Shown: positions 1 to 64,000 of the stretch, in pieces | Layout of the letters: every line of letters begins with the position of its first letter | How positions within the stretch are numbered: position 1 is the stretch's first letter | NCBI GenBank assembly: GCA_965178125.1 | Contig: OZ237749.1 | Location: 186,001-250,000 of the forward strand | DNA length: 64,000 nucleotides | Source of the DNA: Bilabrum cf. latius | Lineage: Eukaryota | Direction: 5' to 3' | The notes under the pieces: generated by a model | Told to the model about the DNA's origin: nothing | The model's database searches: none | What the model saw: the letters and a program-made list of their open reading frames with translations, nothing else | Translations under genes and position numbers: made by a program

Positions 1-2087
1 TCCTCGCCGATATCAGCTGGATGCATGCTGCTCGTCAGCAACGGCCCTGTGCTGCTTTCAGGTTGGTGTGTGCGTGCATCAGTTGCAACCTTTAAAATTG
101 CCCCCAGCGCAATCCCAGGCAGGCCTGCCTCGATCAGCGAAGTGTCGCGCAAGATCACCGCGGCTTCGTCTGCAACTGTAGCGACCATGCCGGAGCTGGA
201 CGACGACCGAGATTCAGCTTGCTGTTGCTATCCAGCGGCTGCTGGAATCGATACTCCATCTCGGACAATTGTGAGCCGCTACAATTCAGCAATTCCCCGA
301 CTTCCCGCATCGTCCTGGTCAAATTTGGTCTGGTCTGTACCAGTGCATGCGATAGTCGCAGCAATTAAGCATTGCTGTACGAAGGCCTCGCCTGCCACAT
401 GCCCTCCAGCGCGCAAAAACACTCGCACAGCACGTCTCAACGACTCTAAGGAAGCTAAACTAGACTCTTGTCCGCCATGATCCCCCACCTAAAGCTCCAG
501 GAGATGCGCGCTTCCGGCAGCGGCTAGGCATGCTGCAGCACCCGGATGTAGAGACGCGTGGTTCGCGAGAACTGACAAGGTATTGTGCAGTGGCCACAGC
601 TGTTCGCTAATGGCGACTGGTGCAGGTGCATCTGATGGTGCCTGGTGCGCCTCGGAGCTCAAGGATCCTTTCCAAGCCGCCACAGCTGCTTTTAGTGCGA
701 GCCTGCTTCCATTGCCCCAGCAGCGCGAGGCGGCAAGGAGCAGACGCAGCTTGAACTGCCGTGATCTCATTGAGCGATCACGATCCAACCCTGCTCGAAC
801 GCCCGCAATAGGAAGAATGAGCTGCATAGCAACGCGCACACTAGCAGCCGCACTCAGCCCGACAGATGCCATCCGATCCCCCGAAGCCCTTCCCCCAGCA
901 GGTCCACCGGCAGGCGAGGGTGTTGGCGTCGGTGCCAACGCGTCCATCAGATGCAGCGCAACCCGTGATGCGATCATGAATTTAGGGTCATTCTGTAGAA
1001 TCTGCGCAGTCTGATCCCCTTGCCCTTCCTGACCACTCTCCTGGCCACTGGCACTGGAGCTGCCAACAGCAGCAGCAGCACCAGAGGCAGCAGCTGGGTC
1101 TTGTCCACCGCTGGCAACCGATTGTCTGCTGCCATTGGATAGCAGCACCATGGCTTGGGAAGCGACGCTTGCAACGTATGAAGGCTAATCGACAGTAAAC
1201 TCAGACGGCGGACCCCCCAGCGACTTGGTCCATACTCCCGGCCCGCCCAGTGCCACCGACTTGGCCAATCCCTCGGCTGATTTGAGCAGTGCGTCGGGCC
1301 TGAGCCCCTCAAGGGTGGACAGGCTGGCTGCTCCCAGTCCACCGGGGCCTGAGACCGTCCATCGGACTACTGATTGGGCTAGCCTTCCGTAGCACCTCGC
1401 GGCTGCGAATGCCTGTCGCTGCTGGTGCGTGCTGCGGCCCCTTTGAGGCACGCTCGGGCTTCCCACCGGGAGGGCCTGGAAGGCTGCGTGCGATCGCATG
1501 CCGGGGTCGCAGCGGAGGAGCATATGTCTTAGCTTCTGGCATGGAGAGTCCTCGCGATCCGTTCCATGGCGCGCGGCAACCCGCTCTGCTGCGTCAATTC
1601 GCTGCCAAGTCTCAGAGATGAGCAATGCCCTGACCGCGTCGGGCAGCACGGTCTTGGTAAACGACCTTTCCGGACAATTAGACACGGCAGATATGATAGC
1701 TTCGATGGTTTGATTTAAGCAATACTGCCTGTGACTTGCAGTTGTCTTTGGTGCAGCAAATGGGAAGCAGCTCTCTCGAAACCTCTGCAGCCGGGCATGC
1801 TTCCACCCTATCTTTGCTGCTGATGGCCGCTTGGTGAAGGCAGGAACAGCGCGTAGTGGAGCATTCACGTACACACATAGCAGCCACATGCAGTCCAATA
1901 CGAATATGCATGACTGCAAGGCAGTGATGTTGATACCAGTTGAGCCATCACCCTTGCGTTGTACCACAGCGGCACTGAGAGCTTCTGCAGAAGTTCTGCA
2001 TTTGTCAACCCAGCCCTTCAACCGCTCGAAGGACCATTGGTCTGATATCCGTAACTACTGTAGAATGTCATCCAATTCTTCTTGCAT
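1..2087 (-). CDS. Large Ala-rich hypothetical protein (3' end outside the window)
   Basis: ORFs 1185..2021, 489..1151 and 279..488 share one frame and are separated only by TAG (2055, 1185, 489, 279, 228). ATG at 2087 (MQEELDDIL...). The frame stays open to the window edge. TAG 228 sits in G*QQQ. Confidence 0.7.
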
Positions 2088-2190
2088 GTAGTGCGTGCGA
2101 AAAGTCCCAGCGGCGAATTGGTTCGGCAAAGGTTCTCCACGAACCACCTAAACAAGGCCAAGTGCAACAGCCAGATTTCAGCAGCAATAA

Positions 2191-3036
2191 ATGGCGTCCG
2201 TTGCGTCTATTTCGTCCGCAACAGCAGTTAAGCGCTTGCGTAGAGAATATGAGAAGATGAGAAAGGCTCCTGCTCCGGGTATATCGGCAGTGCCGAGGTG
2301 CAGTGCTTCAGGAGAGGTAAACTGGTTTACTTGGGACTGTTGCATGGTCGGACCTGTGGATTCGCCTTACGAAGATGGCATTTTTAGAGCGCTGATTGAA
2401 ATTCCACGATAGTATCCCATGATGCCTGTGAGTACTAAGTCAAGTGTACTCCCCCAGACTATTGTATCTTTGCCATCAGAGCCAATCTTTGTTTGCACGC
2501 ATTTCTCGCAGCCAAAAATGAGTTTCGTGACCCCCATATTTCACCCGAATGTATATTCAAAAGTTTAGGAGGGCGCAATGCCTGGTGAACGCCATACAAG
2601 GGGCGAAGTTTGCATATCAATTCTGAAGGCCCCCGGGCGGGACCTTTTTGGCGAGGCCCCCGAGGACACCCGTTGGCGAGCCTCTTTGTCCATCGAGGCT
2701 GTGCTTCTATCAGTCTAGTCCCTTTTGATCGATCCCAATCCGGACAGTCCGGCCAACACGGATGCAGCGACGCTCTGGCGCCGGAGCAGATCAGCATTCC
2801 TGGAGCGAGCGAGGCGCAACGTGGCAAACTCCCTCGGGCTCCGGGGCAGCCCCCCTGCTGTCCTCGTTGATGAAGTCGGCGCGCTTCCAGAGCGCGAGTA
2901 CAAGGCTCTGCTTGAGTCCGGGACGGGTGCCGGCATCAAGGCAAGGAAGGGAGGAGGTGACACGGGATTGAGCGGTACTGCTAGTGGTGGTGCGGGTGCT
3001 GGTGCTGCTCCCCGAGCCAACTTGAAGGTTGGTTGA
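2191..3036 (+). CDS. Ubiquitin-conjugating enzyme E2 (Ubc7/Cdc34-like, with an insertion after the catalytic Cys)
   Basis: KRLRRE, GPVDSPYEDGIF, IPR*YPMMP|PKMSFVTPIFHPNVY, GEVCISIL, VLLSV*SLLIDPNPDSPAN. GT-AG intron 2428..2511. In-frame TAG at 2410, 2566 and 2716. Ends TGA. Confidence 0.93.
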
Positions 3037-3123
3037 AGGCACTGCTGTCGAATTCGACTCTTCTATTCAAGTAGTACCCGCAGATCTTAACCAGATCCCC
3101 ACCAAGCTATGCACGCGGCACCC

Positions 3124-4799
3124 TCAAACAAGCATGGGCGGTGGCCGGATCCGGCCAGACTCCGCGGGTGCCATGCCTTCAACTGAGCCCGCGGCAGCCC
3201 CACCCATCCACAGGGACTTCATTGAGGCCCCCTCAAACGCATCCAGCAGCTGAGGCTGCGCCTGTCTCGTCATGTTTGATCGCCCTGTCGTGCCGCTCAT
3301 GGCATTGGAACCCCAAGTGTACACCTTCCCTTTGCTGGACAGAGCCCCAAGTGCACCCGTGCTGCACGCCACCTGAACGATCGTCTCGTCCTCCTCCATG
3401 CCATCAAACGCCCCCTGAATGACCTCGTACGGCCGCAGATCCACCCTGGACCCCCACGTGTACACGCGTCCATCTGCCATGAGCGCGATGCAGCCTTGTT
3501 CCCCGGCCCTGAGCTGCACGGCCTCGGCTGCCATGGCTTCGTCAGACTCGACTGCGGAGGCAAGTTAGGCGGGGGAAGAGAGGTGGTGTGGGGAGGTGAG
3601 GGCCCCTTGGAAACAAGGCAAGCATAATCATAGATCGATCTCGGGTAGGACGCACGGCAGGCTGCCACAGAACGAGGAGGAGCGCGACAAGCAGCGCAGA
3701 TACTCACCGTCGAGAATCGTGATCAGCTGCGGCACCGTCTCGCACGCATTAAAGTCAAGCGCGGCATTCTCGCCGAGACCCAGCTGCCCAGCACCGCTCT
3801 TGCCCCATCCCCACATGCCCCCAAAATCGTCAATCGCCACGGTGAAGTCAGACCCGCACGACACGGCCACGCACCTCGTCGCCTCCTGCGGGAAATCGAC
3901 CTGCTGGAACGAGGCAATCGAAGACACGCCCGTGCCCAGTCGGCCGCTCTCCCCTTCCCCCGTCGCCCACAGGACTCCGTCGTCAGCAAGGGCCATGGTG
4001 TGGGCCTGTCCACAGCTCACCGCGTGCACCCGCACTCCTTTCTGCTCCAGATCCTCCACCAGTGCTGGCCTGGGCTGGTCGGTGGAGTCTCCGTGCCCCA
4101 GGGCTCCCTGCTGCATGAGGCTGCCTCCGAATCCCCATGTGAACAACTCCCCTTCGCTGGACACTGCTGCTGCGTGGTACGAGCCAATCGCGACATCCAC
4201 AATGTCGATGCCTTTCAGGGCCGATACTCGCCGGGGCAAGGTCTGAGACGTGACCTTGCCGCCGTGCCCGAGAGCATAACGGTCCTGCGCGAGTATACTA
4301 CCAAACGATAAAAGATATCATCAGTGTGAGAGACACGAAGGAACCCATAGGTGCACAATAGGCGATCCACAGACTTACGGTGCCCCATGTGTACACCGAA
4401 CCATCAGCCCCAAGCGCAATGGAGTTTGTTTCGCTAAATTCAAGCTGCATAGAAGATAATTTGTAGCTGAAGAAGTCAATATCATGCGGCATCAGAATAC
4501 AGAGACGAAAATGTTCTGAATTGGTGTTCGTGGCATACCTTCAGGACATCCCCAGCGAGATCAGAGAGCCTTGCAGGAATATGTGCCTTTGCTTGCACAT
4601 CTGGCTTATCCTTAGGTTTGCTTCCGCCCAAAAAGCCACCAAAGAAGCCACTGCTTCCGCTATCTCGAGTTGCCCCTCTGCCCCAAGTCCACGTCTTGGA
4701 CCCATCCGATGTGCTTAAACATCTTGCCCCAGAGACAGTACTTCGCCTGGCTGAAGCACTTATGTGCAATACCCTTTGGGACCGTAGCAGCCTTTGCAT
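3124..4799 (-). CDS. RCC1-repeat beta-propeller protein with a mitochondrial-presequence-like N-terminus
   Basis: Repeated xVYTWG / GQLGLG / VSCGxxHT motifs. Introns 4445..4538, 4285..4378 and 3552..3707 join the frames. N-terminus is Arg/Ser-rich and lacks acidic residues. Ends TGA. Confidence 0.88.
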
Positions 4800-5270
4800 C
4801 GCTAATGCTAGCTGCTTGTCCGGTGGTTTGTCGGGATCGATGTGCAGCTGCTCCGATTTACCATTGATGCCTCACAAGAGGTCAGGGGCAGGGCCAATGT
4901 CTGTATATCTTGATGGAAGAAGAAGGCAGTTGAGAAGCTATCCGGTTCAACGAGTACTCGCATACATACAGCACGGGCGCAATTCCTTCGGGTTGGCCAC
5001 TGGCCAGCTGAAGCGAATGGCTTCCCAAGACCCCACACAGCAGATCAAACAGCTTCCCTTCGCCGGTTTGACCTATCCTGTGACGTGTATACTCCACCCC
5101 ACACCCCTCACATCGAAACATGCGCCACCAAACTCCCAAACACCACCAGCTGGAATGGGACTGCGCACCTCTGCGTGTCTGGACGTAGGCTACACCCACA
5201 CCTAGCGGTTCCAGACCAGACTGCAGGTGCCGCTGGCACAGACACCAACCATCGAAACGGAAAGGCTCAA

Positions 5271-6020
5271 TCACTTGAAACCCACGGTGCCACTCGAACC
5301 AGAAGCTGCCATGGGCGCGCCCCCTTTGGCACCTGTAGCGCTCACAGGTGCGGCTGCCATGCCATACAGGAGAGCCTTGCCCGCCTCTGGGGCAGAAGGG
5401 GGCGCGGTGTGGGCGCCGTATGCAGGGGGCGGGGGCGGCACTGCGCCAGGTGCACCCGAGGCGGGGCCGCTGCCGTAGCCTGGGGGTGTTGGTGTGATTC
5501 CACCCTCACCTGGGGCTGGTGCTGCAGCTGGCGGGGGTCCCCCGTAGGCCCCGGGGGGAGGGGGGTAGTATCCCCCCGTAGTGGGGGCGGGACCAGGTGC
5601 TGGGGCAGGCGCGGGCGCAGGAGCATACGCAACGCCTGACCCAGGACCTCCTGTAGTCCCAGGAGGGGCATAATAGGCGCCAGGTGCCGGCGCTCCTCCC
5701 CCCACCACGACGACTTCGCGGCGAGGTGCAGGTCGGCCGCCCATGGCCAAGCCAACCGCGGCTCCTGCTACTCCAGCGATCAGGCCCCCCAGCAGGCCAG
5801 GGCCTCCATGATGATGATGGTGGTGCCTTTGATCTTGCCGCCAGTGGGCGTGTCTGGCAGCGGCTCGGTGATGCATTGCGTGGTGCCTAGCGGCATCAGC
5901 AGCAACTGAGTGCGCAACTGCAGCCCCGATGTTACCGTGTGCGGCCGCATGTGCTGCTCGTCGAGTTTCATGCCTCGCTACCCGTTCATCCTACCGTGCC
6001 TTCCTTCGTTGCCGGCGTTC
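5271..6020 (-). CDS. Pro/Gly/Ala/His-rich low-complexity protein with one hydrophobic segment (5' end uncertain)
   Basis: ORF 5271..5876 extends upstream in frame through TAG 5991 to a probable splice acceptor near 6021. Contains His run, GLLGGLIAGVAGAAVGLAMG and PPPPGAYG repeats. Ends TGA. Confidence 0.6.
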
Positions 6021-6308
6021 CTGCAGTTGTGTGAAAACGTCACGCGTCTACCCTATCAAGAAAATCCACGAATCGAGTCGAGAGCGACTTGATGAAAAAG
6101 TCGACTACGATCGCAAATAACTCATGCAGGCTAAAGTAATAGAAAAGGACTCACTCGTCGGTGACCTCCAAGACCGAACATGATAGCAAGTCGTTTTCAG
6201 AGTGGAAAACCCTGAACAACGAAAAATCCAGGCGACTTCGCGGCGGCGCCCCGCAGCCGCTGGGTTCCGCTGGATCCACATCGGACGCAAGCCAGATTTT
6301 CAGTAGAG

Positions 6309-7472
6309 ATGATTGTATCAGGCGCTGTAATACTGCTTGTATCTAGAGCTACGCTGACGCTGGCAGCGGGTCCCTCTGCGTGGTGGTAGAGAGCGTCGGA
6401 TCCAGTGCTGAATATTTCGACGCAATCCACGAAAGATGCGACCATGGGGGTTGATAATGCCTCAGGGAAGTATATACTGGCGTACTCGGCCTTTTATGAT
6501 GATACTGACCCCAACACAGGCAAACTAGAGACGATCTCGCACGTGGTTGGGGTACTTACTGATAACTTTGCGTCCTACGGATCGCCGGTGCTAAACATCT
6601 CTGGACATGATCGCAAATGGAAGGGGATGTGCTCACCTAACTTCTATGAGGCACCTAGCAACGCCCCGATGCCCACTTCTGCCTTGGGCAAGTACGTTGT
6701 GACATTCAACTCATGGGGCGATATCTCAGGCCGGCCGAACCAGCTGTTTTATGTCACGTCCGACGACCTTAAGGTATGGTCAGACTATGCGCCACTCGCT
6801 GCTTCGCGCACTGCAGGGGACCGGGCTATCGATGCCGCGGTGGCGTGGATCCCGGTGTCATCAGCATCAGCTACGGGTCGGGCAAGCCACTGGCAGCAGT
6901 GGTCCGTGGGTTCGTCCAACCGGTGGGTGCTGGCTTACAAGGACGGGGCCGGCCTGACTAGATTCGGCGTGTCCGATGCATTGGATGGCAACTTTACAGA
7001 CCCGCTGGATGGCAAACTCCCGGAGTTCTACTACGAGGGAGGCAAGCCATCCTACGCGACCCACGAGAACTTTGAGTTTTTCCATGGGCCTGACGGGGAC
7101 CTGCGTATCGTGACGAGTGACTACGGGTCGGGGACGAGCGGTCGCGAGACGTGGATCTACAGACAGGAGAAGGAGGGTGACCTGTCGAAATGGGTGGACG
7201 GGGCTCTTATACCAGTCCCCAGGCAGAGTTTTAACGGGGACGACAACTCGAACGCGGGCTACGTGGCCGACTGGCGGTCCCTCGGCGAGGCAGGTTCCAG
7301 GGTGGAGGGTGAAGGTGGAGATGGGTACTACTACATGGTGTGGGCAGGGAACAACAACCACGATTCGTTCTCGGGGCGTGGGCACAACGAGCTAGGCATG
7401 TCTCGGTCACAGAACCTCAAGGACTGGGAGGTGCTGCCTGAGAGCAGAGCGGGGCGTACGCTACGTTCTTGA
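6309..7472 (+). CDS. Secreted glycoside-hydrolase-like protein (probable beta-propeller, GH43/GH32-clan-like)
   Basis: Reading TAG 6387 as sense gives MIVSGAVILLVSRATLTLAAG, a signal-peptide-like start. Has SDDLKVW and SQNLKDW Asp-box-like motifs and RAIDAA. Intronless. Ends TGA. Confidence 0.7.
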
Positions 7473-7626
7473 AGAGTTGGGAGTGAATGAAAATAGAAAG
7501 GCGTGGACCTGATAAAGCTTCAATTTTTTGCAGGTTTATGAGGAACGTTCACTGCGACTCAAAACGAACTTGCGCTAGAATCTACTGTTTGTAGTTGCGA
7601 GGCCACTTAGCACTGGGGCAATTGCC

Positions 7627-10452
7627 ATGCTCTCGCTAGCTTCGCTTCTAATTTTATCCGTGCTCTCAGCAAAGTCACTCTCGAAGCATATCGAGACGCT
7701 ATCTGCAATCGGAGGCGACGCAACGGAGTGCAAGTTTCGAGAACTAACATACAACTACTCGCTTATCCAGGTGGAAAACCGCGGACCCATGCTCAGTGTA
7801 TTTGATGCATTAGAACTGGACTCTATGTGCGGACTAGCGCGGCCGCCCGCTCCAACGGAGAAGCCTGAGGGCGACTGGCCACCGGTGCTGCCCACCCCAC
7901 CGGATCCATCCTCCCGCAATATTTTTGTTGATGCCTTGCATGGATCAGACAAGTCTGGAGATGGATCCATCGCGAAACCATTCCAAACGATCCTTAAGGC
8001 GGTTGAACTGTCTCGCACTCCCTCCAAGTAGCCGAGCACAGCTATTCTGCTTCGCGAAGGGATCCACCGACTCCAAGACACTCTGCGGCTCGGACCCAAA
8101 GATTCGGGATTGCGAATCCAGAACTACAACGGAGAAGCAGCATGGGTCTCAGGTGGTACACCGCTGGATCTTGGCAATGGGTGGAAACGGCACCCGGCCC
8201 CTGGCAACATCTGGTACGCAGACCTGGCGACACCCCCGGAGGACCCGATCGTGGGCCTCTTCCAGGCAGAGCCCCACGTGAGGTACATGCGGGCTAGGTG
8301 GCCAAATCCGCCCTCCGGCTCCAACGAGATCAGGCCAGTGGCCAAGGTACAGCCTGTGTCCTACCTGGCGCCCGCCTCGATCCAGCCAAAATCGGAGCAG
8401 ATCCTGGTCAACGCGACTCTCATGTCCGGGTTCGACTCGAGCACGATGTACCAGTACAACTCATACGTCAACGGCAAATGCAACCAAACCAATGATCCGG
8501 AGTGCCCGTGCGGCGCATGGACCGACATAAAGGACGGGGTGTGGACCAGCGAGTCATACTGGTGCTCTGAGTTCGCCGCGGGTGGATGGGCTGAGATGGA
8601 CCGTGGATTGGGATACTATAACGGACCCACGCTGCCCAAGGGGCTCGTGTACAACACCACAGCTGGAGGTGACCCGAGCACGGACACCTCGCGGTTCCAG
8701 AGGTACAAGAATGCAACCGGAGCAATCGTGGTGCCGTGGCGAGCCCAGGGATGGTTCAACAATTTCTACGAGGTCGACTCCCAGGACAAGGAGGCAGGGG
8801 TGCTGCACTGGTCAAAGGGGGGCCAGCAGGGCGGCAGGGGCTGGCAGATCAACTCCACGGGTGCCATCCACCCGACTCCCCCCTTCTTCATCGAGAACGT
8901 GTTCGAGGAGCTGGACATTCCGGGAGAGTACTACTACGACCAGCAGGCGCACCGGCTGTACCTATACTGGAATTCGACCTCAAACGAGCCCCCGCCGGCA
9001 TCTGCCCAGTTCTTGGCGACGACATCTGAGCTGACGCAGCTGATCGCCATCGTTGGCGGGGGCATGCAGGACCCTGTCGCGAACGTGTCGATCGCCGGGG
9101 TTGGATTCCGAGACGCCGCGATCGAGTACATGAAGCCGTGGGGCGTGCCGAGTGGCGGTGATTGGGCCCTTCACCGAGGCGGGGCCGTGTTCCTCGAGCG
9201 GACGCAGGGGACCACTGTGGAGGCCTGCTTGTTCAGGAGGGTGGACGGGAACGCGCTCTTCTTGAGTGGATTCAACCGCGATGTCGAAATTCAGGACAAT
9301 GAGTTCGTTTGGATTGGCGACTCGGCGATGGCTGCGTGGGGTTACACTGACCAGCACGATGGCAGGGACGGAGATTAGCCGAGAGGTACGCTGGTGCAGC
9401 GCAACCTCTGCCACGAGATCGGCATCATGCAGCTGCAGAGCTCCTGCTGGTTCCAGGCCAAGACAGCCACCACTACCATCAGGAACAACCTCTTCTACAA
9501 CGGTCCCAGAGCGGGTGAGTGCTGCCGGTCGCCTTGCTTGCTTGAAATGTACCGCGGTCGAGACCTACTGTGCGCTATTGTGATTTTGCATTTCATCGCA
9601 GGCATCAACCTGAACGACCATTTTGGCGGAGGAGACGACATCGACAGCAACGTCATTTTCAACCAGTGCAGGGAGTCTGGTGAGGCATTGCTCGCACATG
9701 GAGGGGATACTTATCTAATTGCTCCAGGCGTGATCATGTCAAGAAGCTGTTTGCCCATTTGTATTCAACTGATGCGTTTGGTCACCCGCTACAAGCAGCT
9801 CATACCCTTGGACCCTCACGCAGGCGACCACGGACCTATCAACACCTGGGACCGGCAGCCGTTCTACTCAGACCTGCGGGACCCCGCTGGTTCATGGAAC
9901 CCCCTCTTCTCCACCATCTCTCGCAATGTAATCATCGCGACGTATGGTTCTAGCCAGGGGGTGGATAACGACGACGGGTCCACCTGGTTTGACCTGCACC
10001 ACAACGTGGTGTACGGAGAGGGCATCAAGCAGGACTACGGGGGCCACGACTCCAAGTATCACAGCAACCTGAACCTCGTGCACAAGTATGACGGGCAAAA
10101 CTGCTTCAACACGGCGCCTTTTAAGGACGCCAAGGGGCCGTGCGGTGACTGGAGCTCCGGCCCCGCCGTGTGCTCCCATGCTCATCGCTTCGAGAACAAC
10201 ACCTGCATCGTACTGTACGAGGACATTGTCTCTCCGAATGCCGGGGGGTGCCCCCCTAACCTCGACCAGATGGTCAGGCTGCAGAACAACACGTACATGA
10301 CTCCAACAGCTGGAAACGCGACGTTCGCCAAATGCGGCAACCTCGCTGCCCTCCAGGAAGGCGGCACCTCCAAGGGGTCGCAGAGTCTTGCCCTGCCGCA
10401 GAGCGACGATATCTGGCTTGCTATTGCCTATGACCTGCTGAGCATGAAATGA
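7627..10452 (+). CDS. Secreted right-handed parallel beta-helix (pectin-lyase-fold) protein
   Basis: Signal peptide, FVDALHGSDKSGDGSIAKPFQTI, LLREGIH, RARWPN, ENVFEELDIPGEYYYD, GDHGPINTWDR, DNDDGS. ORF pieces are joined by TAG 8029 and 9376. Probable introns 9515..9601 and 9680..9823. Ends TGA. Confidence 0.85.
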
Positions 10453-10745
10453 GCTGGCTTTTGCTGGGGTACTGCTGCGACGTGGTGTATCATACTACTG
10501 GCCGCGCCGTATATAACTCGTCCCCGCCTTCAGCGAAGGAACATCGGCCCATGAAACTCTAGTATTTGTGGGTCGAATGACTCCACCACTGCACTGCGTG
10601 CCGGATTGGTCTCATTCGATTGACTCGACGTGTAGCTGAAACTGTTCATTCAAACACAGTAGTCTAGATACTAAGTATCGATCCGGATTCCGGAATCCGG
10701 AATCATGTCCAGCATCATGCTGATCTGTGTGAGCTTCGCACCGGA

Positions 10746-12413
10746 TCACCACCAAAAGTTCACGCTCATCGACGGCTGTGCCCTTCTCCAAGCGTCCTGC
10801 TCCTCCGACAGCGCCTCCTTGCCCGCCTTTGTCCTCGCCATCTCCAGGGGGTCGCTGTCCTCCATGCTCAGCTCCACGGGCACTGGGAGGTCGTCGTCTG
10901 CCTCAAGCAGCGCATCAGCAGCCGCCTTGCTGCCACCCCTTGGAGACTCATACTACAGCTGCTCGATCCTGTCGGGGGACCAGATGGATCCGTCCCCAGC
11001 AGAGCAGAAGTGCCACCACTTCTACGGGATGAAGATGGCATCGCCGGGCCGAAGCACGCACTCGAACGAGGGGGCCTCAAGCACCAGGGGGTGCTGCTGC
11101 CTGACCTTGTCCACGTCCCTTGGATCCGCGCACTCGGACGTGTTCGGCTTTCTCCATTCCGCGTCTCCTACCTGGCTCACTGGGTACAGGTGCCTATCTC
11201 CCACGTCTGGCCTCCACAGCCTGCAGTACTTCTCGCCGTACACCTGCACGAGCATGTTGGGGCCCGAGTCAAAGTGCGGGTTAGAGAAGGAGGAGGGAGG
11301 GGACCACCACAAGTTGCACTGGGTGTCACCCACGGTCGGGTACAGCTCTGGCAAAGCATCGAGAGCGCCCTGAATGGTCTCCTGCTCTTCCGGCGAGAGG
11401 CTGGGCTGTTCCGTGGGCACAATGTCGGGCGAGGCCCCTGCATCCAGCAGGGCAGCGCCACCACCCATGCGGCCCAGCATGGCACGTTCTGTCTCCCACA
11501 GGCGCTTGGCCGACCCTTTGGCTCCCAGGCAGGCGGCGACATAGGCAGGCACCCACATGTCCTGCAGCAGGCCCGGGCTGACGGACCGTATATCCTTCTG
11601 GGCTAGGTACAGGCGCGGGACCGATTCCCGGAGGCGGGCGTAGTGCGCGTATCGAAACAAGTACTTCCACAGTACCGCCAATGGGATCTGGACCCTCTGC
11701 ATCCTGGATAGCTCCGAAGTCCCGCCGGGCTCGATGTGCGCGTCCCCGCGTCCCTGCAGCACCTCCTCCAGCAGCTCCGGCGGGACGTCCTCCATGCGCC
11801 ACGGGAAATCCGGCTCGCTCTGCGCGGCATCACCGCCAGTGGAATCGGAAGGAGCTGGTTCGCGGACAGGGACTTTCCCTTCCGCCTGCAGCTTCCTCAT
11901 CCTGGCATCCAACTCGAGGAGCATTCCAGTCTGGTTGTCCCGCGAGGCCGAGCGCGCCAGCGCCACAGCATCGTCATCTTCCGCTTTCCCGGCACGGGCC
12001 ATGTAATGCAAGCCTGCTTCGACTTGAGCAAACCTTGATTCCCCTGATATCCTCTCTTCGTCTTTAAGCATTCGACTGAATTCACGCCATCGACGACCGC
12101 CCCAGCTGACGGCTGGCCAAGTAGCGGATGCGCCTCGAATGACCACAGGTACTTCAGATTTTACAAATTCCTTTCGAAACTACCGCGGAGAAAACTAGCT
12201 TGCGTGTCGTTCTGGCATTGGTCTTGGAGCCACGTCAGCGCCGCTTGCTGAAGTTGATAATGTCAAGCACTGAGGCCTCTGCCGAAGCCTGCAGCTCAAA
12301 GAACGACCTAACCTTGTGCAGCATACTCTCATCCCAGAATTGTTGGGACAACTGATTGGCGGCAATTTAAATGAGTTTAAAACCGCATGCGGCCAGTGCC
12401 CCTCGTCACACAA
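10746..12413 (-). CDS. JmjC-domain 2-oxoglutarate/Fe(II) oxygenase, JMJD5/KDM8-like (5' end uncertain)
   Basis: FRKEFV..PVVIRG..WPA, HxD in SNPHFDSGPNMLVQVYGEK, LRPGDAIFIP*KWWH and terminal SMSVNFWW-TGA. The last two motifs are only reached by reading TAG 11022 and 10953 as sense. Further TAGs at 12180 and 12195. Confidence 0.85.
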
Positions 12414-12834
12414 GGTGAATCACAATTCCTACAAGCTGCAGAACTTGGGTAATTTATTTGGAATTAACATTATTGAATATCGGCATTGTTAAATACTACT
12501 TGGATATTCTAAAACACAGCGATCCTGGCTCTGTGGGTCGGACACAAGCTGGATCCATCGCCAAGTGCAACTGCACACATGTCGCAGCCAAGCATAGGGA
12601 TGTAGGCCCAATGCATACGTCTACATGGTTACGTCTATGCCATCAGCATTGAGTAGGCTCCTTTGCCTTTCAGCGCCCTCTTCCAGCAGGTATCGTTGTG
12701 CTCGCAGGATCGTTGCCAAGTTGGGAAGCACTGGTGAATGCGTCTCTGCAGGAATTTAGAGAAGAATAGCTGGCGTTCGATTGGCATGAGCACATCTTTA
12801 TTTATGGATTGAGCTCGATCCCCTGCCCCTGGTC

Positions 12835-15800
12835 TCACGAATACTCGGGATTCTGGTGCACCTCGTACCCTGGCAGGTCGGCGAGCACGTTGCCTGCGAG
12901 CAGCGCATCCGTGTACGACACGGAGGTATACCTCGCTGAAGTTTGCCTTGCATCAGGAGCAACGGATCGCCGATGTGCATATCGCCTCCGGAGGCTGCGA
13001 GAGCAAGGGGGGCAACCAACGTATCGAGGCAGGGACGCATGATGCTGGGTGAAGTGCAGCCGCATTGAGCCAGGGGAAGGGCCGGAACGGCCCGGGCATG
13101 CACACCGCACTTTGCTTCATAGTCCATGCTCGCCCGAACAGGCATGCTGCCTTCGACGCGTAGGCATGTGCCATTGCGCATCCCAGCAGCACTACACTCT
13201 CTCACTCTTTGGCATCCTGCTCTTCCTCTGAGAGAGTCTGGGGACACGTGGCCTCTTCCAGGGCAACGTAGCACCTGCGAATACCTGCGATCAGCGCGCC
13301 GAGCATTGCAGCGAGCAAACATACAATCAGCGGCAGCATGTGTCCCTTGGTCAACCGCTTCACCACAGAGAACATGCCGGGTGCATCGGCTGGCTCGGCA
13401 CTGGTCAGGAGTGCAAGCACGCTCTCGGCGTCAATGGCGCTGCTGCTATCAAAGATGCTAGAGGAAAGCGCCCAGGTGCTGAATCCTACGCGGCCCACCA
13501 ATGCAGTGACTAGGAATGGCACGAATGCGCGAGGCATAGTCCCATCCCAATGCCAGGTCGATCTGTACACCCGACAGATAAACGCCTTGTCGAGCCAGAA
13601 CGCAAGTATGAAGTTGGCCAAGGCAAACCAATTCAGCAGGGGAAGCACACCTCCGAACATGACAGCCACAAACGTCGTGTTGGTCAGATGGGCGTATCTC
13701 GCAGGCAGATCGATGGCTGGCCCGATATACAGCAGGTCCAGCTCTCGCTGAGATTCGAAGGGCTCGGCACCTGACCGGTGCCGCAGCAACCGCACGTGAT
13801 TCAAACAGAGTTGCAAAACAGGGACGAACCACGCGCTCAGTGTGTCGAGCAGCATGACTGCTTGCAGCGTGGCGCCTACGTGCCGGTACCATCCAGCCTC
13901 CACATCGCGGAACCCTTCCCCTGGCCAAACGGAACCAAGGCCTAGAGTAGAAGCGTATTGCCTTGATGCATTAACCAGTACTAGTGTACAGCAGGTATTT
14001 ATAATTTGTGTCCACGCGACTCTCTGAAACACCCTCGTTTTCATCTCAGAGATGAAGTGGGGCCGCTCCCAGGATGCCAGTCGTTGCGTGAGCTGCTGCA
14101 GGGCGACGTTCACGAACACCAGAACAAGGACCACAATGGCTCGCATTGCGGTCGCGGCGGATGATAGAGGAACGTAGCGAGCTGACTCAATTGTCGTTGA
14201 TGTTCCTGCGTCGACGCCGCTGGCCCCAGTGCCAGGCACCGACCCCTCCTCTCCTCCTGCAAGGCCTGGTGCAATCGCGTTTCGTTGCTTGACCCGGTTC
14301 TCAGTATGATGCACGCTCGCATGAATGAACACGACCACTACAGACAACATCATCAGGGCAGCATTCGCTAGACAAGAAACTCCTGCCCGCCTGCAGCGGG
14401 TGCCGGGCTGCACTGCGATGTTGTACCAGAGCACTTCGCTGGGAGGCGGCGCGCGCTGGATGTCCATGGCAACGGACTTGCGGAGCCTCCTACTGGCAGG
14501 GGTGCAACACGAATAAGAACAACATGCGCATGCTCCACCTTGAGAGCTCTGCGAGGGTTAAGTTGGACGCAGTGACGAACAGTGGATGGTCTCGGTCCTA
14601 CTTTGAGAGATTTGCTACCGCTGCAAAAGGTTCACACAGGTGACACGCAGCGGCAAGAAGGCGGGCCCACCAGGAGCTTGCCAGGGTATATTCTTGGTTT
14701 CTCTCACCTTGAGAACTCGACTAGCATCGTGCTCCTGGTTGAAGGTCACAAAGGCGACGACTGCATCGGTCCCGAGCTGGTTCGCTAGGACGTCCTCTTG
14801 GCATCTCTTGGCGTCCTGCACGAGCTGCTACCTCCTGTTCCAGAGAGATACGGCATAGTCTTGTTCCTCCTGCGGGAGCTGGTCAACTCCTAGCTGCCAC
14901 GCTAGAAGCCGAACTTCTTGCTGTAACTTGCTTAAGGCATGGACACTCGCTTGAGCCTGGGCCACCGCGTCTGCACCTGTAGCTTGATCGCTTGCGACTG
15001 GGAGAGCCGTTTGGCGCATTGCACCCGCAGAGCTAGATGCTACTACACTCTTCTCTTTACCCAGGGTTGAATCGCCGTTCACTTGATTACTGCCGAGAAC
15101 CCCATCGGCGGCACCGTGCCGGTGCTGGAGCTGCGAGGGTTCTTCAGGGGCAGCGGCCCTCCGCGCTTTGTGCGCCATGCCTCCGAGCCGCTCCTCGATG
15201 GATTCAATGTCTTGTAGCAGATTTCGCCGCGCTGCTGCTTGCCGCCAAAGATCGCCGAAGTCATACGCGATGGAGACCCGAGCTGGCCTGACGCCGTGCT
15301 GCGACTCAAAGTGCTCGGACAGCTCTGCCGCGGTGGCATCGCGGGGTGGATTCTATACAATCAGCGTGTAGTTTGATGCTGTTCTGTGCATGGCATCAAA
15401 CTCCTTCTTCTCAACTCCCAGCGATTTGGACAAGATGCACGCACTACAAGCAACTGCCATACAGCAGAGCGCCTCGAGGAGGGCAGCTAGCATGCCGATC
15501 GACTGCAGCGACATCATGCCTCCTCCCTACAGATAGACCACCGCTGATCCCTTGGTAATTCCAGTGTATCCGATGCTTGCAGGTGTTGTTCGAACCAGCC
15601 ACGGAGGGCTAGCAAGCGAGCAGGCCGCACTCGAGTTCGTCGAGACGTTGCGATGCAACGCGCTGCACAGCCCCTCCGGCTGCATCGCTGCCAAAGAATA
15701 TACGCACATGATTGGCATTGATAAGATACATAGCGCCAATGCCAGGTAGGCAAGCAATTTGTCAAGCTTCAGCAGGGCTGACAGGCCAGGGCCGAACCGG

Positions 15801-16084
15801 TCCAGGTCGGAAGCCTCTCCCCCGCCGCATGGGTCGCAGCTGCGACAGCAGTTGGGCCAGCAAAAGCGCCCAGTGGTTGAACCATACACAGAGAATGCTA
15901 CAAATTTCCCTTGGCCATCCATCTCTCGCGGATGATACATGTCTCGTACCAATGCCGCTGCCGGCTCGCTTGGCGGCGTCCAGTTCTGAATTCTCTTCAA
16001 CAGGCTATTTCCCGAGCGATTGAGAGCTTCTGACCACTGAAATCGACTATTACAGCTGGGCGTCAACCCGCATATCGACTGCAT
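12835..16084 (-). CDS. TMC/OSCA(CSC1)-like multi-pass membrane channel, multi-exon
   Basis: AFVTF and RAPPPSEVLWYN (OSCA-type), FGPGLSALLK, SQRELDLLYIGP..LPARYA, many TM helices, C-terminal YEVHQNPEYS-TGA. In-frame TAG 14828. The apparent TGA at 13202 lies in a GTGAG donor site. Exon boundaries are not all resolved. Confidence 0.72.
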
Positions 16085-16458
16085 TCTTGAAATAACCTTC
16101 CCAGCGTGGTTCTATGTGCCGGCGGCATCAGCACGAATCGAGGTGGCTGACGGAAGCCTGCCGCTGTCCCTCTTCATAGACGCAACAGCTTTGTGGACCA
16201 GAAGTAAAGCAGTTCGACGCTGTTTGTACCTGTTATCAATTCTAGCTTGAAGGTCTGGATCATCCCGAATTGGGTCCCGTACGTTCGACTACTGCTCGCT
16301 TTCGGCTGACAAGATCATGGAAGAATTACCACGAGGAAAGAACGAAAAAATGAGACTGTTGCAAATTAAGTTTTCGTTTCTTCAGATCTCTGAAGTTAGC
16401 CCCCTGGGCGCGGTTCGCATGCCAAAATTGTCGAGACGAGCGCTCTCGGTCGCCTACT

Positions 16459-17171
16459 TTGACTCCGAATTATTGGTGTGCCGTCGGGGTGCTTGATTGC
16501 CACTTCGATCTGGAGGTGCGGAAGGACGTACACAGTCTGCATTGCAATGCAGGGGCCTTGCAATCGTCATACCACCAAGTGCCCGATGGCAACTTGCTGT
16601 CTACGGGGCAGGTGCTGCGAGCCGGGGCCGCCTCGAGGGCGGGCGAGGAGGACGCGGCCGAGCGGCTCATGCAGGGAGACCGCAACCTGGTGGTGCACCG
16701 AGGGGGCAAGGCGATGTTTACAACCAACACGAAGGGCAAGGGTGCCGAGGGGAAGTGCGCACTCGTCATCACGGCGGACGGGTGCGACTCGGACACCCAG
16801 GGCGACGTGGCCATCAAGGACAGCGCCTCCGGGCAGCACATCTGGCGGGCCCCTGCCTCGCTGATGGACCCGGTCTGCGGGGTCGGAAGACTTGGACAGT
16901 CCTGACGACGACGAGACCTTCGACAATGGTCGCAAGTCCGCGGCACTGCAGGGGCGGCTCCGAGTTGCTGCGACCCACAGGCACTTGCCAAACGACCTGC
17001 TGCCCGGGGGGGGGGCACTCTCTGTGGGACTCCGAGGTGCTGGCCGTGGGGCAGTCGCCGTACCAGAGTTGGGACAATGCCTCTTTGACGGTAAAGGACA
17101 ACTCCAACGTTGTGCTAACGAGCTGTGACGGACCACACCTTGACGTCGATGAATCGCTGAAGCGCGCTTAG
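16459..17171 (+). pseudogene. Bulb-type (B-type) lectin-like fragment, frame-disrupted
   Basis: LMQGDRNLVVH..MFTTNTKG and LTVKDNSNVVL resemble the QxDGNLVL repeats of bulb lectins. They lie in different frames, there is a TGA at 16903 and no clear start. A G10 run near 17006 could be an assembly error. Confidence 0.4.
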
Positions 17172-17490
17172 CACACTGCCCACCGAACAGGCGGCGAGAT
17201 CAACCCAGCTAGAAATAATTGTTATGAGGGAGAAAAAAACGAACGAATGAATCCTGATTCCAAAGCAATATCTCGTTTTTCTTTTCGAACGAACGTTCGA
17301 CTATGGTTCGGTATCCGTACCCCCTCGGCCCAAACAGCATGAGCCGATTGGGGCAAACTCGAGTGCACAGACTGCCACACCACAGGTGTGTATCGAGTTA
17401 TCTTGAAGGTTCTTAGCTTTCCTCTGACAGTAGCACTAATCAGGTCGAACATAAGTCAAGATAAGGGCACTGAGCGGCCAGTTTCGACAA

Positions 17491-20400
17491 ATGTAGAAAG
17501 ATGGCCTCGTTGCTTCTTTGCCTTCAACATAGGCTCAAAATCTCCTTCAAGTGGCCGCCAAACGCAAGCGATTAGAAGTTTCGCTTGATGACGCTCTAAC
17601 AACGGCGAAGAAGGATGACTTTTTGCGCTGTGGATGCGTTCCAACACTGCCTTCTCTAAGACGCGACCCGACAAGCGCATTGTCATACCTCTCTCTGCTG
17701 TACAATAACATGATGGGTAAGAAAGCAAGACTTGTATACTTCTACGCTACAGTAAGACCGCACATTCTCTGCCAATACCATATATCTTCATTGAATTGCA
17801 GGTTCAAAGGCGAGCAAGCTTGTTGCATCGTCCGCGAGCTGCCCGTTCGCGTGCAGCCAGTGCACCCCGATCTCGACATCATTCAGTCCTTTCTTTCGCC
17901 TGATTGGGGTTGCTCTGATACTGATTGTTGCCTCTGTAAGCCTTCCGGAGCAGCATCTGGTTGTGTTTCCTGCCGAACACTTGGAGGAATGGGGAGATGG
18001 CGGCCGGCCAGCCAGCGTGTTCGCACTCACCAGCGCCCTGGCACTGGCTGTTAGCGTAATAATGCTTTGGATTTAGTGGCCCTTCTTGGCTTTGGATGGG
18101 CTGATGAGCAAGACAACAGGAGGGTACACGAGGAGGGTTGCATCGGCGGCGGGCTGGCGGTCAATGGTGCGGTGCTGCTTCAACGAGCCTCCCACAGGGC
18201 AGGCCAGGACGATATGTGGCCTGCACTGGCTCTATTATCCCCTCATGCTGGTGGTCGTGGCCGGTCCAGGAGTCGCTGCTGGGATCGACGTGGCTCACGG
18301 CTATCCAGGAGGGGGTGTGACGATTGTGGCTGTGCTCTGGCCCAGCATCTCGATCGCCTTCTCCTTCGCGAGCTCGGCCACGATCCTGTACCTGTACCTG
18401 GCCCAGGCGGTCCTCTACCTGGTCTGGTGCATGGTGTACGCGAACGAACGCGGCATCGGCGGGTGGGGCACTGCCACAGGGGCCAACATCGTGGGGATTG
18501 CAATGGCCCTCGTTTAGACGGGCCTGCCCCTTGTTCTGCTAGCGGGAGTCGTCAGCTACGACCAGGAACTTAGCATGAAGCACGCCAGAAGGACGGTGCG
18601 CAAGGCATACGGGGTGGCTCGCAGCGCTGGCAAGTACCACGCGGCCCTCTCCAAGATGATCAAGCGGTCCATGCCCCGCTTCGCACTGCGGTCGCTCGCG
18701 GTCGGGGCCCGTGCCTTCGAGGCCGAGTCGTGCTTCGTCGCGATCCGGGTGCACATCACCGACGGCACGGGCCTCGTGGGTGCACTCGAGAACCCGCTCG
18801 CACTGGGGCGGGCCTTCAGCGTGATTGACTTTGTGACTTCGAGGCATTCCGGCGTGGAAAAGATCCAGGCAGATGGATTCTCGTGGCTGGGAGCAGCCGA
18901 CATTGAGACGCCGTACGAGACTCATGAGGAGAGGAACCGTCGCAAGGCGGAGAAGCAGCGCCGCAAGGCTGCCAGGTAGGCCAAGGAGGCACAGCCAAGG
19001 GGCGCCGCCTCTACCACGGACTCGTCTCATGCCGGTGAAACGACACCGAGAGTAAGCTACCAGACCGATGGCGGCGAGGAGGAGGCAGCGGGCGGTGAAT
19101 CCAGGGGATCTAGCCGCAATGATGCAGGCAGCAGCGAAGGCCGATCGACTGCGAGCAAAGGCAAGTCAAGGAAGAGGGTAAGCACCAAGGCGGAGTCTGC
19201 TGCCAAGGCCGTCATCGTCGCGATCGATGCCGCGGTCACAATGCAGCAGGTCTTCGCGGTGCTCTCCTCCAGCGGTTACTTTGGTGACGGCACCACGGTT
19301 CGGCTCTCTGTCGGCATCAGCGGGGGAGCCGAGGTGGTGATTGGGTTCATCGGCTCTGACGTCAGCGCCCACTCGTGGACCGCTGTCGGCGACTCTGTGA
19401 GCGAGGCCCGCACCCTGGCCGGCCTGATGCCAGCCAAGATCAGGGTGGCTAGCAGCGCCCTCAAGCACCTCTGGGACCTTGACCGGTGGCTGCCCAAGAA
19501 AGACCTCGACATGCATTCCATGTCGCTCTCCTCGAGGGGCTCAAGCAGCGGCGGAGACTAGCACGGAATGAATCCGTTGCGGTTCTCAGCAGGTACCCAG
19601 CACACGCGCAGCACCGGGTCCTCGAGCTCGGACCCGGAGCAGTCCTCCACCATGGACCGAGAGCGCATCCAGCTCAGGTCAGCCGGCAGGGCCTTCATGC
19701 GGCTGCTGCAGCAGAAGCCGATGCCTGCTGCTTAGCTGCAGGGGGAGGAGACTATCAGCAGCGACTGGTACGTCAGCTTTCCCTCGGCTGCCGACGCCGG
19801 ACTCATGCAGCCAGCCAAGGGTGTGGTGGGCCAGACCGTTGTCAACGCGATGAAGGTGTCGCCGACATCAGCGTTGAACGGCGAAGGCAGGAGAGCAACC
19901 AGCTTTGATTCGTCCGCGAGCAGCGGCGTGCGGCGGAAATCCAGCTTGGGGTCGTCACGAGGGGCATCCCGCGCTTCGCGTTCCGATGCTGCGGCCAAGT
20001 CAAAAGCAGCTTCACCTAGCTAGTCGCAAGCGACAGGAGGCAGTGATCGGGCTGGAAGCGAGTCTCGGCCCAGCGGAAGCATGCACCACTCTATGTCAGG
20101 AAGTCGCATGTCGCTCGGCCAGCTCTCTTTGTCCGGCACAGTCGCTTCTGACGCCCGTAGCTCGCTGCGGGATGCCATTCGGTATTCGATCGATCCGCAT
20201 GGAGACAGTCTCCACTCGATCGCGGGCGACGTTGCCAGCTCGCGCTCCAACTCGCAGTCTGCCAGCATGTCGAACGAAGGAGACAAACAGGCCAAGTCAT
20301 TCTCGGTAGACCAGCTGCGGTAGACGCGCCGCAAGCGCAGTGGGGACGCGCTCAAGCCAGTGCTCCTGGCATTGCAGTACATATGTGAAATGGTAGACCG

Positions 20401-23400
20401 CTTCGAGACGTACCAAGCAGTCCGGTCCTTCTCGCGGGAGGCCTCCCGACTCGAGTCTGCAAGCCTGCACAGCACCCAGGAGGGCGGCCCTATTCCTGGG
20501 GATCAAGCGGAGCAGTGCCAGGAGGAGGCTCTAGTCATGCAGTACGTGAACGCCCCTTCCATTGCGTCTGCTCTGGTGGCAGAGCACGTTGAGAGGGTGG
20601 AGGCATTGCTTGGGACAGGAGAGGGGGAGCAGCTCACCGGATTCAGTGGGAGCAGGAAGCGTCGCAGTGCCAGCGGGCAGGACCGCTCGTCGTCTGACGT
20701 GAGCAAGCCATCGAGCACATCAAGCGACCCATCTGGGCTGTCTTCCAGCAGCCCATCGGCGACTAGCTCGGGTTCGTCCGGCTCTGGCTCTGGTAGTGGC
20801 ACATCTTCAGACGAAGGATCTGATGACAAGGGCAGCTCCTCTGACCAGGGCAGCGACGACGAAGGCCCTGACGTGGACGACGATGATAATGACGAGCAAA
20901 TGGCAGGCCTTGGAAGCAGTGCCAACGGGCTCGATGGAAGCGACGCGATTGGCAAGGTGAACGAAAAGCAAGTGAAGCGACTGGCACGAGCCCTAGGAAC
21001 GAGGCTAGGGGCGCAAGCCCTTATGCTTGGGCTGCTTGCCCCGGAGTCTGCAGAGGATGCCTCGCAGACGATCGCTGCCGATCATGTCCCAGCAGCGACG
21101 GCGATCCTCCCTTCAGCTGCGAAAGTGAAAAAGATCGTCCAGCAGCAGCCTGTTTTGGCTGAAGTCACGGCTGGCCGAGCTGCGGGAACGCCCGCCAAAT
21201 CCGTAGTCGCTATTGCCAAGACGAAGCTTTTCCCACGGAAATAGGAATTTCTCCAAGGCTTCGTATCGTCCTGGAGTTTCGGGTTCGGGCTTGGTTTGGC
21301 GGGGGTCGTGGTTTCTGGCCTAAGGCTGTGGCGGCTGTACCAGGTCTCCGAGATTGCCACTGGCTCGGGAGTCACAAGCGCATTGGCGCTATTGCCTCTT
21401 GTTGTCTCGGTGCTGATTGCAGTCGCGTGTGCCGCGGTTCAGATTTCTGCTGCTTGCTCTATTCCGATATCTGACAGTGACAGCGAGGACAGCACTGGCA
21501 GTGGAGGAAGCAGCGTCTCCAACAAGACGGCGCAGCACACTTGGGCGATCATCAATCTGGTGGCATCCGGCGTGCTTGCATCCGCTGTAGCGACTAGTCA
21601 GGTTGGAGTTGGCCTGAATTCGGATTACTGCGGCATCCTTCTTGTGTCAGACTCCGCAGGACTGATGTTCCTGTCGCTGTACGCCGTTGCTGCCGTCTTG
21701 TGTTTCTCTCCAGACCTCAACGAGGGCTGGGAGGCCAAGAACTTCAAGCTAGGCCTTTACCTGCTGCTGGCGTTTGCCACTGGGTGCATGGTCGTGATTG
21801 TGCGGCAGGTGTTGCTAGCTGCTCAAGATGATGGGGCTTGTCCTGCATTTGAACCTAGCGGCTGGAACCGCGCAGACTCTGTATGGACCGGTATACTAGA
21901 CGGAGTCCGGATCGGACTGTTACCGATCCTTGCTGCACTCCCCCGCCTAGACCGCCGCAACACCAACCACCGTATCGCGTGGAGGCTCTTGCAGTCGTTC
22001 GACCTGGCTTTGGAAGCTGTTTTGCTCAGGGCAGAAAAGCTCGATCGCCTGCTGCGCCACATGGTCCCCAAGGTGATCCTTGCAGAGACGGCCCGCCTGC
22101 GCGGTGCCATGCCGAATCTCGATAGGGACGACGAAGCGGATTCGGATCGACAGGCGATGATAATCTCAAAGCAGCTAGTCTCGCGCTCTGAAAACACCGT
22201 GGCGGTAGCTTTCCGTTTTCAGGCGTCGTCGAGCCTGGTCTCGTTGATAGGGCCGACCAGTCTATTTCGGATCCTGCGCGAGCTAGGTTCCATTGCCGAG
22301 TCGGCGTGTTCCAGGCGTGGGGGTCGCAGGGTTCGCTTGACGCAGCAATACCTGCTGATGGCATTCGGCGTGGACCAGGAGGATGCTGACGCCACTGCGC
22401 ATGAAAACATCCTGCAGACTGCCATCGATAAGGCCAAGGCGAGACAGGCTGCGAAAAGCGCTGCTACAGGGCATGCCAGCGCAGATTCCTCCACCAAGTC
22501 CAGCGACAGAGCATCCGATCAATCGGCCGGTCGGAGTTCTCAGGAGCTCGTTGATGCTGACTCCGACTCGATCGCTTCGAACCTCATCTGGAGGGGCTTG
22601 CTCGGAGCCTCTGATGCGTTCGCAGCCTTGCATGTTTTGAATGCGCGCCTGGGTATCACAATCTCCGTCTCCGCCGCTGTGGAGCATGGTCCTGCCGTGC
22701 TTGCGATTGGAGGCAGCCAGAGCGCTGCGTGGGACATGTTTGGAGACGCCAGCGACGCGGCGCTGATTGTCGGCGCGCGCGTGGCCTAGGAAGGCCCATC
22801 CAACAAGAACTGCATCGGTATCAGCACCCAGACGCTCGAGAAGGTCACAAAAGATTCGCCAGAAGTCAACTTTGCATTTGACCAGACCCTCACTTCAAAG
22901 CCTCGCGGCCTGCCTCTCGCGATGTTGACAGGATCCAGTCCATCAGCTCAGATGAGCCTGCAAGCCACCCGTGGGTACGGCACTGCCAGCGACCACACGA
23001 GAGCCGGTCCACTGTCGCGCGACAGCAGCCTGATGGGCACTTCTGGTGCCCGTAGCGGCAGTCGGATGTCGTCATCGGATGCTGGGAAGCAGTCTACAAG
23101 CGGCGGCAAGCGCGAGATGTCTGTGAGTAGTAGGGGCACCAGCAATTCGTTTGGGTTGCATCAGGCCCTGCAAACGATCCACGTAGCCAGCTGGTCCTCG
23201 TAGACGCACAGGTGGATGCTGCGCTGTGCTATGATGGCAGCGAGCGCAAGCGCAGGGAACAGCAGCGCTGCTGGGGCAGGTCTCGCTCCTGGAGAGCAAG
23301 AGCGGCGGGCCTCAGACGAATCGAATGACGACTTGATCGTCGTGCCGGTGCCCCGCGCTGATCAGATCGACGCCGACGATCTCCCAGAAACCATTTCGAT

Positions 23401-26400
23401 CCGTAGGTCCATGGCCATGCAGCTTGCCTCCTTGGGCTAGATAGATGCGGAGGCACTGGTTCTTCTTGGCGGCCGGTTGCGAGTCCGGGAGTCGTGCGAC
23501 GAGGACACTGAGCAGCACGTCCTGTCGTCCACTCTGTCCCTAGTGGGCGAAGCCACGCGGTCTCCCGCCGCTGTGGGCGTGAGCGTGTACGACTTGAACG
23601 ACTCGTCTATGGAATGTGTCTTCTACTCTGGAGACATGCGCCGGATGCTGGGCGGTGCCTCCATGGAAGGCCGCTCAGCGCAGTGTTTCGTGCATCCGGC
23701 TGACTGGAAGCTCATATCGAAGAGAATCATGGGTGCAATGTAGAAACCCAAGTCGAAGCGAAAAGAAGTCGATCAGAGCACGGAGGAACAGGACCAGCAG
23801 GCAGCTAAAGTAGTCAAGTACAGCTACAGGGTGCGCTGTGGGTTCGTCCCTCACGACAAGCTAGTCAAGTGGACGGGCTGGGGGAAGGACTCAAAGAGCC
23901 TGCGTAGGTTTGCAGCCGTCAAGAACATCATGAGCTGTCATCAAATGCAAGAGCGCATGAACACGGCGGGTGCATCGCCCGACAGCGACGCTGAGGATGT
24001 GGTGGACGAACGAGGCGGCATGCTCCCTGTGTGGCGTTGGGTAGAGAGCGTGCAGACCACGTTTCCTGAGGTTGGAATCGCAGCCTGCATCACCCGGTCT
24101 GTGCATATCGACTACCGCAACCTTGAGAAGTAGCACAAGATCAGGAACTAGTTTTACGTGGCGGCAAGTGTGGATGAGGTGGACGTGCTGCTGCATGCAG
24201 CTCGCAACGTGGCAGGGATTGGGGAAGCAGAGGCACAAGTTCTTGCTCCAAGTGACGCTCTCACCATGCCTGATCAGGCAATTGACAGGCAGCCTCGGAC
24301 GTCCATTTCTTCGACCAGCACTGCCGGTTAGACAGGCGATATGTCCAGGGCGATGAGGGCGTTCATGTCGCGCAGACGCGCGGCGCTCGCGCGCAGCCTT
24401 CGAGTACTTCGACCACCCATGTCATTTGCAGAGTTCAAGATGGTGCGACTGCTCGGCCGCGGTGCGTTCGGCTCTGTGTATCAGGCGTGCCACTGTCCCT
24501 CTGGCCGTGACGTGGCCGTGAAGATCTTCAGGACCAAGTCGGTCAGGAGGAGGCATCTACGGGCTGAGCTGTACAGCCTGAGCGTGCTGCCGAAGCATCC
24601 AAGCCTGCTGGAGTATTTCTGCTGTGTGTCGAGCTCTTCGCGCATTTACCTTGTCACTGAGTTCATCGATGGCCCATCCCTCGGCTCCCTGCTCAGCAAC
24701 GGGGGCCGGCTCAGCGAGGAGGCACTCAGGGTGCTCCTTGCTCAACTTCTGGGCGCCATCGGTGCCGCACACTCGAAAGGAATCGTGCATCGGGACTTGA
24801 AGCCTGCCAACATCATGATGCTAGAGTCAGGCATTCCCAAGTGCATCGACTGGGGTCTGGCAGATTCGATCGGCTGGAAAGAAGCCTCAACTGACGATGC
24901 GCAGCAGCAGTTGCAGGAGCAGCAAAACGTCGATCAGGGCGGCTCTTCCATCAAGCATAGCGCGTCAGTGTCAACGATCGGCACGATGGTGAGCGCTGCA
25001 ACGTCTGCCCGATCCTCAGATTCTGCCAGTACCAGCTAGACCAAAGCCAAGGCAGCCGCGGCAGTTGACAAGGAGCAGGAGGAGAGAGACAGGCAAACGG
25101 GCGTTCGTCTGTCCAAGGAGTTTAGGAATACCGCCGGTCGCAATAGCCTGGCTACGCTGCTTCAGTCCCTGTCTCCCTCCATGAGCCACAGCGTCGGTGA
25201 CAGGGAAAGGCTCTTTACGCGAACGTACGGCGGCGCCTTGTCGCAGACCGAAGTAGCTAGGCAGTGGGCGTCATAGCGGTGCATTGGAGAAATGAACGCG
25301 CTGTGGGCCTGTGGTGTGGCTCAGGTGCAGCTTCAACAGGCATCGGTGATTCTCTTTGACATTTCGGATTCGCCCCAGCCGATCACGCTTGGGAGGCAAG
25401 GCCACGGTATCAACTCGAGCCAAAGCCAGAGCGGTACAGATGATGGCCAAGCGCAGGCGGCTGCCTCAGGTGCCGGCGTATCCCGCAGATCGACTGATTC
25501 GTTTCTTAAATGGACACCCCCTGTGGTCGCCAACGAGACAGTGGACCGAGAGTGTGATGTCTACGATTTCCTGGCGACCGATGACCGCTTGTCTATCAGC
25601 GTGGTCCGTACACTTGACACGCTCCGCAATGCCATGAAGAAGGACGGCTGGATGTTTGACCTCTGCATCGTGGCAGACATCCCGTCTGCGTAGGTCGCAC
25701 ACGCAGTGTGCCGCAAGGTGGCGGGTGCTCACCTGGCCTGGAAGCGACGTTTTTCGAACCAGCTGCACCGACGCACTCGCAGTTCGTCCGGGCGAATGTC
25801 TCGTGACGGGAGTCGAGACGCTAGCGGCGGAGGAAAGGATAGCGTGGGCGATAGCGGCGATTCGAGTCATCCATCCGCTTCCAAGAAGGGTATTCGAGGC
25901 TCGCGCAAGGCATAGCAGACGAAGGGAGGCGGCCAGCTGGCTCCTGCAGTCGTGTTCGTGATGAAAGAAGGTGCTAGTGAGGAAGAGCGCGTGCGGACAC
26001 TAAACGCGGTATCAAGGTACAAGTTCTCGATCGTGCTGCCGTTCCGTTCGACACACCTCCGCTTCGAGGACTTCTTGTCGCAGCGCGCTCTTCGGCGGTC
26101 GGCCGCTCTCATGCAGCACGACGTGCTGGTGGACTCGCTGCTCGATAGATACAGGGAAACGCTCGGAGTGCCCAGAGAGTTCACCCGGAGGGCGTTCCTG
26201 GAGAACAAGGAGTCAGACGACTCGGAGGAGGTGGTGACGGCAGCCCCCGGCTCGCCCCTGCCTGTTGTGTTCGAGGATCCGTCCTCGGACTCAAGCACGC
26301 CCGCAAAGCAAGCAAGCGGTAGCAGCGTCGTGCCTGCGCTGGCACCGCTGAAACCTGCACTGCGAGGGAAATCCTTTATCGCCCGAAGGTCTGCTCGCAA

Positions 26401-29400
26401 GAACCAAAGCTCCATCAGCCGGAGTGCATCGGCATCTTCCTTGCGAAAGCCGTCGGCCACTGTGGCAGCCCTGCAGAAGGCGGCCCACGGCGGATTGCCT
26501 GCAAACACGGCTGTCGCTGCCGCAGTAGCAGCTGCGACTGGAGTGGCTTCGGCATCGACGGCCCAAGCAACGGCTGCGCGATTAGCGACTGGGACTAGGG
26601 ACAAATAGCTCATCGCCAAGACGCTGGTTGGCGCGCAGGCGCAGGCAGGACAGAACGCGGCCTAGGCTCTGGGCAGAAGAGCCGACCCAACCAGTGCTGC
26701 GTACTATGGCGGCAACGCGTATGCCCAGGGTGCTATGGCATCTTCCATCACGGTGCAGAGCGAGCCGGGCTCGCTGCAGCCTGAGAACGGCCTGCAGGTG
26801 CCTGCCATCGGCGAGGTACAGGCGCCGGCAGCAGAGCGTGCGGCAGCAGCAGCAGTTAGCGCATCTGCTGCGGTTGCGAAACAGGTGCTTCAGTACGCAG
26901 GGCTTGACGACACTGAAGCGTCAAAGGAAGGCACCAGCTCCAGCGCAGCCACCTTGCGGCAGCAGCCATTCCGCGAGTTACAGGGCATGCGCGGGCTCAT
27001 GACTTCAGATGCGGCTGCTGGTGGGGCTTCTAGTGCTGGTTCTATGTCTGGAAGTACCCTCTCGGTTGATGTGGCTGTCTAGCAGCACCAGATGGGAGCT
27101 GTGGCCCAGGCAGCGCAGATTGAGGCCGCGCAGGTGTCTGCCGTGTCTGCCGCTGTGCCTGTCTCACGGGCCACTGCGATGGCTGTGCAGGGGCCAGGGC
27201 AGGAATTGCCGGGTTCACAGGCTGCCAACAAGCAACGGGAAGCGGCGGTTCAGAGCTTGCAGCAGCAGGTGCGCGATGTAACTGACACGACAGTCAAGGC
27301 TCAGGTGCTCGGAGTGGGTCCCCTCCCTTTGCTGATCTCGCCGAGGGGCAAACAGCAGAAGAAGAAGGCGGAGAAAGCCCCCCCCGCTCGAAAGCGTAGC
27401 CAGCTGGCAAAGCAGTCTGTCGGCAGCGAGCCTGTCACCGAGCATGCTTCACGGAAGGAGCGTGTATCGGATGCACACATGCAGTCTTCGACAGATGTCT
27501 CGAAATCAGGCACAACCGGCTAGTCAACGGCGAGATCTGCCCACTACCTGGCAGGAGGAGACACGGCGAACAATGACGAGAGCGCGGGGATGAGCCTAGA
27601 CCTCACTAATACTGACTTTGACGGCGAATTGACGATGGATGTGGACGTTGCTGACGGCATGGGGGGAGGAAGGAAAGGAAAGAGAGGCTCTAAGCGGGGG
27701 CGAGCCTCCGCTGCTCGCGATGCTCAGACAGGGAACGGCAGCAATACGACTGCATCGAAGGATCAGAATCTTGCCGGCGGTGACGGTAAATAGGATCACG
27801 AGGAGCAGGAAGAAGAGGAGGATGACGATGAGGTGCAGCTGTTTCGGGCACCCGTGGCCGTTCGCAGGCGCGCGTTCCTGGACAGCGTGCAGGGCACTCC
27901 GTACTACATCGCCCCAGAGGTTCTGCGCAGGCGCACTGGCTTCGAGAGCGATTTCTTCAGCCTTGGTGTGATAGCGTTCCGTTGCCTCACAGGCCAGCTT
28001 CCCTTCCAGGGCAAGAGCCGCAACGACGTGCTTGAAGCAATCAGGTTGGGCGACGTGCGTTGGGAGCTGCTGCCGCAGAGCGTCTCGAGATCGCCCGAGT
28101 TGGTCGATCTGTTGGCGTCTCTCCTGGAGCCCAACCCCAAGGAGCGGATCGGGAGCATCGGGGGCGCTGCGGAAGTAGCCCAGCATCCTTTCTTCCAGGG
28201 CAGAGTGGACTGGACCAAGCTCTACAGCACTGCATCTCCGCTGGTTGACAGCAAGAGACACATCACCAGGAAGCCCCCGAGGGCCTTTGCCTCGCCCATG
28301 GCAGCCCTTGCCATGGTCCAGTTCAGTCGCACCACCGTGCAGTAGCTGCGGCAGGACGGTCGCCATGCGTCGGCTCTGCTGCGGTCGCTCAAGCGCGCCG
28401 GGCGCGGGACAGCGGCCGAGAACTCATTCGAGGCAGCCAGCATGGCCAGGTCAGCCGCCGGGTCAGACGGGGTTCTGGACACGTCAGACATGAGCTCCTC
28501 CGGCAAAGGAGGGCGGGGCAGGGCCAGCGAAAAGCAGCAGTTGCAGGACCAAAGCAAGCAGCAGGTTGTAGCAGTGGACAAGCAGGCGTCCGGTGCCAGC
28601 GGTTTCGGAAGCTCGCTGCAGATCCAGAGATCTCTCACCGGACAAGGCGCCTCGCCAGTCGGATCCAAGGCGAGCGGTACCTCGGCATTGCCCGGGGCAG
28701 CCCACCGAAGCTCAATGGTGGGCATGGAGCAGCCCCTGCCGCCCAGAGACCCGAGTCTCGTTGGCTCGGCTCGGCTGAGCGCCTCGCGTCAGATGGTGTC
28801 AGAGTCGTCTATGGCCATGGGAAGCATGCGGAGGGGGAGCAGGATCAGCTTCGTGCAAGACAAGGGCGTGAGCCGCGGTGGCAGCGTCAACAAGGCTGAC
28901 ATAGGCGCACGGAGAGGAGGAGGTGGGATGGCAGGAGCGGCGGCGGGTGAGATCATGCAGCTCGCAACGGCAGGAGGCGGTGCACTGAAGATCTCCGCTG
29001 AGCAGGTACAGGCCGCGAGAGCCGCGCTGCTGCGAGGAGGGGCAGAGGCGGCAGAGGTCCGGCGCAAGATTGCCGCCCTCCAGGAGCTCGGGGTCAGCCT
29101 CGATTTCGCGGAGGAGGGTCTCGGTGTGGGAGCTGCCGTGCTTGCCGAGCCGGGTGAGGGCCTGACCGTGTCGTATGACGCGGACTCTGCGGCGGGTCTC
29201 GGCGCCTCTGGCATGTTTGGGGAGGGTGCGGGGGCTGATCGCGGCGGTGTCGGTGGTGCGCCCGCGACGGAGAACGAGCAGAGGAACCGGGAAATCCAGT
29301 CGGCTCTGGAGGCGCTGCTGCCAAGGGACCACCCCGGCCGAGGAAGGGGCCGAGGGAATGGTGGAGGGTCGAGCGGGCGCAGCAGGAGGAGGAACAAGAG

Positions 29401-29641
29401 CTCTCGCTCTGGCAGGGTTTCCTTTGCCGATGGGGACTCCGTTTCAGAGGACTCGTTCGGGCGCAGCAGCTCGTCGGCGGGTCGCTCTGATTTTGGCTCA
29501 GCTGTGCGGCCCGATCCCAGCAGTGCTGCGGGAGGCGGTCGTCGGAATAGGCGCGCGGGGCATTCCACGTCTTCGGGGGTGCTGGAGTATGGGGAGGGGA
29601 GCCAGCAGAGGGTGTCTTCGAGGTTGGGGGCCGGGAGCTGA
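17491..29641 (+). CDS. Giant (~4,000 aa) membrane protein: TM block - cyclase-like - TM block - cyclase-like - PAS-like - split AGC-group Ser/Thr kinase
   Basis: Twenty listed ORFs from 18086 to 29641 are all in one frame, with 25 in-frame TAG and no TAA/TGA between 17802 and TGA 29639. Intron 17717..17801. Kinase motifs LGRGAFGSVY, VAVK, HRDLKPAN, DWG, GTPYYIAPE, DFFSLGV, HPFF..VDW. The start at 17491 is tentative. Confidence 0.88.
29599..29639 (+). repeat. 41-bp direct repeat, copy 1 (last codons of the kinase gene)
   Basis: gagccagcagagggtgtcttcgaggttgggggccgggagct matches 32489..32529 at 37 of 41 positions. Confidence 0.85.
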
Positions 29642-29935
29642 CCTGGCATAAGGAGGTTGGGTCCCCGATGCTAACCATGGCAAGGCAGCCCAAGCTCGGA
29701 TCCACGCTGGGCGCAATGTTATTACCAGAGAAGCTGACCATCATTTCAGCCGCGGCTCGATCTACCTGCGGCTTTGCTACTGTAAGTCTCCTGGTCCTCA
29801 CCTATGTCGCTTCACCGCGGCGAGGTTGCGAGGTTGTCTGGGTTGCGGCAGTTGGAATTAGTACCAAGGCAAGTAGCTACCCAAGATCCATCGGATCGGA
29901 TCAAGCAAGGCGATATCCAAATTGGTTAATCCGAT

Positions 29936-31788
29936 TCATAATTCTTCCCATCGGCCAAGGTACAACATGCGAGTTTCAAGCTACCGCACGCACTCTTCGT
30001 GGCCACCAAGGCGAGCAGCTAGCAGAGGTGTGGCATCGCACAAGTTGCCATTTCCGTCTTCGATGCGTACTTCTACATCCAGCCCGCCTGCAAGAACGCC
30101 CAATTTCATGCGCTTGGCTAGCTCCAACGGGCGCCCTTCTCTGGCCGCGTTGAACAGGAGCAGCGCGTCTCGCTTAGCATCATGTGCTCTCCTGTGTTTG
30201 AGTAATGCCCGCACACGTGGGTGCACCAGCCTCCTCGTAGCCAACCAGCCATCCGAATCATTGTCGAACAACAGCTAAAGGCACTTCCTGCTGTCTTCCT
30301 CGCATCCCTCCAGAGCTGCTTGCAAGCAATGTATCGAGGGGCAGTCCGGCTGCAGGAGGCAGCCTAGTGGTGTCAATCCTTGGGCAGTGAGTGTCGTTGG
30401 ACCCGCTCCTGCAGACAGCAGCTCAGCAACTCCCTGCACTGCATCTTTGGGGGATGCCTGTACCATACTGTAGTCGCTCTTGGCGTACATAGCAAGAATC
30501 TTGCAATGGAGGGGCGTGACTCCGGTCTGCAAAACTATCGGCTATCGCGCACATTTTGTGTAACAAGGCGACATTTAGCGTAGGGGGTCAAACCTAATAA
30601 GTACAATTAGCTCACAACATGCGCGTAATTGGCTAAATTCTCATACTCAAGGGTGTAGAATGGTTTGTGGACGTTGCAGCCGAGCTCGATCAGAAGTCGA
30701 ATACTATCAGCCTTCTGTGCCCACACAAGGGGGCGATACCACTGTTTAAAAAAAAATATTAGGAATCAATTGGAACTATCTGTGAGGCTTGCTTTGTTAA
30801 GTAAGCGGGGCAGAGCCAGTACTTCGGAAGTCTCACTGTGTCGAAGCGATCAGCATCGGTCGGGTCGCCCCCATGCTTGGCAAGTTCTAAAAGTATGTCA
30901 GGCTGGTCCAATGCGCAGAAAAATGAGCATGGGCGCACCTGCGGCCGGTGCACTTATTTGTTTCTTGGAAATTCGGATAATTCAGGCAGCACAAGGAGGG
31001 CGATGCAAGCAAGTCTACAGTAGGATCTCACAGGGACGACCTGACCGGGCCCGGGAGGAGACCAGCCTTGAATCTCGGTGCCACGGGAAAGAACAGTCTA
31101 CACCAGGTCGAGCCTCCCACGAAATATTACTTCGTCCAACTGGTACAAATTGGAAAGGGAAGCGATTTGACAGCTTCGGGTTAAAAACCGTCGTTGCAAC
31201 TGCACGGCCGTGCATAAAACCTATTTTAAATCTTACAACCTTTTTCATGCCATCGTAGTCTGTTCTCCCAGGCAAACCGTGCTTGTCAAATGCTTTGTTG
31301 AGGTGGTAGGGCGATCTTACAGCAATCGCTATCCTGCCGTGCTGGAGAAGGCACTCACATCCCTAATGACAAGATACACGCCATACGAATCCACGACTAC
31401 TTGCGTAGCTATCAGAAGGGATATTGCGTGAAGGTGCTCACCTTCGCAGACGCCCAATTTCGCCATCCTTGCTGGTCCCTGCCATCGTCAAGTGGCACCG
31501 TGAGAGGTTCCTGCAGGCCAAGCTTAGCAATATGTGCAGCAAACAAACGGTTAGAGCAAATATACAGAGCAGACAATGGACAGTATTCTGGTGTGAACAC
31601 ATGTCGGTAGCAGTACCGATTCCGGTTTCTACAAGACAGCACGACAGGACATACCCTAGGCACGAGACCATCCAGATCCTATCAAGTCATCCTCAAACTA
31701 ACAGGACATACCCTAGGAAGTTCGTGGTGCCACAGTTATCATGATGTTTGCTGGACTTGACCATTTGGGCAGCCTGAATAGCAGCCAT
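29936..31788 (-). CDS. Multi-exon ankyrin-repeat protein with the shared EGRP-[ML]-ELAKR C-terminal module (5' exons uncertain)
   Basis: Exons 30616..30741 (YRPLVWAQ..IRLLIELGCNV) and 29936..30526 (GVTPLH..ELLSAGA..GLTPL..AAREGRPLELAKRMKLG..GHEECVR*LE). TAG at 30275 and 29981. Ends TGA 29936. Confidence 0.65.
31644..31717. repeat. 17-bp direct repeat (acaggacataccctagg x2), a duplicated splice-donor-like site on the minus strand
   Basis: Copies at 31644..31660 and 31701..31717. The minus strand reads CCTAGG|GTATGT. Confidence 0.7.
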
Positions 31789-32068
31789 ACTCTCGGACTG
31801 ACGGCTTGCCAGACGGGCAATGCTACTTTTTCTTAGTGTTCGGGCCGTCTTCTTGTGTAGTTTATGCCGCTTGTCGATGAGAACGAAGTGCTCGAAAGCA
31901 ATTGTGACCTCGAGTGGGTCTGAGCGTCTGGTCCGTCGGCATAATCGCCACCAAATTGAACTGGAAAGCTCACGGCCAGGAGGCGACGCAAATAAGAAGA
32001 TTCTTGAGGTTACTACGGACTCTGTAGAAGCAGCAGACCTTAAAATTGAAGAAATTTCCGTGTATATT

Positions 32069-32373
32069 CTGATCCTAACGCCATATGGGATTCGGTGTTG
32101 ATGCCAGAGAGGGAGCGCGTGAACGTCTCGTTGGGTTCCGATGGCCCCGCGGGGCGGATCACAGGTATAGATCTAGAGACAATAGGATTCGTCCGACCTC
32201 TTGCCGATGGCGGTTGCAACCGGGAAGGTACGACCAAGCCAACGGATTGCTTGCGATGAATACCCTCTCTGTGTTCAGGAGAGGGGCGGAGATTGGGTAA
32301 TTGTTGCCCACCCTCCGAACCCCTCCTCGGAGTAGTGCACGTGCTCTTCCCAGCCCCGGTCAGTCCGGTCAAG
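32069..32373 (+). repeat. Dispersed non-coding repeat (~255 bp), copy 1, with a 66-bp extra segment
   Basis: Aligns by eye with the reverse complement of 59643..59897. The extra segment is bounded by CCGATGGC at 32138..32145 and 32204..32211. Confidence 0.85.
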
Positions 32374-32488
32374 GGTCGCATCGGGAGAAGCCGACGTCAT
32401 ACCCAAGCCGCGCAACACTGCACTTCTGGTAGACGCCCGGGTAGGCGTGGGGCTAGCGAGAGACTTAAAAGTCTACAAATTGTCAACT

Positions 32489-32529
32489 GAGCCAACAGAG
32501 GGTGTCTTCGAGGCTGAGGGACGGGAGCT
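32489..32529 (+). repeat. 41-bp direct repeat, copy 2
   Basis: gagccaacagagggtgtcttcgaggctgagggacgggagct, 37/41 identical to 29599..29639. Confidence 0.85.
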
Positions 32530-32796
32530 TAACTATTCTTGCTGCATTGAACATGAAAGTGAGATAGCGATAATTGCCCTTCTTGATGCTCGGTAAAGCA
32601 GACGACGAAGATAGCAAAGAGACGTTCCGCTGTTTTGTTCTCGATCTGGATCCCGGAACAGTGTCGCGCGGCGCCGCGTTGTGGTGCGCGAGTAGCGAGG
32701 CACACAACAACAACATTTAAGAAGGAACAAATCGAAACAGCGAATACACAGTACTAACAGCCGAAGCTAACAAACATATTTCGCAGACTGAGACGA

Positions 32797-35700
32797 ATGA
32801 GCTCTCAGCGAAAGCATTCGCTTGGTAGCTTGCCTGGAGCTGCTGGTGGATGGCAAATCAGCTCTGCACTGGACCAGCTGCCGCTAGTACAGCCTGAATT
32901 GGCAGTCATCCTAGGAATTGCGCAAGCCGACGCACCATCATGGAAGCTGTTTGATGGATTCGAGTGGAGCGCCGGAGAGCTGTCATGTCTGATGGGCATC
33001 AAGCAGAGGAAGCGCCGCAAAAAGAAGAAGGCTAAGGACCCACCTGCATCGTCCACATCCGAGGCCATGAGCAAGCTGAGCTCCTTTTCGCTGGAGACTA
33101 CCAGTAGTGTTCAGCAATTTGGTTCAGCAGAGCCGAGGACGCTCGCAGTCAAGGTAGCCCTGGTATCGAAGACCGCTACTTCCGATGAGAACATTTTCGC
33201 AGCCAGTGGCCGTTCCTCGGAGGCATCCAGTTCAGATGGGGGCGCTGCAGCTTCCAGCATGGGCCAAACTACAAGTGAGTTCCAGTTGGGTAAGCATGAT
33301 TCCCCACAAGGAGGTGTCAGGGTGCTGCTGGCCCTGCGGTGCAACGAGTTGGCAGGTGGCAATTCGGTCCCGTCCGCATCGGGAACGCTGGCGTTCGACA
33401 TGTCGTGCATGACCAAGACGGGCAAGCGCATGCCACTGTGCAGTGCTAGCCTCATCATTGTCAGCAAGGAGGTCGCTGCTCAAGAGCGTGCGCTGCATGA
33501 CGCCCTGGAACTGCTGCGAGAGAAGAGAAGAGCATCCTCATCAGCTGGCTCTGGCCCAGCTGCCGGGAGTGCGAGTTCAGCGGACGTGAAGGAACACGGA
33601 TCGAGCCCTTCCATGACATTTGCTCACGCAGCAGCGTTGTTGCAAGCCCCCGTTGGAGCGGTTCCAATGCCGGCGACTGATGCAAAGTTCAAGCAGTCTA
33701 TTCCTCAAACAGACGAGGGCCTGGCCAGGATCAGCGAGCTCAGGCGCAAGACTCGAACTGGCAGCCGGATTCCTCACGGCGGTCTGCTAGCTCTTACTGA
33801 CTACGAGGAAGACGTGGCCATGTCAAACGGAGGCGACGGGGACAAGGCAGTCCTGCCTGTTGCAATTCAGGCACTTGCTGAGCTCAAAGCGTTCCAAGGG
33901 CCTGCTGCGGACCTAGAGTCGGCGGCGCGCGCTCTCAGCCTAATTGAGGACATCGAGTTCGCGAGCGAGGCGCGAAGGTGTCGCAGGGAAACAATTCATA
34001 CCGCAACTGTCGTCGGTCGGTGGATGAAGCCACGCAGTGCATGCAGCGACTCGGATGCTTCCAAGGGCAACCTGGTCGAGATCCACCTTGACATGTCCGG
34101 CTCGAGCACTCCATCGTGGTGGAACGAAGCAGAGGACGGCACGGAAGTCCACCTTTGCATGGAAATGTACATCGCGCACGACGATGACACGATCGAGGAC
34201 CTATATAGCATGGGACTGGTCACCAAGAAGGCGCAGGTCGAGTCGCTGGGCGGTGGCAACCAACGCGGAGTGCTGCTTGTGCGACCCTTGAACGCTTCAA
34301 GGGGCATGGACCGCTTCGAGGAGACTCTAGCCGACTGTCGGGCGAGCAACCAGGAGATAAGCGCGTCGTTGTGCGAAACGATACCAACCAAGGTCCACCA
34401 AAGTCGGCGCCTTGCTATGTGGCTTATTGAGCAGGCTGTTTCCGGCGGTCACAGAAGGAGTCGTGCTGGCACGATGGGCAGTTTGGCGTCGCTTGCAAGC
34501 CGGCGAGACTCGTAGGATCGAGGCAGCTGCGCAAGCGAATCCAAAGAGAGCGAGGATACATCATCAGTTGCGTCCAGTAAGGAGGGTCCACATAAGGGCA
34601 GGCCCGAGGCAGCATTTGATGCGGTACATTTCGATTCAGCGTACGAGCAGGTGCAGCAGCTGCGCGACCACGCTATTGAGAAAACGCTCCCGCTGAACCC
34701 TAAGCTGCTTAAGAGAGCAGCTAGCGTCCTTCCCATGCTGAAGAAAGTGCTTGCGCCGCACGCATCCGCTGGTATTGATGGGGCCGCTGATGGGAGAGAG
34801 TCTGCTGCAGCAGGTGAGCCTCCCGCTGCGAGCAAGCATGCTGCTGCAGGAGGTGCCGGTGCTGACCACGGCGCGAAGGACATCGCATCGCCTGAAATCG
34901 ACGCACACAGCGACGATGGCACTACGGTCAGCGTGCAGTCCGGTGCCAAATCGGCTGATGCTGCGCCAGCGTCTTCAATTTTGAGTCTGGCAGCATACGC
35001 AGAAGCAGAGTGCGAGCATGCTGGGACTGGTACTGCACTAAAGGGGCTAAACCAGGAGCAGCTGGCCTCTGTGGGCATGACGCTGAGGCGACCTGAGCTC
35101 GCAGTGCTGTTTGGGCCCCCTGGAACGGGCAAGACGACAACTCTGTCTGCACTTCTGGCGCACCTCCTGGCTAGCCCGAGCAAGCCGCGCGTGCTGATAC
35201 TCGGGCAGACCAACTTTGCTGTGGAACAGATGCTCACCAAGACAATCACGAGGTTGAACAAGGCAGACTTGCTGCAGATGGAGTCGATCGCAGGCACGAT
35301 TCTCCGACCTGTATCTGCAGTTCGAACGCCCGCTTCAGCTGCCAAGCAGGGTGGCAGTCGCCAGGCAGCCATACTTCAGCAGGTGTGCAAAGCTGGAGTT
35401 ATCGACCCTGATCACTTGGCCAAGGCTCGGATGGTCGCGTCAACGGTGGATCTGGCTAGCACTTGGCTGCTCCGGGCAGCTTACGCAGCTGGAGGCTACC
35501 ATCGGCCTGACCCAGACACTTGCAGGGGCCTAGATTTCGACTACATCATCGTTGATGAAGCCAGCTAGGTGCAGCAGAATCAGCTGTTGCCAGTATTGAT
35601 GATGGCGTACCTAGGACTGTCGATGCGAAACGAGCTCCAGCGCAACAAGACAATGAAGCGTCCGATGCCAACGCTGTTGCTAGCCGGCGACCCCAGGCAG

Positions 35701-37371
35701 CTTGGGCCTGTCATAAGGAACCCTGTAAGCGTTGCTGCCGGCGGGGCCATTTCGCTCATCGAGCAGGTGGTCGGCATTTCGGCAATGCCTGCTCCACTGG
35801 CGTCGCGGCAGCGGCTTAGCCCTATCATCCACGCTTCGGCCAGCATTGGTGGCGTCAAGACGGATGACCTGCTACAAGAAATGTTCGCTACAACCGACAG
35901 CGTTGTGCAGGCTGCTTGGGATAGCGCTGCTGTCTTCGGCGGGGAGCTGCACGCACCCAGCGTGGATGCTGATGGTCTTTACGGTGGCATGAGGCACGTG
36001 GTGTAGCTCACACAATCGTTTCGCTGCGTGCCGGCTCTTTCCGCATGGAGTGACTGCAGCTATGGTGGAATGGTCAAGCCGGTGTGGTACGTAGGATCCG
36101 CATTTGGGGCGGGTGGCACTAGCCCTCCGGGAGGTGCCGCAGCATGCTGCGACCCAGCCCAAGTAGATATATGCCACAACACTCAGGAGGTGCTCGCAGA
36201 CTACGCCAAGTCTCAAAGCGGTCGCGTACCAGCGCTGACCGCCGATGACCTGGCGCTGCTAGTTGATGAGCTGGATGGTCGGAGCAGGCGCGGTCGCTCG
36301 TGCTCTGGTCAAGCAGCTGCGCTCGTGCGCGAGCTGTATTGCTAGTCTCCCGGCCACGGCATGGCCGTCTTGGAGGCCGTGAGGCGTGCCAAGGACTCTG
36401 TTGGAGATGTTAGGGCTTGCTGTGGTGCGGATCCGGCCAGCGGCGCAGGAGCCAGCGAGGCATCATCGCCTGCAGCAGGCACTGACGGGCTGCCCATGCT
36501 CGTGGTGTGCGTTCCTAATGGATCCGTGTCCAAGGGACCCTCTGGCTCAAAATGCAACCACATGGAGGCGGAGGTCATCGCGAGTATCGCCGAAAGTTCT
36601 GTTGGAACTCACACGATCTCGGGCGTGGAAGCTGACGCCAGCCGGCAGCCAACCGTCACGGTGGTATCTCCGTACAGAGACTAGGTATACGCTGTGAGGG
36701 ACGCGCTCAAAGGTAGGCTGGGCAACCGTTCGAGAGCCGTGAGGGTTGGAACTGCGGACGGCGTGCAGGGCACGGAGGCGGATCTTGTGATCGTCACCAC
36801 GGTTCGGAACGGCGCACGTGACACACTTGGCTTCCTGATTGACCCGCGCCGGACCAACGTGGCAGTGTCTCGTGCCAAGTTCGGGCTGGCAGTGGTGTGT
36901 GACCCGCGTGCTGTGATGAAGGACCCACACTGGGCCTTCTATGTGACGTATGCTGCCTGTATGGGAGGTCTAGTAGGTCCGACCGGATGTCACATTCAGC
37001 TTGAGAAAGCAGTCAAGGGCCGCATTCAGCGGCCCATTGCAAGCATGCCGGCTGCAGTAGCTGCTAACAGGGTCGTGCAGGCTGGCCGCAGCCTTCACAG
37101 AGCAGCGAAGGCTGAGTTACTTCACGGCAAGCTGCAACAGCTGGATGCGTCCACTGCGCCGTCTGATGGTAGCGCTCCAGCGCAGGCCCCGAGATCTGAT
37201 CCAACGAAACCCGTGGCGTTGGACGGTCATAAGACTGCAGCGGCCACCCTGCCCATGCTGCAGAAGATCGCGACTTGCGAGACGGTGGCAAGCTCAGCTG
37301 TGCCCAAGCCAAATAGTTATGCTTGGCAGCTAGCTTCCCGCTCCACGTGGGCCCTCCGCATGGGCCGCTGA
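32797..37371 (+). CDS. Superfamily-1 UPF1/SEN1/DNA2-NAM7-like helicase (may extend to 38496)
   Basis: LNQEQ, FGPPGTGKTT, TNFAVEQM, FDYIIVDEAS*V, LAGDPRQLGPVI, NHMEAEVI, VVSPYRD*V, TADGVQGTEAD, RRTNVAVSRAK. One frame with TAG at 34513, 35566, 36004, 36343 and 36682. Confidence 0.9.
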
Positions 37372-37737
37372 AGCCAAGGTTGGCAAAATCAAGCGCATCA
37401 AGCATCCCAGGAGTGCTTCAGTTATCGGACGCCCGAAACCAGGCCCTGCTTAGCAAAAGGCAAACCCTACGAGAAAAGAGGAGGGGCCGCAATCGCGTCG
37501 TGCATCTCAGCCTCACAGCTCGCGGGCTCGCATGGTGGCCGGTGCTGCTGCTACTACACCCGTCAAGCCGACGGCTAGCCCTGGGCCCTCCGGTATTCGA
37601 AGGAAAAGGATTGCACTGGATCCGTCGTCTCGCGGTTGGCATGTCGGCATTGCCGCAGCCAAGCCGGACGAGGGCCCGACCGACGGCTGGCTGACCGGTG
37701 AAGGAAGGCAATTGGCGCGCCCCAAGAGCCAGCGCTC

Positions 37738-38496
37738 GTGCCCGCAATAGACATTCCAAGCGAGCCCGCACCCCCGTGCAAGGGTTTGGATCGGTGCATT
37801 AAGCTCCTTTGGCTCTTCGTCCTTCGGAACGGTGGCTACTGCAACCGAGCTGACCTGGAGAAAGGCGACGCACGGCTCGGCAGGGTGCTAAAAAAGCACG
37901 GTTGCAGGAAGTCATCGATCGTAGGGCTTGCAGTGGAGGCGAGCAAGAGAGGCATCTTGTAGCTGTGGTATCCTCCGCGAAGAGCAGGGGAGTCAAGTCT
38001 CTGGTTCAATCCGAAAGACCCTGCGGCTGCGGGGCTGCAGCCTGCTAGTTAGGGGCCACAAGAGCTGTTTGCGAGCTGGGTGTGTGTGTCGGCGATGCCA
38101 CCTGCCACGGCCAGGCAGTGGCAGGTGCTACTGTCAGCTGGTGTTCTGATGGAGAAGGATACTGCGACTGCAGCTGGCCCTGGGACTTGCGCCAAAGGTT
38201 GGGAAATTGGCCGTCACGGTGGCGGTGATTGGTCATCGAAGGCAGGAATGAGGGATAGGCTGAACCTCTTGTTCCCACGGTACAGATGCCCTGCCACGGA
38301 TGCTAGTCATAGACTAGTTGATGCTGATGTACGGAGGGCTAGGACCGCTACTGCATCGGGCGGGGCAAGCATGGTGGAAGCACCACAAATGCTGGAAGCC
38401 GCGCTTGTGGCAGCAGAGGCTGCGAGAGGTGCACCATCCAAGCCACTCAGCGTCAAGGGGCCCGGGGCTGAGGTGGTGCATAGGGCTTTGGCATAA
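37738..38496 (+). CDS. Coding-like segment, probably the C-terminal part of the helicase gene
   Basis: ORFs 37738..37962 and 38080..38496 are in the helicase frame and joined through TAGs. Ends TAA. There is no obvious separate start. Confidence 0.5.
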
Positions 38497-38560
38497 AACT
38501 TGCATTCTTGAATTACCTCTTTTGTTGTAGCTAATGCTCGAACATGCGAGGGTCCATTGC

Positions 38561-38601
38561 TAGTGGTTCTCCTTCTCATCGTAGTGGTTCTCCTTCTCAT
38601 C
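38561..38601. repeat. 21-bp tandem duplication
   Basis: tagtggttctccttctcatc occurs twice head-to-tail. Confidence 0.75.
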
Positions 38602-38643
38602 ACCAAGAACGCAACACTTACTATTCTCCCCTGTTGTGGTGCG

Positions 38644-39450
38644 ATGGCCGAATTTTAGTCTATAGCCCGCATACAAGTTGATCAATCCAAAAAGACGCTA
38701 CCCGCATTTTCGTACCAGTTTGCTGGCCCGGCGTTTCGCCTAGTTTTCGGAGTTGCTACGCTATTGGTTTCAAGATACTTCGGTACGTTTGAAGAAGCCT
38801 GTGAGTTCAAGCCGAGAATTCGAACATGGATGGAATACATTAATGGGGAAAATGATACGTTTTACCTGGATCAAGACGAGCAGCCTTGGCTTAATCATTC
38901 AGATCCGTCTGCTGCTCGGCTCAGGTGGGGCAACAGCTCGGACGGACGATTGTACCAAGGAAAGTTTGGGGAGGAAACCTTCGAGTCTGAGCTATTGCAC
39001 TACTTGAGCATGTACTTGGTAGGCCTTCTGATTGCTGTACCGCTCTTTGAGCTCGTTTGGAACTCTGTAGCTCGTGGATGCGCTCTCGTTGGTCCTCCAA
39101 AGTCTCGTTGGCAAGATACCTTTGATTTTTATAAGGCTTGCGGATTTGTCCGATTTTGTAGGATCGCAACAGGAATAGGCTATACCTGCGTGTTTTTTGC
39201 CTGGCTTGCCATGCTTGCCACGGTGTTCTGGCCCTGGGGTGACCCCAGCAGCTGCACTAGTTCCAGAGCATTTATACCAGCAATAGTCGCTGGCACTACA
39301 CTTGGCCTGTCATTTTTTATGCTTTTTCTCGTCATCTTTGACGAGGCCCCCATTCCTTCCCGGGAGCTGTCTACGGCATTGTTCTACTCCGGAGTCGAGT
39401 GGCTCTCGATCAAGCGACAGCGCCAGCTTGAGCAGCAGACAACGTTCTGA
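38644..39450 (+). CDS. Hypothetical multi-pass membrane protein
   Basis: ATG 38644 is in frame through TAG 38656 into ORF 38764..39450. Three to four hydrophobic helices. Ends TGA. Confidence 0.6.
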
Positions 39451-40105
39451 CTAATGCAGCAGCTGCAGTAGCGCCCAGACTGGTAGAGAATAGATGTTGC
39501 ATAACTCAGGGATCGCAGAGGATGTGCTCCGACTGAGGCGTCCAATGGCACGGTCAGTCATCATCCAGGAAGAATCTGGACTCATGGGGAAACAAGATTA
39601 CAATCTGCACCGAAGCAATAGGCAGTGTGCTGCACCCGCATTGTACATGTTTGCGCTCCAGGTGTCACTGCTAGTGATCAGGCGCGACGGGCTCAGGCCT
39701 TGTGGATGTCGCTGACACGGGCCCGTATGAATGGTCTGGATCGCGACTCCGGTGAATGCAACGTCATCCAAGCACGGCATACGTCAGTGCGAGAAACTTC
39801 TTCTTTTGCGAGACCATGCGTACGGCTGCGGGTGCCGATGTACTTTGCTCGGGGGTGGGCAGTTGTCGATGATTGGTTCGTGGAGATCCTGGACGCAGCC
39901 ACGGTGTGCATTGTCTGATTCGGACTGAGGTCCCTAGTTGCAGAGCTGGATCATGATACAATTCTACACCTTTTCGATGAATCAGCTCATTCAATTTACC
40001 TTGGCATCGCCAGATTCGGCTCCAACGAAGTGTGCCCGGAGTGTAGGCCCCTGACCCTTATGCTTGCCTATGCTTGTCGTGGTTTCAGCCCGAATCACAG
40101 CCATT

Positions 40106-41830
40106 TCAGCCAGTCCCGAGCATGACATGCGCAGGAACTTCCACTCTGCCTTGCATCCATTGCAGAGTCACCTCGTACTCGCTTGAAGGAATCTCGCCGT
40201 GCATCATCGAATACACGCTGCCGGACGTCTCCATCTCGAGCTGTGCCACGCACTCCTCATGGTCCGCGAGCACAGTCGCTGTCAGCGGGGAGCAGACAAT
40301 GGTGGCTTCTGCAGGATCCAGGGGCAACTTCACCTCGGCGCTGCCACCTGTTGTATCGGACATGTGTTGAAGCACCCGAGATCGAACCGCTCGCCACTCT
40401 GACTCGATTTTCTTGAAGAAGTGAACGGCAGGCAACTCGCAACGGACCGCGAGACCCCCTGCCAGTTTGCCCAGCCTCAGACGCTTTTCCAACTCCATGG
40501 GCCGTCCCTCGCACGCCGCTTTGAACACAATTTTTGCATCTTTGCGTGCGTCATGGGCGTGCCTGAATCGAATAATAGCATCTGCCCGCGCAGGGTTCAT
40601 GTGCTGCAGACTTGCTAGGCGCTCGGCAAGATTGGGCCTACTGAAGAGCGATAGAAGGGTGCTTCGCCAAGTATTAGACTTGCGATTGATAACGTATTGA
40701 GGCCCTAACCATCTACTCAAGTGTGTGGTGTTGCCCTGATTCAGCAGGATGATTTTGTCCAGCTTCTCGCGAGTGCAATGGAGTAGAGCAACAAAGAGCC
40801 GGAGGCTTTGCTACGACGCGTACTATCGAGTAGACCCGCCGAAGGGAGCGGCTTTCTGAACCAGCACCAGGCAGGCATCTTCGTGCCTAAATCTTGCTGC
40901 GATGTCGAGAGGACGTAGCCTCTGGCATACTCCGCCCTGCGGCAATAGCACGACGCTCATGTATTGGGGCCTTAACGGGGCCTTAACGTGCATTCTGAAA
41001 CCACTCCAATGCAGTCTGGTCACCATGCACTTCTTTCCGCGCGTTGCACTTACCGGTCGATCACTCTCAAGGCCTTCCATGCTTGAGCCACGGCGAACCA
41101 GCAACTCGCAGACTTCGGCATGCCCAAACCACGCAGCGATACTAAGCGCGGTGAGTTCCACCTGCGTAGAATTATTTTGTTCATGTCAACCGACAGTTGT
41201 GAGCTCCACTGTGACCTAATCAAATTCTGAGCGCGCTGCTCGCAGGTTGGAAGAGAGGCTTGTGTGTGGTCAAGGTCATATAGTGTCGTATTCATCATGC
41301 GCTTGCTCTCACTGAGTTGGCTGCTTGACTAATATTGAATGCGCCTCTAAAAGCCCGAGGGAATGAGCAGACGGTAGATCCATCCTTTTTGCGCTGTCAA
41401 TTGCTGTTCCAATGTCAAGCAAGAAATTGCTCAATCGCACATCTCCAGCACGAGCAGCCGCGTGCAGCGGTGCGTACCCGGGCTGCAACACAAGTTTTGA
41501 GCAATCAAAGTTTCAATTTATAGTGGAAGGTTGAAGAATGTTGAATGCTGCCCTGATGCTAGTCTGCTGGACATACCATCGCTCGAAGCAGGTTCTTGAT
41601 TTCTTGACCATAGGATTCATCCTCTTCAGTTGACTAGCGTGATTTTCCCACGATGGCAAATTCTTCCCTTTCAAGTTGTGTTGTAAGTTCTATTGATTTT
41701 GCTGCGCAAACGATCAAAGCACTAGAGAGAAACCGGATCGTTAAGTACTCCTAGTTGTACTGTTGGCGAGTGCGATCTATTTTCTCCTGTATCTACTGCA
41801 ATACGTACAGGTGTGTACCCTACGTATCTT
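40106..41830 (-). CDS. Multi-exon ankyrin-repeat protein with the shared C-terminal module (5' end uncertain)
   Basis: GYAPLHAAARAGD, exon 41054..41161 (LTALSIAAWFGHAEVCELLV), last exon 40106..40936 (RPLDIAARFRHEDAC..AACEGRPMELEKRLRLGKLAGGL) with TAG at 40823 and 40811. Ends TGA. Confidence 0.7.
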
Positions 41831-42114
41831 TTTGAACTAACTGGAGCAAGGAATGAGAACCTGCTTGATCCTAAATGGGCCTGCAGTGAATTACCGGAAC
41901 ACCGCATGAGTGGCGAAAGTTGGTGAAAAAAGTCGCACGAGAAAGAATTGTTGCATTGCCAAGCCTGCCGGTAGATTTTGCAATGATCACCCTCTTTCCG
42001 ATACATGCTTTGTTGGATCATTGAGGCTAGCGAACCATGCAAAGCCAAACCTGAAATAGATCTTGCTGAATTTAGCACGAGATGGAAACAATCGCAGCAC
42101 CACCCCATGCCCCA

Positions 42115-44124
42115 TCAAATTGCTCCAAGGATGCCTCCAAGTCTCACAACTACCACACCATCGTCCCACTGGAACGTAACGATGTGCCGCTGCACGTGAG
42201 CTGCGAGCACCTCCTGCAGCCCGCAGGCCCTGCCTTCCTCTTGAAGCATTTCCTGAACCGCCTCGCCATGGAAATCCTCCCCAGCCATGAGCTTTACCAG
42301 AACGAGCATGCAGTCGTGGTGCTCCCCGATCGCGGCGGCAGCCAAGGGCGTGCACAGCAACTCCACGGACGCGGAGTCCTCGGGCACATCGCAAGGCGCG
42401 CCACTAGTGTTTGAGATCGGGCAGTGTTCAAAAAGCACGGCTCTGACTCGCTCATGGGCTGCCTTTGTTTGCACTAGCTCCGATAACTTGATCGGAACCT
42501 ATCTTTCTAGCGCTCCAGCCAGTTTGCCCAGCCTGAGCCGCTTGGCCAGCTCCATGGGTCGGCCCTCCCGAGCCGCCCTGAACGCGATTCTCGCATCTCG
42601 TTGCGCATCGTGGGCGTGTCGGCATCGAACGATTGCATCCGTTCGCGAGGGATCCAGATGAACCAAGTCACGCAGGCACTCTTTGCGCCTAAAGTGCCTG
42701 AACACCTGCCCTAGCATCAACCTCCTGCTGCTCTTCGCATGGCCCTATGCGACCTTCAGGGCGACGGTGTCGCTGCCGTAGCAGCGAAAATTCAGCTCGC
42801 TCGGTGCAAGCCAGGCCCCGCCACTGTATCTCAGCAGACCAACAAGGGTCCGAAAGCTGCCGCACGAAGCAAAGTGGACTGTTTCCGGTCCAGCCATGGC
42901 GCCGTGCTTCATGAGAGCGAGGCAAGCGTTCTCGTGCATGTCGCAAGCGGCAACCTCGAGCGGGGTTTTCCCATCCTGCTCTACCGTGAATACATAACAA
43001 AGCAGAAAATGGAGTGATCACCGAAATCAAGTAGCACATGCCACCGTGGCAACGTGGCGACAGAATCAAGACTCGGCGAGGAAAGGATCAGTTGGTGGGC
43101 GTATAACCCAGACAAGCCCTCATATTTGGCTAGACTAGAGGTCATGTCTAATCTCACGTCTCGAACATGCGCATGATTCGCGCCCCGCTCCAGCAGCAGC
43201 TCGCATACATCAGCCTGTCCCTTCCAAGCAGCGAGCATCAGGGGAGTGTGGCCACCCTGTGAGTGTTCGGATCCTTGACAAGCGTGGATCGGCCCCAATC
43301 GCAAATATAGGGACTTGGCACGCAGTAGGATCACCGGTTCATTCACCACCTTCATTTTGTGCTTCTCACTTGCATAACTGGGTCAACTAAGGCGCCTGCA
43401 TCGAGCAGCATCTGGCAGATTTCCCGGTGACCCTTTTCAGCGGCAATCAGGAGCGGGTTGTATCCTCCCTGCGAAGTGCAGTGGCAATACATTTGCAGCG
43501 TTGAGGGCCTTGTCATTGAATCCTACCCCGACGAACCGGTGGCTAGGGTACGGTGGTAGTCTAGCCAACTTCAGCTTTTTGCTTACATACTTCGGCTGGT
43601 TCGGATCCGAGTTTGCTTTCAGGAGATGTTCCACAATGTCTTTGTGCCCGTATTCCGCCGCGATAAACATAGGGGTGGCGCCATGCTGCGAGTGTTGCGC
43701 GGTGGTTGCACAAGTGGCGGTCCTGCGGTGCAAGGCTAGGCAGTGTGGTGTGCCGCCTCAATCGAGATACTTACGATGTCCATCGGGTCTGGATACGCTC
43801 CATGACGTAAAAGATACTGCACACTCAGTGTTTGGCCTTCCAGAGCTGCAAAGAATAGTGGGGTCCGCCCAGCCTGCGAGCATTGGTTCGATCCATTTTT
43901 GCTGGTGATCAGGTTGCTCTAGCTAGTTTGCACCTGAAGAGAACGAACATTCGAAGCTTGGTACTATAAGCTCACCTATGTCGAAGTATCAGGATCGACC
44001 CCAGAGCTGAGAACCTTGGCAGCTTCGTTTGATCCAACAAAAGAAAGAGAATGCAGAGGCCTAGCTGACAGCTGCGATCGGTGGATACAAGCATGAATGA
44101 GTTTTCATTTACCTGTCCCTGCAT
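42115..44124 (-). CDS. Multi-exon ankyrin-repeat protein with the shared C-terminal module (start approximate)
   Basis: Four 99-nt phase-0 exons (43775..43873, 43587..43685, 43370..43468, 43158..43256), each one TPLxxAAxxG ankyrin repeat. Last exon 42115..42975 has TAG at 42745 and 42499. Ends TGA. Confidence 0.82.
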
Positions 44125-44475
44125 GCTACATCCACGCAAAAGTAACACAGAACCCTACTGGCAACTTTGCTCACTGTGTAAAGCGCTTCACCGTACAGCA
44201 CATAGTCTAGCCTCTCCATCGTTGCGTCCAAATCAAAAAATGTAAGTCTTTCCATCAGATTCACTTGTAATACTTGTACAAAATAGCTACAATTTAAAAA
44301 ATGTCGCTAAGATTTGATTGTTGAGTCCGCTGGTGAAGCATCAAAGCAAAATTTCTCGGATCTTCAGTTTATCTGTGATGGTGTGATGAGTATCTCGAAT
44401 CCATGAAGATGAAGATTCAAATGCAGTTCGTATTTTTTCAGTTGCGGCTGCTGCGGCCAAAGTACAACGAATATC

Positions 44476-47400
44476 ATGGATTCAAACGGTAGCTTGGAAA
44501 TAGATGCTGTATCTTCATTGCTTGATAGGCACTAGCGTGCTGCTTTCGACCAAATTAGTAGACTGCAGAGCCACTTGAGAAAATGCGCTCAAGCTCAAGC
44601 ATTATGTGTGAGTTATGGGCATGTCGCAGAGCCATGAAGGTGATTATGACTCATATATCACGAGCACCATTTTCTGTTGGTCTGCATATCCCCGCAGCGT
44701 TTCCAAGAGGCGTACGCAAGCATCGATGAGTTTGTCAGGGAGCAAGTTGATGCGACAGGTGCCGGTAGTCCGCTTGACGCGACACTTGCTTATTCACTTG
44801 AGCTTCGTGGCTCACTAGAATCTGGAATCAAGCGCGCGTCAGCGTTCGAGGAGAACGTATTCGCCGCAACATCGCGAATTGAGCACGAGGTGAACGTCGC
44901 CCTTCGTGCCGCGAACGGCGGAGCCGTCAGGCTTGCCGGAACGGAAGATGGTGAAGCGTGCATCCAGCTCGATGTCCCTGGTTCCAGCTTGCACGTGCCT
45001 GGCGCGAACGAATCGGATACATTGTCGGCGTGTGCCCTCCTTTGGGAAGTGGCCGAGTCGAGCTTGCTGCGAGCCAAGGGGCTGGCAGCACCCAGGGTCC
45101 TCCGGGCGATCTAGGAGCGCCTCTGCCCCGGCATGGACAGCCAAGGCGTGATGGGGCTGCATTCTGCTCTGCAGTGCCCCTCCCTCCAGGCCGCTCTGTC
45201 GGCGAACGTGGGCGGATCCGCAGGCCGCGCCACGCTCGTCGAGGCTGCGTGGGGCTGTGCGGCTCGCTGCCTCCTCTGCGGCGATGTGGGATTCGCAGGG
45301 ACGATTGTGATGGCCATTAAAGACAGCGGTGCGGGTGGTTCGGGTGCAGACGCCGTCCATGAGGCGCTTGAGGGACTGTGCGGTGTCCTCGAACAGACGA
45401 GGCTGGGCAGGCTGACACTGCGGGGGCAAGCAGGCCTGGTGGAGGCCGACGAGGACGAGCTGGACAATGACGAGCAAGAGGGCCGGCGACTGGGACTCAG
45501 GCACTGCGACGTCTTGGATACCTCTGCGGCGGCCGCTGAAGCGGTCCGCAGCAGGGGTCGCACCCGGGGTCGATTCCGGGAGTGGCAGGCCTCCACTCGA
45601 AAAATGGCGGGCGATCTCGGCGTGCAGGCCACGGGCGTCCAGCTTAGGATGGAGCCTGCCACTGGAGCAGGGACAGCTGCGCAAGGTGGTGCGGACCTGC
45701 CGATGGCCGCAGCAGGCATGGTCAGAATCCTGTGCGGTGACGTCATTCGGGGTCTCGAGACTCTGGCCGACCTCCCCGTCCTCACCGCGGATGCGATCTC
45801 CGCGATTGCGGGTGCGGCTGAGTCCAAGGAGGAAGCAGGCGCGATTCTATCCGAGCGAGAGGTCGCGCGCATCGCGGCAGAGGCAGGCGGGGCAGAGCAT
45901 CTCTCCCCGGCGTGGTCGCACCACGTCATCTGCGCTGTGCTGTGCTCGGGCGGATTTGCCGAGCTCTCTGGGGATGGAGTCGCTGCCGCAATTCGTGCTG
46001 CTGTACGGACGCAAGGTGAGCAAGCTGCCGCGCAAGGCCTGCCCGAGGCATGCGCCGCAGCGTGCGAGGGCGTGGTGCCGCCTGCACTGCAGTGGATGCT
46101 GGATCGCGGGGAGACCCTCTGCCCGGCCCTCCTGGCTGTGCTGCTGCAGGGTGCAGGGCACATTGCGCCTTCGGGGCTGCGACTGGGAGAAGGAGGCGAG
46201 CCGTTGCTGTCGCGGTATGGCATCGGGCTCCGGGACACTCTCGTTTTGGATGCGGCGCACGATGCCATGCAGCTTGCCGGGTGTGCGGGGCAAGCGGATG
46301 CACCCGGCGCAAGGGAGCTTCTGGCTGGCGTGCCGTCTCTTGATAGAGACGCAGAGGACGGACAGGATGTACCTGCGGGCGAGCAGTCGTCGGGAGGCAC
46401 ATTGCCCCCTTGGGCAGTTGCGTTTCGATATGCGCTTCTGTGCACCGACCACGCCGAGCGCGTCGCCCTGCGGGTGGCGGCTACCATGCTGGAGCGGCAG
46501 TCTTTCTCGAGCGATGCGGATGCCTCTGCGGCGGTGGACATGGCACAGCGGGCTGGGATGCATGCCCTTGCCCGCCGGATTGCATCCCGCCGGGGTCAGG
46601 CCTGGCTGGATCGACGGAGGCTCGATTGCGCCCTCAGGTGGTTCGCCTCTTCGGAGGACTCGCAGGGGCTTTGGAAGGTCGGGTCCGTCCTTCTCGCGCT
46701 CCTCGTGGGCCCCAACCAGCAGCCTACTCTGCCTCCTGCGGCTGCCAAACAGGTCCGGGAGGCTGCACCGGAGGATCGTGCAGTCCTCTCTCGAGACCTG
46801 GCCAGCGAGCGGGAGCAGGTGGATGCTCTGTCTCTAGCCTACGCTTGCCTCGTGCTGCGCCCGCTCCTGCCTGGTGGCATGGGCGGCAGCGGTGGTGGTG
46901 AGGATATAGCCGAAGAGCAGTGGGCGAGCGACCCAAGGCTAGATGGCCCGCAGGGTTCAAACGGTAGGGCCGGTGCGGTTGGCGCGATGCCGCCTCCCAT
47001 GACCCACGACTCTGTGCTGATGACTCTCGCGAGCAGTCAGGTGCTGCTCACCTGCGTGCATGTTGCGTGCGCCCGCTTGGCCGTGGCAGATGCTGCTAGC
47101 TGCCTGCGCTCTTCGCAGCGGCTTCCCGATGCTTCCTTTGGATTTTCCAGAGCAGCATACAGGCGTTGGTTCAGCGGGACAGCAGTGCAGCAGGGACTCG
47201 GTCCCATCGCCGCGAATGCAGCCTCTGCTGTGGGCGGCGCTATCTAGCGCAGCCAGGGGGTGCGCGCTGGCACGGTCTTGTTTTTGGACTTGCACCGCAC
47301 GGCAGCAGGCCGGTGTTCCCTGGCCCACGTGTCGTACCAGAGGCAGGGAGCTGTTCTCGAGGTGGTTCCTCACCCGGGCAGCGGTGGGTCGGAATGGGTC

Positions 47401-48840
47401 CGGCGCGCTAGCCTGCGCAGGGCAGCCCTGATGCTGCACGGTCTCATTGCGGGCTCTCTTGCAGAGCGCTGCCCGCGCGTGCTGGTGGGCCCGCTCCTGC
47501 AGCGGGCTCTCCGAGGCGGCCTGCTGGACGCCTCGCCCTGCCCCTTCACGGCGGCCGAGGCCAGCGGCCTCGTGGCGGCCCTGGAGCTACAGAGAGACCA
47601 GCTCGAGAGAGAGACAGCGAGGCGACGTGGGCCCCAATCGGAGGGCCAAGGTGCCGCGGCGCTGCTTCCTGCAAGCGGGGCACTTCTTGGCATCAAGGAG
47701 GCGGAGGAGGCGGTGCGAGAGTCGCACCACGGGCTGGATGGAGGCTCCTCACAGGCCGACCGGTTCCGACCCATCGCTTCGATGGAGGCGCGAAGCACCA
47801 CGGCACCTTCGCTGGACCTGCGGGCGCAGGCTGCTCTCGGCGGCCTTGCAGTATCGGAGATGGACGCCATCCTCGAGTCGCTTCTGGCGTGCTACTCGAG
47901 GGCGGTTCTGCAGGAAGCAGACGGCCTAGGACCAGTGGCTACCGGCCATATCGAGGCTGACGGTGGTACAGATACCTCCTACGGCAGAGATAATGCTACA
48001 TCGGTGATGAGCAAGTTGTGGGACACCTGCAGGGGCGCCGAAACGGGCCCGAAGAGGTTCTTTGCAGGTGGTCGAGAGAGGTTCGTGCTAGAGGGCGAGC
48101 TGCCCGCTGTCGGCGCGGTGGCTGCGGGTGCTGCGGCGATCGTGTCCCCGCAGTTCGTTCAAGCCGAAATTGCATCGTCAGAAGCCGGCATGGCGTTGGG
48201 GGTTTCACCTACTCAGCCCGTTGGGGTGGACGAGTCGATGTCGGGGCTGCCTGACCCCATGGCTGCCTCAATGTTGATGGGCTTCGGTAGGGGCAAGGGC
48301 GGCAACGGTGGTGCTACTGCCGGTGCTAGCGGGGTATCCAGTGGAGTGCATGGCACCGCATAGCCCTCCAACGGGGCTGAATACAGTCTGGACTCGGCTC
48401 CCGGCGGGCTTGCATCGGGTGCGGCACTGCAGCCGCTTGCCTCCAGTATGCGGTCAGAGTCATGGCTGCAGGCGCCTTCTAAGGCAGGGGCGGCTGTGTT
48501 CGGTACTGCCTTTGGATCCAGTACGCCTGTCAGTGGTGGGGGTGACCACATGAGGCGGTCTAGCGCCCGTGGAGGTTCCGGTTTGGCTGCTGGTGCGCGG
48601 TCGCAGTTGCGTGGTACGTCGTCAGGAGGCAAGGTGGCGACTGCAATCGGAAAAGATTCAAAGGCGTCTGGTACGCCTGTTTTGCCGAGCAGCGGTACAT
48701 TCCGTGCCAGAGCGAGCGGCGGGTTGCCTGGCTTTGGCTCTCCTGGTCTGCCGTCCGCTGGGATGGACATTTTCGGGTTTGGGGATGATGAGGATGCGGG
48801 CGGGGCTGGTGTGGGCAGCGTAGCAATGGATTCGCTCTGA
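44476..48840 (+). CDS. NUP85: Nucleoporin Nup85-like protein with a long C-terminal extension
   Basis: ATG 44476, intron 44608..44697, one frame through TAG 44533, 45112, 47245 and 48361. PWAVAFRYALLC..MLER....DADASAAVDMAQRAGM..LARRIA..ALRWF matches the Nup85 C-terminal helical pattern as I recall it. Ends TGA TGA. Confidence 0.68.
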
Positions 48841-50300
48841 TGACTGGTATCAACGATTGGGACCACGCAGTAGATGGTGGCGTTTTTGAATTTATGCGGA
48901 TTCAAACAAGCAGGAACGAGCAAGCTGCTCCAGCATCTGCCGCGTTGGTTGGCAGGCGGTCCGGAGGGAGAGACAAAGAGCCCTAAGCACTGGGCTACCG
49001 CAAGAAGTGCAGCAGGCTGCAGAAGCTCCAACCGCATGCGTATGGGTCGCATCTGCACCTCTTCATTCTCCCGGCAGCAAACCCCTGACGCACATGCCCT
49101 CTGCCGCGGCTGCATTGCATTGCATGCCATGGGCCACGGATCGCCGAGTGCCGAAGCGAAGGACTTGATTGCCTCACGGCGTTTAGCGCTTCCTTGAGCA
49201 CATGTGAGCAAGCATTTGCATGCAATGCTGGCTGTAATGTCTCCCGGGCCTTTGCCTGACGCGCATGTCAGCAGGAAGCTGATGCGCGTCTCACCAGCGG
49301 GATTGTCTGCCGCGACGAGCTCACTCCTGGCCTTTACGGAGCCTCGTAGGAGTTGCAGCAGCACCTGCAGAATCCGCAAGTCGGCCTCAGCAGCGGTACT
49401 GGGGTCATTGAACACTTTTGACGGATTCATGGTGTGCTGTAGCGCATCGAAGGCCCCGGCATCAACCGCCGTTCGGCATGCCTCGCTCGACGCCACGCAT
49501 AGGTGCCTCAGGGCCGTGAGGGCGCCAAACTGAATAGACGGGGTCAAGATTCCCAGCATATGAACTACGCTCTCAATTATTTTGGCCGTGGGTTCGTGAC
49601 CAGCGAGAAGATCACCTTCGATGCTGCACACGATGCGGCAAGCCGCATGCAAGCTGGCGGCGTCGGTGTAGCTGTCGGCGAGAGCGCTGACCGACTTGCT
49701 GATGCCGCATTCCACCGCGACAGATTGTATTTCTACACTATTTTCCATCAGCTTGGACACTGCCCAGGATGCCTCTTCCATTATCTTTGGACAGGCTGCG
49801 CCCAGTAGCACGACGAGCGGGGGAATAGCGCCGGCCTCAGCTACTGCCTGGCTCCTCTCTTCGTTCTCATGAGCAAGCTAGGTCATTGATCGAACTGACC
49901 ACCGAATGCTTGCATCGGTCGTGGGGACACGAAGTCCACTTCGATCGACTGAAGTGCCCTTGATGATACCGACTAGTCCGTCGAGCAACCCTTCTTGCTC
50001 GATCAAAACTTTCTTGCACTCGTCGCAACCCCACGCGACGCCATCGATAGCATGGGTTACAGCTTCGACTGTTTTCGAGTTTCGGGACTTGAGCAGACGT
50101 ACCAGGTGTGGGATCACTCCGCTTCGCGCAACCTCAAGCTTCTATCCATCTCCGATTGCCCAGCGGCTAACAAGCCCTGCTGCGATTTCAATCTCGGATT
50201 CGTTTTCGCTCTGGAGTTTTTGTACAATATCTAGCCAGTCCATCCTTGCTTCACGTGTCTCGGTTAGGTGCAACGTGGGCCGGTCAACTTCGATCCGCAT
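48213..50300 (-). CDS. Armadillo-repeat protein (true 3' end uncertain)
   Basis: GVIPHLVRLL, VAEAGAIPPLVVLLG, AVDAGAFDAL ARM motifs. ATG 50300, TAG at 50142 and 49878. The first in-frame stop is at 48213, inside the convergent Nup85-like gene. Confidence 0.7.
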
Positions 50301-50434
50301 GGACAGACTTGCACAGGTGTTACGACAAGAGCAGGCAACCGGTGTGATTGAACATATTCACTTCGACATAGAGCTGCACGCAGAGTATCTGGTATGCATA
50401 CGTTTTCCCGGCGTCGGATGCGCCCCCGAAGCAT

Positions 50435-52461
50435 TCAAGACTCGACCCCCTCGATACCGCGCACGGGCACCACCTTCTTCCCGCGGCGCGTCCCAGCCAC
50501 CGAGCCAGACGGGATGCCTTCCCCATCCGGCCCCAGCCCGATCCCCCGGATCTCAGCCTCGCTGAATCCCTCGCTCTGCAGCTGCCTCCGGAGCTCCCTC
50601 GCCGCCCGGCGCTCCAGCAGGTCCTTCCGCATCGAATCGCGCTCCTCCTCCTCCTTGATCTGTGCCCTCTGCCGCTGCGAGAGCTCGCGCGCTGCGGCCT
50701 CCCTCTGAACCTTCTCTTGGGTCACCTGCCGGGCGTACAGGCGCTTCTGCACCCGCTTCCTCGCGGCATCCAGCGCGTCCTGTCTGTTCAGCTCGTCCTC
50801 CTCCTCCCTGAGCCGATCGATCAGCGCCTGGTCCCGCTGCTGTTCCCTGCGCTTCCTGTCCTCCTTCACGGCCATCTGTTCCTCCAGGTTGGCGCGCATC
50901 TCTTCCCGCTGCCTGATCCGCTTCGCGGCCTCCTCGCGCGCCTTCCTCCTCAGTCGCATCTCCTCCTCCTCCCAGTCCCTCCTGAGGCGGTTGCGCTCGT
51001 CCTCGTCCTTGCTCAGCGTGGCCTTGGCCGCCTTGCGGCCCGCGAGCTCCTTGATCTCGTTCTCTTCAGCCTTTTCGATCGCGGCGAGCCGAGCGGCCTC
51101 CTCTTCTTCCAGTCGCTTGCGCAGCGCATACATCTCGAGTTCTTTGTCGCGGGCCGCCTCTTCCTCTCTCTGCTACCTCTTGCGAGCTAGGAGCGCGTCG
51201 TTCAGCTGCTTCAGCTCAACCTGCGCCCGCTTGGCCTCTTCTCTCTTGATCCGCATTCTCTCCTGCCTCCGCGCCTCCTCGTCCTCCATCTGTTTCCGCA
51301 GCATGGCGCCCTCTTGGTCCTTCCTCTCCATCTCCATCACCCTCTTCTTGGCGTTTTCACGGAGCTGTCGCCGCAGCAGCTCGGCGTCCTTCAGCCTGGT
51401 TGCTCTCTTTCTCGCGTGTTCGCGCCTCTCCATGGCCGCCTGCAGTATCCTCTGCTCCTCCTCAGCGTGCGCGAAGTGCGCCTCCCTCTCCTGCTCGGCT
51501 CTCTTTTTCATCTTGACCTCCTCCAGCTGTGCCCTTCGGTCCCGCGAGACGCGGGCGGCCTGCAGACGAGAATTGACCGCCTTGACGCTATCGGTCTGCA
51601 TGGCGACTGCCATGCGAGCCGCTGCGAGACTAGGGTTGGCGGCTTCCTCCTCGTCCATGCGGCGCTCCTCGGCGAGCAGGCGAGCACGAGCAGCTGCTTC
51701 GGCGGACTGGCCCTTACGACCCCCCGCGCGGGCGTCGCCGGCCTGCAACCCGGCACGAAATGTCCTCTCGTCTTCGAGCTTTTTCATGAGCCTGATCCTG
51801 GCGGCGGCTCGCTCGGGGTCTCCCCTAGCGCGCGCCATCACGCGAGCGATGCGGCCCTCGTCCACGCCGCCAGACGGGCCGCCGGCGCTGGACGTCGTCA
51901 GCTTTTGCGATCGGCGCTTTTTCACAGTTCCAGCTGCAACTGTTTGTCTCGCATGCTCATTGTCAGGGTCAACGAGAGCCATCAAAATTGGGTCCGGCCG
52001 AGGAAGCGCTCGCATGCGCTGCCGGTCGACGCTGCTCGCGGCAGACAAGAACTGCCTCTTCGAAGAATCCCCCGTCAAGGTGTTTGGAACTGCATTCTCT
52101 GCAGAAAGCCTTGCTAGTGCCGGGGGCACTCCAAGCTCCCGTGCTGCGATTGACATGAGGAGCTTCTCTCGCTTGCCAACAGGCTCAGGTCGAAATTGAG
52201 CAAAAGCAGACGGGAAACATGAAATATGCGGAGCTCACCGGTTGTCTCGATCAGTTCTTTCTGCTCTTGTCTTTCCCTCTCTTCTTCCTGAAGCCTGGCT
52301 TGAATAGAATAAAGCTCGCGGCCACTAATAACGTTGAGCTTTCCCATGCCACGCCGCGTGCCCCCTTTCTGCGCTGCAGCGAGCCTTCGCGCCACGCCTG
52401 CGGTAGAAGGACCAGATGTATACCCAAACACGATGCTGTCACCCCCGCTTCTGAGGGACAT
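50435..52461 (-). CDS. CFAP45: Cilia/flagella-associated coiled-coil protein, CFAP45-like (trichoplein/TPH family)
   Basis: DSVKAVNSRLQAARVSRDRRAQLEE..ERKDQEG in a Glu/Arg-rich coiled coil. TAG 51173 joins ORFs 51173..52156 and 50435..51133. Probable intron near 52170-52238. Ends TGA. Confidence 0.62.
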
Positions 52462-52990
52462 GGCCTAGATATGTGGAGCCAGAAGCTTGCGACCTCGCGA
52501 ACGGCTAGCCCAAAATCATGCTTCATCTTTCAAGTTTTGGCGGTCGCAAGCCCCCGCGCGATCGATCATCGAAGTGATCATCGCATCGCCTGGTATGCTT
52601 GGCCTCACAAGCACTGGTGGCAATAATTTGTCAGAGTACATGGTGCCAGGGGCAAGAGATAGGCACATTTGAGACGGTAACACTCTGGAATTCTACTTGT
52701 ATGGCTTGTTCGGTTCTGCGCATCGCGCGGAGGCTTACTCGACTGTGCGGCAGTTCCACTGCGCGACAAAATTGATTGTGCGGTTGGTCAACAAGTGTGA
52801 GCTTGCTGTGGTTCCTGCTTGAGGCGCCTCCACGCGCACAGGCGAGTAATCGAACCTTGAACGAACCTTCACCTCATCAAGAACGGCGCACGATGACCAA
52901 TAAAATCCCTAGCCGCGAGTGATCCTGGGTCTTTGCCCAATCAAAGGTAGACCAATCTCTCCTTAAATTAGTTCCGGAACGAAGCAGGCA

Positions 52991-55969
52991 ATGTCAAGGC
53001 TTGGATCAACTGTTGTAGTTGCAAGCAGCTCCGCAAAGGATCTCGTGGACAGCGCAGGGTCTGGATCACAGCGGCAGCTGGTAAAAATTCATTGCGGGGA
53101 TCAAAGCAGAGACTTTGATTCAAGTTTGCATGGGCTGATTGGCGAGAATCTTCGGTGTTTAGTCTTGGATGAAGCGAGGCTTGGCTCGAGCGCACCAGCT
53201 ACAGCAACTGTGGTTCTGAACCAGGTTCTGGCAGTTGGAGCCTGCCAGCGTTTAGGTCGGCTGTGCATCCGAATGACGCAATTATCTCCGGATCTCATCG
53301 CTTCGATTGCAGAGGTCCTTCAAAGTTGCAAGAGCCTTCGGTAGCTGTAGCTGCGGTCTCAAATCAACCTCAAGGTGGCAGAGTCCAAGACCATTTTTGA
53401 TGCGCTGCATTCGAACGGCAGCATCATGCACCTGGAACTCCCATCGTTTGCCGGATTCGTGGTTCCAGCGCCTGGAGCTCCGTTTGCATCCGCGGTGCTG
53501 GCTTCGCCGGTCGCGGCAAGCCTGATGGAGTATTTGAGCAGCAGGCGCTGCCAGCTCAAATTTTTCCGAGTCGTTTGCAACAACAACGACGCGGTGCTTG
53601 CGCTGAGCGAAGCGCTGCGGGCCGCGAAGAATTCGTCCATCGAGCAGCTGGAGGTGACGGTGGCATGCAAGCCGTAGGGAGGTTCGATGGCACGATTCGC
53701 AGCGGGCATCGGGCAGTGCGCGGGCCTCAAGCGGCTGTATCTATCCATTAAGGTTCCCTTCATGATGACCCTTCCTCTTGACGAGGCCGGGCGGATGCAA
53801 CTCGCCGGTGCCATCGCAGAGCATTCAACGCTGCAGTCCGTGCACCTCAATGGGATCGACTGCACCGGCGTTCTGGGCCTGATGGTGTCCGGGCCAGCCC
53901 CCCGAAATGGTGTAGCGCGCAAGGGGGCTCTGAGACAGCTCGTGCTCGACCAGGTGCTGGGCGACGATGCCACGTATATTGGCTTCTCGGAGGCGGTCAG
54001 GGCCGGGCCCCCCTCCTGCTCCTCGCTGGAGACCATCTCCTTCTCGGACCCCGAGAGCACGAATTTCGTCCATGCGAGGCTTATGGAGGGCATAGCTGGA
54101 TCTTCCACGATCAAATCCGTCCATTTGCATGACAGTTTGTTCAGGACATTCGGTGCCGATGAAGAACCTATTGACCACCTGTTCCGATCTGAACATGACG
54201 AGGAGGCCGCGCCATCACCCACGCCACGAGCCATGTGCCAGCGCAACATCCGCATCGCGAGCGCAACTCCGCCCCCAGAATTCTTCGTGTCCCTCGGCGG
54301 GAGTTTAGGGAGCGGCACAGGTAGTCTAGAGGAACTGCACATGGACTTGGCAAACCTGACTGACTCGGCCAGCACGCAGGGGCTGTGCGACGGACTGCGG
54401 GCAAACACCACGCTGCGCCGGCTGTTTTTCTGCAACGTCTAGACCGGCATTGCCACACGAATCGCTGGAGCGCTGGCCGCCAATGCCGCCGTGCGTCTCA
54501 CCCACCTGGAGATGCCGGGCCAGTGGGGTCATGACGCCGACAGCGCCTTTGAGGCAGCGGACAGCCTGGGCAGGTTGGCCGGACTGAGGCATTTGAGCGT
54601 GCAGCACGGCCTCGTGGCGGAGGACCAGGGTTACACGCTGTTCCGATCCATCGTGGAGCGATCGCGAATGGAGCACCTGGACATCCGGTCATGCGAGGTG
54701 TCTGACGGTGATTTGCAGGCACTCCTGACCAAGTGCCGTAGCCTACGGACGATAAGGATCGGCGGCATTTCTACAGAGCGGGCGCGGATCGCCATTGTTC
54801 CCGCCATGCGCGCCATCACCGAATCTACCGGCCCGGCCAGCTGCCTGAGAGAGATAGAGGTATGGATTTTCTAGCCTGCATGGCTCATGCAAGGGGATGC
54901 GGCCTCGCTGAAGAAGAGGGAGCGCAAGATCCGGAAAGGCATTTTGAGCGCAAAGCAGGAGCTGCAGGACGCGATCGAATCTGTCCCGTTCGTCACGCAG
55001 TTGCAGCCACCCGACCAAGGCGGCGCAGAGGCACCCCCTTGTAGCGGGCTGAAGAGTCCGGGGCCAGACGCGCGGCAAGCCGTCGTTGCCCGCTGGACCA
55101 GCGAGCCGGCTACCTGCTCAAGAGCTGCCGCTCTGCTGCGCATGGCGATCCATGGGGTGTGCATCACTCCCAAGGATGCATGTTTCTACGCAGCGGCAGC
55201 GCTCGGTGCTGGCAGAGACGCAGGATCCGGTGCCCAAGAGGCATCTGCGCCAGCGCCTGCAACGAGCGCTGTCGGCAGCAAGGCGTCCGATGCAGCTGGC
55301 GGTGATTGGGTCGACTCTGTTAGTCTGGCAGCGCTTCTTGATAACTTATCAGAGTGCTGCAGCCCACGGACATCAAGTTTGGACGAGGTGTCCGCGCTGG
55401 ATTGGAGGGCGGAAGGCGCCTCGATGGTCCCGGAAGAGGGATGCAGGACAGGGGCGCTGGGCTGGGGGGACCCATTGTTGAGTGCCAATGGCGATCTAGG
55501 TCCGTTCAGGCAGGCGATACCCTCAGAGGTCATTGCGGAAACAGGGGTGATGTGTGAGGCCATTCGAGTGGGTACGCATTGGCTGGGTGGAAGCACTGCC
55601 AGTGGAGATGGCCCAGCCACCGGTGCTGGAGCGGGTGCCGCTGCAGGTGGTGACACCTATGACCACGATCGTGTGGCAGAGGCGCTGCGGGGCCTCATGG
55701 CAACGCATGCGGTGCTGCATCGGGAGCAGGTCATCCGGTGGAGGCACGCATGCGAGGCACGGCGGGATGCTGCATGTGTCTTCCAGGCGGCGAAAGAGGG
55801 CCGCCCCATGGAGCTGGCAAAGAGGTTGAGGCTCGGTGCGCTGGCTGGGGGGCTGGAGATGAAGGGCGAAATGGAGGACGGGAGGGCTGTTGGGCCGCTG
55901 GAGGCTGCTGTGCTTGGGGGGCATGAGGAGTGCAAGCAGCTTCTAGAGAAGGCTGGAGCGCGGGCATAA
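52991..55969 (+). CDS. RNI-like leucine-rich-repeat protein with the shared C-terminal module
   Basis: LxxLxL repeats (SLR*L*L, GLKRLYL, SLEELHM, TLRRLFF, GLRHLSV). One frame through TAG 53342, 53348, 53675, 54440 and 54872. C-terminal AAKEGRPMELAKRLRLGALAGGL..PLEAAVLGGHEEC. Ends TAA. Confidence 0.82.
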
Positions 55970-56219
55970 GCACTGAGTGGTGGAATCATAGATCAGATCA
56001 GGTATCAGATCCGGGCAATGACCCGACCAAGCCAAGCAAGGCCTGATGCACGCGCACCACATCGCATCAAATCCGATCTTATCCATCCGACCCCGTCATA
56101 CTCATCGCACCTGGTCGATGCTATGGCCTGCTCAATCCGAGGCCCAAATTGCTTCTATTCATCCAGGAAGCCAGACACATGGTTTGCACCTCAAAGAGGG
56201 TTATCTAGGCCCCTTTGAC

Positions 56220-59051
56220 TCAATGGAACAGGGGTGTCCCATCTGCCAGCAGCCAGGGCCGGCCAACGTCCCTGCCCTCAAACAGGTGCGACCGCACAGC
56301 GTCACCGCGGTAGTCCTCGTGCAGGTGGTCGGGCACATCATCACCGGACTCGAGCAGGCGGCCAGTCATGGGATCCTGGTTAGCAAGCAGCCGCTCCAGC
56401 ATCGTGCGCTGCACCTCTGCTTCGGACAGGTCCTCTAGCCCAACCCATTCGTTGATGTGTGGGTCCGACTCGCGGGCAGCTGTCGCTGCAGCCACTGCCT
56501 GCACACCCCGGAGCGCTTGCAGGCTCCTGCGGCGGAATACGACGGCGTTCTCATCCGCAACCGTGCGTACTCGCTGTGCCGTTGAGTAGGGTAGCTGAAA
56601 TCTGGTCGTGTTGAGGTTCATCGCGACCCACTGCATCAGAGCGCTACCGTCAAAGGTGGCCTGCGCATAGGGGTCGTCAGCAGTCATCATGGCATCCATT
56701 GCATCGGCATACGACTAGGTCGCTGGCAGACCGCACAGGAACGGGTATGTGGTCAGGTTGGAGGGAACGAAGGACGTGTTGCGCAGCGAAGGGGCCCCGT
56801 TGCTGTCCCAGATGTACCCCTCGTACCAGTTGGCCACGAAGAACTCGTCCAGGAACCACGGCACGCTGCGGTCGTAGTAGTCGTCAAACTCGCCCGTGCC
56901 CACGTGGATGCTTCCCACGAACCACTCCCTGCAGATCGACCCCGTGTCGGCCACAAACTGCACGAGCTCGTCCGATGCAGCCTCTCGAGCTGTCCTCGTC
57001 AGGCTTGGCTGCACCCTGCCTAGGGTGCGGATGGTGGGCTGAGTCTTGTAGTGAAACAGGGAGGGGCCCTGCACCAGATTCTCAGCGGAGACGAAGCCCG
57101 GGCTCCTCATGCTGATGGTGCGCGGGACGTACTCATCCGTCAGCTCGGAACTGGGCAGGAAATCGACAGATAAGTATCGTTCTGAGTCGTACGTGAACAC
57201 CATGATGCGGGCCGCGCACTCGTCACGTGATCCGATCCCCTCAACGCACCTGGAATCCACAGGGGACAGTGTGACCGTCTCTGGCCCAAACTGATTGAAG
57301 TTGTCCAAGTCTTTGGTGCCCAACAGAAGCTGGTTAGAGCAGCTCATCTGCGAGTACGACAACTTGCACTTGCCTTCAGGGGTGCCAGAATCGGGCCGAT
57401 CGTTGTGAGACGGGCTGAAGTAGTAGTCCACCGCACCGGGCAAATCTAGCAGATCTTGCCATCGGTCGCCCCAGCTGGCCACCACGTCCAAGTCCCAGGG
57501 CCTGCGGCCCCAGTTCAATGATACGGCAGTGGCATTAATCGGCGAATTCGCCCCATCCATTCCGTTGATCTCCCACGCGAAGCTGCCTGCCGCGTGAAAG
57601 CTATCGGTCGTGCGGACCTCGTCATCTGAGATGGTGATGGGGGCGGCCGTCTCCGCCTTGTAGGTCTGGTTCGCGAACGCTGGGAACTAAAACGTGGTGC
57701 TGCTCGAAGACTCCCCAGTTGCCACGACGCTGTTCCCATCCGTGTTGCGGACCGTGACGGTGGCGGTGAGCTGAGTGAGTGACTCCACCCTGATGTTGCG
57801 GATGGTGACCGTGACCATGTCTGGGCTGGGAAAGGGCGTCTGCGAAACACGAGAGGGAGAGGTGCGTCGGGACATTGGGTCAAAACGCGACGTTACTACC
57901 TGAAATAGGTCGACCATTGAGAGATTCATAAGCAAGCTAGAGGTGCTGCTCACAGGGGACGGCGATGGAGTACTGCTCGGGCTGGCCGTGATGCTTGGGC
58001 TACTGCTCGAAGTGGGCGAGGTGCTCGGGCTGCTGCTAACGCTCGAAGTGGGCGAGGTGCTCGGGCTGCTGCTAACGCTCGAAGTGGGCGAGGTGCTCGG
58101 GCTGCTGCTAACGCTCGAAGTGGGCGAGGTACTCGGACTGCTGCTGGCGCTCGAAGTGGGCGAGGTGCTCGGACTGCTGCTGGCGCTCGAAGTGGGCGAG
58201 GTGCTCGGGCTGCTGCTGGCGCTCGAAGTGGGCGAGGTGCTCGGACTGCTGCTGGCGCTCGAAGTGGGCGAGGTGCTCGGGCTGCTGCTGGCGCTCGAAG
58301 TGGGCGAGGTGCTCGGACTGCTGCTGGCGCTCGGTGTTGGGGTTGGAAGTACCGGGATGGCCCCATACTTCACGGGATCACGCCTTGGCACCGCTCGGAT
58401 GCCCGAGCCTACCGGGCCAGCGGCGAGCTACTCCTGCAGGCCTTGCTCGAGGCTGCCGTCCTCAACAGAGTCTGCCAGGGTTTCTGCCGCATCGGCAGCT
58501 TCTTGCTGGGAAGAAAACCCAACCGTTGCGGTCAACACGAAACCTTGGCCCTCGGAGCTTGGCGCGAGCTGCAGCAAAATGTCGTCGCTGTCCACTCCAA
58601 GAAGCGTCGCGATCACGGCGGTGCTGTTCTGGACGTCTCCGCACCCGATGGTCGATCCATCTGTTTCTAAGTCTATGGAGAGGGTGCTGTAGAAGCTGTG
58701 CAGGCGGTTAAAATTATCTGTTGCCTCGGTCGTAAATCCGCTGCTCGCCTGGCCGTCTGTTGTGGGGCAACCTAGTCCATCTGCCGCAGTTTCTTCCTCG
58801 GCTGTACCGATGTCCATACGCTCATTTTCTTTACCACGAAGTAGAAAAAGGGCCACTAGCAGTGATGCCAGAAGCACACACAAAAGCACGCATGCGGCAA
58901 TCCACATGCCAAAAGCACCGCGACACGATCGCTTTGACTCAGCTTTTACGTGGCGTTCAGGTGCTTCAAGCGCCTTATCCTCGTAATCACGGCTCCTGTA
59001 TTGCTTCAAAGATCCGTTTGATGAGTTCGTGGTCTAGTTTGTCCGGGACAT
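56220..59051 (-). CDS. Type II membrane/surface protein with Ser/Thr/Pro mucin-like repeats and a YfaP/DUF2135-like segment
   Basis: ATG 59051, one frame through TAG 59034, 58428, 57687 and 56715. N-proximal TM (WIAACVLLCVLLASLLVALFLL), SSSPSTSPTSSA repeats, DLDVVASW..LDNFNQFGPETVTL. Ends TGA. Confidence 0.75.
58005..58328. repeat. Coding minisatellite, 9 x 36 bp
   Basis: gctcgaagtgggcgaggtgctcgg(g/a)ctgctgct(aac/ggc) head-to-tail with no spacers. Encodes the Ser/Thr/Pro stalk on the minus strand. Confidence 0.95.
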
Positions 59052-59642
59052 AGGATTGTTCCCGGCGAAGTTTACCACGTGCGGCTCATCAGATGCTTTT
59101 TGCATCTGCGGTGGCAGGAAGCATCCAGGCAATCGTACCGTTGGCGGCGAATGTATTGATAATGGTGTGGGCTGCAAGACTCCTAGGGTCAATCTCACCT
59201 TCTACAATACACAGCTGGACCTTTTAGATGGTCCCTTGCGCTGTCGGACACGCGGCAAACTCACATTTGCACGCAACTAGAAGATTATATCAGGTCCCGC
59301 ACCACCACGCAGCCTCCGGATCTCCGGATGAATTCAAGCCTTTTTGGGGCATCATGCCGGGGATCAAATCCTTAACTTGCGGAACTAGTACCAGATGCAG
59401 AAAGTAGAAGGCCGAACTTAGGCTATTCGCTGCAGGAAATGGTCAATGAACTCGGTGATCTATTTCTCCGATGCGGAGAAAAAGCGCTGGACTGAAAGCC
59501 AGGGAACAAGAGAGAAGAGATAGTACGCATGAGGTGGACACTGCAATTTTGCGATACCAAATTAAACGGGTCCCCAAATCATATATAATTTCCAATAGTA
59601 CGATTTGGAGACTTAAGGAATCGGTAGGAGGCGAAGTATTAG

Positions 59643-59897
59643 CTTGACCGGCCTGACCGGGGCTGGGAAGTGCACGTTGCGCTGCACGACTCCAAGGGGG
59701 ACGGGGTCGGGAGGGTGGGCAAAAATTACCCAATCTCCGCCCCTCTCCTGAACACAGAGAGGGTATGTGCGTCATCGCAAGCAATCCGTTCGGCTTTGTC
59801 GCACCTTCCCGGTTGCAAACGCCACCGGAACCCGACGAGACGTTCACGCGCTCCCGCTCTGGCATCGACACCGAACCCCATACGGCGTTAGGATCAG
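59643..59897 (-). repeat. Dispersed non-coding repeat, copy 2 (inverted relative to copy 1)
   Basis: Reverse complement aligns with 32069..32373 but lacks the 66-bp segment. Confidence 0.85.
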
Positions 59898-60489
59898 TAG
59901 AAGGCCTGGGGTTTTAGGTAAGCATAAACTGTGCTGTAAATCGAGGCTAGCCACCGTGTAAATTTTGGCTTTTTCGTGCTTGCACCTCTAGGCCTACCGC
60001 ACCCTGGGCGCCGCGCTTGGACGAGTCGACATGTCGTGTGGCGTGATTGAGGTGAAGGAATGGGGCGGGAGGGGGGTGGAATGTAGGAAAGGTGGATAAG
60101 GTGGACGGGGTGGATGACGCGGGAGGCACAGATAGGGCAGGGATGTACGCAGTACCATCAGCCCAAGATCAGACAAGGTTGGTCGCAGGCTACACACCGC
60201 CACGAAGCACAACTCCCAAAAAGAAGGTATGCAGTGCACGCAGTTTGCGTACCCCATTAAATTTGTCCTTGGGGTTCTATTGTCCGACACACCGGTAGGC
60301 AAGGCCGCAGCAGGAGCTGGTGGTCAGGTGGGAGGGCTGGCAGCGGGAGTTGCGCAGCCAGGAGCGGCATGTGCAGCGGAGCCCATGGCGTGAGCTTGCT
60401 GATCCATTCGACCTGCCCAATGCGATTTCCCCCGGGGTGATTATATTAGTGGGAGAGAGAGAGAGAGAGAAAATAGAGTTTTCGCACGC

Positions 60490-61390
60490 AATTCAATACC
60501 AGAGACAATCCGAGGACTGCCACCAAAGTAACGCGCACCTTAACAGGGGACCCAGCTGTACCCGCGTTGGCGGAGCCAGTCAGGACCTGAAAAGGCCTCT
60601 GAAGAAATAGTTGGTCTGGTTAAGACCGATACATGCCTAGGACCCGTGTCTTAAGCGCATCGCGTTGAGATCTCCTGGGAGTCAGACCCAGTCGAACGTC
60701 CGCAGTGAGGGAGCATGCGCGAGGAAGGCCTGGCGAGGCGTGAGGCGTTCAGCCTCTCGCCACCAGACCGCCACATAGTCCGCCTCTAGGACTTGTTGCC
60801 TGCTCCAGATCCGGGAGCGTGCTAGCCTTGCCGTTCCCTTCGCCCAGATGCGTTCTAGCACCTGAAGCTCCTTGCTGAGGGCGCAACGGCCCAGCGTTCC
60901 TGTCATCCACTCTCCGATGAACTAGTTCTCGGAGGGATTCAGTATGTGTCAGAGCGGGTGGGCTCGGATTGCAAGGTCTCGGGCTGTTGGGCTGCCCGAG
61001 CTGAGTTGTTCAGCTACGCACAGTTGGCAGGACTACAACCCCTCGATGGCTCGTCCGAAGCTCTCATTGGCCCTCTGCTACAAGCGTCGGATTGCACGTC
61101 GGCACCGTTCTTGGAGTTGTTCGAGGGTGCCTTGGACGATAGAGAGCTCCAAGGAGTCTGCGTCTCCTCGGTGTTCCTGTGTCAGCACCTGCTCCGTTTT
61201 GACGTGTTCCATCCATAGTGCTCTCCCCACTGCCGTGGGTGCCCAGGGTACGTCCGTGTGCGTGGCTTCCGCGCGCATCATTTCGGCCTGTACCGAGCGT
61301 TCTCCTCTGTGGTGCATGGTCCCTTCCCGAGGGTAACGCCCAGTGAGCCATCGGAGTAGTGGGCCCGGGGCCCCCGGGTAGAACATACTT
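60490..61390 (-). pseudogene. Decayed ORF, possibly a transposable-element relic
   Basis: ORFs 61078..61485 and 60682..60906 are in one frame but interrupted by TGA (60949, 60682) as well as TAG. Has a CQLC motif. Lies next to a (GA)n run at ~60452-60470 and repeat copy 2. Confidence 0.35.
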
Positions 61391-61455
61391 ATTCTCTCTC
61401 TCGCACTGGTTGTCTTCTTTCCGTCCGTAACGTCCACTCTTGTGATCTTTCTATT

Positions 61456-62946
61456 ATGGATGCCAAGACGGCTGCCTTTGATCAAATGTTTGGTTAGCTA
61501 GCTACTAATGTTGGCGATATATCAGAGTTGCTTGAGAGGTTCTTTTCATTCTTGAACAGGCGAACAGACTTTTACATTGTGGACCCAACCAGATCTGCGA
61601 AGATGGGCTTCGCTCCCGGCCACGCGGAGCGTCTGTTGCTTGAAACGTTCCACAGATTCCCTTTGAAAGGGGTTGACGGCAGGGCTTTCTCGCCTGCTGC
61701 GCAGTCTGGCTCCGCTACTGCTCAGGTGTAGGCCAGCAAGGCCGCATCAGTCTCGAGAAAAGTGCTTGAGCCAAAGATCAAGCGTGCCGAAGGGACGAAG
61801 TAGAAACATACCAATTCTAACGAGGGTGCGACTGTCGGTAAAGTGCGTTGCGAGGCACCTGGGGCTACCACAGCCGCTGGAACTTCGCAGTCAGAATTGC
61901 GGCCAGGAGCCAAAGAAACCACAACCAAGGGAAAACGAGATAGCGGTAGCATAGGGATCAGCCAAGTTTGGACTACTCTCAAGCTGAAGCAGCTTCCCCA
62001 AGCGAATGGGGGTGCTGGCCCGGGATACTGGTGGTCCCAAACGATGGAAGACGTTACTTTGAACGTGCCAGTTCCCGAAGGAACGCGAAAAAAGGATGTT
62101 TCTGTACAGCTTACATCAAATCGAGTTCTTGTCGCTCTAGAGCATGACAGTGGCAGCCTGAGTGCCAGTGGCGGGGCAGGCGGTAGCGAGGTTGCGCAAG
62201 AGCCGCTCATCTTGCTGGAGGGCGACCTCGGGGGGAACGCTGCCGGCGAGGACGGTGATGAAATGCTTTGGGTCCTGGATACCAAAGCTGAAAGCGTGTC
62301 TACCGTTGAGATTGGCGGAAGCCAGGTTGCTTTCGAGGCGCTGGCCAAGGAGGCACTGCTGAGAGCGTAGGCTGCGTCTGGTGCTGGCGTCGAAGGGGGC
62401 AGCGGAAATGCAAACACCGCTCAGTCGGCAAAGGAAGCTTCAGCAGACGCCCCAATGTAGCTGGCGTCCAGCACATCCATGAGCAAGGTGCTGCAAGTGA
62501 CCATCAGCAAGTCAGAGGAGACATGGTGGAATTCCGCCGTTCGGGGTCACCCCGAAATCGATGCGACGCGCGTAGACTCCAGCAAGCACGTATCTGAGTA
62601 CGACATTGGGACATAGAGCACCATACGCAGGCTAATGGAGGACTAGGCGCGGAAAGCGAAGGGGCTGCCATCGGTGGAAGAGGAGCAGGCACAACGCGCG
62701 CTTCAGAGGGCCATGGAGCTGCCCGGCGGCTCTCCATTCGCTGGCACTGCAAGCAACGCGGCTCGGGAATAGGGTGGAAGTGACAGTGCAGCAGAGCAAG
62801 ATGATGAATCTGCGCCGGTACCCTGCTATGGGACTGGGGGCACCGTGTCTGACCCTTTGCCTGCAGGGGATGGGGGCTCCAGATCGGGTGGTGGCCGTGA
62901 TGGTGGAGCAGAGGGTGGCGATGCATTGCAAGGGGGTTCATTGTGA
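61456..62946 (+). CDS. NUDCD3: NudC-family CS-domain co-chaperone (NudCD3-like)
   Basis: FFSFLNRRTDFY..MGFAPGHAE, YWWSQTMEDV..VPVPEG, TWWNSAVRGHPEID, T*STIRRLMED*ARKAKGLPS. Eight in-frame TAG (61495, 61729, 61801, 62368, 62458, 62614, 62644, 62770). Ends TGA 62944. Confidence 0.88.
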
Positions 62947-63291
62947 GCAAGTTCTTGGGATTGCCGATGATTGGTGCTACTAGAATCCGATATGATTGGG
63001 TCAGTTCGTGTACGTGGGTCCGCCTATTCAAGCCAAGCTGCTTGGTGGCACCCAGGCACATGACAAGGGGCATGCAGATGGCTGTAATGGCACCTGGGCG
63101 TACCCATGGCTCGCACGAGCAGATAAGGATGTGTCTCGGGCGGTCCGATGGCGATGACGTGCAGGTCTGAACCACCTCGATCACCCTTCACACCGCATGT
63201 CGCCCGCGCGTGCGTGGTGGAAACGCAGTGCAGTCTGTGCATGCGGTCTGAGGTCTGGTTGGTCTGCTAGGGATGTGGGTCCCACTCGTGG

Positions 63292-63345
63292 GTGTGCACC
63301 ATACGTATCCCGTGTGCACCATACGTATCCCGTGTGCACCATACG
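63292..63345. repeat. 20-bp tandem repeat, 2.7 copies, upstream of the SRCR-like gene
   Basis: gtgtgcaccatacgtatccc x2 plus a partial copy. Confidence 0.85.
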
Positions 63346-63444
63346 GCGATTTTATCTGATTTGTTAAAGTTCCGTGCAATTTGGACACTGCGGAACTTCC
63401 AGTTCAGCCCGAAGTCGGCTGTGCATCAAATCCACTAGCTGCGA

Positions 63445-64000
63445 ATGAAAGGCGAATTTGCGCTTCATGCGGCTCTTATTGCTTCATTTGCAATTTTGAT
63501 TGTTGATGGTAGCTTGGTATTTCGTACCTCTCTACGGATCGGGCCTGGGCTTATCTATAGCGACATGAACAGTCGCAGGCCCGGAATCCTCTCTGTAGCA
63601 ATAAGAAACGGCACCTGGGGCCCAAACCTGCCGATATGTGGCGACGGATTTACAGAAGCTGATGCTCGGGAGTACTGCGTCGGAGAAGATAACGCCGGCC
63701 TTGCGAGGTTCAAGCTGGTTCCCTCGGTTAATGCTTCACTCAGCCAGACGACCATGTCCTGCGAATCAGGATCCTGCACGAATACCCTGCTGACACAGGG
63801 CTGTACATCTGGTACGATAATTGGGCTGGAATGCACCTAGGTGGATCTCGGAATTCTGAAAGAATCAAACTCGAGCGTGCCACCCCTTGATCGCGCCACG
63901 CCAGCGCGGGAGCAGCCAGCGCGAGCTCGAGGGGTCGCAGCCGTGTACTCTCTCAACAGAAACTCTTGGCGATACCTTTCAGAAGGCACATTACCGAGCG
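63445..64000 (+). CDS. Secreted protein with an SRCR-like domain (runs off the window)
   Basis: Signal peptide, GILSV..NGTWG..ICGDGFTEADAREYC and a Cys pattern. The frame continues through TAG 63838 to the window end. Confidence 0.65.

Follow-up and report, generated by a model that had tools for sequence, protein, structure and literature searches.

Whether TAG is read as glutamine in nuclear genes is the question raised by a 64-kb stretch of DNA (hereafter the window; GC 58%, GC3 0.67). A first-pass annotation of the window had described more than 70 in-frame TAG codons in genes on both strands, with the frame resuming each time. Our own count agreed: in 16 coding segments, which total 13,716 codons and belong to 14 genes on the two strands, there were 73 TAG in frame and no TAA or TGA. 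The off-frames of the same segments, two per segment, contained 205 TAG, 88 TAA and 532 TGA. The in-frame TAG excess is far beyond chance. Two ankyrin paralogues and the frames 37702-38496, 38512-39450 and 63127-63999 were left out of the 73-TAG count, and a few extra in-frame TAG codons were seen in less certain frames outside it. TAG occurred in 14 of about 20 gene models and accounted for 11.5% of presumed Gln codons (73/636).

Counting TAG as sense lengthened the longest open frame in the window from 710 to 3,948 codons and raised the number of frames of at least 1,000 codons from none to five. Counting TAA as sense added a single frame of at least 300 codons (26 instead of 25) and left the maximum at 710. 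The largest frame noted earlier, 17802-29641, did hold 25 TAG, no TAA and only a terminal TGA; the other two frames of this interval showed 31 and 31 TAG, 9 and 7 TAA, and 66 and 81 TGA. TAG was likewise present at each position that the first-pass annotation had singled out: 35566 (YIIVDEAS-TAG-VQQNQ), 36682 (SPYRD-TAG-VYAV), 2716 (LLSV-TAG-SLL) and 62644 (LMED-TAG-ARKAKG). At 228 and 29981 the plus strand reads CTA, which is the TAG of minus-strand genes (AAAG-TAG-QQQ and HEECVR-TAG-LE).

RNA evidence covered window positions 1-20000. Runs X5, X6 and X7, from two studies, were taken as RNA, a label assigned by guess, and run X1 as DNA-like; all were used as assembled contigs, in which rare variants are lost. 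Nine GT..AG joints were seen in the X5, X6 and X7 contigs, and the same joints were absent from X1. The introns removed in RNA ranged from 84 to 159 nt (median 94), in line with the length of about 90 nt estimated previously. There were no base differences between the RNA contigs and the window, and X1 also agreed with the window sequence. The spliced-RNA contig pieces listed kept 18 in-frame TAG codons (17 in X5, 5 in X6 and 7 in X7). The first-pass annotation had proposed checking that TAG is unedited in RNA; across 1-20000, these 18 codons were unchanged in the assembled contigs.

Several genes contributed to this evidence. A gene of no recognised family (3..2177, minus strand) overruns the window start and has a 725-codon open frame only if TAG is sense (2148, 2055, 1185, 489, 279 and 228); an RNA contig spanning 1-2081 with no differences places five of the six in RNA. 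The adjacent gene for a Ubc7-like E2 ubiquitin-conjugating enzyme (2191..3036, plus strand; Pfam UQ_con, E 1.1e-33; PDB Ubc7/UBE2G2, E 3e-32) has exons 2191-2427 and 2512-3036 around an 84-nt GT..AG intron, and its spliced translation stops at TGA. Its three TAG codons (2410, 2566 and 2716) were all found in spliced RNA contigs of X5, X6 and X7, and the gene is without any CAG or CAA. A second family-less gene (7627..10452, plus strand; TAG 8029 and 9376) has RNA-confirmed introns at about 9514-9600 and 9679-9822, with contigs 7599-9513 and 9823-10625 carrying the joints, and its spliced frame stops at TGA. The single-exon JMJD5-like JmjC/cupin gene (10749..12332, minus strand; Pfam Cupin_8, E 1e-20; PDB JMJD5, E 7e-16) stops at TGA 10746-10748, and all four of its TAG codons (12195, 12180, 11022 and 10953) are spanned by RNA contig 10740-12352 with no differences.

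A gene for an OSCA/TMEM63/anoctamin-like membrane protein (13202..16318, minus strand) gave weak Pfam matches to PHM7_cyt and Anoctamin, and Atlas features placed it at 0.93 to an anoctamin-domain cluster. It carries TAG at 16289, 16112, 15527, 15353 and 14828 and stops at TGA; the sole TAA in this reading falls inside the intron 14549-14707, which is defined by an RNA joint. The longest coding segment is a protein kinase exon (17801..29641, plus strand; 3,946 sense codons, stop TGA), whose start was set by the RNA joint 17715/17801. The kinase domain is split into two stretches (Pfam Pkinase, E 2.7e-48). The 25 in-frame TAG codons extend from 18074 to 28343, nine of them (24908-27995) between the two kinase halves, and four were seen in RNA contigs.

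The remaining genes lie further along the window. A UPF1-like SF1 helicase gene (32797..37371, plus strand; Pfam AAA_12, E 3.4e-25, and AAA_11, E 3.1e-15; PDB UPF1, E 3e-26) has TAG at 34513, 35566, 36004, 36343 and 36682 and stops at TGA, as does a Nup85-like gene (44950..48840, plus strand; Pfam Nucleopor_Nup85, E 5.3e-6) with TAG at 45112, 47245 and 48361. The frame of an Armadillo-repeat gene (48900..50243, minus strand; TAG 50142 and 49878; Pfam Arm, E 6.2e-18) overlaps the tail of the Nup85-like gene, and its 3' end is approximate. A TPH-domain coiled-coil gene (50435..52156, minus strand; Pfam TPH, E 2.2e-22) has one TAG, at 51173, and a TGA stop. An LRR gene with an ankyrin tail (52991..55969, plus strand; TAG 53342, 53348, 53675, 54440 and 54872) stops at TAA 55967-55969. 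It is followed by a Ser/Thr/Pro-repeat gene (56220..59105, minus strand; TAG 59034, 58428, 57687 and 56715; stop TGA), whose product is probably secreted and whose 1,037-codon frame is open only with TAG as sense. The NudC gene (61456..62946, plus strand; Pfam Nudc_N, E 1.4e-18, and CS; stop TGA) has eight TAG codons: 61495, 61729, 61801, 62368, 62458, 62614, 62644 and 62770.

To identify the amino acid, homologue columns opposite the TAG codons were inspected. In NudC, the column at 62614 was Q in 143 of 148 sequences and that at 62644 in 120 of 146; at 61495, Q was the commonest residue (23/104). A first small NudC alignment had shown Q in 10 of 10 at both C-terminal columns. For five of the eight NudC codons, the column was variable or of low complexity and gave no sign of Gln. 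The helicase column at 36682 was Q in 25 of 28 rows. The helicase DEAS site (35566) gave a weaker result, with K in 11, Q in 6, H in 2 and D in 1 of the 20 nearest homologues; the opposing residue in UPF1 is Q. E2 TAG 2716 faced M, M and V in the three closest solved E2s (Ubc7, UBE2G2), and TAG 2410 faced D in solved E2s. In the JMJD5-like gene, TAG codons faced H and V in the one human protein compared. The examples of conserved Gln given in the first-pass annotation were therefore upheld in part: NudC 62644 and helicase 36682 stood, whereas E2 2716 and the DEAS site are weaker than described. Most TAG columns are variable or of low complexity, and such columns favour no side; where columns were conserved, the Gln enrichment looked for at TAG was found. 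The summed log10 likelihood over five columns was -1.65 for Q, -7.65 for E, -7.82 for H and -7.89 for K, which puts Gln about 10^6-fold ahead of the next residue.

An ankyrin-type paralogue tail (29855..30100, minus strand) with TAG at 29981 was compared with three paralogues, at 40106-41185 (minus), at 42115-43017 (minus) and within the ankyrin tail of the LRR gene (52991-55969). The residues opposite the TAG were Q (HEECVAQLE), L (HEECKQLLE) and V (HHDCMLVLV). The matching HEECVAQLE copy proposed as a paralogue pair is indeed present, at 40235-40261 on the minus strand, but the other two paralogues have L and V. Together, the frame statistics, the spliced RNA contigs that keep TAG and the Gln-dominated columns support the view that nuclear genes here use TAG to encode Gln.

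TGA ended 13 models, three of them RNA-supported and ten more, and was absent in frame from all 13,716 codons as against 532 occurrences in the two off-frames. No gene model examined in the window requires TAG as a stop; all reach TGA or TAA. One model, the LRR-ankyrin gene, clearly ends at TAA. At this TAA (55967) the 80-codon coding score changed from +12.6 upstream to -10.0 downstream, where repeat-like sequence is followed by a convergent gene end at 56220. A second TAA, at 38494, closes an unconfirmed frame. Of TAA, TAG and TGA, the least frequent triplet in the window is TAA (245 on the plus strand). Among codon pairs, TTA/TTG had the lowest third-base A/G ratio (0.14), and with ratios of 0.14 to 0.31, between 10 and 23 in-frame TAA would be expected if TAA also encoded Gln; none was seen, a zero that is partly circular because TAA and TGA were used to set the frame limits. 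Within the window, coding-like sequence lay both before and after a TAA in two situations only: at 14560, inside an RNA-confirmed intron, and antisense to the kinase gene. The earlier view that UAA is still a stop is thus probable on a thin base: the absence of TAA from coding codons favours it, and there is a single convincing TAA gene end.

In NCBI table 15, UAG encodes Gln and UAA and UGA are stops. The lack of in-frame TAA, where at least 10 would be expected, and the gene ends at TGA and TAA lead to a match with this table. We conclude that the window is very probably nuclear DNA of a GC-rich protist, likely a stramenopile, in which UAG encodes Gln, genes usually terminate at UGA, and UAA has probably been kept as a terminator. 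Under this code, UAG would be read as Gln by cytoplasmic ribosomes. By analogy with other UAG-reassigned eukaryotes, as discussed in the available text of PMC5304391, a tRNA-Gln(CUA) derived from tRNA-Gln(CUG) would decode UAG and be unable to pair with UAA, and eRF1 may have lost efficient recognition of UAG while keeping that of UGA and UAA. ARAGORN detected no tRNA genes within the 64-kb window, Rfam detected no families and hence no rRNA, and no eRF1 gene was present among the Pfam-scanned frames of the window.

Four other explanations were weighed. A dual, context-dependent UAG, read as Gln within genes and as a stop near some 3' ends, was given the most weight among them and is still unlikely. 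Dual stop/sense meanings of UAR or UGA occur in Condylostoma, Parduczia and Blastocrithidia. In the window, NudC TAG 62770 lies 15 codons past the conserved PGGSPF, about where several homologues end, and low-complexity sequence follows it. Against this, every gene model ends at TGA or TAA without recourse to TAG, conserved domains lie 3' of TAG codons in the helicase, NudC and kinase genes, and a weak match to the terminal LP.G motif of the homologues was seen beyond TAG 62770. Ranked next, with a slim chance of being correct, was a code in which UAA and UAG both encode Gln (NCBI table 6) and UAA is too rare to show in a GC-rich window. The GC bias at third positions, the rarity of TAA and the single convincing TAA gene end are compatible with it, and UAA and UAG change together in most known cases according to the available text of PMC5304391. 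However, the coding codons lacked the 10 to 23 TAA expected whereas 88 occurred off frame, and TAA readthrough never joined two coding-like stretches, the 14560 case being intronic; the 83 codons gained by readthrough of TAA 55967 scored -10.0 for coding.

It is very improbable that UAG stands for a residue other than Gln (Glu, Lys or Leu, for example), as it does in some other lineages. The K in 11 of 20 rows at helicase 35566, the D opposite E2 2410 and the Q, L and V at the ankyrin site could be cited for such a residue, but the three strongly conserved columns (143/148, 120/146 and 25/28) are Q, and the five-column likelihood favoured Q about 10^6-fold over E, H or K. We find it scarcely credible that the TAG codons are untranslated owing to pseudogenes, unrecognised introns, assembly errors or RNA editing. 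Nothing in its favour was found, the RNA evidence extending to 20000. On the other side, 18 TAG codons are unchanged in spliced RNA contigs from three runs and two studies with DNA-like X1 in agreement, the frames that hold TAG are entirely free of TAA and TGA, and TAG codons occur inside conserved motifs.

The sequence relatives of NudC point to a lineage. All seven taxon-resolved relatives among those looked up were stramenopiles (MAST-3, MAST-4, Cyclotella, Discostella, Pinguiococcus, Phytophthora and Ochromonadaceae), consistent with the earlier impression that the organism is unlike ciliates, and setting it apart from fornicates too. The single-gene tree was unresolved, with the query in no starred clade, and the source organism is probably a stramenopile. 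For its description as a flagellate, the sole hint was the TPH-domain protein.

Reassignment of UAG alone to Gln has precedents. In Iotanema spirale (Fornicata), UAG encodes Gln and UAA and UGA are stops (Panek et al. 2017, PMC5304391). As far as that source's available text goes, the two cases share nuclear genes, a free-living protist and an assignment drawn from conserved Gln columns. They differ in primary stop, which is UAA in I. spirale and TGA here (13 models, with one for TAA), and in setting: I. spirale is an anaerobic metamonad studied by transcriptome only, whereas the window comes from a GC-rich genome, has introns of 84-159 nt and points to stramenopile relatives. UAG alone also became Gln in Protocruzia tuzeti and two phyllopharyngean ciliate lineages, per the available text of McGowan et al. 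2024 (PMC11687900). The code table is the same as in those ciliates (TAG as Gln; TAA and TGA as stops), and the window has no ciliate-like feature; set against the stramenopile NudC relatives, the ciliate cases imply an independent origin. Both UAA and UAG encode Gln in ciliates, dasycladalean and other ulvophyte algae, hexamitid diplomonads, oxymonads and Amoeboaphelidium (available text of PMC5304391). These table 6 lineages share the change of a stop codon to Gln, for which a mutated tRNA-Gln is the presumed route, and UAA is also sense in them; here, in contrast, at least one gene ends at TAA and none of the 13,716 coding codons is TAA. UAG encodes Leu in the rhizarian exLh (PMC5304391) and Ser in Scotinosphaera (PMC11687900) with UAA still a stop, so far as those texts describe them. 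There UAG is uncoupled from UAA as it is here, but the amino acid differs, the conserved columns here being Gln. One uncultured ciliate also reads UAG as another residue, and about seven lineages with UAG separated from UAA are described in the available texts of both sources (PMC5304391, PMC11687900).

Our literature search, which had most subscription journals outside it, found no report of a nuclear code change in stramenopiles. The first-pass suggestion of an undescribed reassignment fits this result, with the proviso that it may have been published earlier in journals outside the search. In stramenopiles this may be the first reassignment of a nuclear stop codon, an independent origin of UAG alone as Gln in which UGA rather than UAA is the main terminator and the change is far advanced, a reading that we offer tentatively. 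The change is considered far advanced because TAG makes up 11.5% of Gln codons and all three of those in the housekeeping E2 gene. A standard-code annotation of the genome would split or truncate most long genes. Nuclear code changes are rare, and those that separate UAG from UAA rarer. If true, the present case, in a GC-rich, probably stramenopile genome with introns, would add an independent one from a supergroup branch for which no nuclear code change has been reported, and the change of UAG to Gln would not be bound to AT-rich genomes. It would also be a case with genomic DNA, in which the adaptations of tRNA, eRF1 and glutaminyl-tRNA synthetase that were only predicted by Panek et al. (in the available text of PMC5304391) become searchable. 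Public DNA and RNA runs exist, and the predicted tRNA-Gln(CUA), eRF1 and GlnRS changes would therefore be readable from existing data.

The 64-kb window, with a G+C content of 54-62%, carries eukaryotic genes on both strands. Pfam and PDB matches identified a Ubc7-like E2 enzyme (2191-3036, +), NudC (61456-62946, +), a UPF1-like SF1 helicase (32797-37371, +), a giant protein kinase (17801-29641, +), a JMJD5-like JmjC protein (10749-12332, -) and an OSCA/TMEM63-like channel (13202-16318, -), as well as Nup85-like, armadillo-repeat, TPH-domain and RCC1-like proteins and several ankyrin and LRR proteins. A tRNA scan found no tRNA genes within the 64 kb, and no Rfam families were found there.

Read with the standard code, stop-to-stop frames in the window extended to at most 710 codons, short of 1,000 in every case. 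When TAG was read as sense, the longest frame was 3,948 codons and five frames were at least 1,000 codons long. Frame lengths were nearly unaltered when TAA was made sense in place of TAG, and no frame of at least 1,000 codons appeared when TGA was made sense. The first-pass annotation had described an 11.8-kb exon with 25 TAG and no internal TAA or TGA, and a recount of this kinase frame (17802-29641) agreed: 25 TAG, no TAA and a single, terminal TGA. Its other two frames contained 31 and 31 TAG, 9 and 7 TAA, and 66 and 81 TGA. The same annotation had claimed more than 70 in-frame TAG codons; we counted 73 TAG, no TAA and no TGA across 13,716 codons, drawn from 14 genes in 16 coding segments, a count that omits five less certain frames (two ankyrin paralogues, 37702-38496, 38512-39450 and 63127-63999). 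The two off-frames of these segments held 205 TAG, 88 TAA and 532 TGA. In-frame TAG therefore occurs at nearly its off-frame frequency, while TAA and TGA are excluded. All coordinates proposed from the first reading were correct when checked against the sequence, including the TAGs at 228 and 29981, which belong to minus-strand genes.

TAG made up 11.5% of presumed Gln codons overall compared to 8/26 in NudC, and the E2 gene has neither CAG nor CAA, all three of its presumed Gln codons being TAG; the TAG share thus differs strongly from gene to gene. The kinase protein, approximately 3,950 residues from a single exon, has domain halves parted by a low-complexity insert of ~1,000 codons. Four ankyrin-type paralogous tails (29855-30100, 40106-41185, 42115-43017 and 55600-55969) have a common ...EGRPMELAKRLRLG... 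block. G+C was lower (0.52) and long frames were scarce at ~29650-32750 and 39450-44650. A long tandem Ser/Pro/Thr repeat with units like SSSPSTSPTSSA was seen at 57300-57800 (-), inside a probable secreted protein.

To the region 1-20000 we aligned four of the ten public sequencing runs returned by a run search. Contigs of one run, X1, which is DNA-like, were colinear with the window over this region. Contigs of the other three (X5, X6 and X7, from two studies) contained nine GT..AG or CT..AC joints that were missing from X1 and that skipped 84-159 nt; these runs, whose records bear no RNA label, therefore behave as spliced RNA and were called RNA on that basis. RNA pieces contained 18 in-frame TAGs in total (17 in X5, five in X6 and seven in X7), so UAG is present in mature-looking RNA. 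All three E2 TAGs lay in RNA pieces, and the 84-nt E2 intron was spliced out in X5, X6 and X7. No base differences between contigs and window were listed over 1-20000, although contigs may mask rare variants.

Several other features of 1-20000 were apparent from the contigs. Intergenic gaps were very small (2081-2191 and 3036-3047). E2 RNA contigs started 2-6 nt 5' of the ATG and stopped 4-6 nt 3' of the TGA, and those of the convergent RCC1-like gene began at 3047; contig ends are not transcript ends and do not imply UTR lengths. RNA contig depth peaked over a Pro/Gly/Ala/Tyr-rich low-complexity gene at 4925-6020 (-), which has no TAG and a TGA stop. RNA contigs also covered a GH43-like gene at 6216-7472 (+) that had no Pfam match and has one TAG in an upstream in-frame extension. 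The nearest Atlas clusters to its TAG-free frame were bacterial (Acidobacteriota and others, score 0.95), and by this similarity the gene may be of bacterial origin. X1, X5 and X6 each had a contig with short sides linking 8141 to 8887, and loose contig ends occurred at 8119, 8844 and 8916, which suggests a second allele or a paralogue elsewhere of the gene in this interval. At 16500-17340, X1 depth climbed from 17 to 34-52 and the X1 assembly fragmented into many short contigs, suggesting a repeated element.

Homology queries were translated with TAG as X, so that no residue was favoured by the query. In NudC, for which 158 homologues were collected (10 initially and then 148 from a full-library search), the column of TAG 62614 had Q in 143/148 aligned rows. 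The MED-TAG-ARK site at 62644 had been placed at a conserved Gln, and its column held Q in 120/146 rows and E in 12. At TAG 61495, Q was the most frequent residue (23/104). The remaining five NudC TAGs fell in poorly aligned linkers and gave no Gln signal among the 158 homologues. Of two helicase sites put forward as conserved Gln, the PY..Q motif (36682) was upheld by 31 collected homologues, with Q in 25 of 28 rows. The site after DEAS (35566) is a weaker example than proposed, having K in 11, Q in 6, H in 2 and D in 1 of 20 rows; the K rows are kinase-helicase fusions, and solved UPF1 has Q opposite this TAG. Two other TAGs of the searched helicase region had just 2 and 3 aligned rows.

Other sites were less informative. 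Across the three E2 alignments listed, TAG 2716, previously cited for Gln, was opposite M, M and V and provides no evidence for that residue; TAG 2410 faced D and TAG 2566 fell within an insertion. A word-based search with the JMJD5-like protein gave no match, and two of its TAGs faced H and V in a PDB alignment, columns that are uninformative because they represent a single human protein. The ankyrin site, offered as a paralogue pair showing Gln, had Q in one paralogue as claimed, and L and V in two others. As judged from these alignments, the E2, JMJD5-like and ankyrin sites are variable and do not contradict Gln.

Conserved domains are complete only if UAG is read through: nine TAGs fall between the kinase domain's halves, and both the helicase and NudC have conserved motifs downstream of TAGs. 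Readings of the TAG-bearing genes as pseudogenes, or of their TAGs as intron sequence or edited sites, were rejected. For the 18 RNA-covered TAGs, their retention in spliced contigs that match the window argues against editing, unrecognised introns and assembly error. Assignment of UAG to another amino acid was also rejected. Summed over five usable columns, the log10 likelihood was -1.65 for Q compared to -7.65 for E, -7.82 for H and -7.89 for K. We hold with high confidence that TAG is a sense codon for Gln.

TGA ends the E2 gene, the 7627-10452 gene and the RCC1-like gene after splicing by the RNA joints, and ends ten further gene models. TAA at 55967-55969 ends one model, the LRR-ankyrin gene (52991-55969, +); the coding score across it falls from +12.6 to -10.0, and 3' of it lie repeat-like sequence and, 250 nt off, the end of a convergent gene. 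A second TAA (38494) ends the frame of a putative gene. Within TGA-delimited frames, no TAA had coding-like sequence on both sides except 14560, which sits in an RNA-confirmed intron, and several antisense to the kinase. The CAA/CAG ratio was 0.31, and A/G third-base ratios of other codon pairs were 0.14 to 0.93. NCBI table 6, in which UAA is also Gln, was rejected: from these ratios, 10 to 23 in-frame TAA were predicted if TAA encoded Gln and none was observed in the 13,716 codons. This test is partly circular because the frames are bounded by TAA, and retention of UAA as a stop is therefore probable, short of proof. A dual meaning of UAG, as Gln or stop, keeps a slim chance because NudC TAG 62770 lies close to the ends of homologues, but no gene model requires TAG as a terminator, and we consider it very unlikely. 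Gln at TAG together with UAA as a stop is, in our assessment, a quite likely combination; this code is NCBI table 15.

Among NudC relatives with visible names, all seven with a resolvable taxon were stramenopiles (MAST-3, MAST-4, Cyclotella, Discostella, Pinguiococcus, Phytophthora and Ochromonadaceae). One MMETSP row was left out of this set, its taxid 87120 pointing to a basidiomycete and being probably truncated or mislabelled. In a quickly searched maximum-likelihood NudC tree of 64 rows, the query fell in no supported clade. The TAG-free frame of the TMEM63-like gene retrieved only broad SAR-type taxa from the Atlas (Ciliophora and Bacillariophyta). Together, the NudC relatives and Atlas taxa suggest that the source organism is probably a stramenopile. 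It clearly belongs to neither the ciliates nor the fornicates, and the initial impression that it was unlike ciliates fits the 7/7 stramenopile relatives. For the flagellate habit first proposed, the one hint is the TPH-domain protein. Two metagenome scans for loci of close relatives, one queried by the C-terminal exon of the TMEM63-like gene and the other by NudC, were negative.

UAG would be decoded by a tRNA-Gln(CUA), one mutation from tRNA-Gln(CUG), CUA being the only anticodon expected to read UAG without UAA, and recognition of UAG by eRF1 would be weakened, a line of reasoning that follows Panek et al. 2017 (PMC5304391). Reassignment of UAG alone to Gln is described in that paper for Iotanema spirale, where the main stop is UAA, in contrast to UGA here, and in PMC11687900 for Protocruzia tuzeti and two phyllopharyngean ciliate lineages. 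The lineages that the Fig. 4 legend of the 2017 survey (PMC5304391) gives as having non-canonical nuclear codes include no stramenopile, and no report of nuclear UAG-to-Gln reassignment in stramenopiles was found in a full-text collection with few subscription journals. The interest of the finding is chiefly that the code change likely arose independently, in a major lineage that is new for it and for which genomic data exist.

Follow-up and report, generated by a model that had tools for sequence, protein, structure and literature searches.

UAG as a very probable glutamine codon beside UAA and UGA stops in nuclear DNA of a GC-rich, intron-bearing eukaryote

Introduction

Few nuclear genetic codes separate UAG from UAA, and those that do offer a natural test of eRF1 discrimination and stop-codon capture. 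Here we ask whether the two codons have parted in the DNA analysed here, a 64-kb stretch referred to below as the window. The window is nuclear, comes from a eukaryote with introns and has a GC content of 54-62%, and its genes carry in-frame TAG triplets. An earlier note on this DNA had proposed that TAG is a sense codon, that TAA and TGA remain stops, and that the mapping equals that of NCBI table 15. All code counts given below refer to these 64 kb. Our analysis indicates that UAG is very probably an ordinary glutamine codon and that UGA and UAA are the sole terminators; the table 15 mapping passed every test that we ran in the window.

Results

We compared the open reading frames obtained when each stop codon was freed in turn. 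The longest ORF, 710 aa at the outset, reached 3948 aa when TAG alone was freed, and the number of residues in ORFs of at least 300 aa rose from 10,275 to 25,024. Freeing TAA alone left the longest ORF at 710 aa, with 10,787 residues in ORFs of at least 300 aa, and freeing TGA fused no coding frames and moved the longest ORF from 710 to only 721 aa. The longest ORFs under table 15 measure 3948, 1537, 1396, 1037, 1000 and 978 aa; at the TAA plus TGA rate of the window, the chance of a 3948-codon frame free of both is about 1e-30. Our coding set of 14 genes (14,124 codons) holds 75 in-frame TAG, 0 TAA and 0 TGA, the zeros being partly a matter of construction, since TAA and TGA were used to set the ORF limits. 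The other frames of this DNA hold 206 TAG, 93 TAA and 550 TGA. TAG occurs once per 188 codons, is frequent in every sizeable gene and is present in 13 of the 14 coding sets. With CAA used 134 times and CAG 444 times, it would supply about one glutamine codon in nine.

The in-frame TAGs stand in recognisable genes, including kinase, helicase, E2, JmjC, TPH and NudC genes confirmed by Pfam. The protein kinase gene (17795..29641, plus strand) runs for 3948 codons with 25 TAGs to a TGA, matches Pkinase at E=2.6e-48 and has an in-frame coding score of +515. A Upf1-like SF1 helicase gene (32758..37371, plus strand; five TAGs, TGA end) aligns with UPF1 and matches AAA_11 (E=1.5e-16) and AAA_12 (E=7.8e-27). 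The E2 ubiquitin-conjugating enzyme gene (2191..3036, plus strand; three TAGs, TGA end) matches UQ_con at E=9.2e-35, and the break in its alignment to E2 G2/Ubc7 coincides exactly with an 84-base stretch, GTGAGT..CGCAG, the intron at 2428..2511. A JmjC gene of the JMJD5 type (10746..12419, minus strand; four TAGs) matches Cupin_8 at E=3.6e-21 and meets TGA right after the residues NFWW. These last residues were left unaligned to JMJD5, 9 of whose chain of 235 residues lie beyond the aligned part; we take the C-termini of the two proteins to match.

We then considered what amino acid TAG specifies. Two of the helicase TAGs fall in conserved columns. The TAG at 36682..36684 (plus strand) occupies the glutamine of the PYxxQ motif, a column that holds Q in 101 of 102 homologues. 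The TAG at 35566..35568 (plus strand) lies in motif II (DEAS-x), opposite the Q in the UPF1 sequence DESTQ, where the homologues show Q in 76 of 102, H in 11 and Ser in 2. Leu is absent from both columns among the 102 homologues. The majority of TAG sites fall at variable positions and are uninformative for glutamine: two other helicase sites are of this kind (position 369 holds K, R, L or M among the 102 homologues), and against solved structures TAG sites aligned with D and M/V in E2, with H and V in JmjC and with R in NudC. This variability leaves some room for an amino acid other than glutamine, such as the Leu of the rhizarian exLh or the Ser of Scotinosphaera. Because both conserved columns point to glutamine, with no Leu and Ser in only 2 of 102 homologues at motif II, we regard another amino acid as most improbable. 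TAG thus appears, from the conserved columns, to be read as glutamine.

Database proteins of relatives show that TAG is common to related organisms at the same sites. P0002, P0003 and P0005 (~90% identical) and P0011 (42%) break exactly at TAG sites of the window; the fragments that do so span 42-93% identity. P0002 and P0011 both terminate exactly at TAG 35566. P0006, which is 64% identical to P0011, has Q at this site.

In-frame stop codons could also stand in frames that are never translated through them, as in pseudogenes, unrecognised introns, edited transcripts or assembly errors. We therefore compared contigs from several sequencing runs. Eleven GT-AG introns are missing from contigs of runs X5-X7 and are kept in the DNA run X2. 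From these 11 joints we infer that X5-X7 are RNA, although none is recorded as such. Intron lengths in the window range from 84 to 182 bases. The Nup85-like gene (44469..48840, plus strand, TGA end) loses its intron 44608..44697 in X5 and X6, at a GT..AG joint. Over 44698..49812 the spliced X5 contig matches the window letter for letter, TAGs 45112, 47245 and 48361 included. Likewise, the TPH-domain gene (50435..52459, minus strand, TGA end; TPH E=1.4e-22) loses its intron 52144..52238 in X5, X6 and X7 and keeps TAG 51175. All four TAGs are unchanged in the spliced contigs, and the TAGs are equally unaltered in the DNA run. If X5-X7 are RNA as they seem to be, TAG stays in the mature mRNA, neither spliced out nor edited. 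Nothing beyond the presence of stop codons in the frames favours untranslated TAGs. Against them stand the 13 of 14 coding sets that carry TAG, 75 in total with no TAA or TGA alongside, the identity of the TAGs in spliced contigs and DNA, and their conservation at the same sites in relatives. Within the limits of the window this reading is refuted, and we attach almost no probability to it.

Next, we turned to TAA. The earlier note had reported no in-frame TAA in coding exons although CAA is used, and our counts bear this out (0 in 14,124 codons, against 134 CAA). For a check that is not circular we delimited frames by TGA only, as in NCBI table 6. These frames contain five in-frame TAAs in all, at 7513, 14558, 32755, 52964 and 55967. 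The first lies at an intergenic edge, those at 32755 and 52964 each lie just upstream of a first ATG, and that at 55967 is discussed below. The TAA at 14558..14560 (minus strand) is the only interior one in the window and falls inside a predicted intron of an OSCA/anoctamin-like channel gene.

This gene (13202..16381, minus strand) has two exons and ends in TGA. It gives Pfam matches to PHM7_cyt and Anoctamin, both below cut-offs, and no match among solved structures or in a word-index protein search. The predicted 159-base intron (14549..14707) starts with GTGAGA, and TAA 14558 sits 9 bases upstream of its acceptor CCCTCGCAG. Because no homologue matched, the intron is placed by splice signals and coding score: its signals agree with those of the 11 RNA-supported introns, and the score is negative across the TAA and positive to either side. 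Without the intron the gene has 1006 codons and a TGA stop, with 5 TAG, 0 TAA and 0 TGA. The Atlas neighbours of this gene were anoctamin/OSCA clusters, which occur most often in ciliates, diatoms and haptophytes; stop-free stretches also gave bacterial GH43-like clusters. Neither result suffices to name the lineage.

The chief question for TAA is whether it encodes glutamine together with TAG, as in table 6, and is simply too rare to be met in 64 kb of GC-rich coding DNA. TAA is indeed the rarest of the three triplets on both strands of the window (473, against 1013 TAG and 1742 TGA), and the OSCA-like gene would then form one 1059-aa frame through TAA 14558. However, glutamine codons ending in A are not avoided, as the 134 CAA show, and about 23 TAA would be expected if TAA:TAG followed CAA:CAG, whereas exons hold none and the other frames of this DNA hold 93. 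The single interior TAA lies within a predicted intron, and the sequence past TAA 55967 reads as noncoding (below). We consider the table 6 reading very unlikely. TAA does not act as a sense codon anywhere in the 64 kb.

Positive evidence that TAA terminates translation comes from an LRR/ankyrin-like gene (52967..55969, plus strand). Its 1000 codons include five TAGs (53342, 53348, 53675, 54440 and 54872) and end in TAA at 55967..55969 (plus strand), in frame with the ORF; its Pfam LRR matches are weak and below cut-offs. At the TAA the coding score of the frame drops from +11.5 before to -11 after, and the next 83 codons score negative, unlike the tails of paralogues. A relative, P0152 (74% identical), has the same last residue, although it is available as protein only, with its terminal codon unseen, and gene prediction under the standard code would likewise have halted at a TAG. 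TAA 55967 ends the LRR gene. An X5 RNA-like contig spans 52918..55933 of this gene with zero differing letters. The RNA-like contigs end before the TAA, at 55933 in X5 and 55921 in X6, and cover is thin as far as 56343. Scanning metagenome_contigs with the C-terminus of the LRR protein, and with NudC, returned no relatives.

The earlier note had named a second TAA end, at 38494..38496 (plus strand). The ORF that it closes (37702..38496) is of doubtful status as a gene: its first Met does not occur before residue 131, its coding score is weak, it belongs to no Pfam family, and a search for homologues of its tail found none. Direct evidence of TAA termination thus amounts to one solid gene, whose end is matched in a relative, and one doubtful ORF. 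Together with the TGA ends described next, it upholds the claim that both codons are still stops.

The ten TGA ends listed earlier (3034, 3124, 7470, 10450, 10746, 29639, 48838, 50435, 56220 and 62944) all proved to be real ORF ends, and we found five more, at 13202, 37369, 39448, 40106 and 42115. TGA therefore closes 15 of 17 ORFs. The coding score drops after each of these ends but one: past the JmjC stop at 10746 it is +8.1. TGA terminates translation and does not serve as sense. The description of TGA as strongly preferred holds as to its majority but not as to a preference beyond base composition: TGA makes up 79% of the TGA and TAA trinucleotides in the window, and 15 of 17 does not depart from that share (P=0.26). 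TGA may be the dominant terminator because the genome is GC-rich.

Finally, we asked whether any gene ends in TAG. The earlier statement that none does so holds but for one possible exception, the last TAG of the NudC gene (62770..62772, plus strand), which may once have been a stop or may still act as one. It lies, we assume, a few residues past the usual end of NudC proteins. The 57 codons from this TAG to TGA 62944 are poorly coding, with an in-frame score of +3.1 versus +7.4 in another frame and a GC3 of 0.42 versus 0.55-0.79 in the training genes. This tail, and an Arm-repeat gene that has no recognisable end, would fit a dual use of TAG, as glutamine inside genes and as terminator in some contexts, comparable to Condylostoma, karyorelict ciliates, Blastocrithidia and Amoebophrya sp. 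Kv. Several observations argue against dual use. In 12 genes, measured by hand, the last TAG precedes the ORF end by about 250 codons on average; random placement at one TAG per 188 codons gives a similar distance, so TAGs do not cluster towards gene ends. In JmjC, the stretch beyond the last TAG is clearly coding (score +17.9), and in the Arm ORF the coding score falls at a place with no TAG nearby. We judge dual use to be improbable, if less so than the other alternatives, and retain UAG as an ordinary glutamine codon.

Discussion

A plausible mechanism would be a tRNA-Gln with anticodon CUA that reads UAG and is unable to pair with UAA. UAG and UAA could then differ in meaning because this anticodon cannot pair with UAA. 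In addition, eRF1 would recognise UAG poorly or no longer at all, while still recognising UAA and UGA. No tRNA genes or Rfam families were found in the 64-kb window, and the eRF1 gene is absent from it. The argument for this tRNA and for an altered eRF1 follows the same logical deduction as in the published UAG-only cases, where eRF1 changes include T32G in Iotanema and L69A in the rhizarian.

The separation of UAG from UAA is not new. Publications on it date back to 2017, with UAG=Gln in Iotanema spirale (PMC5304391) and UAG=Leu in a rhizarian; later UAG-only cases are Protocruzia, Hartmannula, Trochilia and Scotinosphaera. UAG alone as glutamine is thus in print for Iotanema and three ciliates. 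The lineage studied here may not yet have been reported with such a code: our full-text literature searches turned up no GC-rich organism outside the ciliates with UAG=Gln, though subscription journals or supplements may describe one. In our own judgement, neither introns of 84-182 bases nor 58% GC points to a ciliate.

These observations lead us to a wider scenario, which we put forward tentatively and hold to be possible rather than probable. The DNA would belong to an unreported GC-rich, intron-bearing clade in which UAG became a glutamine codon separately from the like change in Iotanema and in ciliates, giving the first such code whose chief terminator is UGA rather than UAA. The transition may still be under way, so that genes formerly ended by UAG, of which NudC is a candidate, run on into tails derived from 3' UTRs or still stop at UAG by context. 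A GC-rich case with TGA as terminator would be an independent replicate, with a base composition opposite to that of all described ones. It also bears on the codon-capture and ambiguous-intermediate models, as the rarest stop, TAA, is not the codon reassigned here. In practical terms, annotation of this genome and of its public relatives under the standard code yields fragments cut at TAG, and database proteins are already of this kind.

Compared with known systems, several codes share some of these features. Under table 6 (UAR=Gln; many ciliates, Hexamita, Ulvophyceae, oxymonads and Amoeboaphelidium) a stop has likewise become glutamine and TGA is the terminator, but TAA also encodes glutamine, whereas here coding frames lack it and one gene or more ends with it. 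UAG is also decoupled in the exLh rhizarian and the TARA phyllopharyngeans, where it encodes Leu, and in Scotinosphaera, where it encodes Ser; the conserved columns here are glutamine. In the ambiguous codes of Condylostoma, karyorelicts, Blastocrithidia and Amoebophrya sp. Kv, as covered in PMC12005148, stop codons occur within genes as they do here, but two or three of them serve as sense codons and context decides, whereas here TAG alone stands in frame. We rejected Amoebophrya sp. Kv as a candidate source of this DNA, since it is AT-rich and has all three stops as sense. The genetic code 15 of crAss-like and Lak phages has the same codon table and is a translation strategy of bacterial viruses (PMC9523058); here the DNA is eukaryotic and nuclear, with spliceosomal introns.

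The closest parallels are the UAG-only glutamine codes. Hartmannula sinica, Trochilia petrani and Protocruzia tuzeti (McGowan et al. 2024, PMC11687900) share UAG=Gln with UAA unreassigned. That paper gives independent and recent origins for the UAG-only ciliates and reports no dual use in the phyllopharyngeans; UAA is the stop in 87-98% of their genes and UGA the rarest, the reverse of what we observe. Iotanema spirale (Fornicata; Panek et al. 2017, PMC5304391), also a non-ciliate, shares UAG=Gln with UAA and UGA as stops and the proposed mechanism of a tRNA-Gln(CUA) and an altered eRF1. There, however, the evidence is the transcriptome of an anaerobic flagellate whose primary terminator is UAA, whereas the DNA described here is GC-rich and genomic, carries GT-AG introns, and ends 15 of its 17 ORFs in TGA.

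Gene content and reading frames

We observed that GC content stays at 54-62% all along the window and that its gene content is eukaryotic, with Pfam matches (E 1e-18 to 1e-48) to an E2 ubiquitin-conjugating enzyme, JmjC, a protein kinase, an Upf1-like helicase, Arm, TPH and NudC, and a weak match to Nup85 (E=5.3e-06). Scans of the window found no tRNA genes and no matches to Rfam families. Translated with the standard code, stop-to-stop frames reach at most 710 aa. With TAG read through, frames of 3948, 1537, 1396, 1037, 1000 and 978 aa open up. When TAA alone is read through, the longest frame is still 710 aa; TGA alone gives a longest frame of 721 aa and otherwise scattered non-coding frames. 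In the kinase frame of 3948 codons, TAG occurs 25 times and TAA and TGA never; the chance of such a TAA/TGA-free frame is ~1e-30 at window triplet frequencies.

The kinase gene (17795-29641, + strand) is a single exon, and its catalytic domain is interrupted by ~1000 residues of low-complexity Ser/Ala/Gly/Gln-rich insert, from the Pfam stretch at 2215-2362 to the APE-side part near residue 3400. No Pfam family matches the 1037-codon gene at 56220..59333 (-). At 57900-58400 (-) it repeats a Ser/Pro/Thr-rich unit (SSPSTSPTSSA) about ten times in tandem, and no RNA cover was found for it in the three RNA-like runs X5-X7. The gene at 6390-7472 (+), with no Pfam match either, resembles GH43/GH32 beta-propellers; all of the Atlas clusters closest to it, at scores of 0.93-0.95, are from bacteria, Acidobacteriota among others, and a bacterial origin within the eukaryotic genome is possible.

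TAG codons in transcripts

Spliceosomal introns are present in the window DNA: contigs from X5, X6 and X7, public runs whose RNA nature is inferred from splice joints, skip 11 GT..AG stretches of 89-182 bases, while the public DNA run X2 is unbroken over all 11. Donors read GTGAG in 7 of these introns and acceptors CGCAG in 8; the acceptors are strikingly uniform, CGCAG being found also at the E2 intron. Spliced contigs of the Nup85-like gene (44469..48840, +) and the TPH gene (50435..52459, -) keep the TAGs at 45112, 47245, 48361 and 51175 with no differing letters, and all five TAGs are present in a contig of the LRR/ankyrin-like gene (52967..55969, +). Introns, editing and assembly error are thus excluded at those sites.

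Two paralogous ankyrin-like genes at 40106-44175 (-) have a C-terminal module in common with the LRR gene end (..EGRPMELAKRLRLG..HEEC..). In the second, RNA-like contigs support all of a series of five exons of 96-99 bases and the introns of 89-182 bases between them.

Amino acid at TAG

Most TAG sites fall in variable, uninformative columns (D and M/V in E2, H and V in JmjC, R in NudC). The helicase (32758..37371, +) was aligned with 102 homologues drawn from the best 150 of an exhaustive profile-free search. Glutamine stands in the column of TAG 36682 in 101 of the 102 and in that of TAG 35566, in motif II, in 76, with H in 11; aligned with UPF1, TAG 35566 lies opposite the DESTQ glutamine. 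The other two helicase TAGs fall in variable or gapped columns.

Database proteins P0002, P0003 and P0005, ~90% identical to the window helicase, end exactly at three of its TAG sites, as expected of a standard-code gene caller. P0011 (42% identical) ends just ahead of the motif II glutamine, where P0006, 64% identical to P0011, has Q. The fragment ends together with this Q indicate that the relatives have the same code and that TAG is exchanged with Gln codons among them.

TAA and TGA as stops

The earlier note had claimed that TAA is absent from coding exons although CAA is used, and the counts agree. Across 14 genes and 14,124 codons, we counted 75 TAG in frame (206 in the other two frames of this DNA), no TAA (93) and no TGA (550), the zeros being partly by construction since frames were bounded by TAA and TGA. 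CAG occurs 444 times and CAA 134 times; ~23 TAA would be expected if TAA:TAG matched CAA:CAG. Introns had been taken out on RNA-contig or homology evidence and, in the OSCA-like gene (13202..16381, -), by prediction.

A non-circular test takes frames bounded by TGA only. In these, TAA occurs in frame five times: once at an intergenic edge (7513), twice a few codons before a first ATG (32755 and 52964), once at the proposed stop (55967) and once in the interior of the OSCA-like gene (14558). The last lies 9 bases ahead of the acceptor CCCTCGCAG, inside a 159-base stretch that starts GTGAGA. Its splice signals agree with those of the RNA-supported introns, and the coding score is below zero over the stretch and above zero on either side; from these two features we read it as a predicted intron. 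No homologue of this gene was found among solved structures or by protein search, and no RNA contig confirmed the predicted intron.

The claim that most genes end in TGA also held: 15 of 17 ORF ends are TGA and 2 are TAA. A special preference did not follow, since TGA accounts for 79% of all TGA and TAA triplets in the window (P=0.26 for at least 15 of 17). Of the two TAA ends proposed, that of the LRR gene (55967..55969, +) stood. The in-frame coding score drops there from +11.5 to -11, and read-through would add 83 codons dissimilar to the tails of the two window paralogues. The related protein P0152 shares 74% identity over 326 residues and stops at that very position, its codon not being visible in a protein record. 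The ORF ending at TAA 38494 (37702-38496, +) is a doubtful case: its coding score is weak, its first Met comes no earlier than residue 131, and neither a Pfam family nor, on search, a homologue was found. It shares its frame with the upstream helicase ORF, which ends at 37371, and X5 depth is similar and low (3.0-3.6) over both. The stretch may be a small gene, a 3' exon, possibly of the helicase, or no gene at all; as a helicase exon it would make the helicase gene end in TAA, not TGA.

TAG at gene ends

The earlier note had found no gene convincingly ending in TAG. We found no clustering of TAG at gene ends. On average, ~250 codons separate the last TAG of a gene from the end of its ORF (12 genes, taken by hand), close to what random placement predicts at one TAG per 188 codons, and JmjC is strongly coding beyond its final TAG (+17.9). 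NudC is a possible exception. Its 497 codons include 8 in-frame TAG, a density three times the window mean, and the last, at 62770, lies what we take to be a few residues beyond the usual NudC C-terminus. The 57 codons beyond it (62770-62946, +) have a GC3 of 0.42 and score +3.1 in frame versus +7.4 in another frame. TAG 62770 may once have ended the gene and now be translated, in which case the tail would stem from 3' UTR sequence and could mark where a TAG stop used to be; alternatively, it may still act as a stop, depending on context.

The first in-frame TAA or TGA of the Arm-repeat gene (48213-50357, -) comes only at 48213, and its frame thereby overlaps the coding end of the Nup85-like gene (48840) in antisense by 628 bases. 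The coding score fades near 49150, with no in-frame TAG there, and X6 and X7 contigs match 48914-49159 only, continuing into unlike sequence on both sides.

Comparison with known codes

The conserved glutamine columns at TAG 36682 and 35566, the TAGs in transcripts and the terminator at 55967 support the proposed mapping, and we consider it highly probable that TAG encodes Gln in this window with TAA and TGA as stops. UAG would then be read by anticodon CUA, and an eRF1 that binds UAG poorly would allow its efficient use. Panek et al. 2017 (PMC5304391) state that Gln at UAG with UAA still a stop needs anticodon CUA, as an anticodon UUA would pair by wobble with both codons, and that efficient sense use needs an eRF1 no longer binding UAG well. 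They report UAG-only reassignment to Gln in Iotanema spirale, and McGowan et al. 2024 (PMC11687900) report it in Hartmannula sinica, Trochilia petrani and Protocruzia tuzeti. UAG-only reassignment to Leu and to Ser is described for other lineages. A full-text literature search found no matching report of UAG=Gln in a GC-rich non-ciliate. In the described codes of Iotanema and the three ciliates UAA is the main terminator; here TGA has that role, and the genome is GC-rich. The kind of code is already known, and the present member is possibly new.
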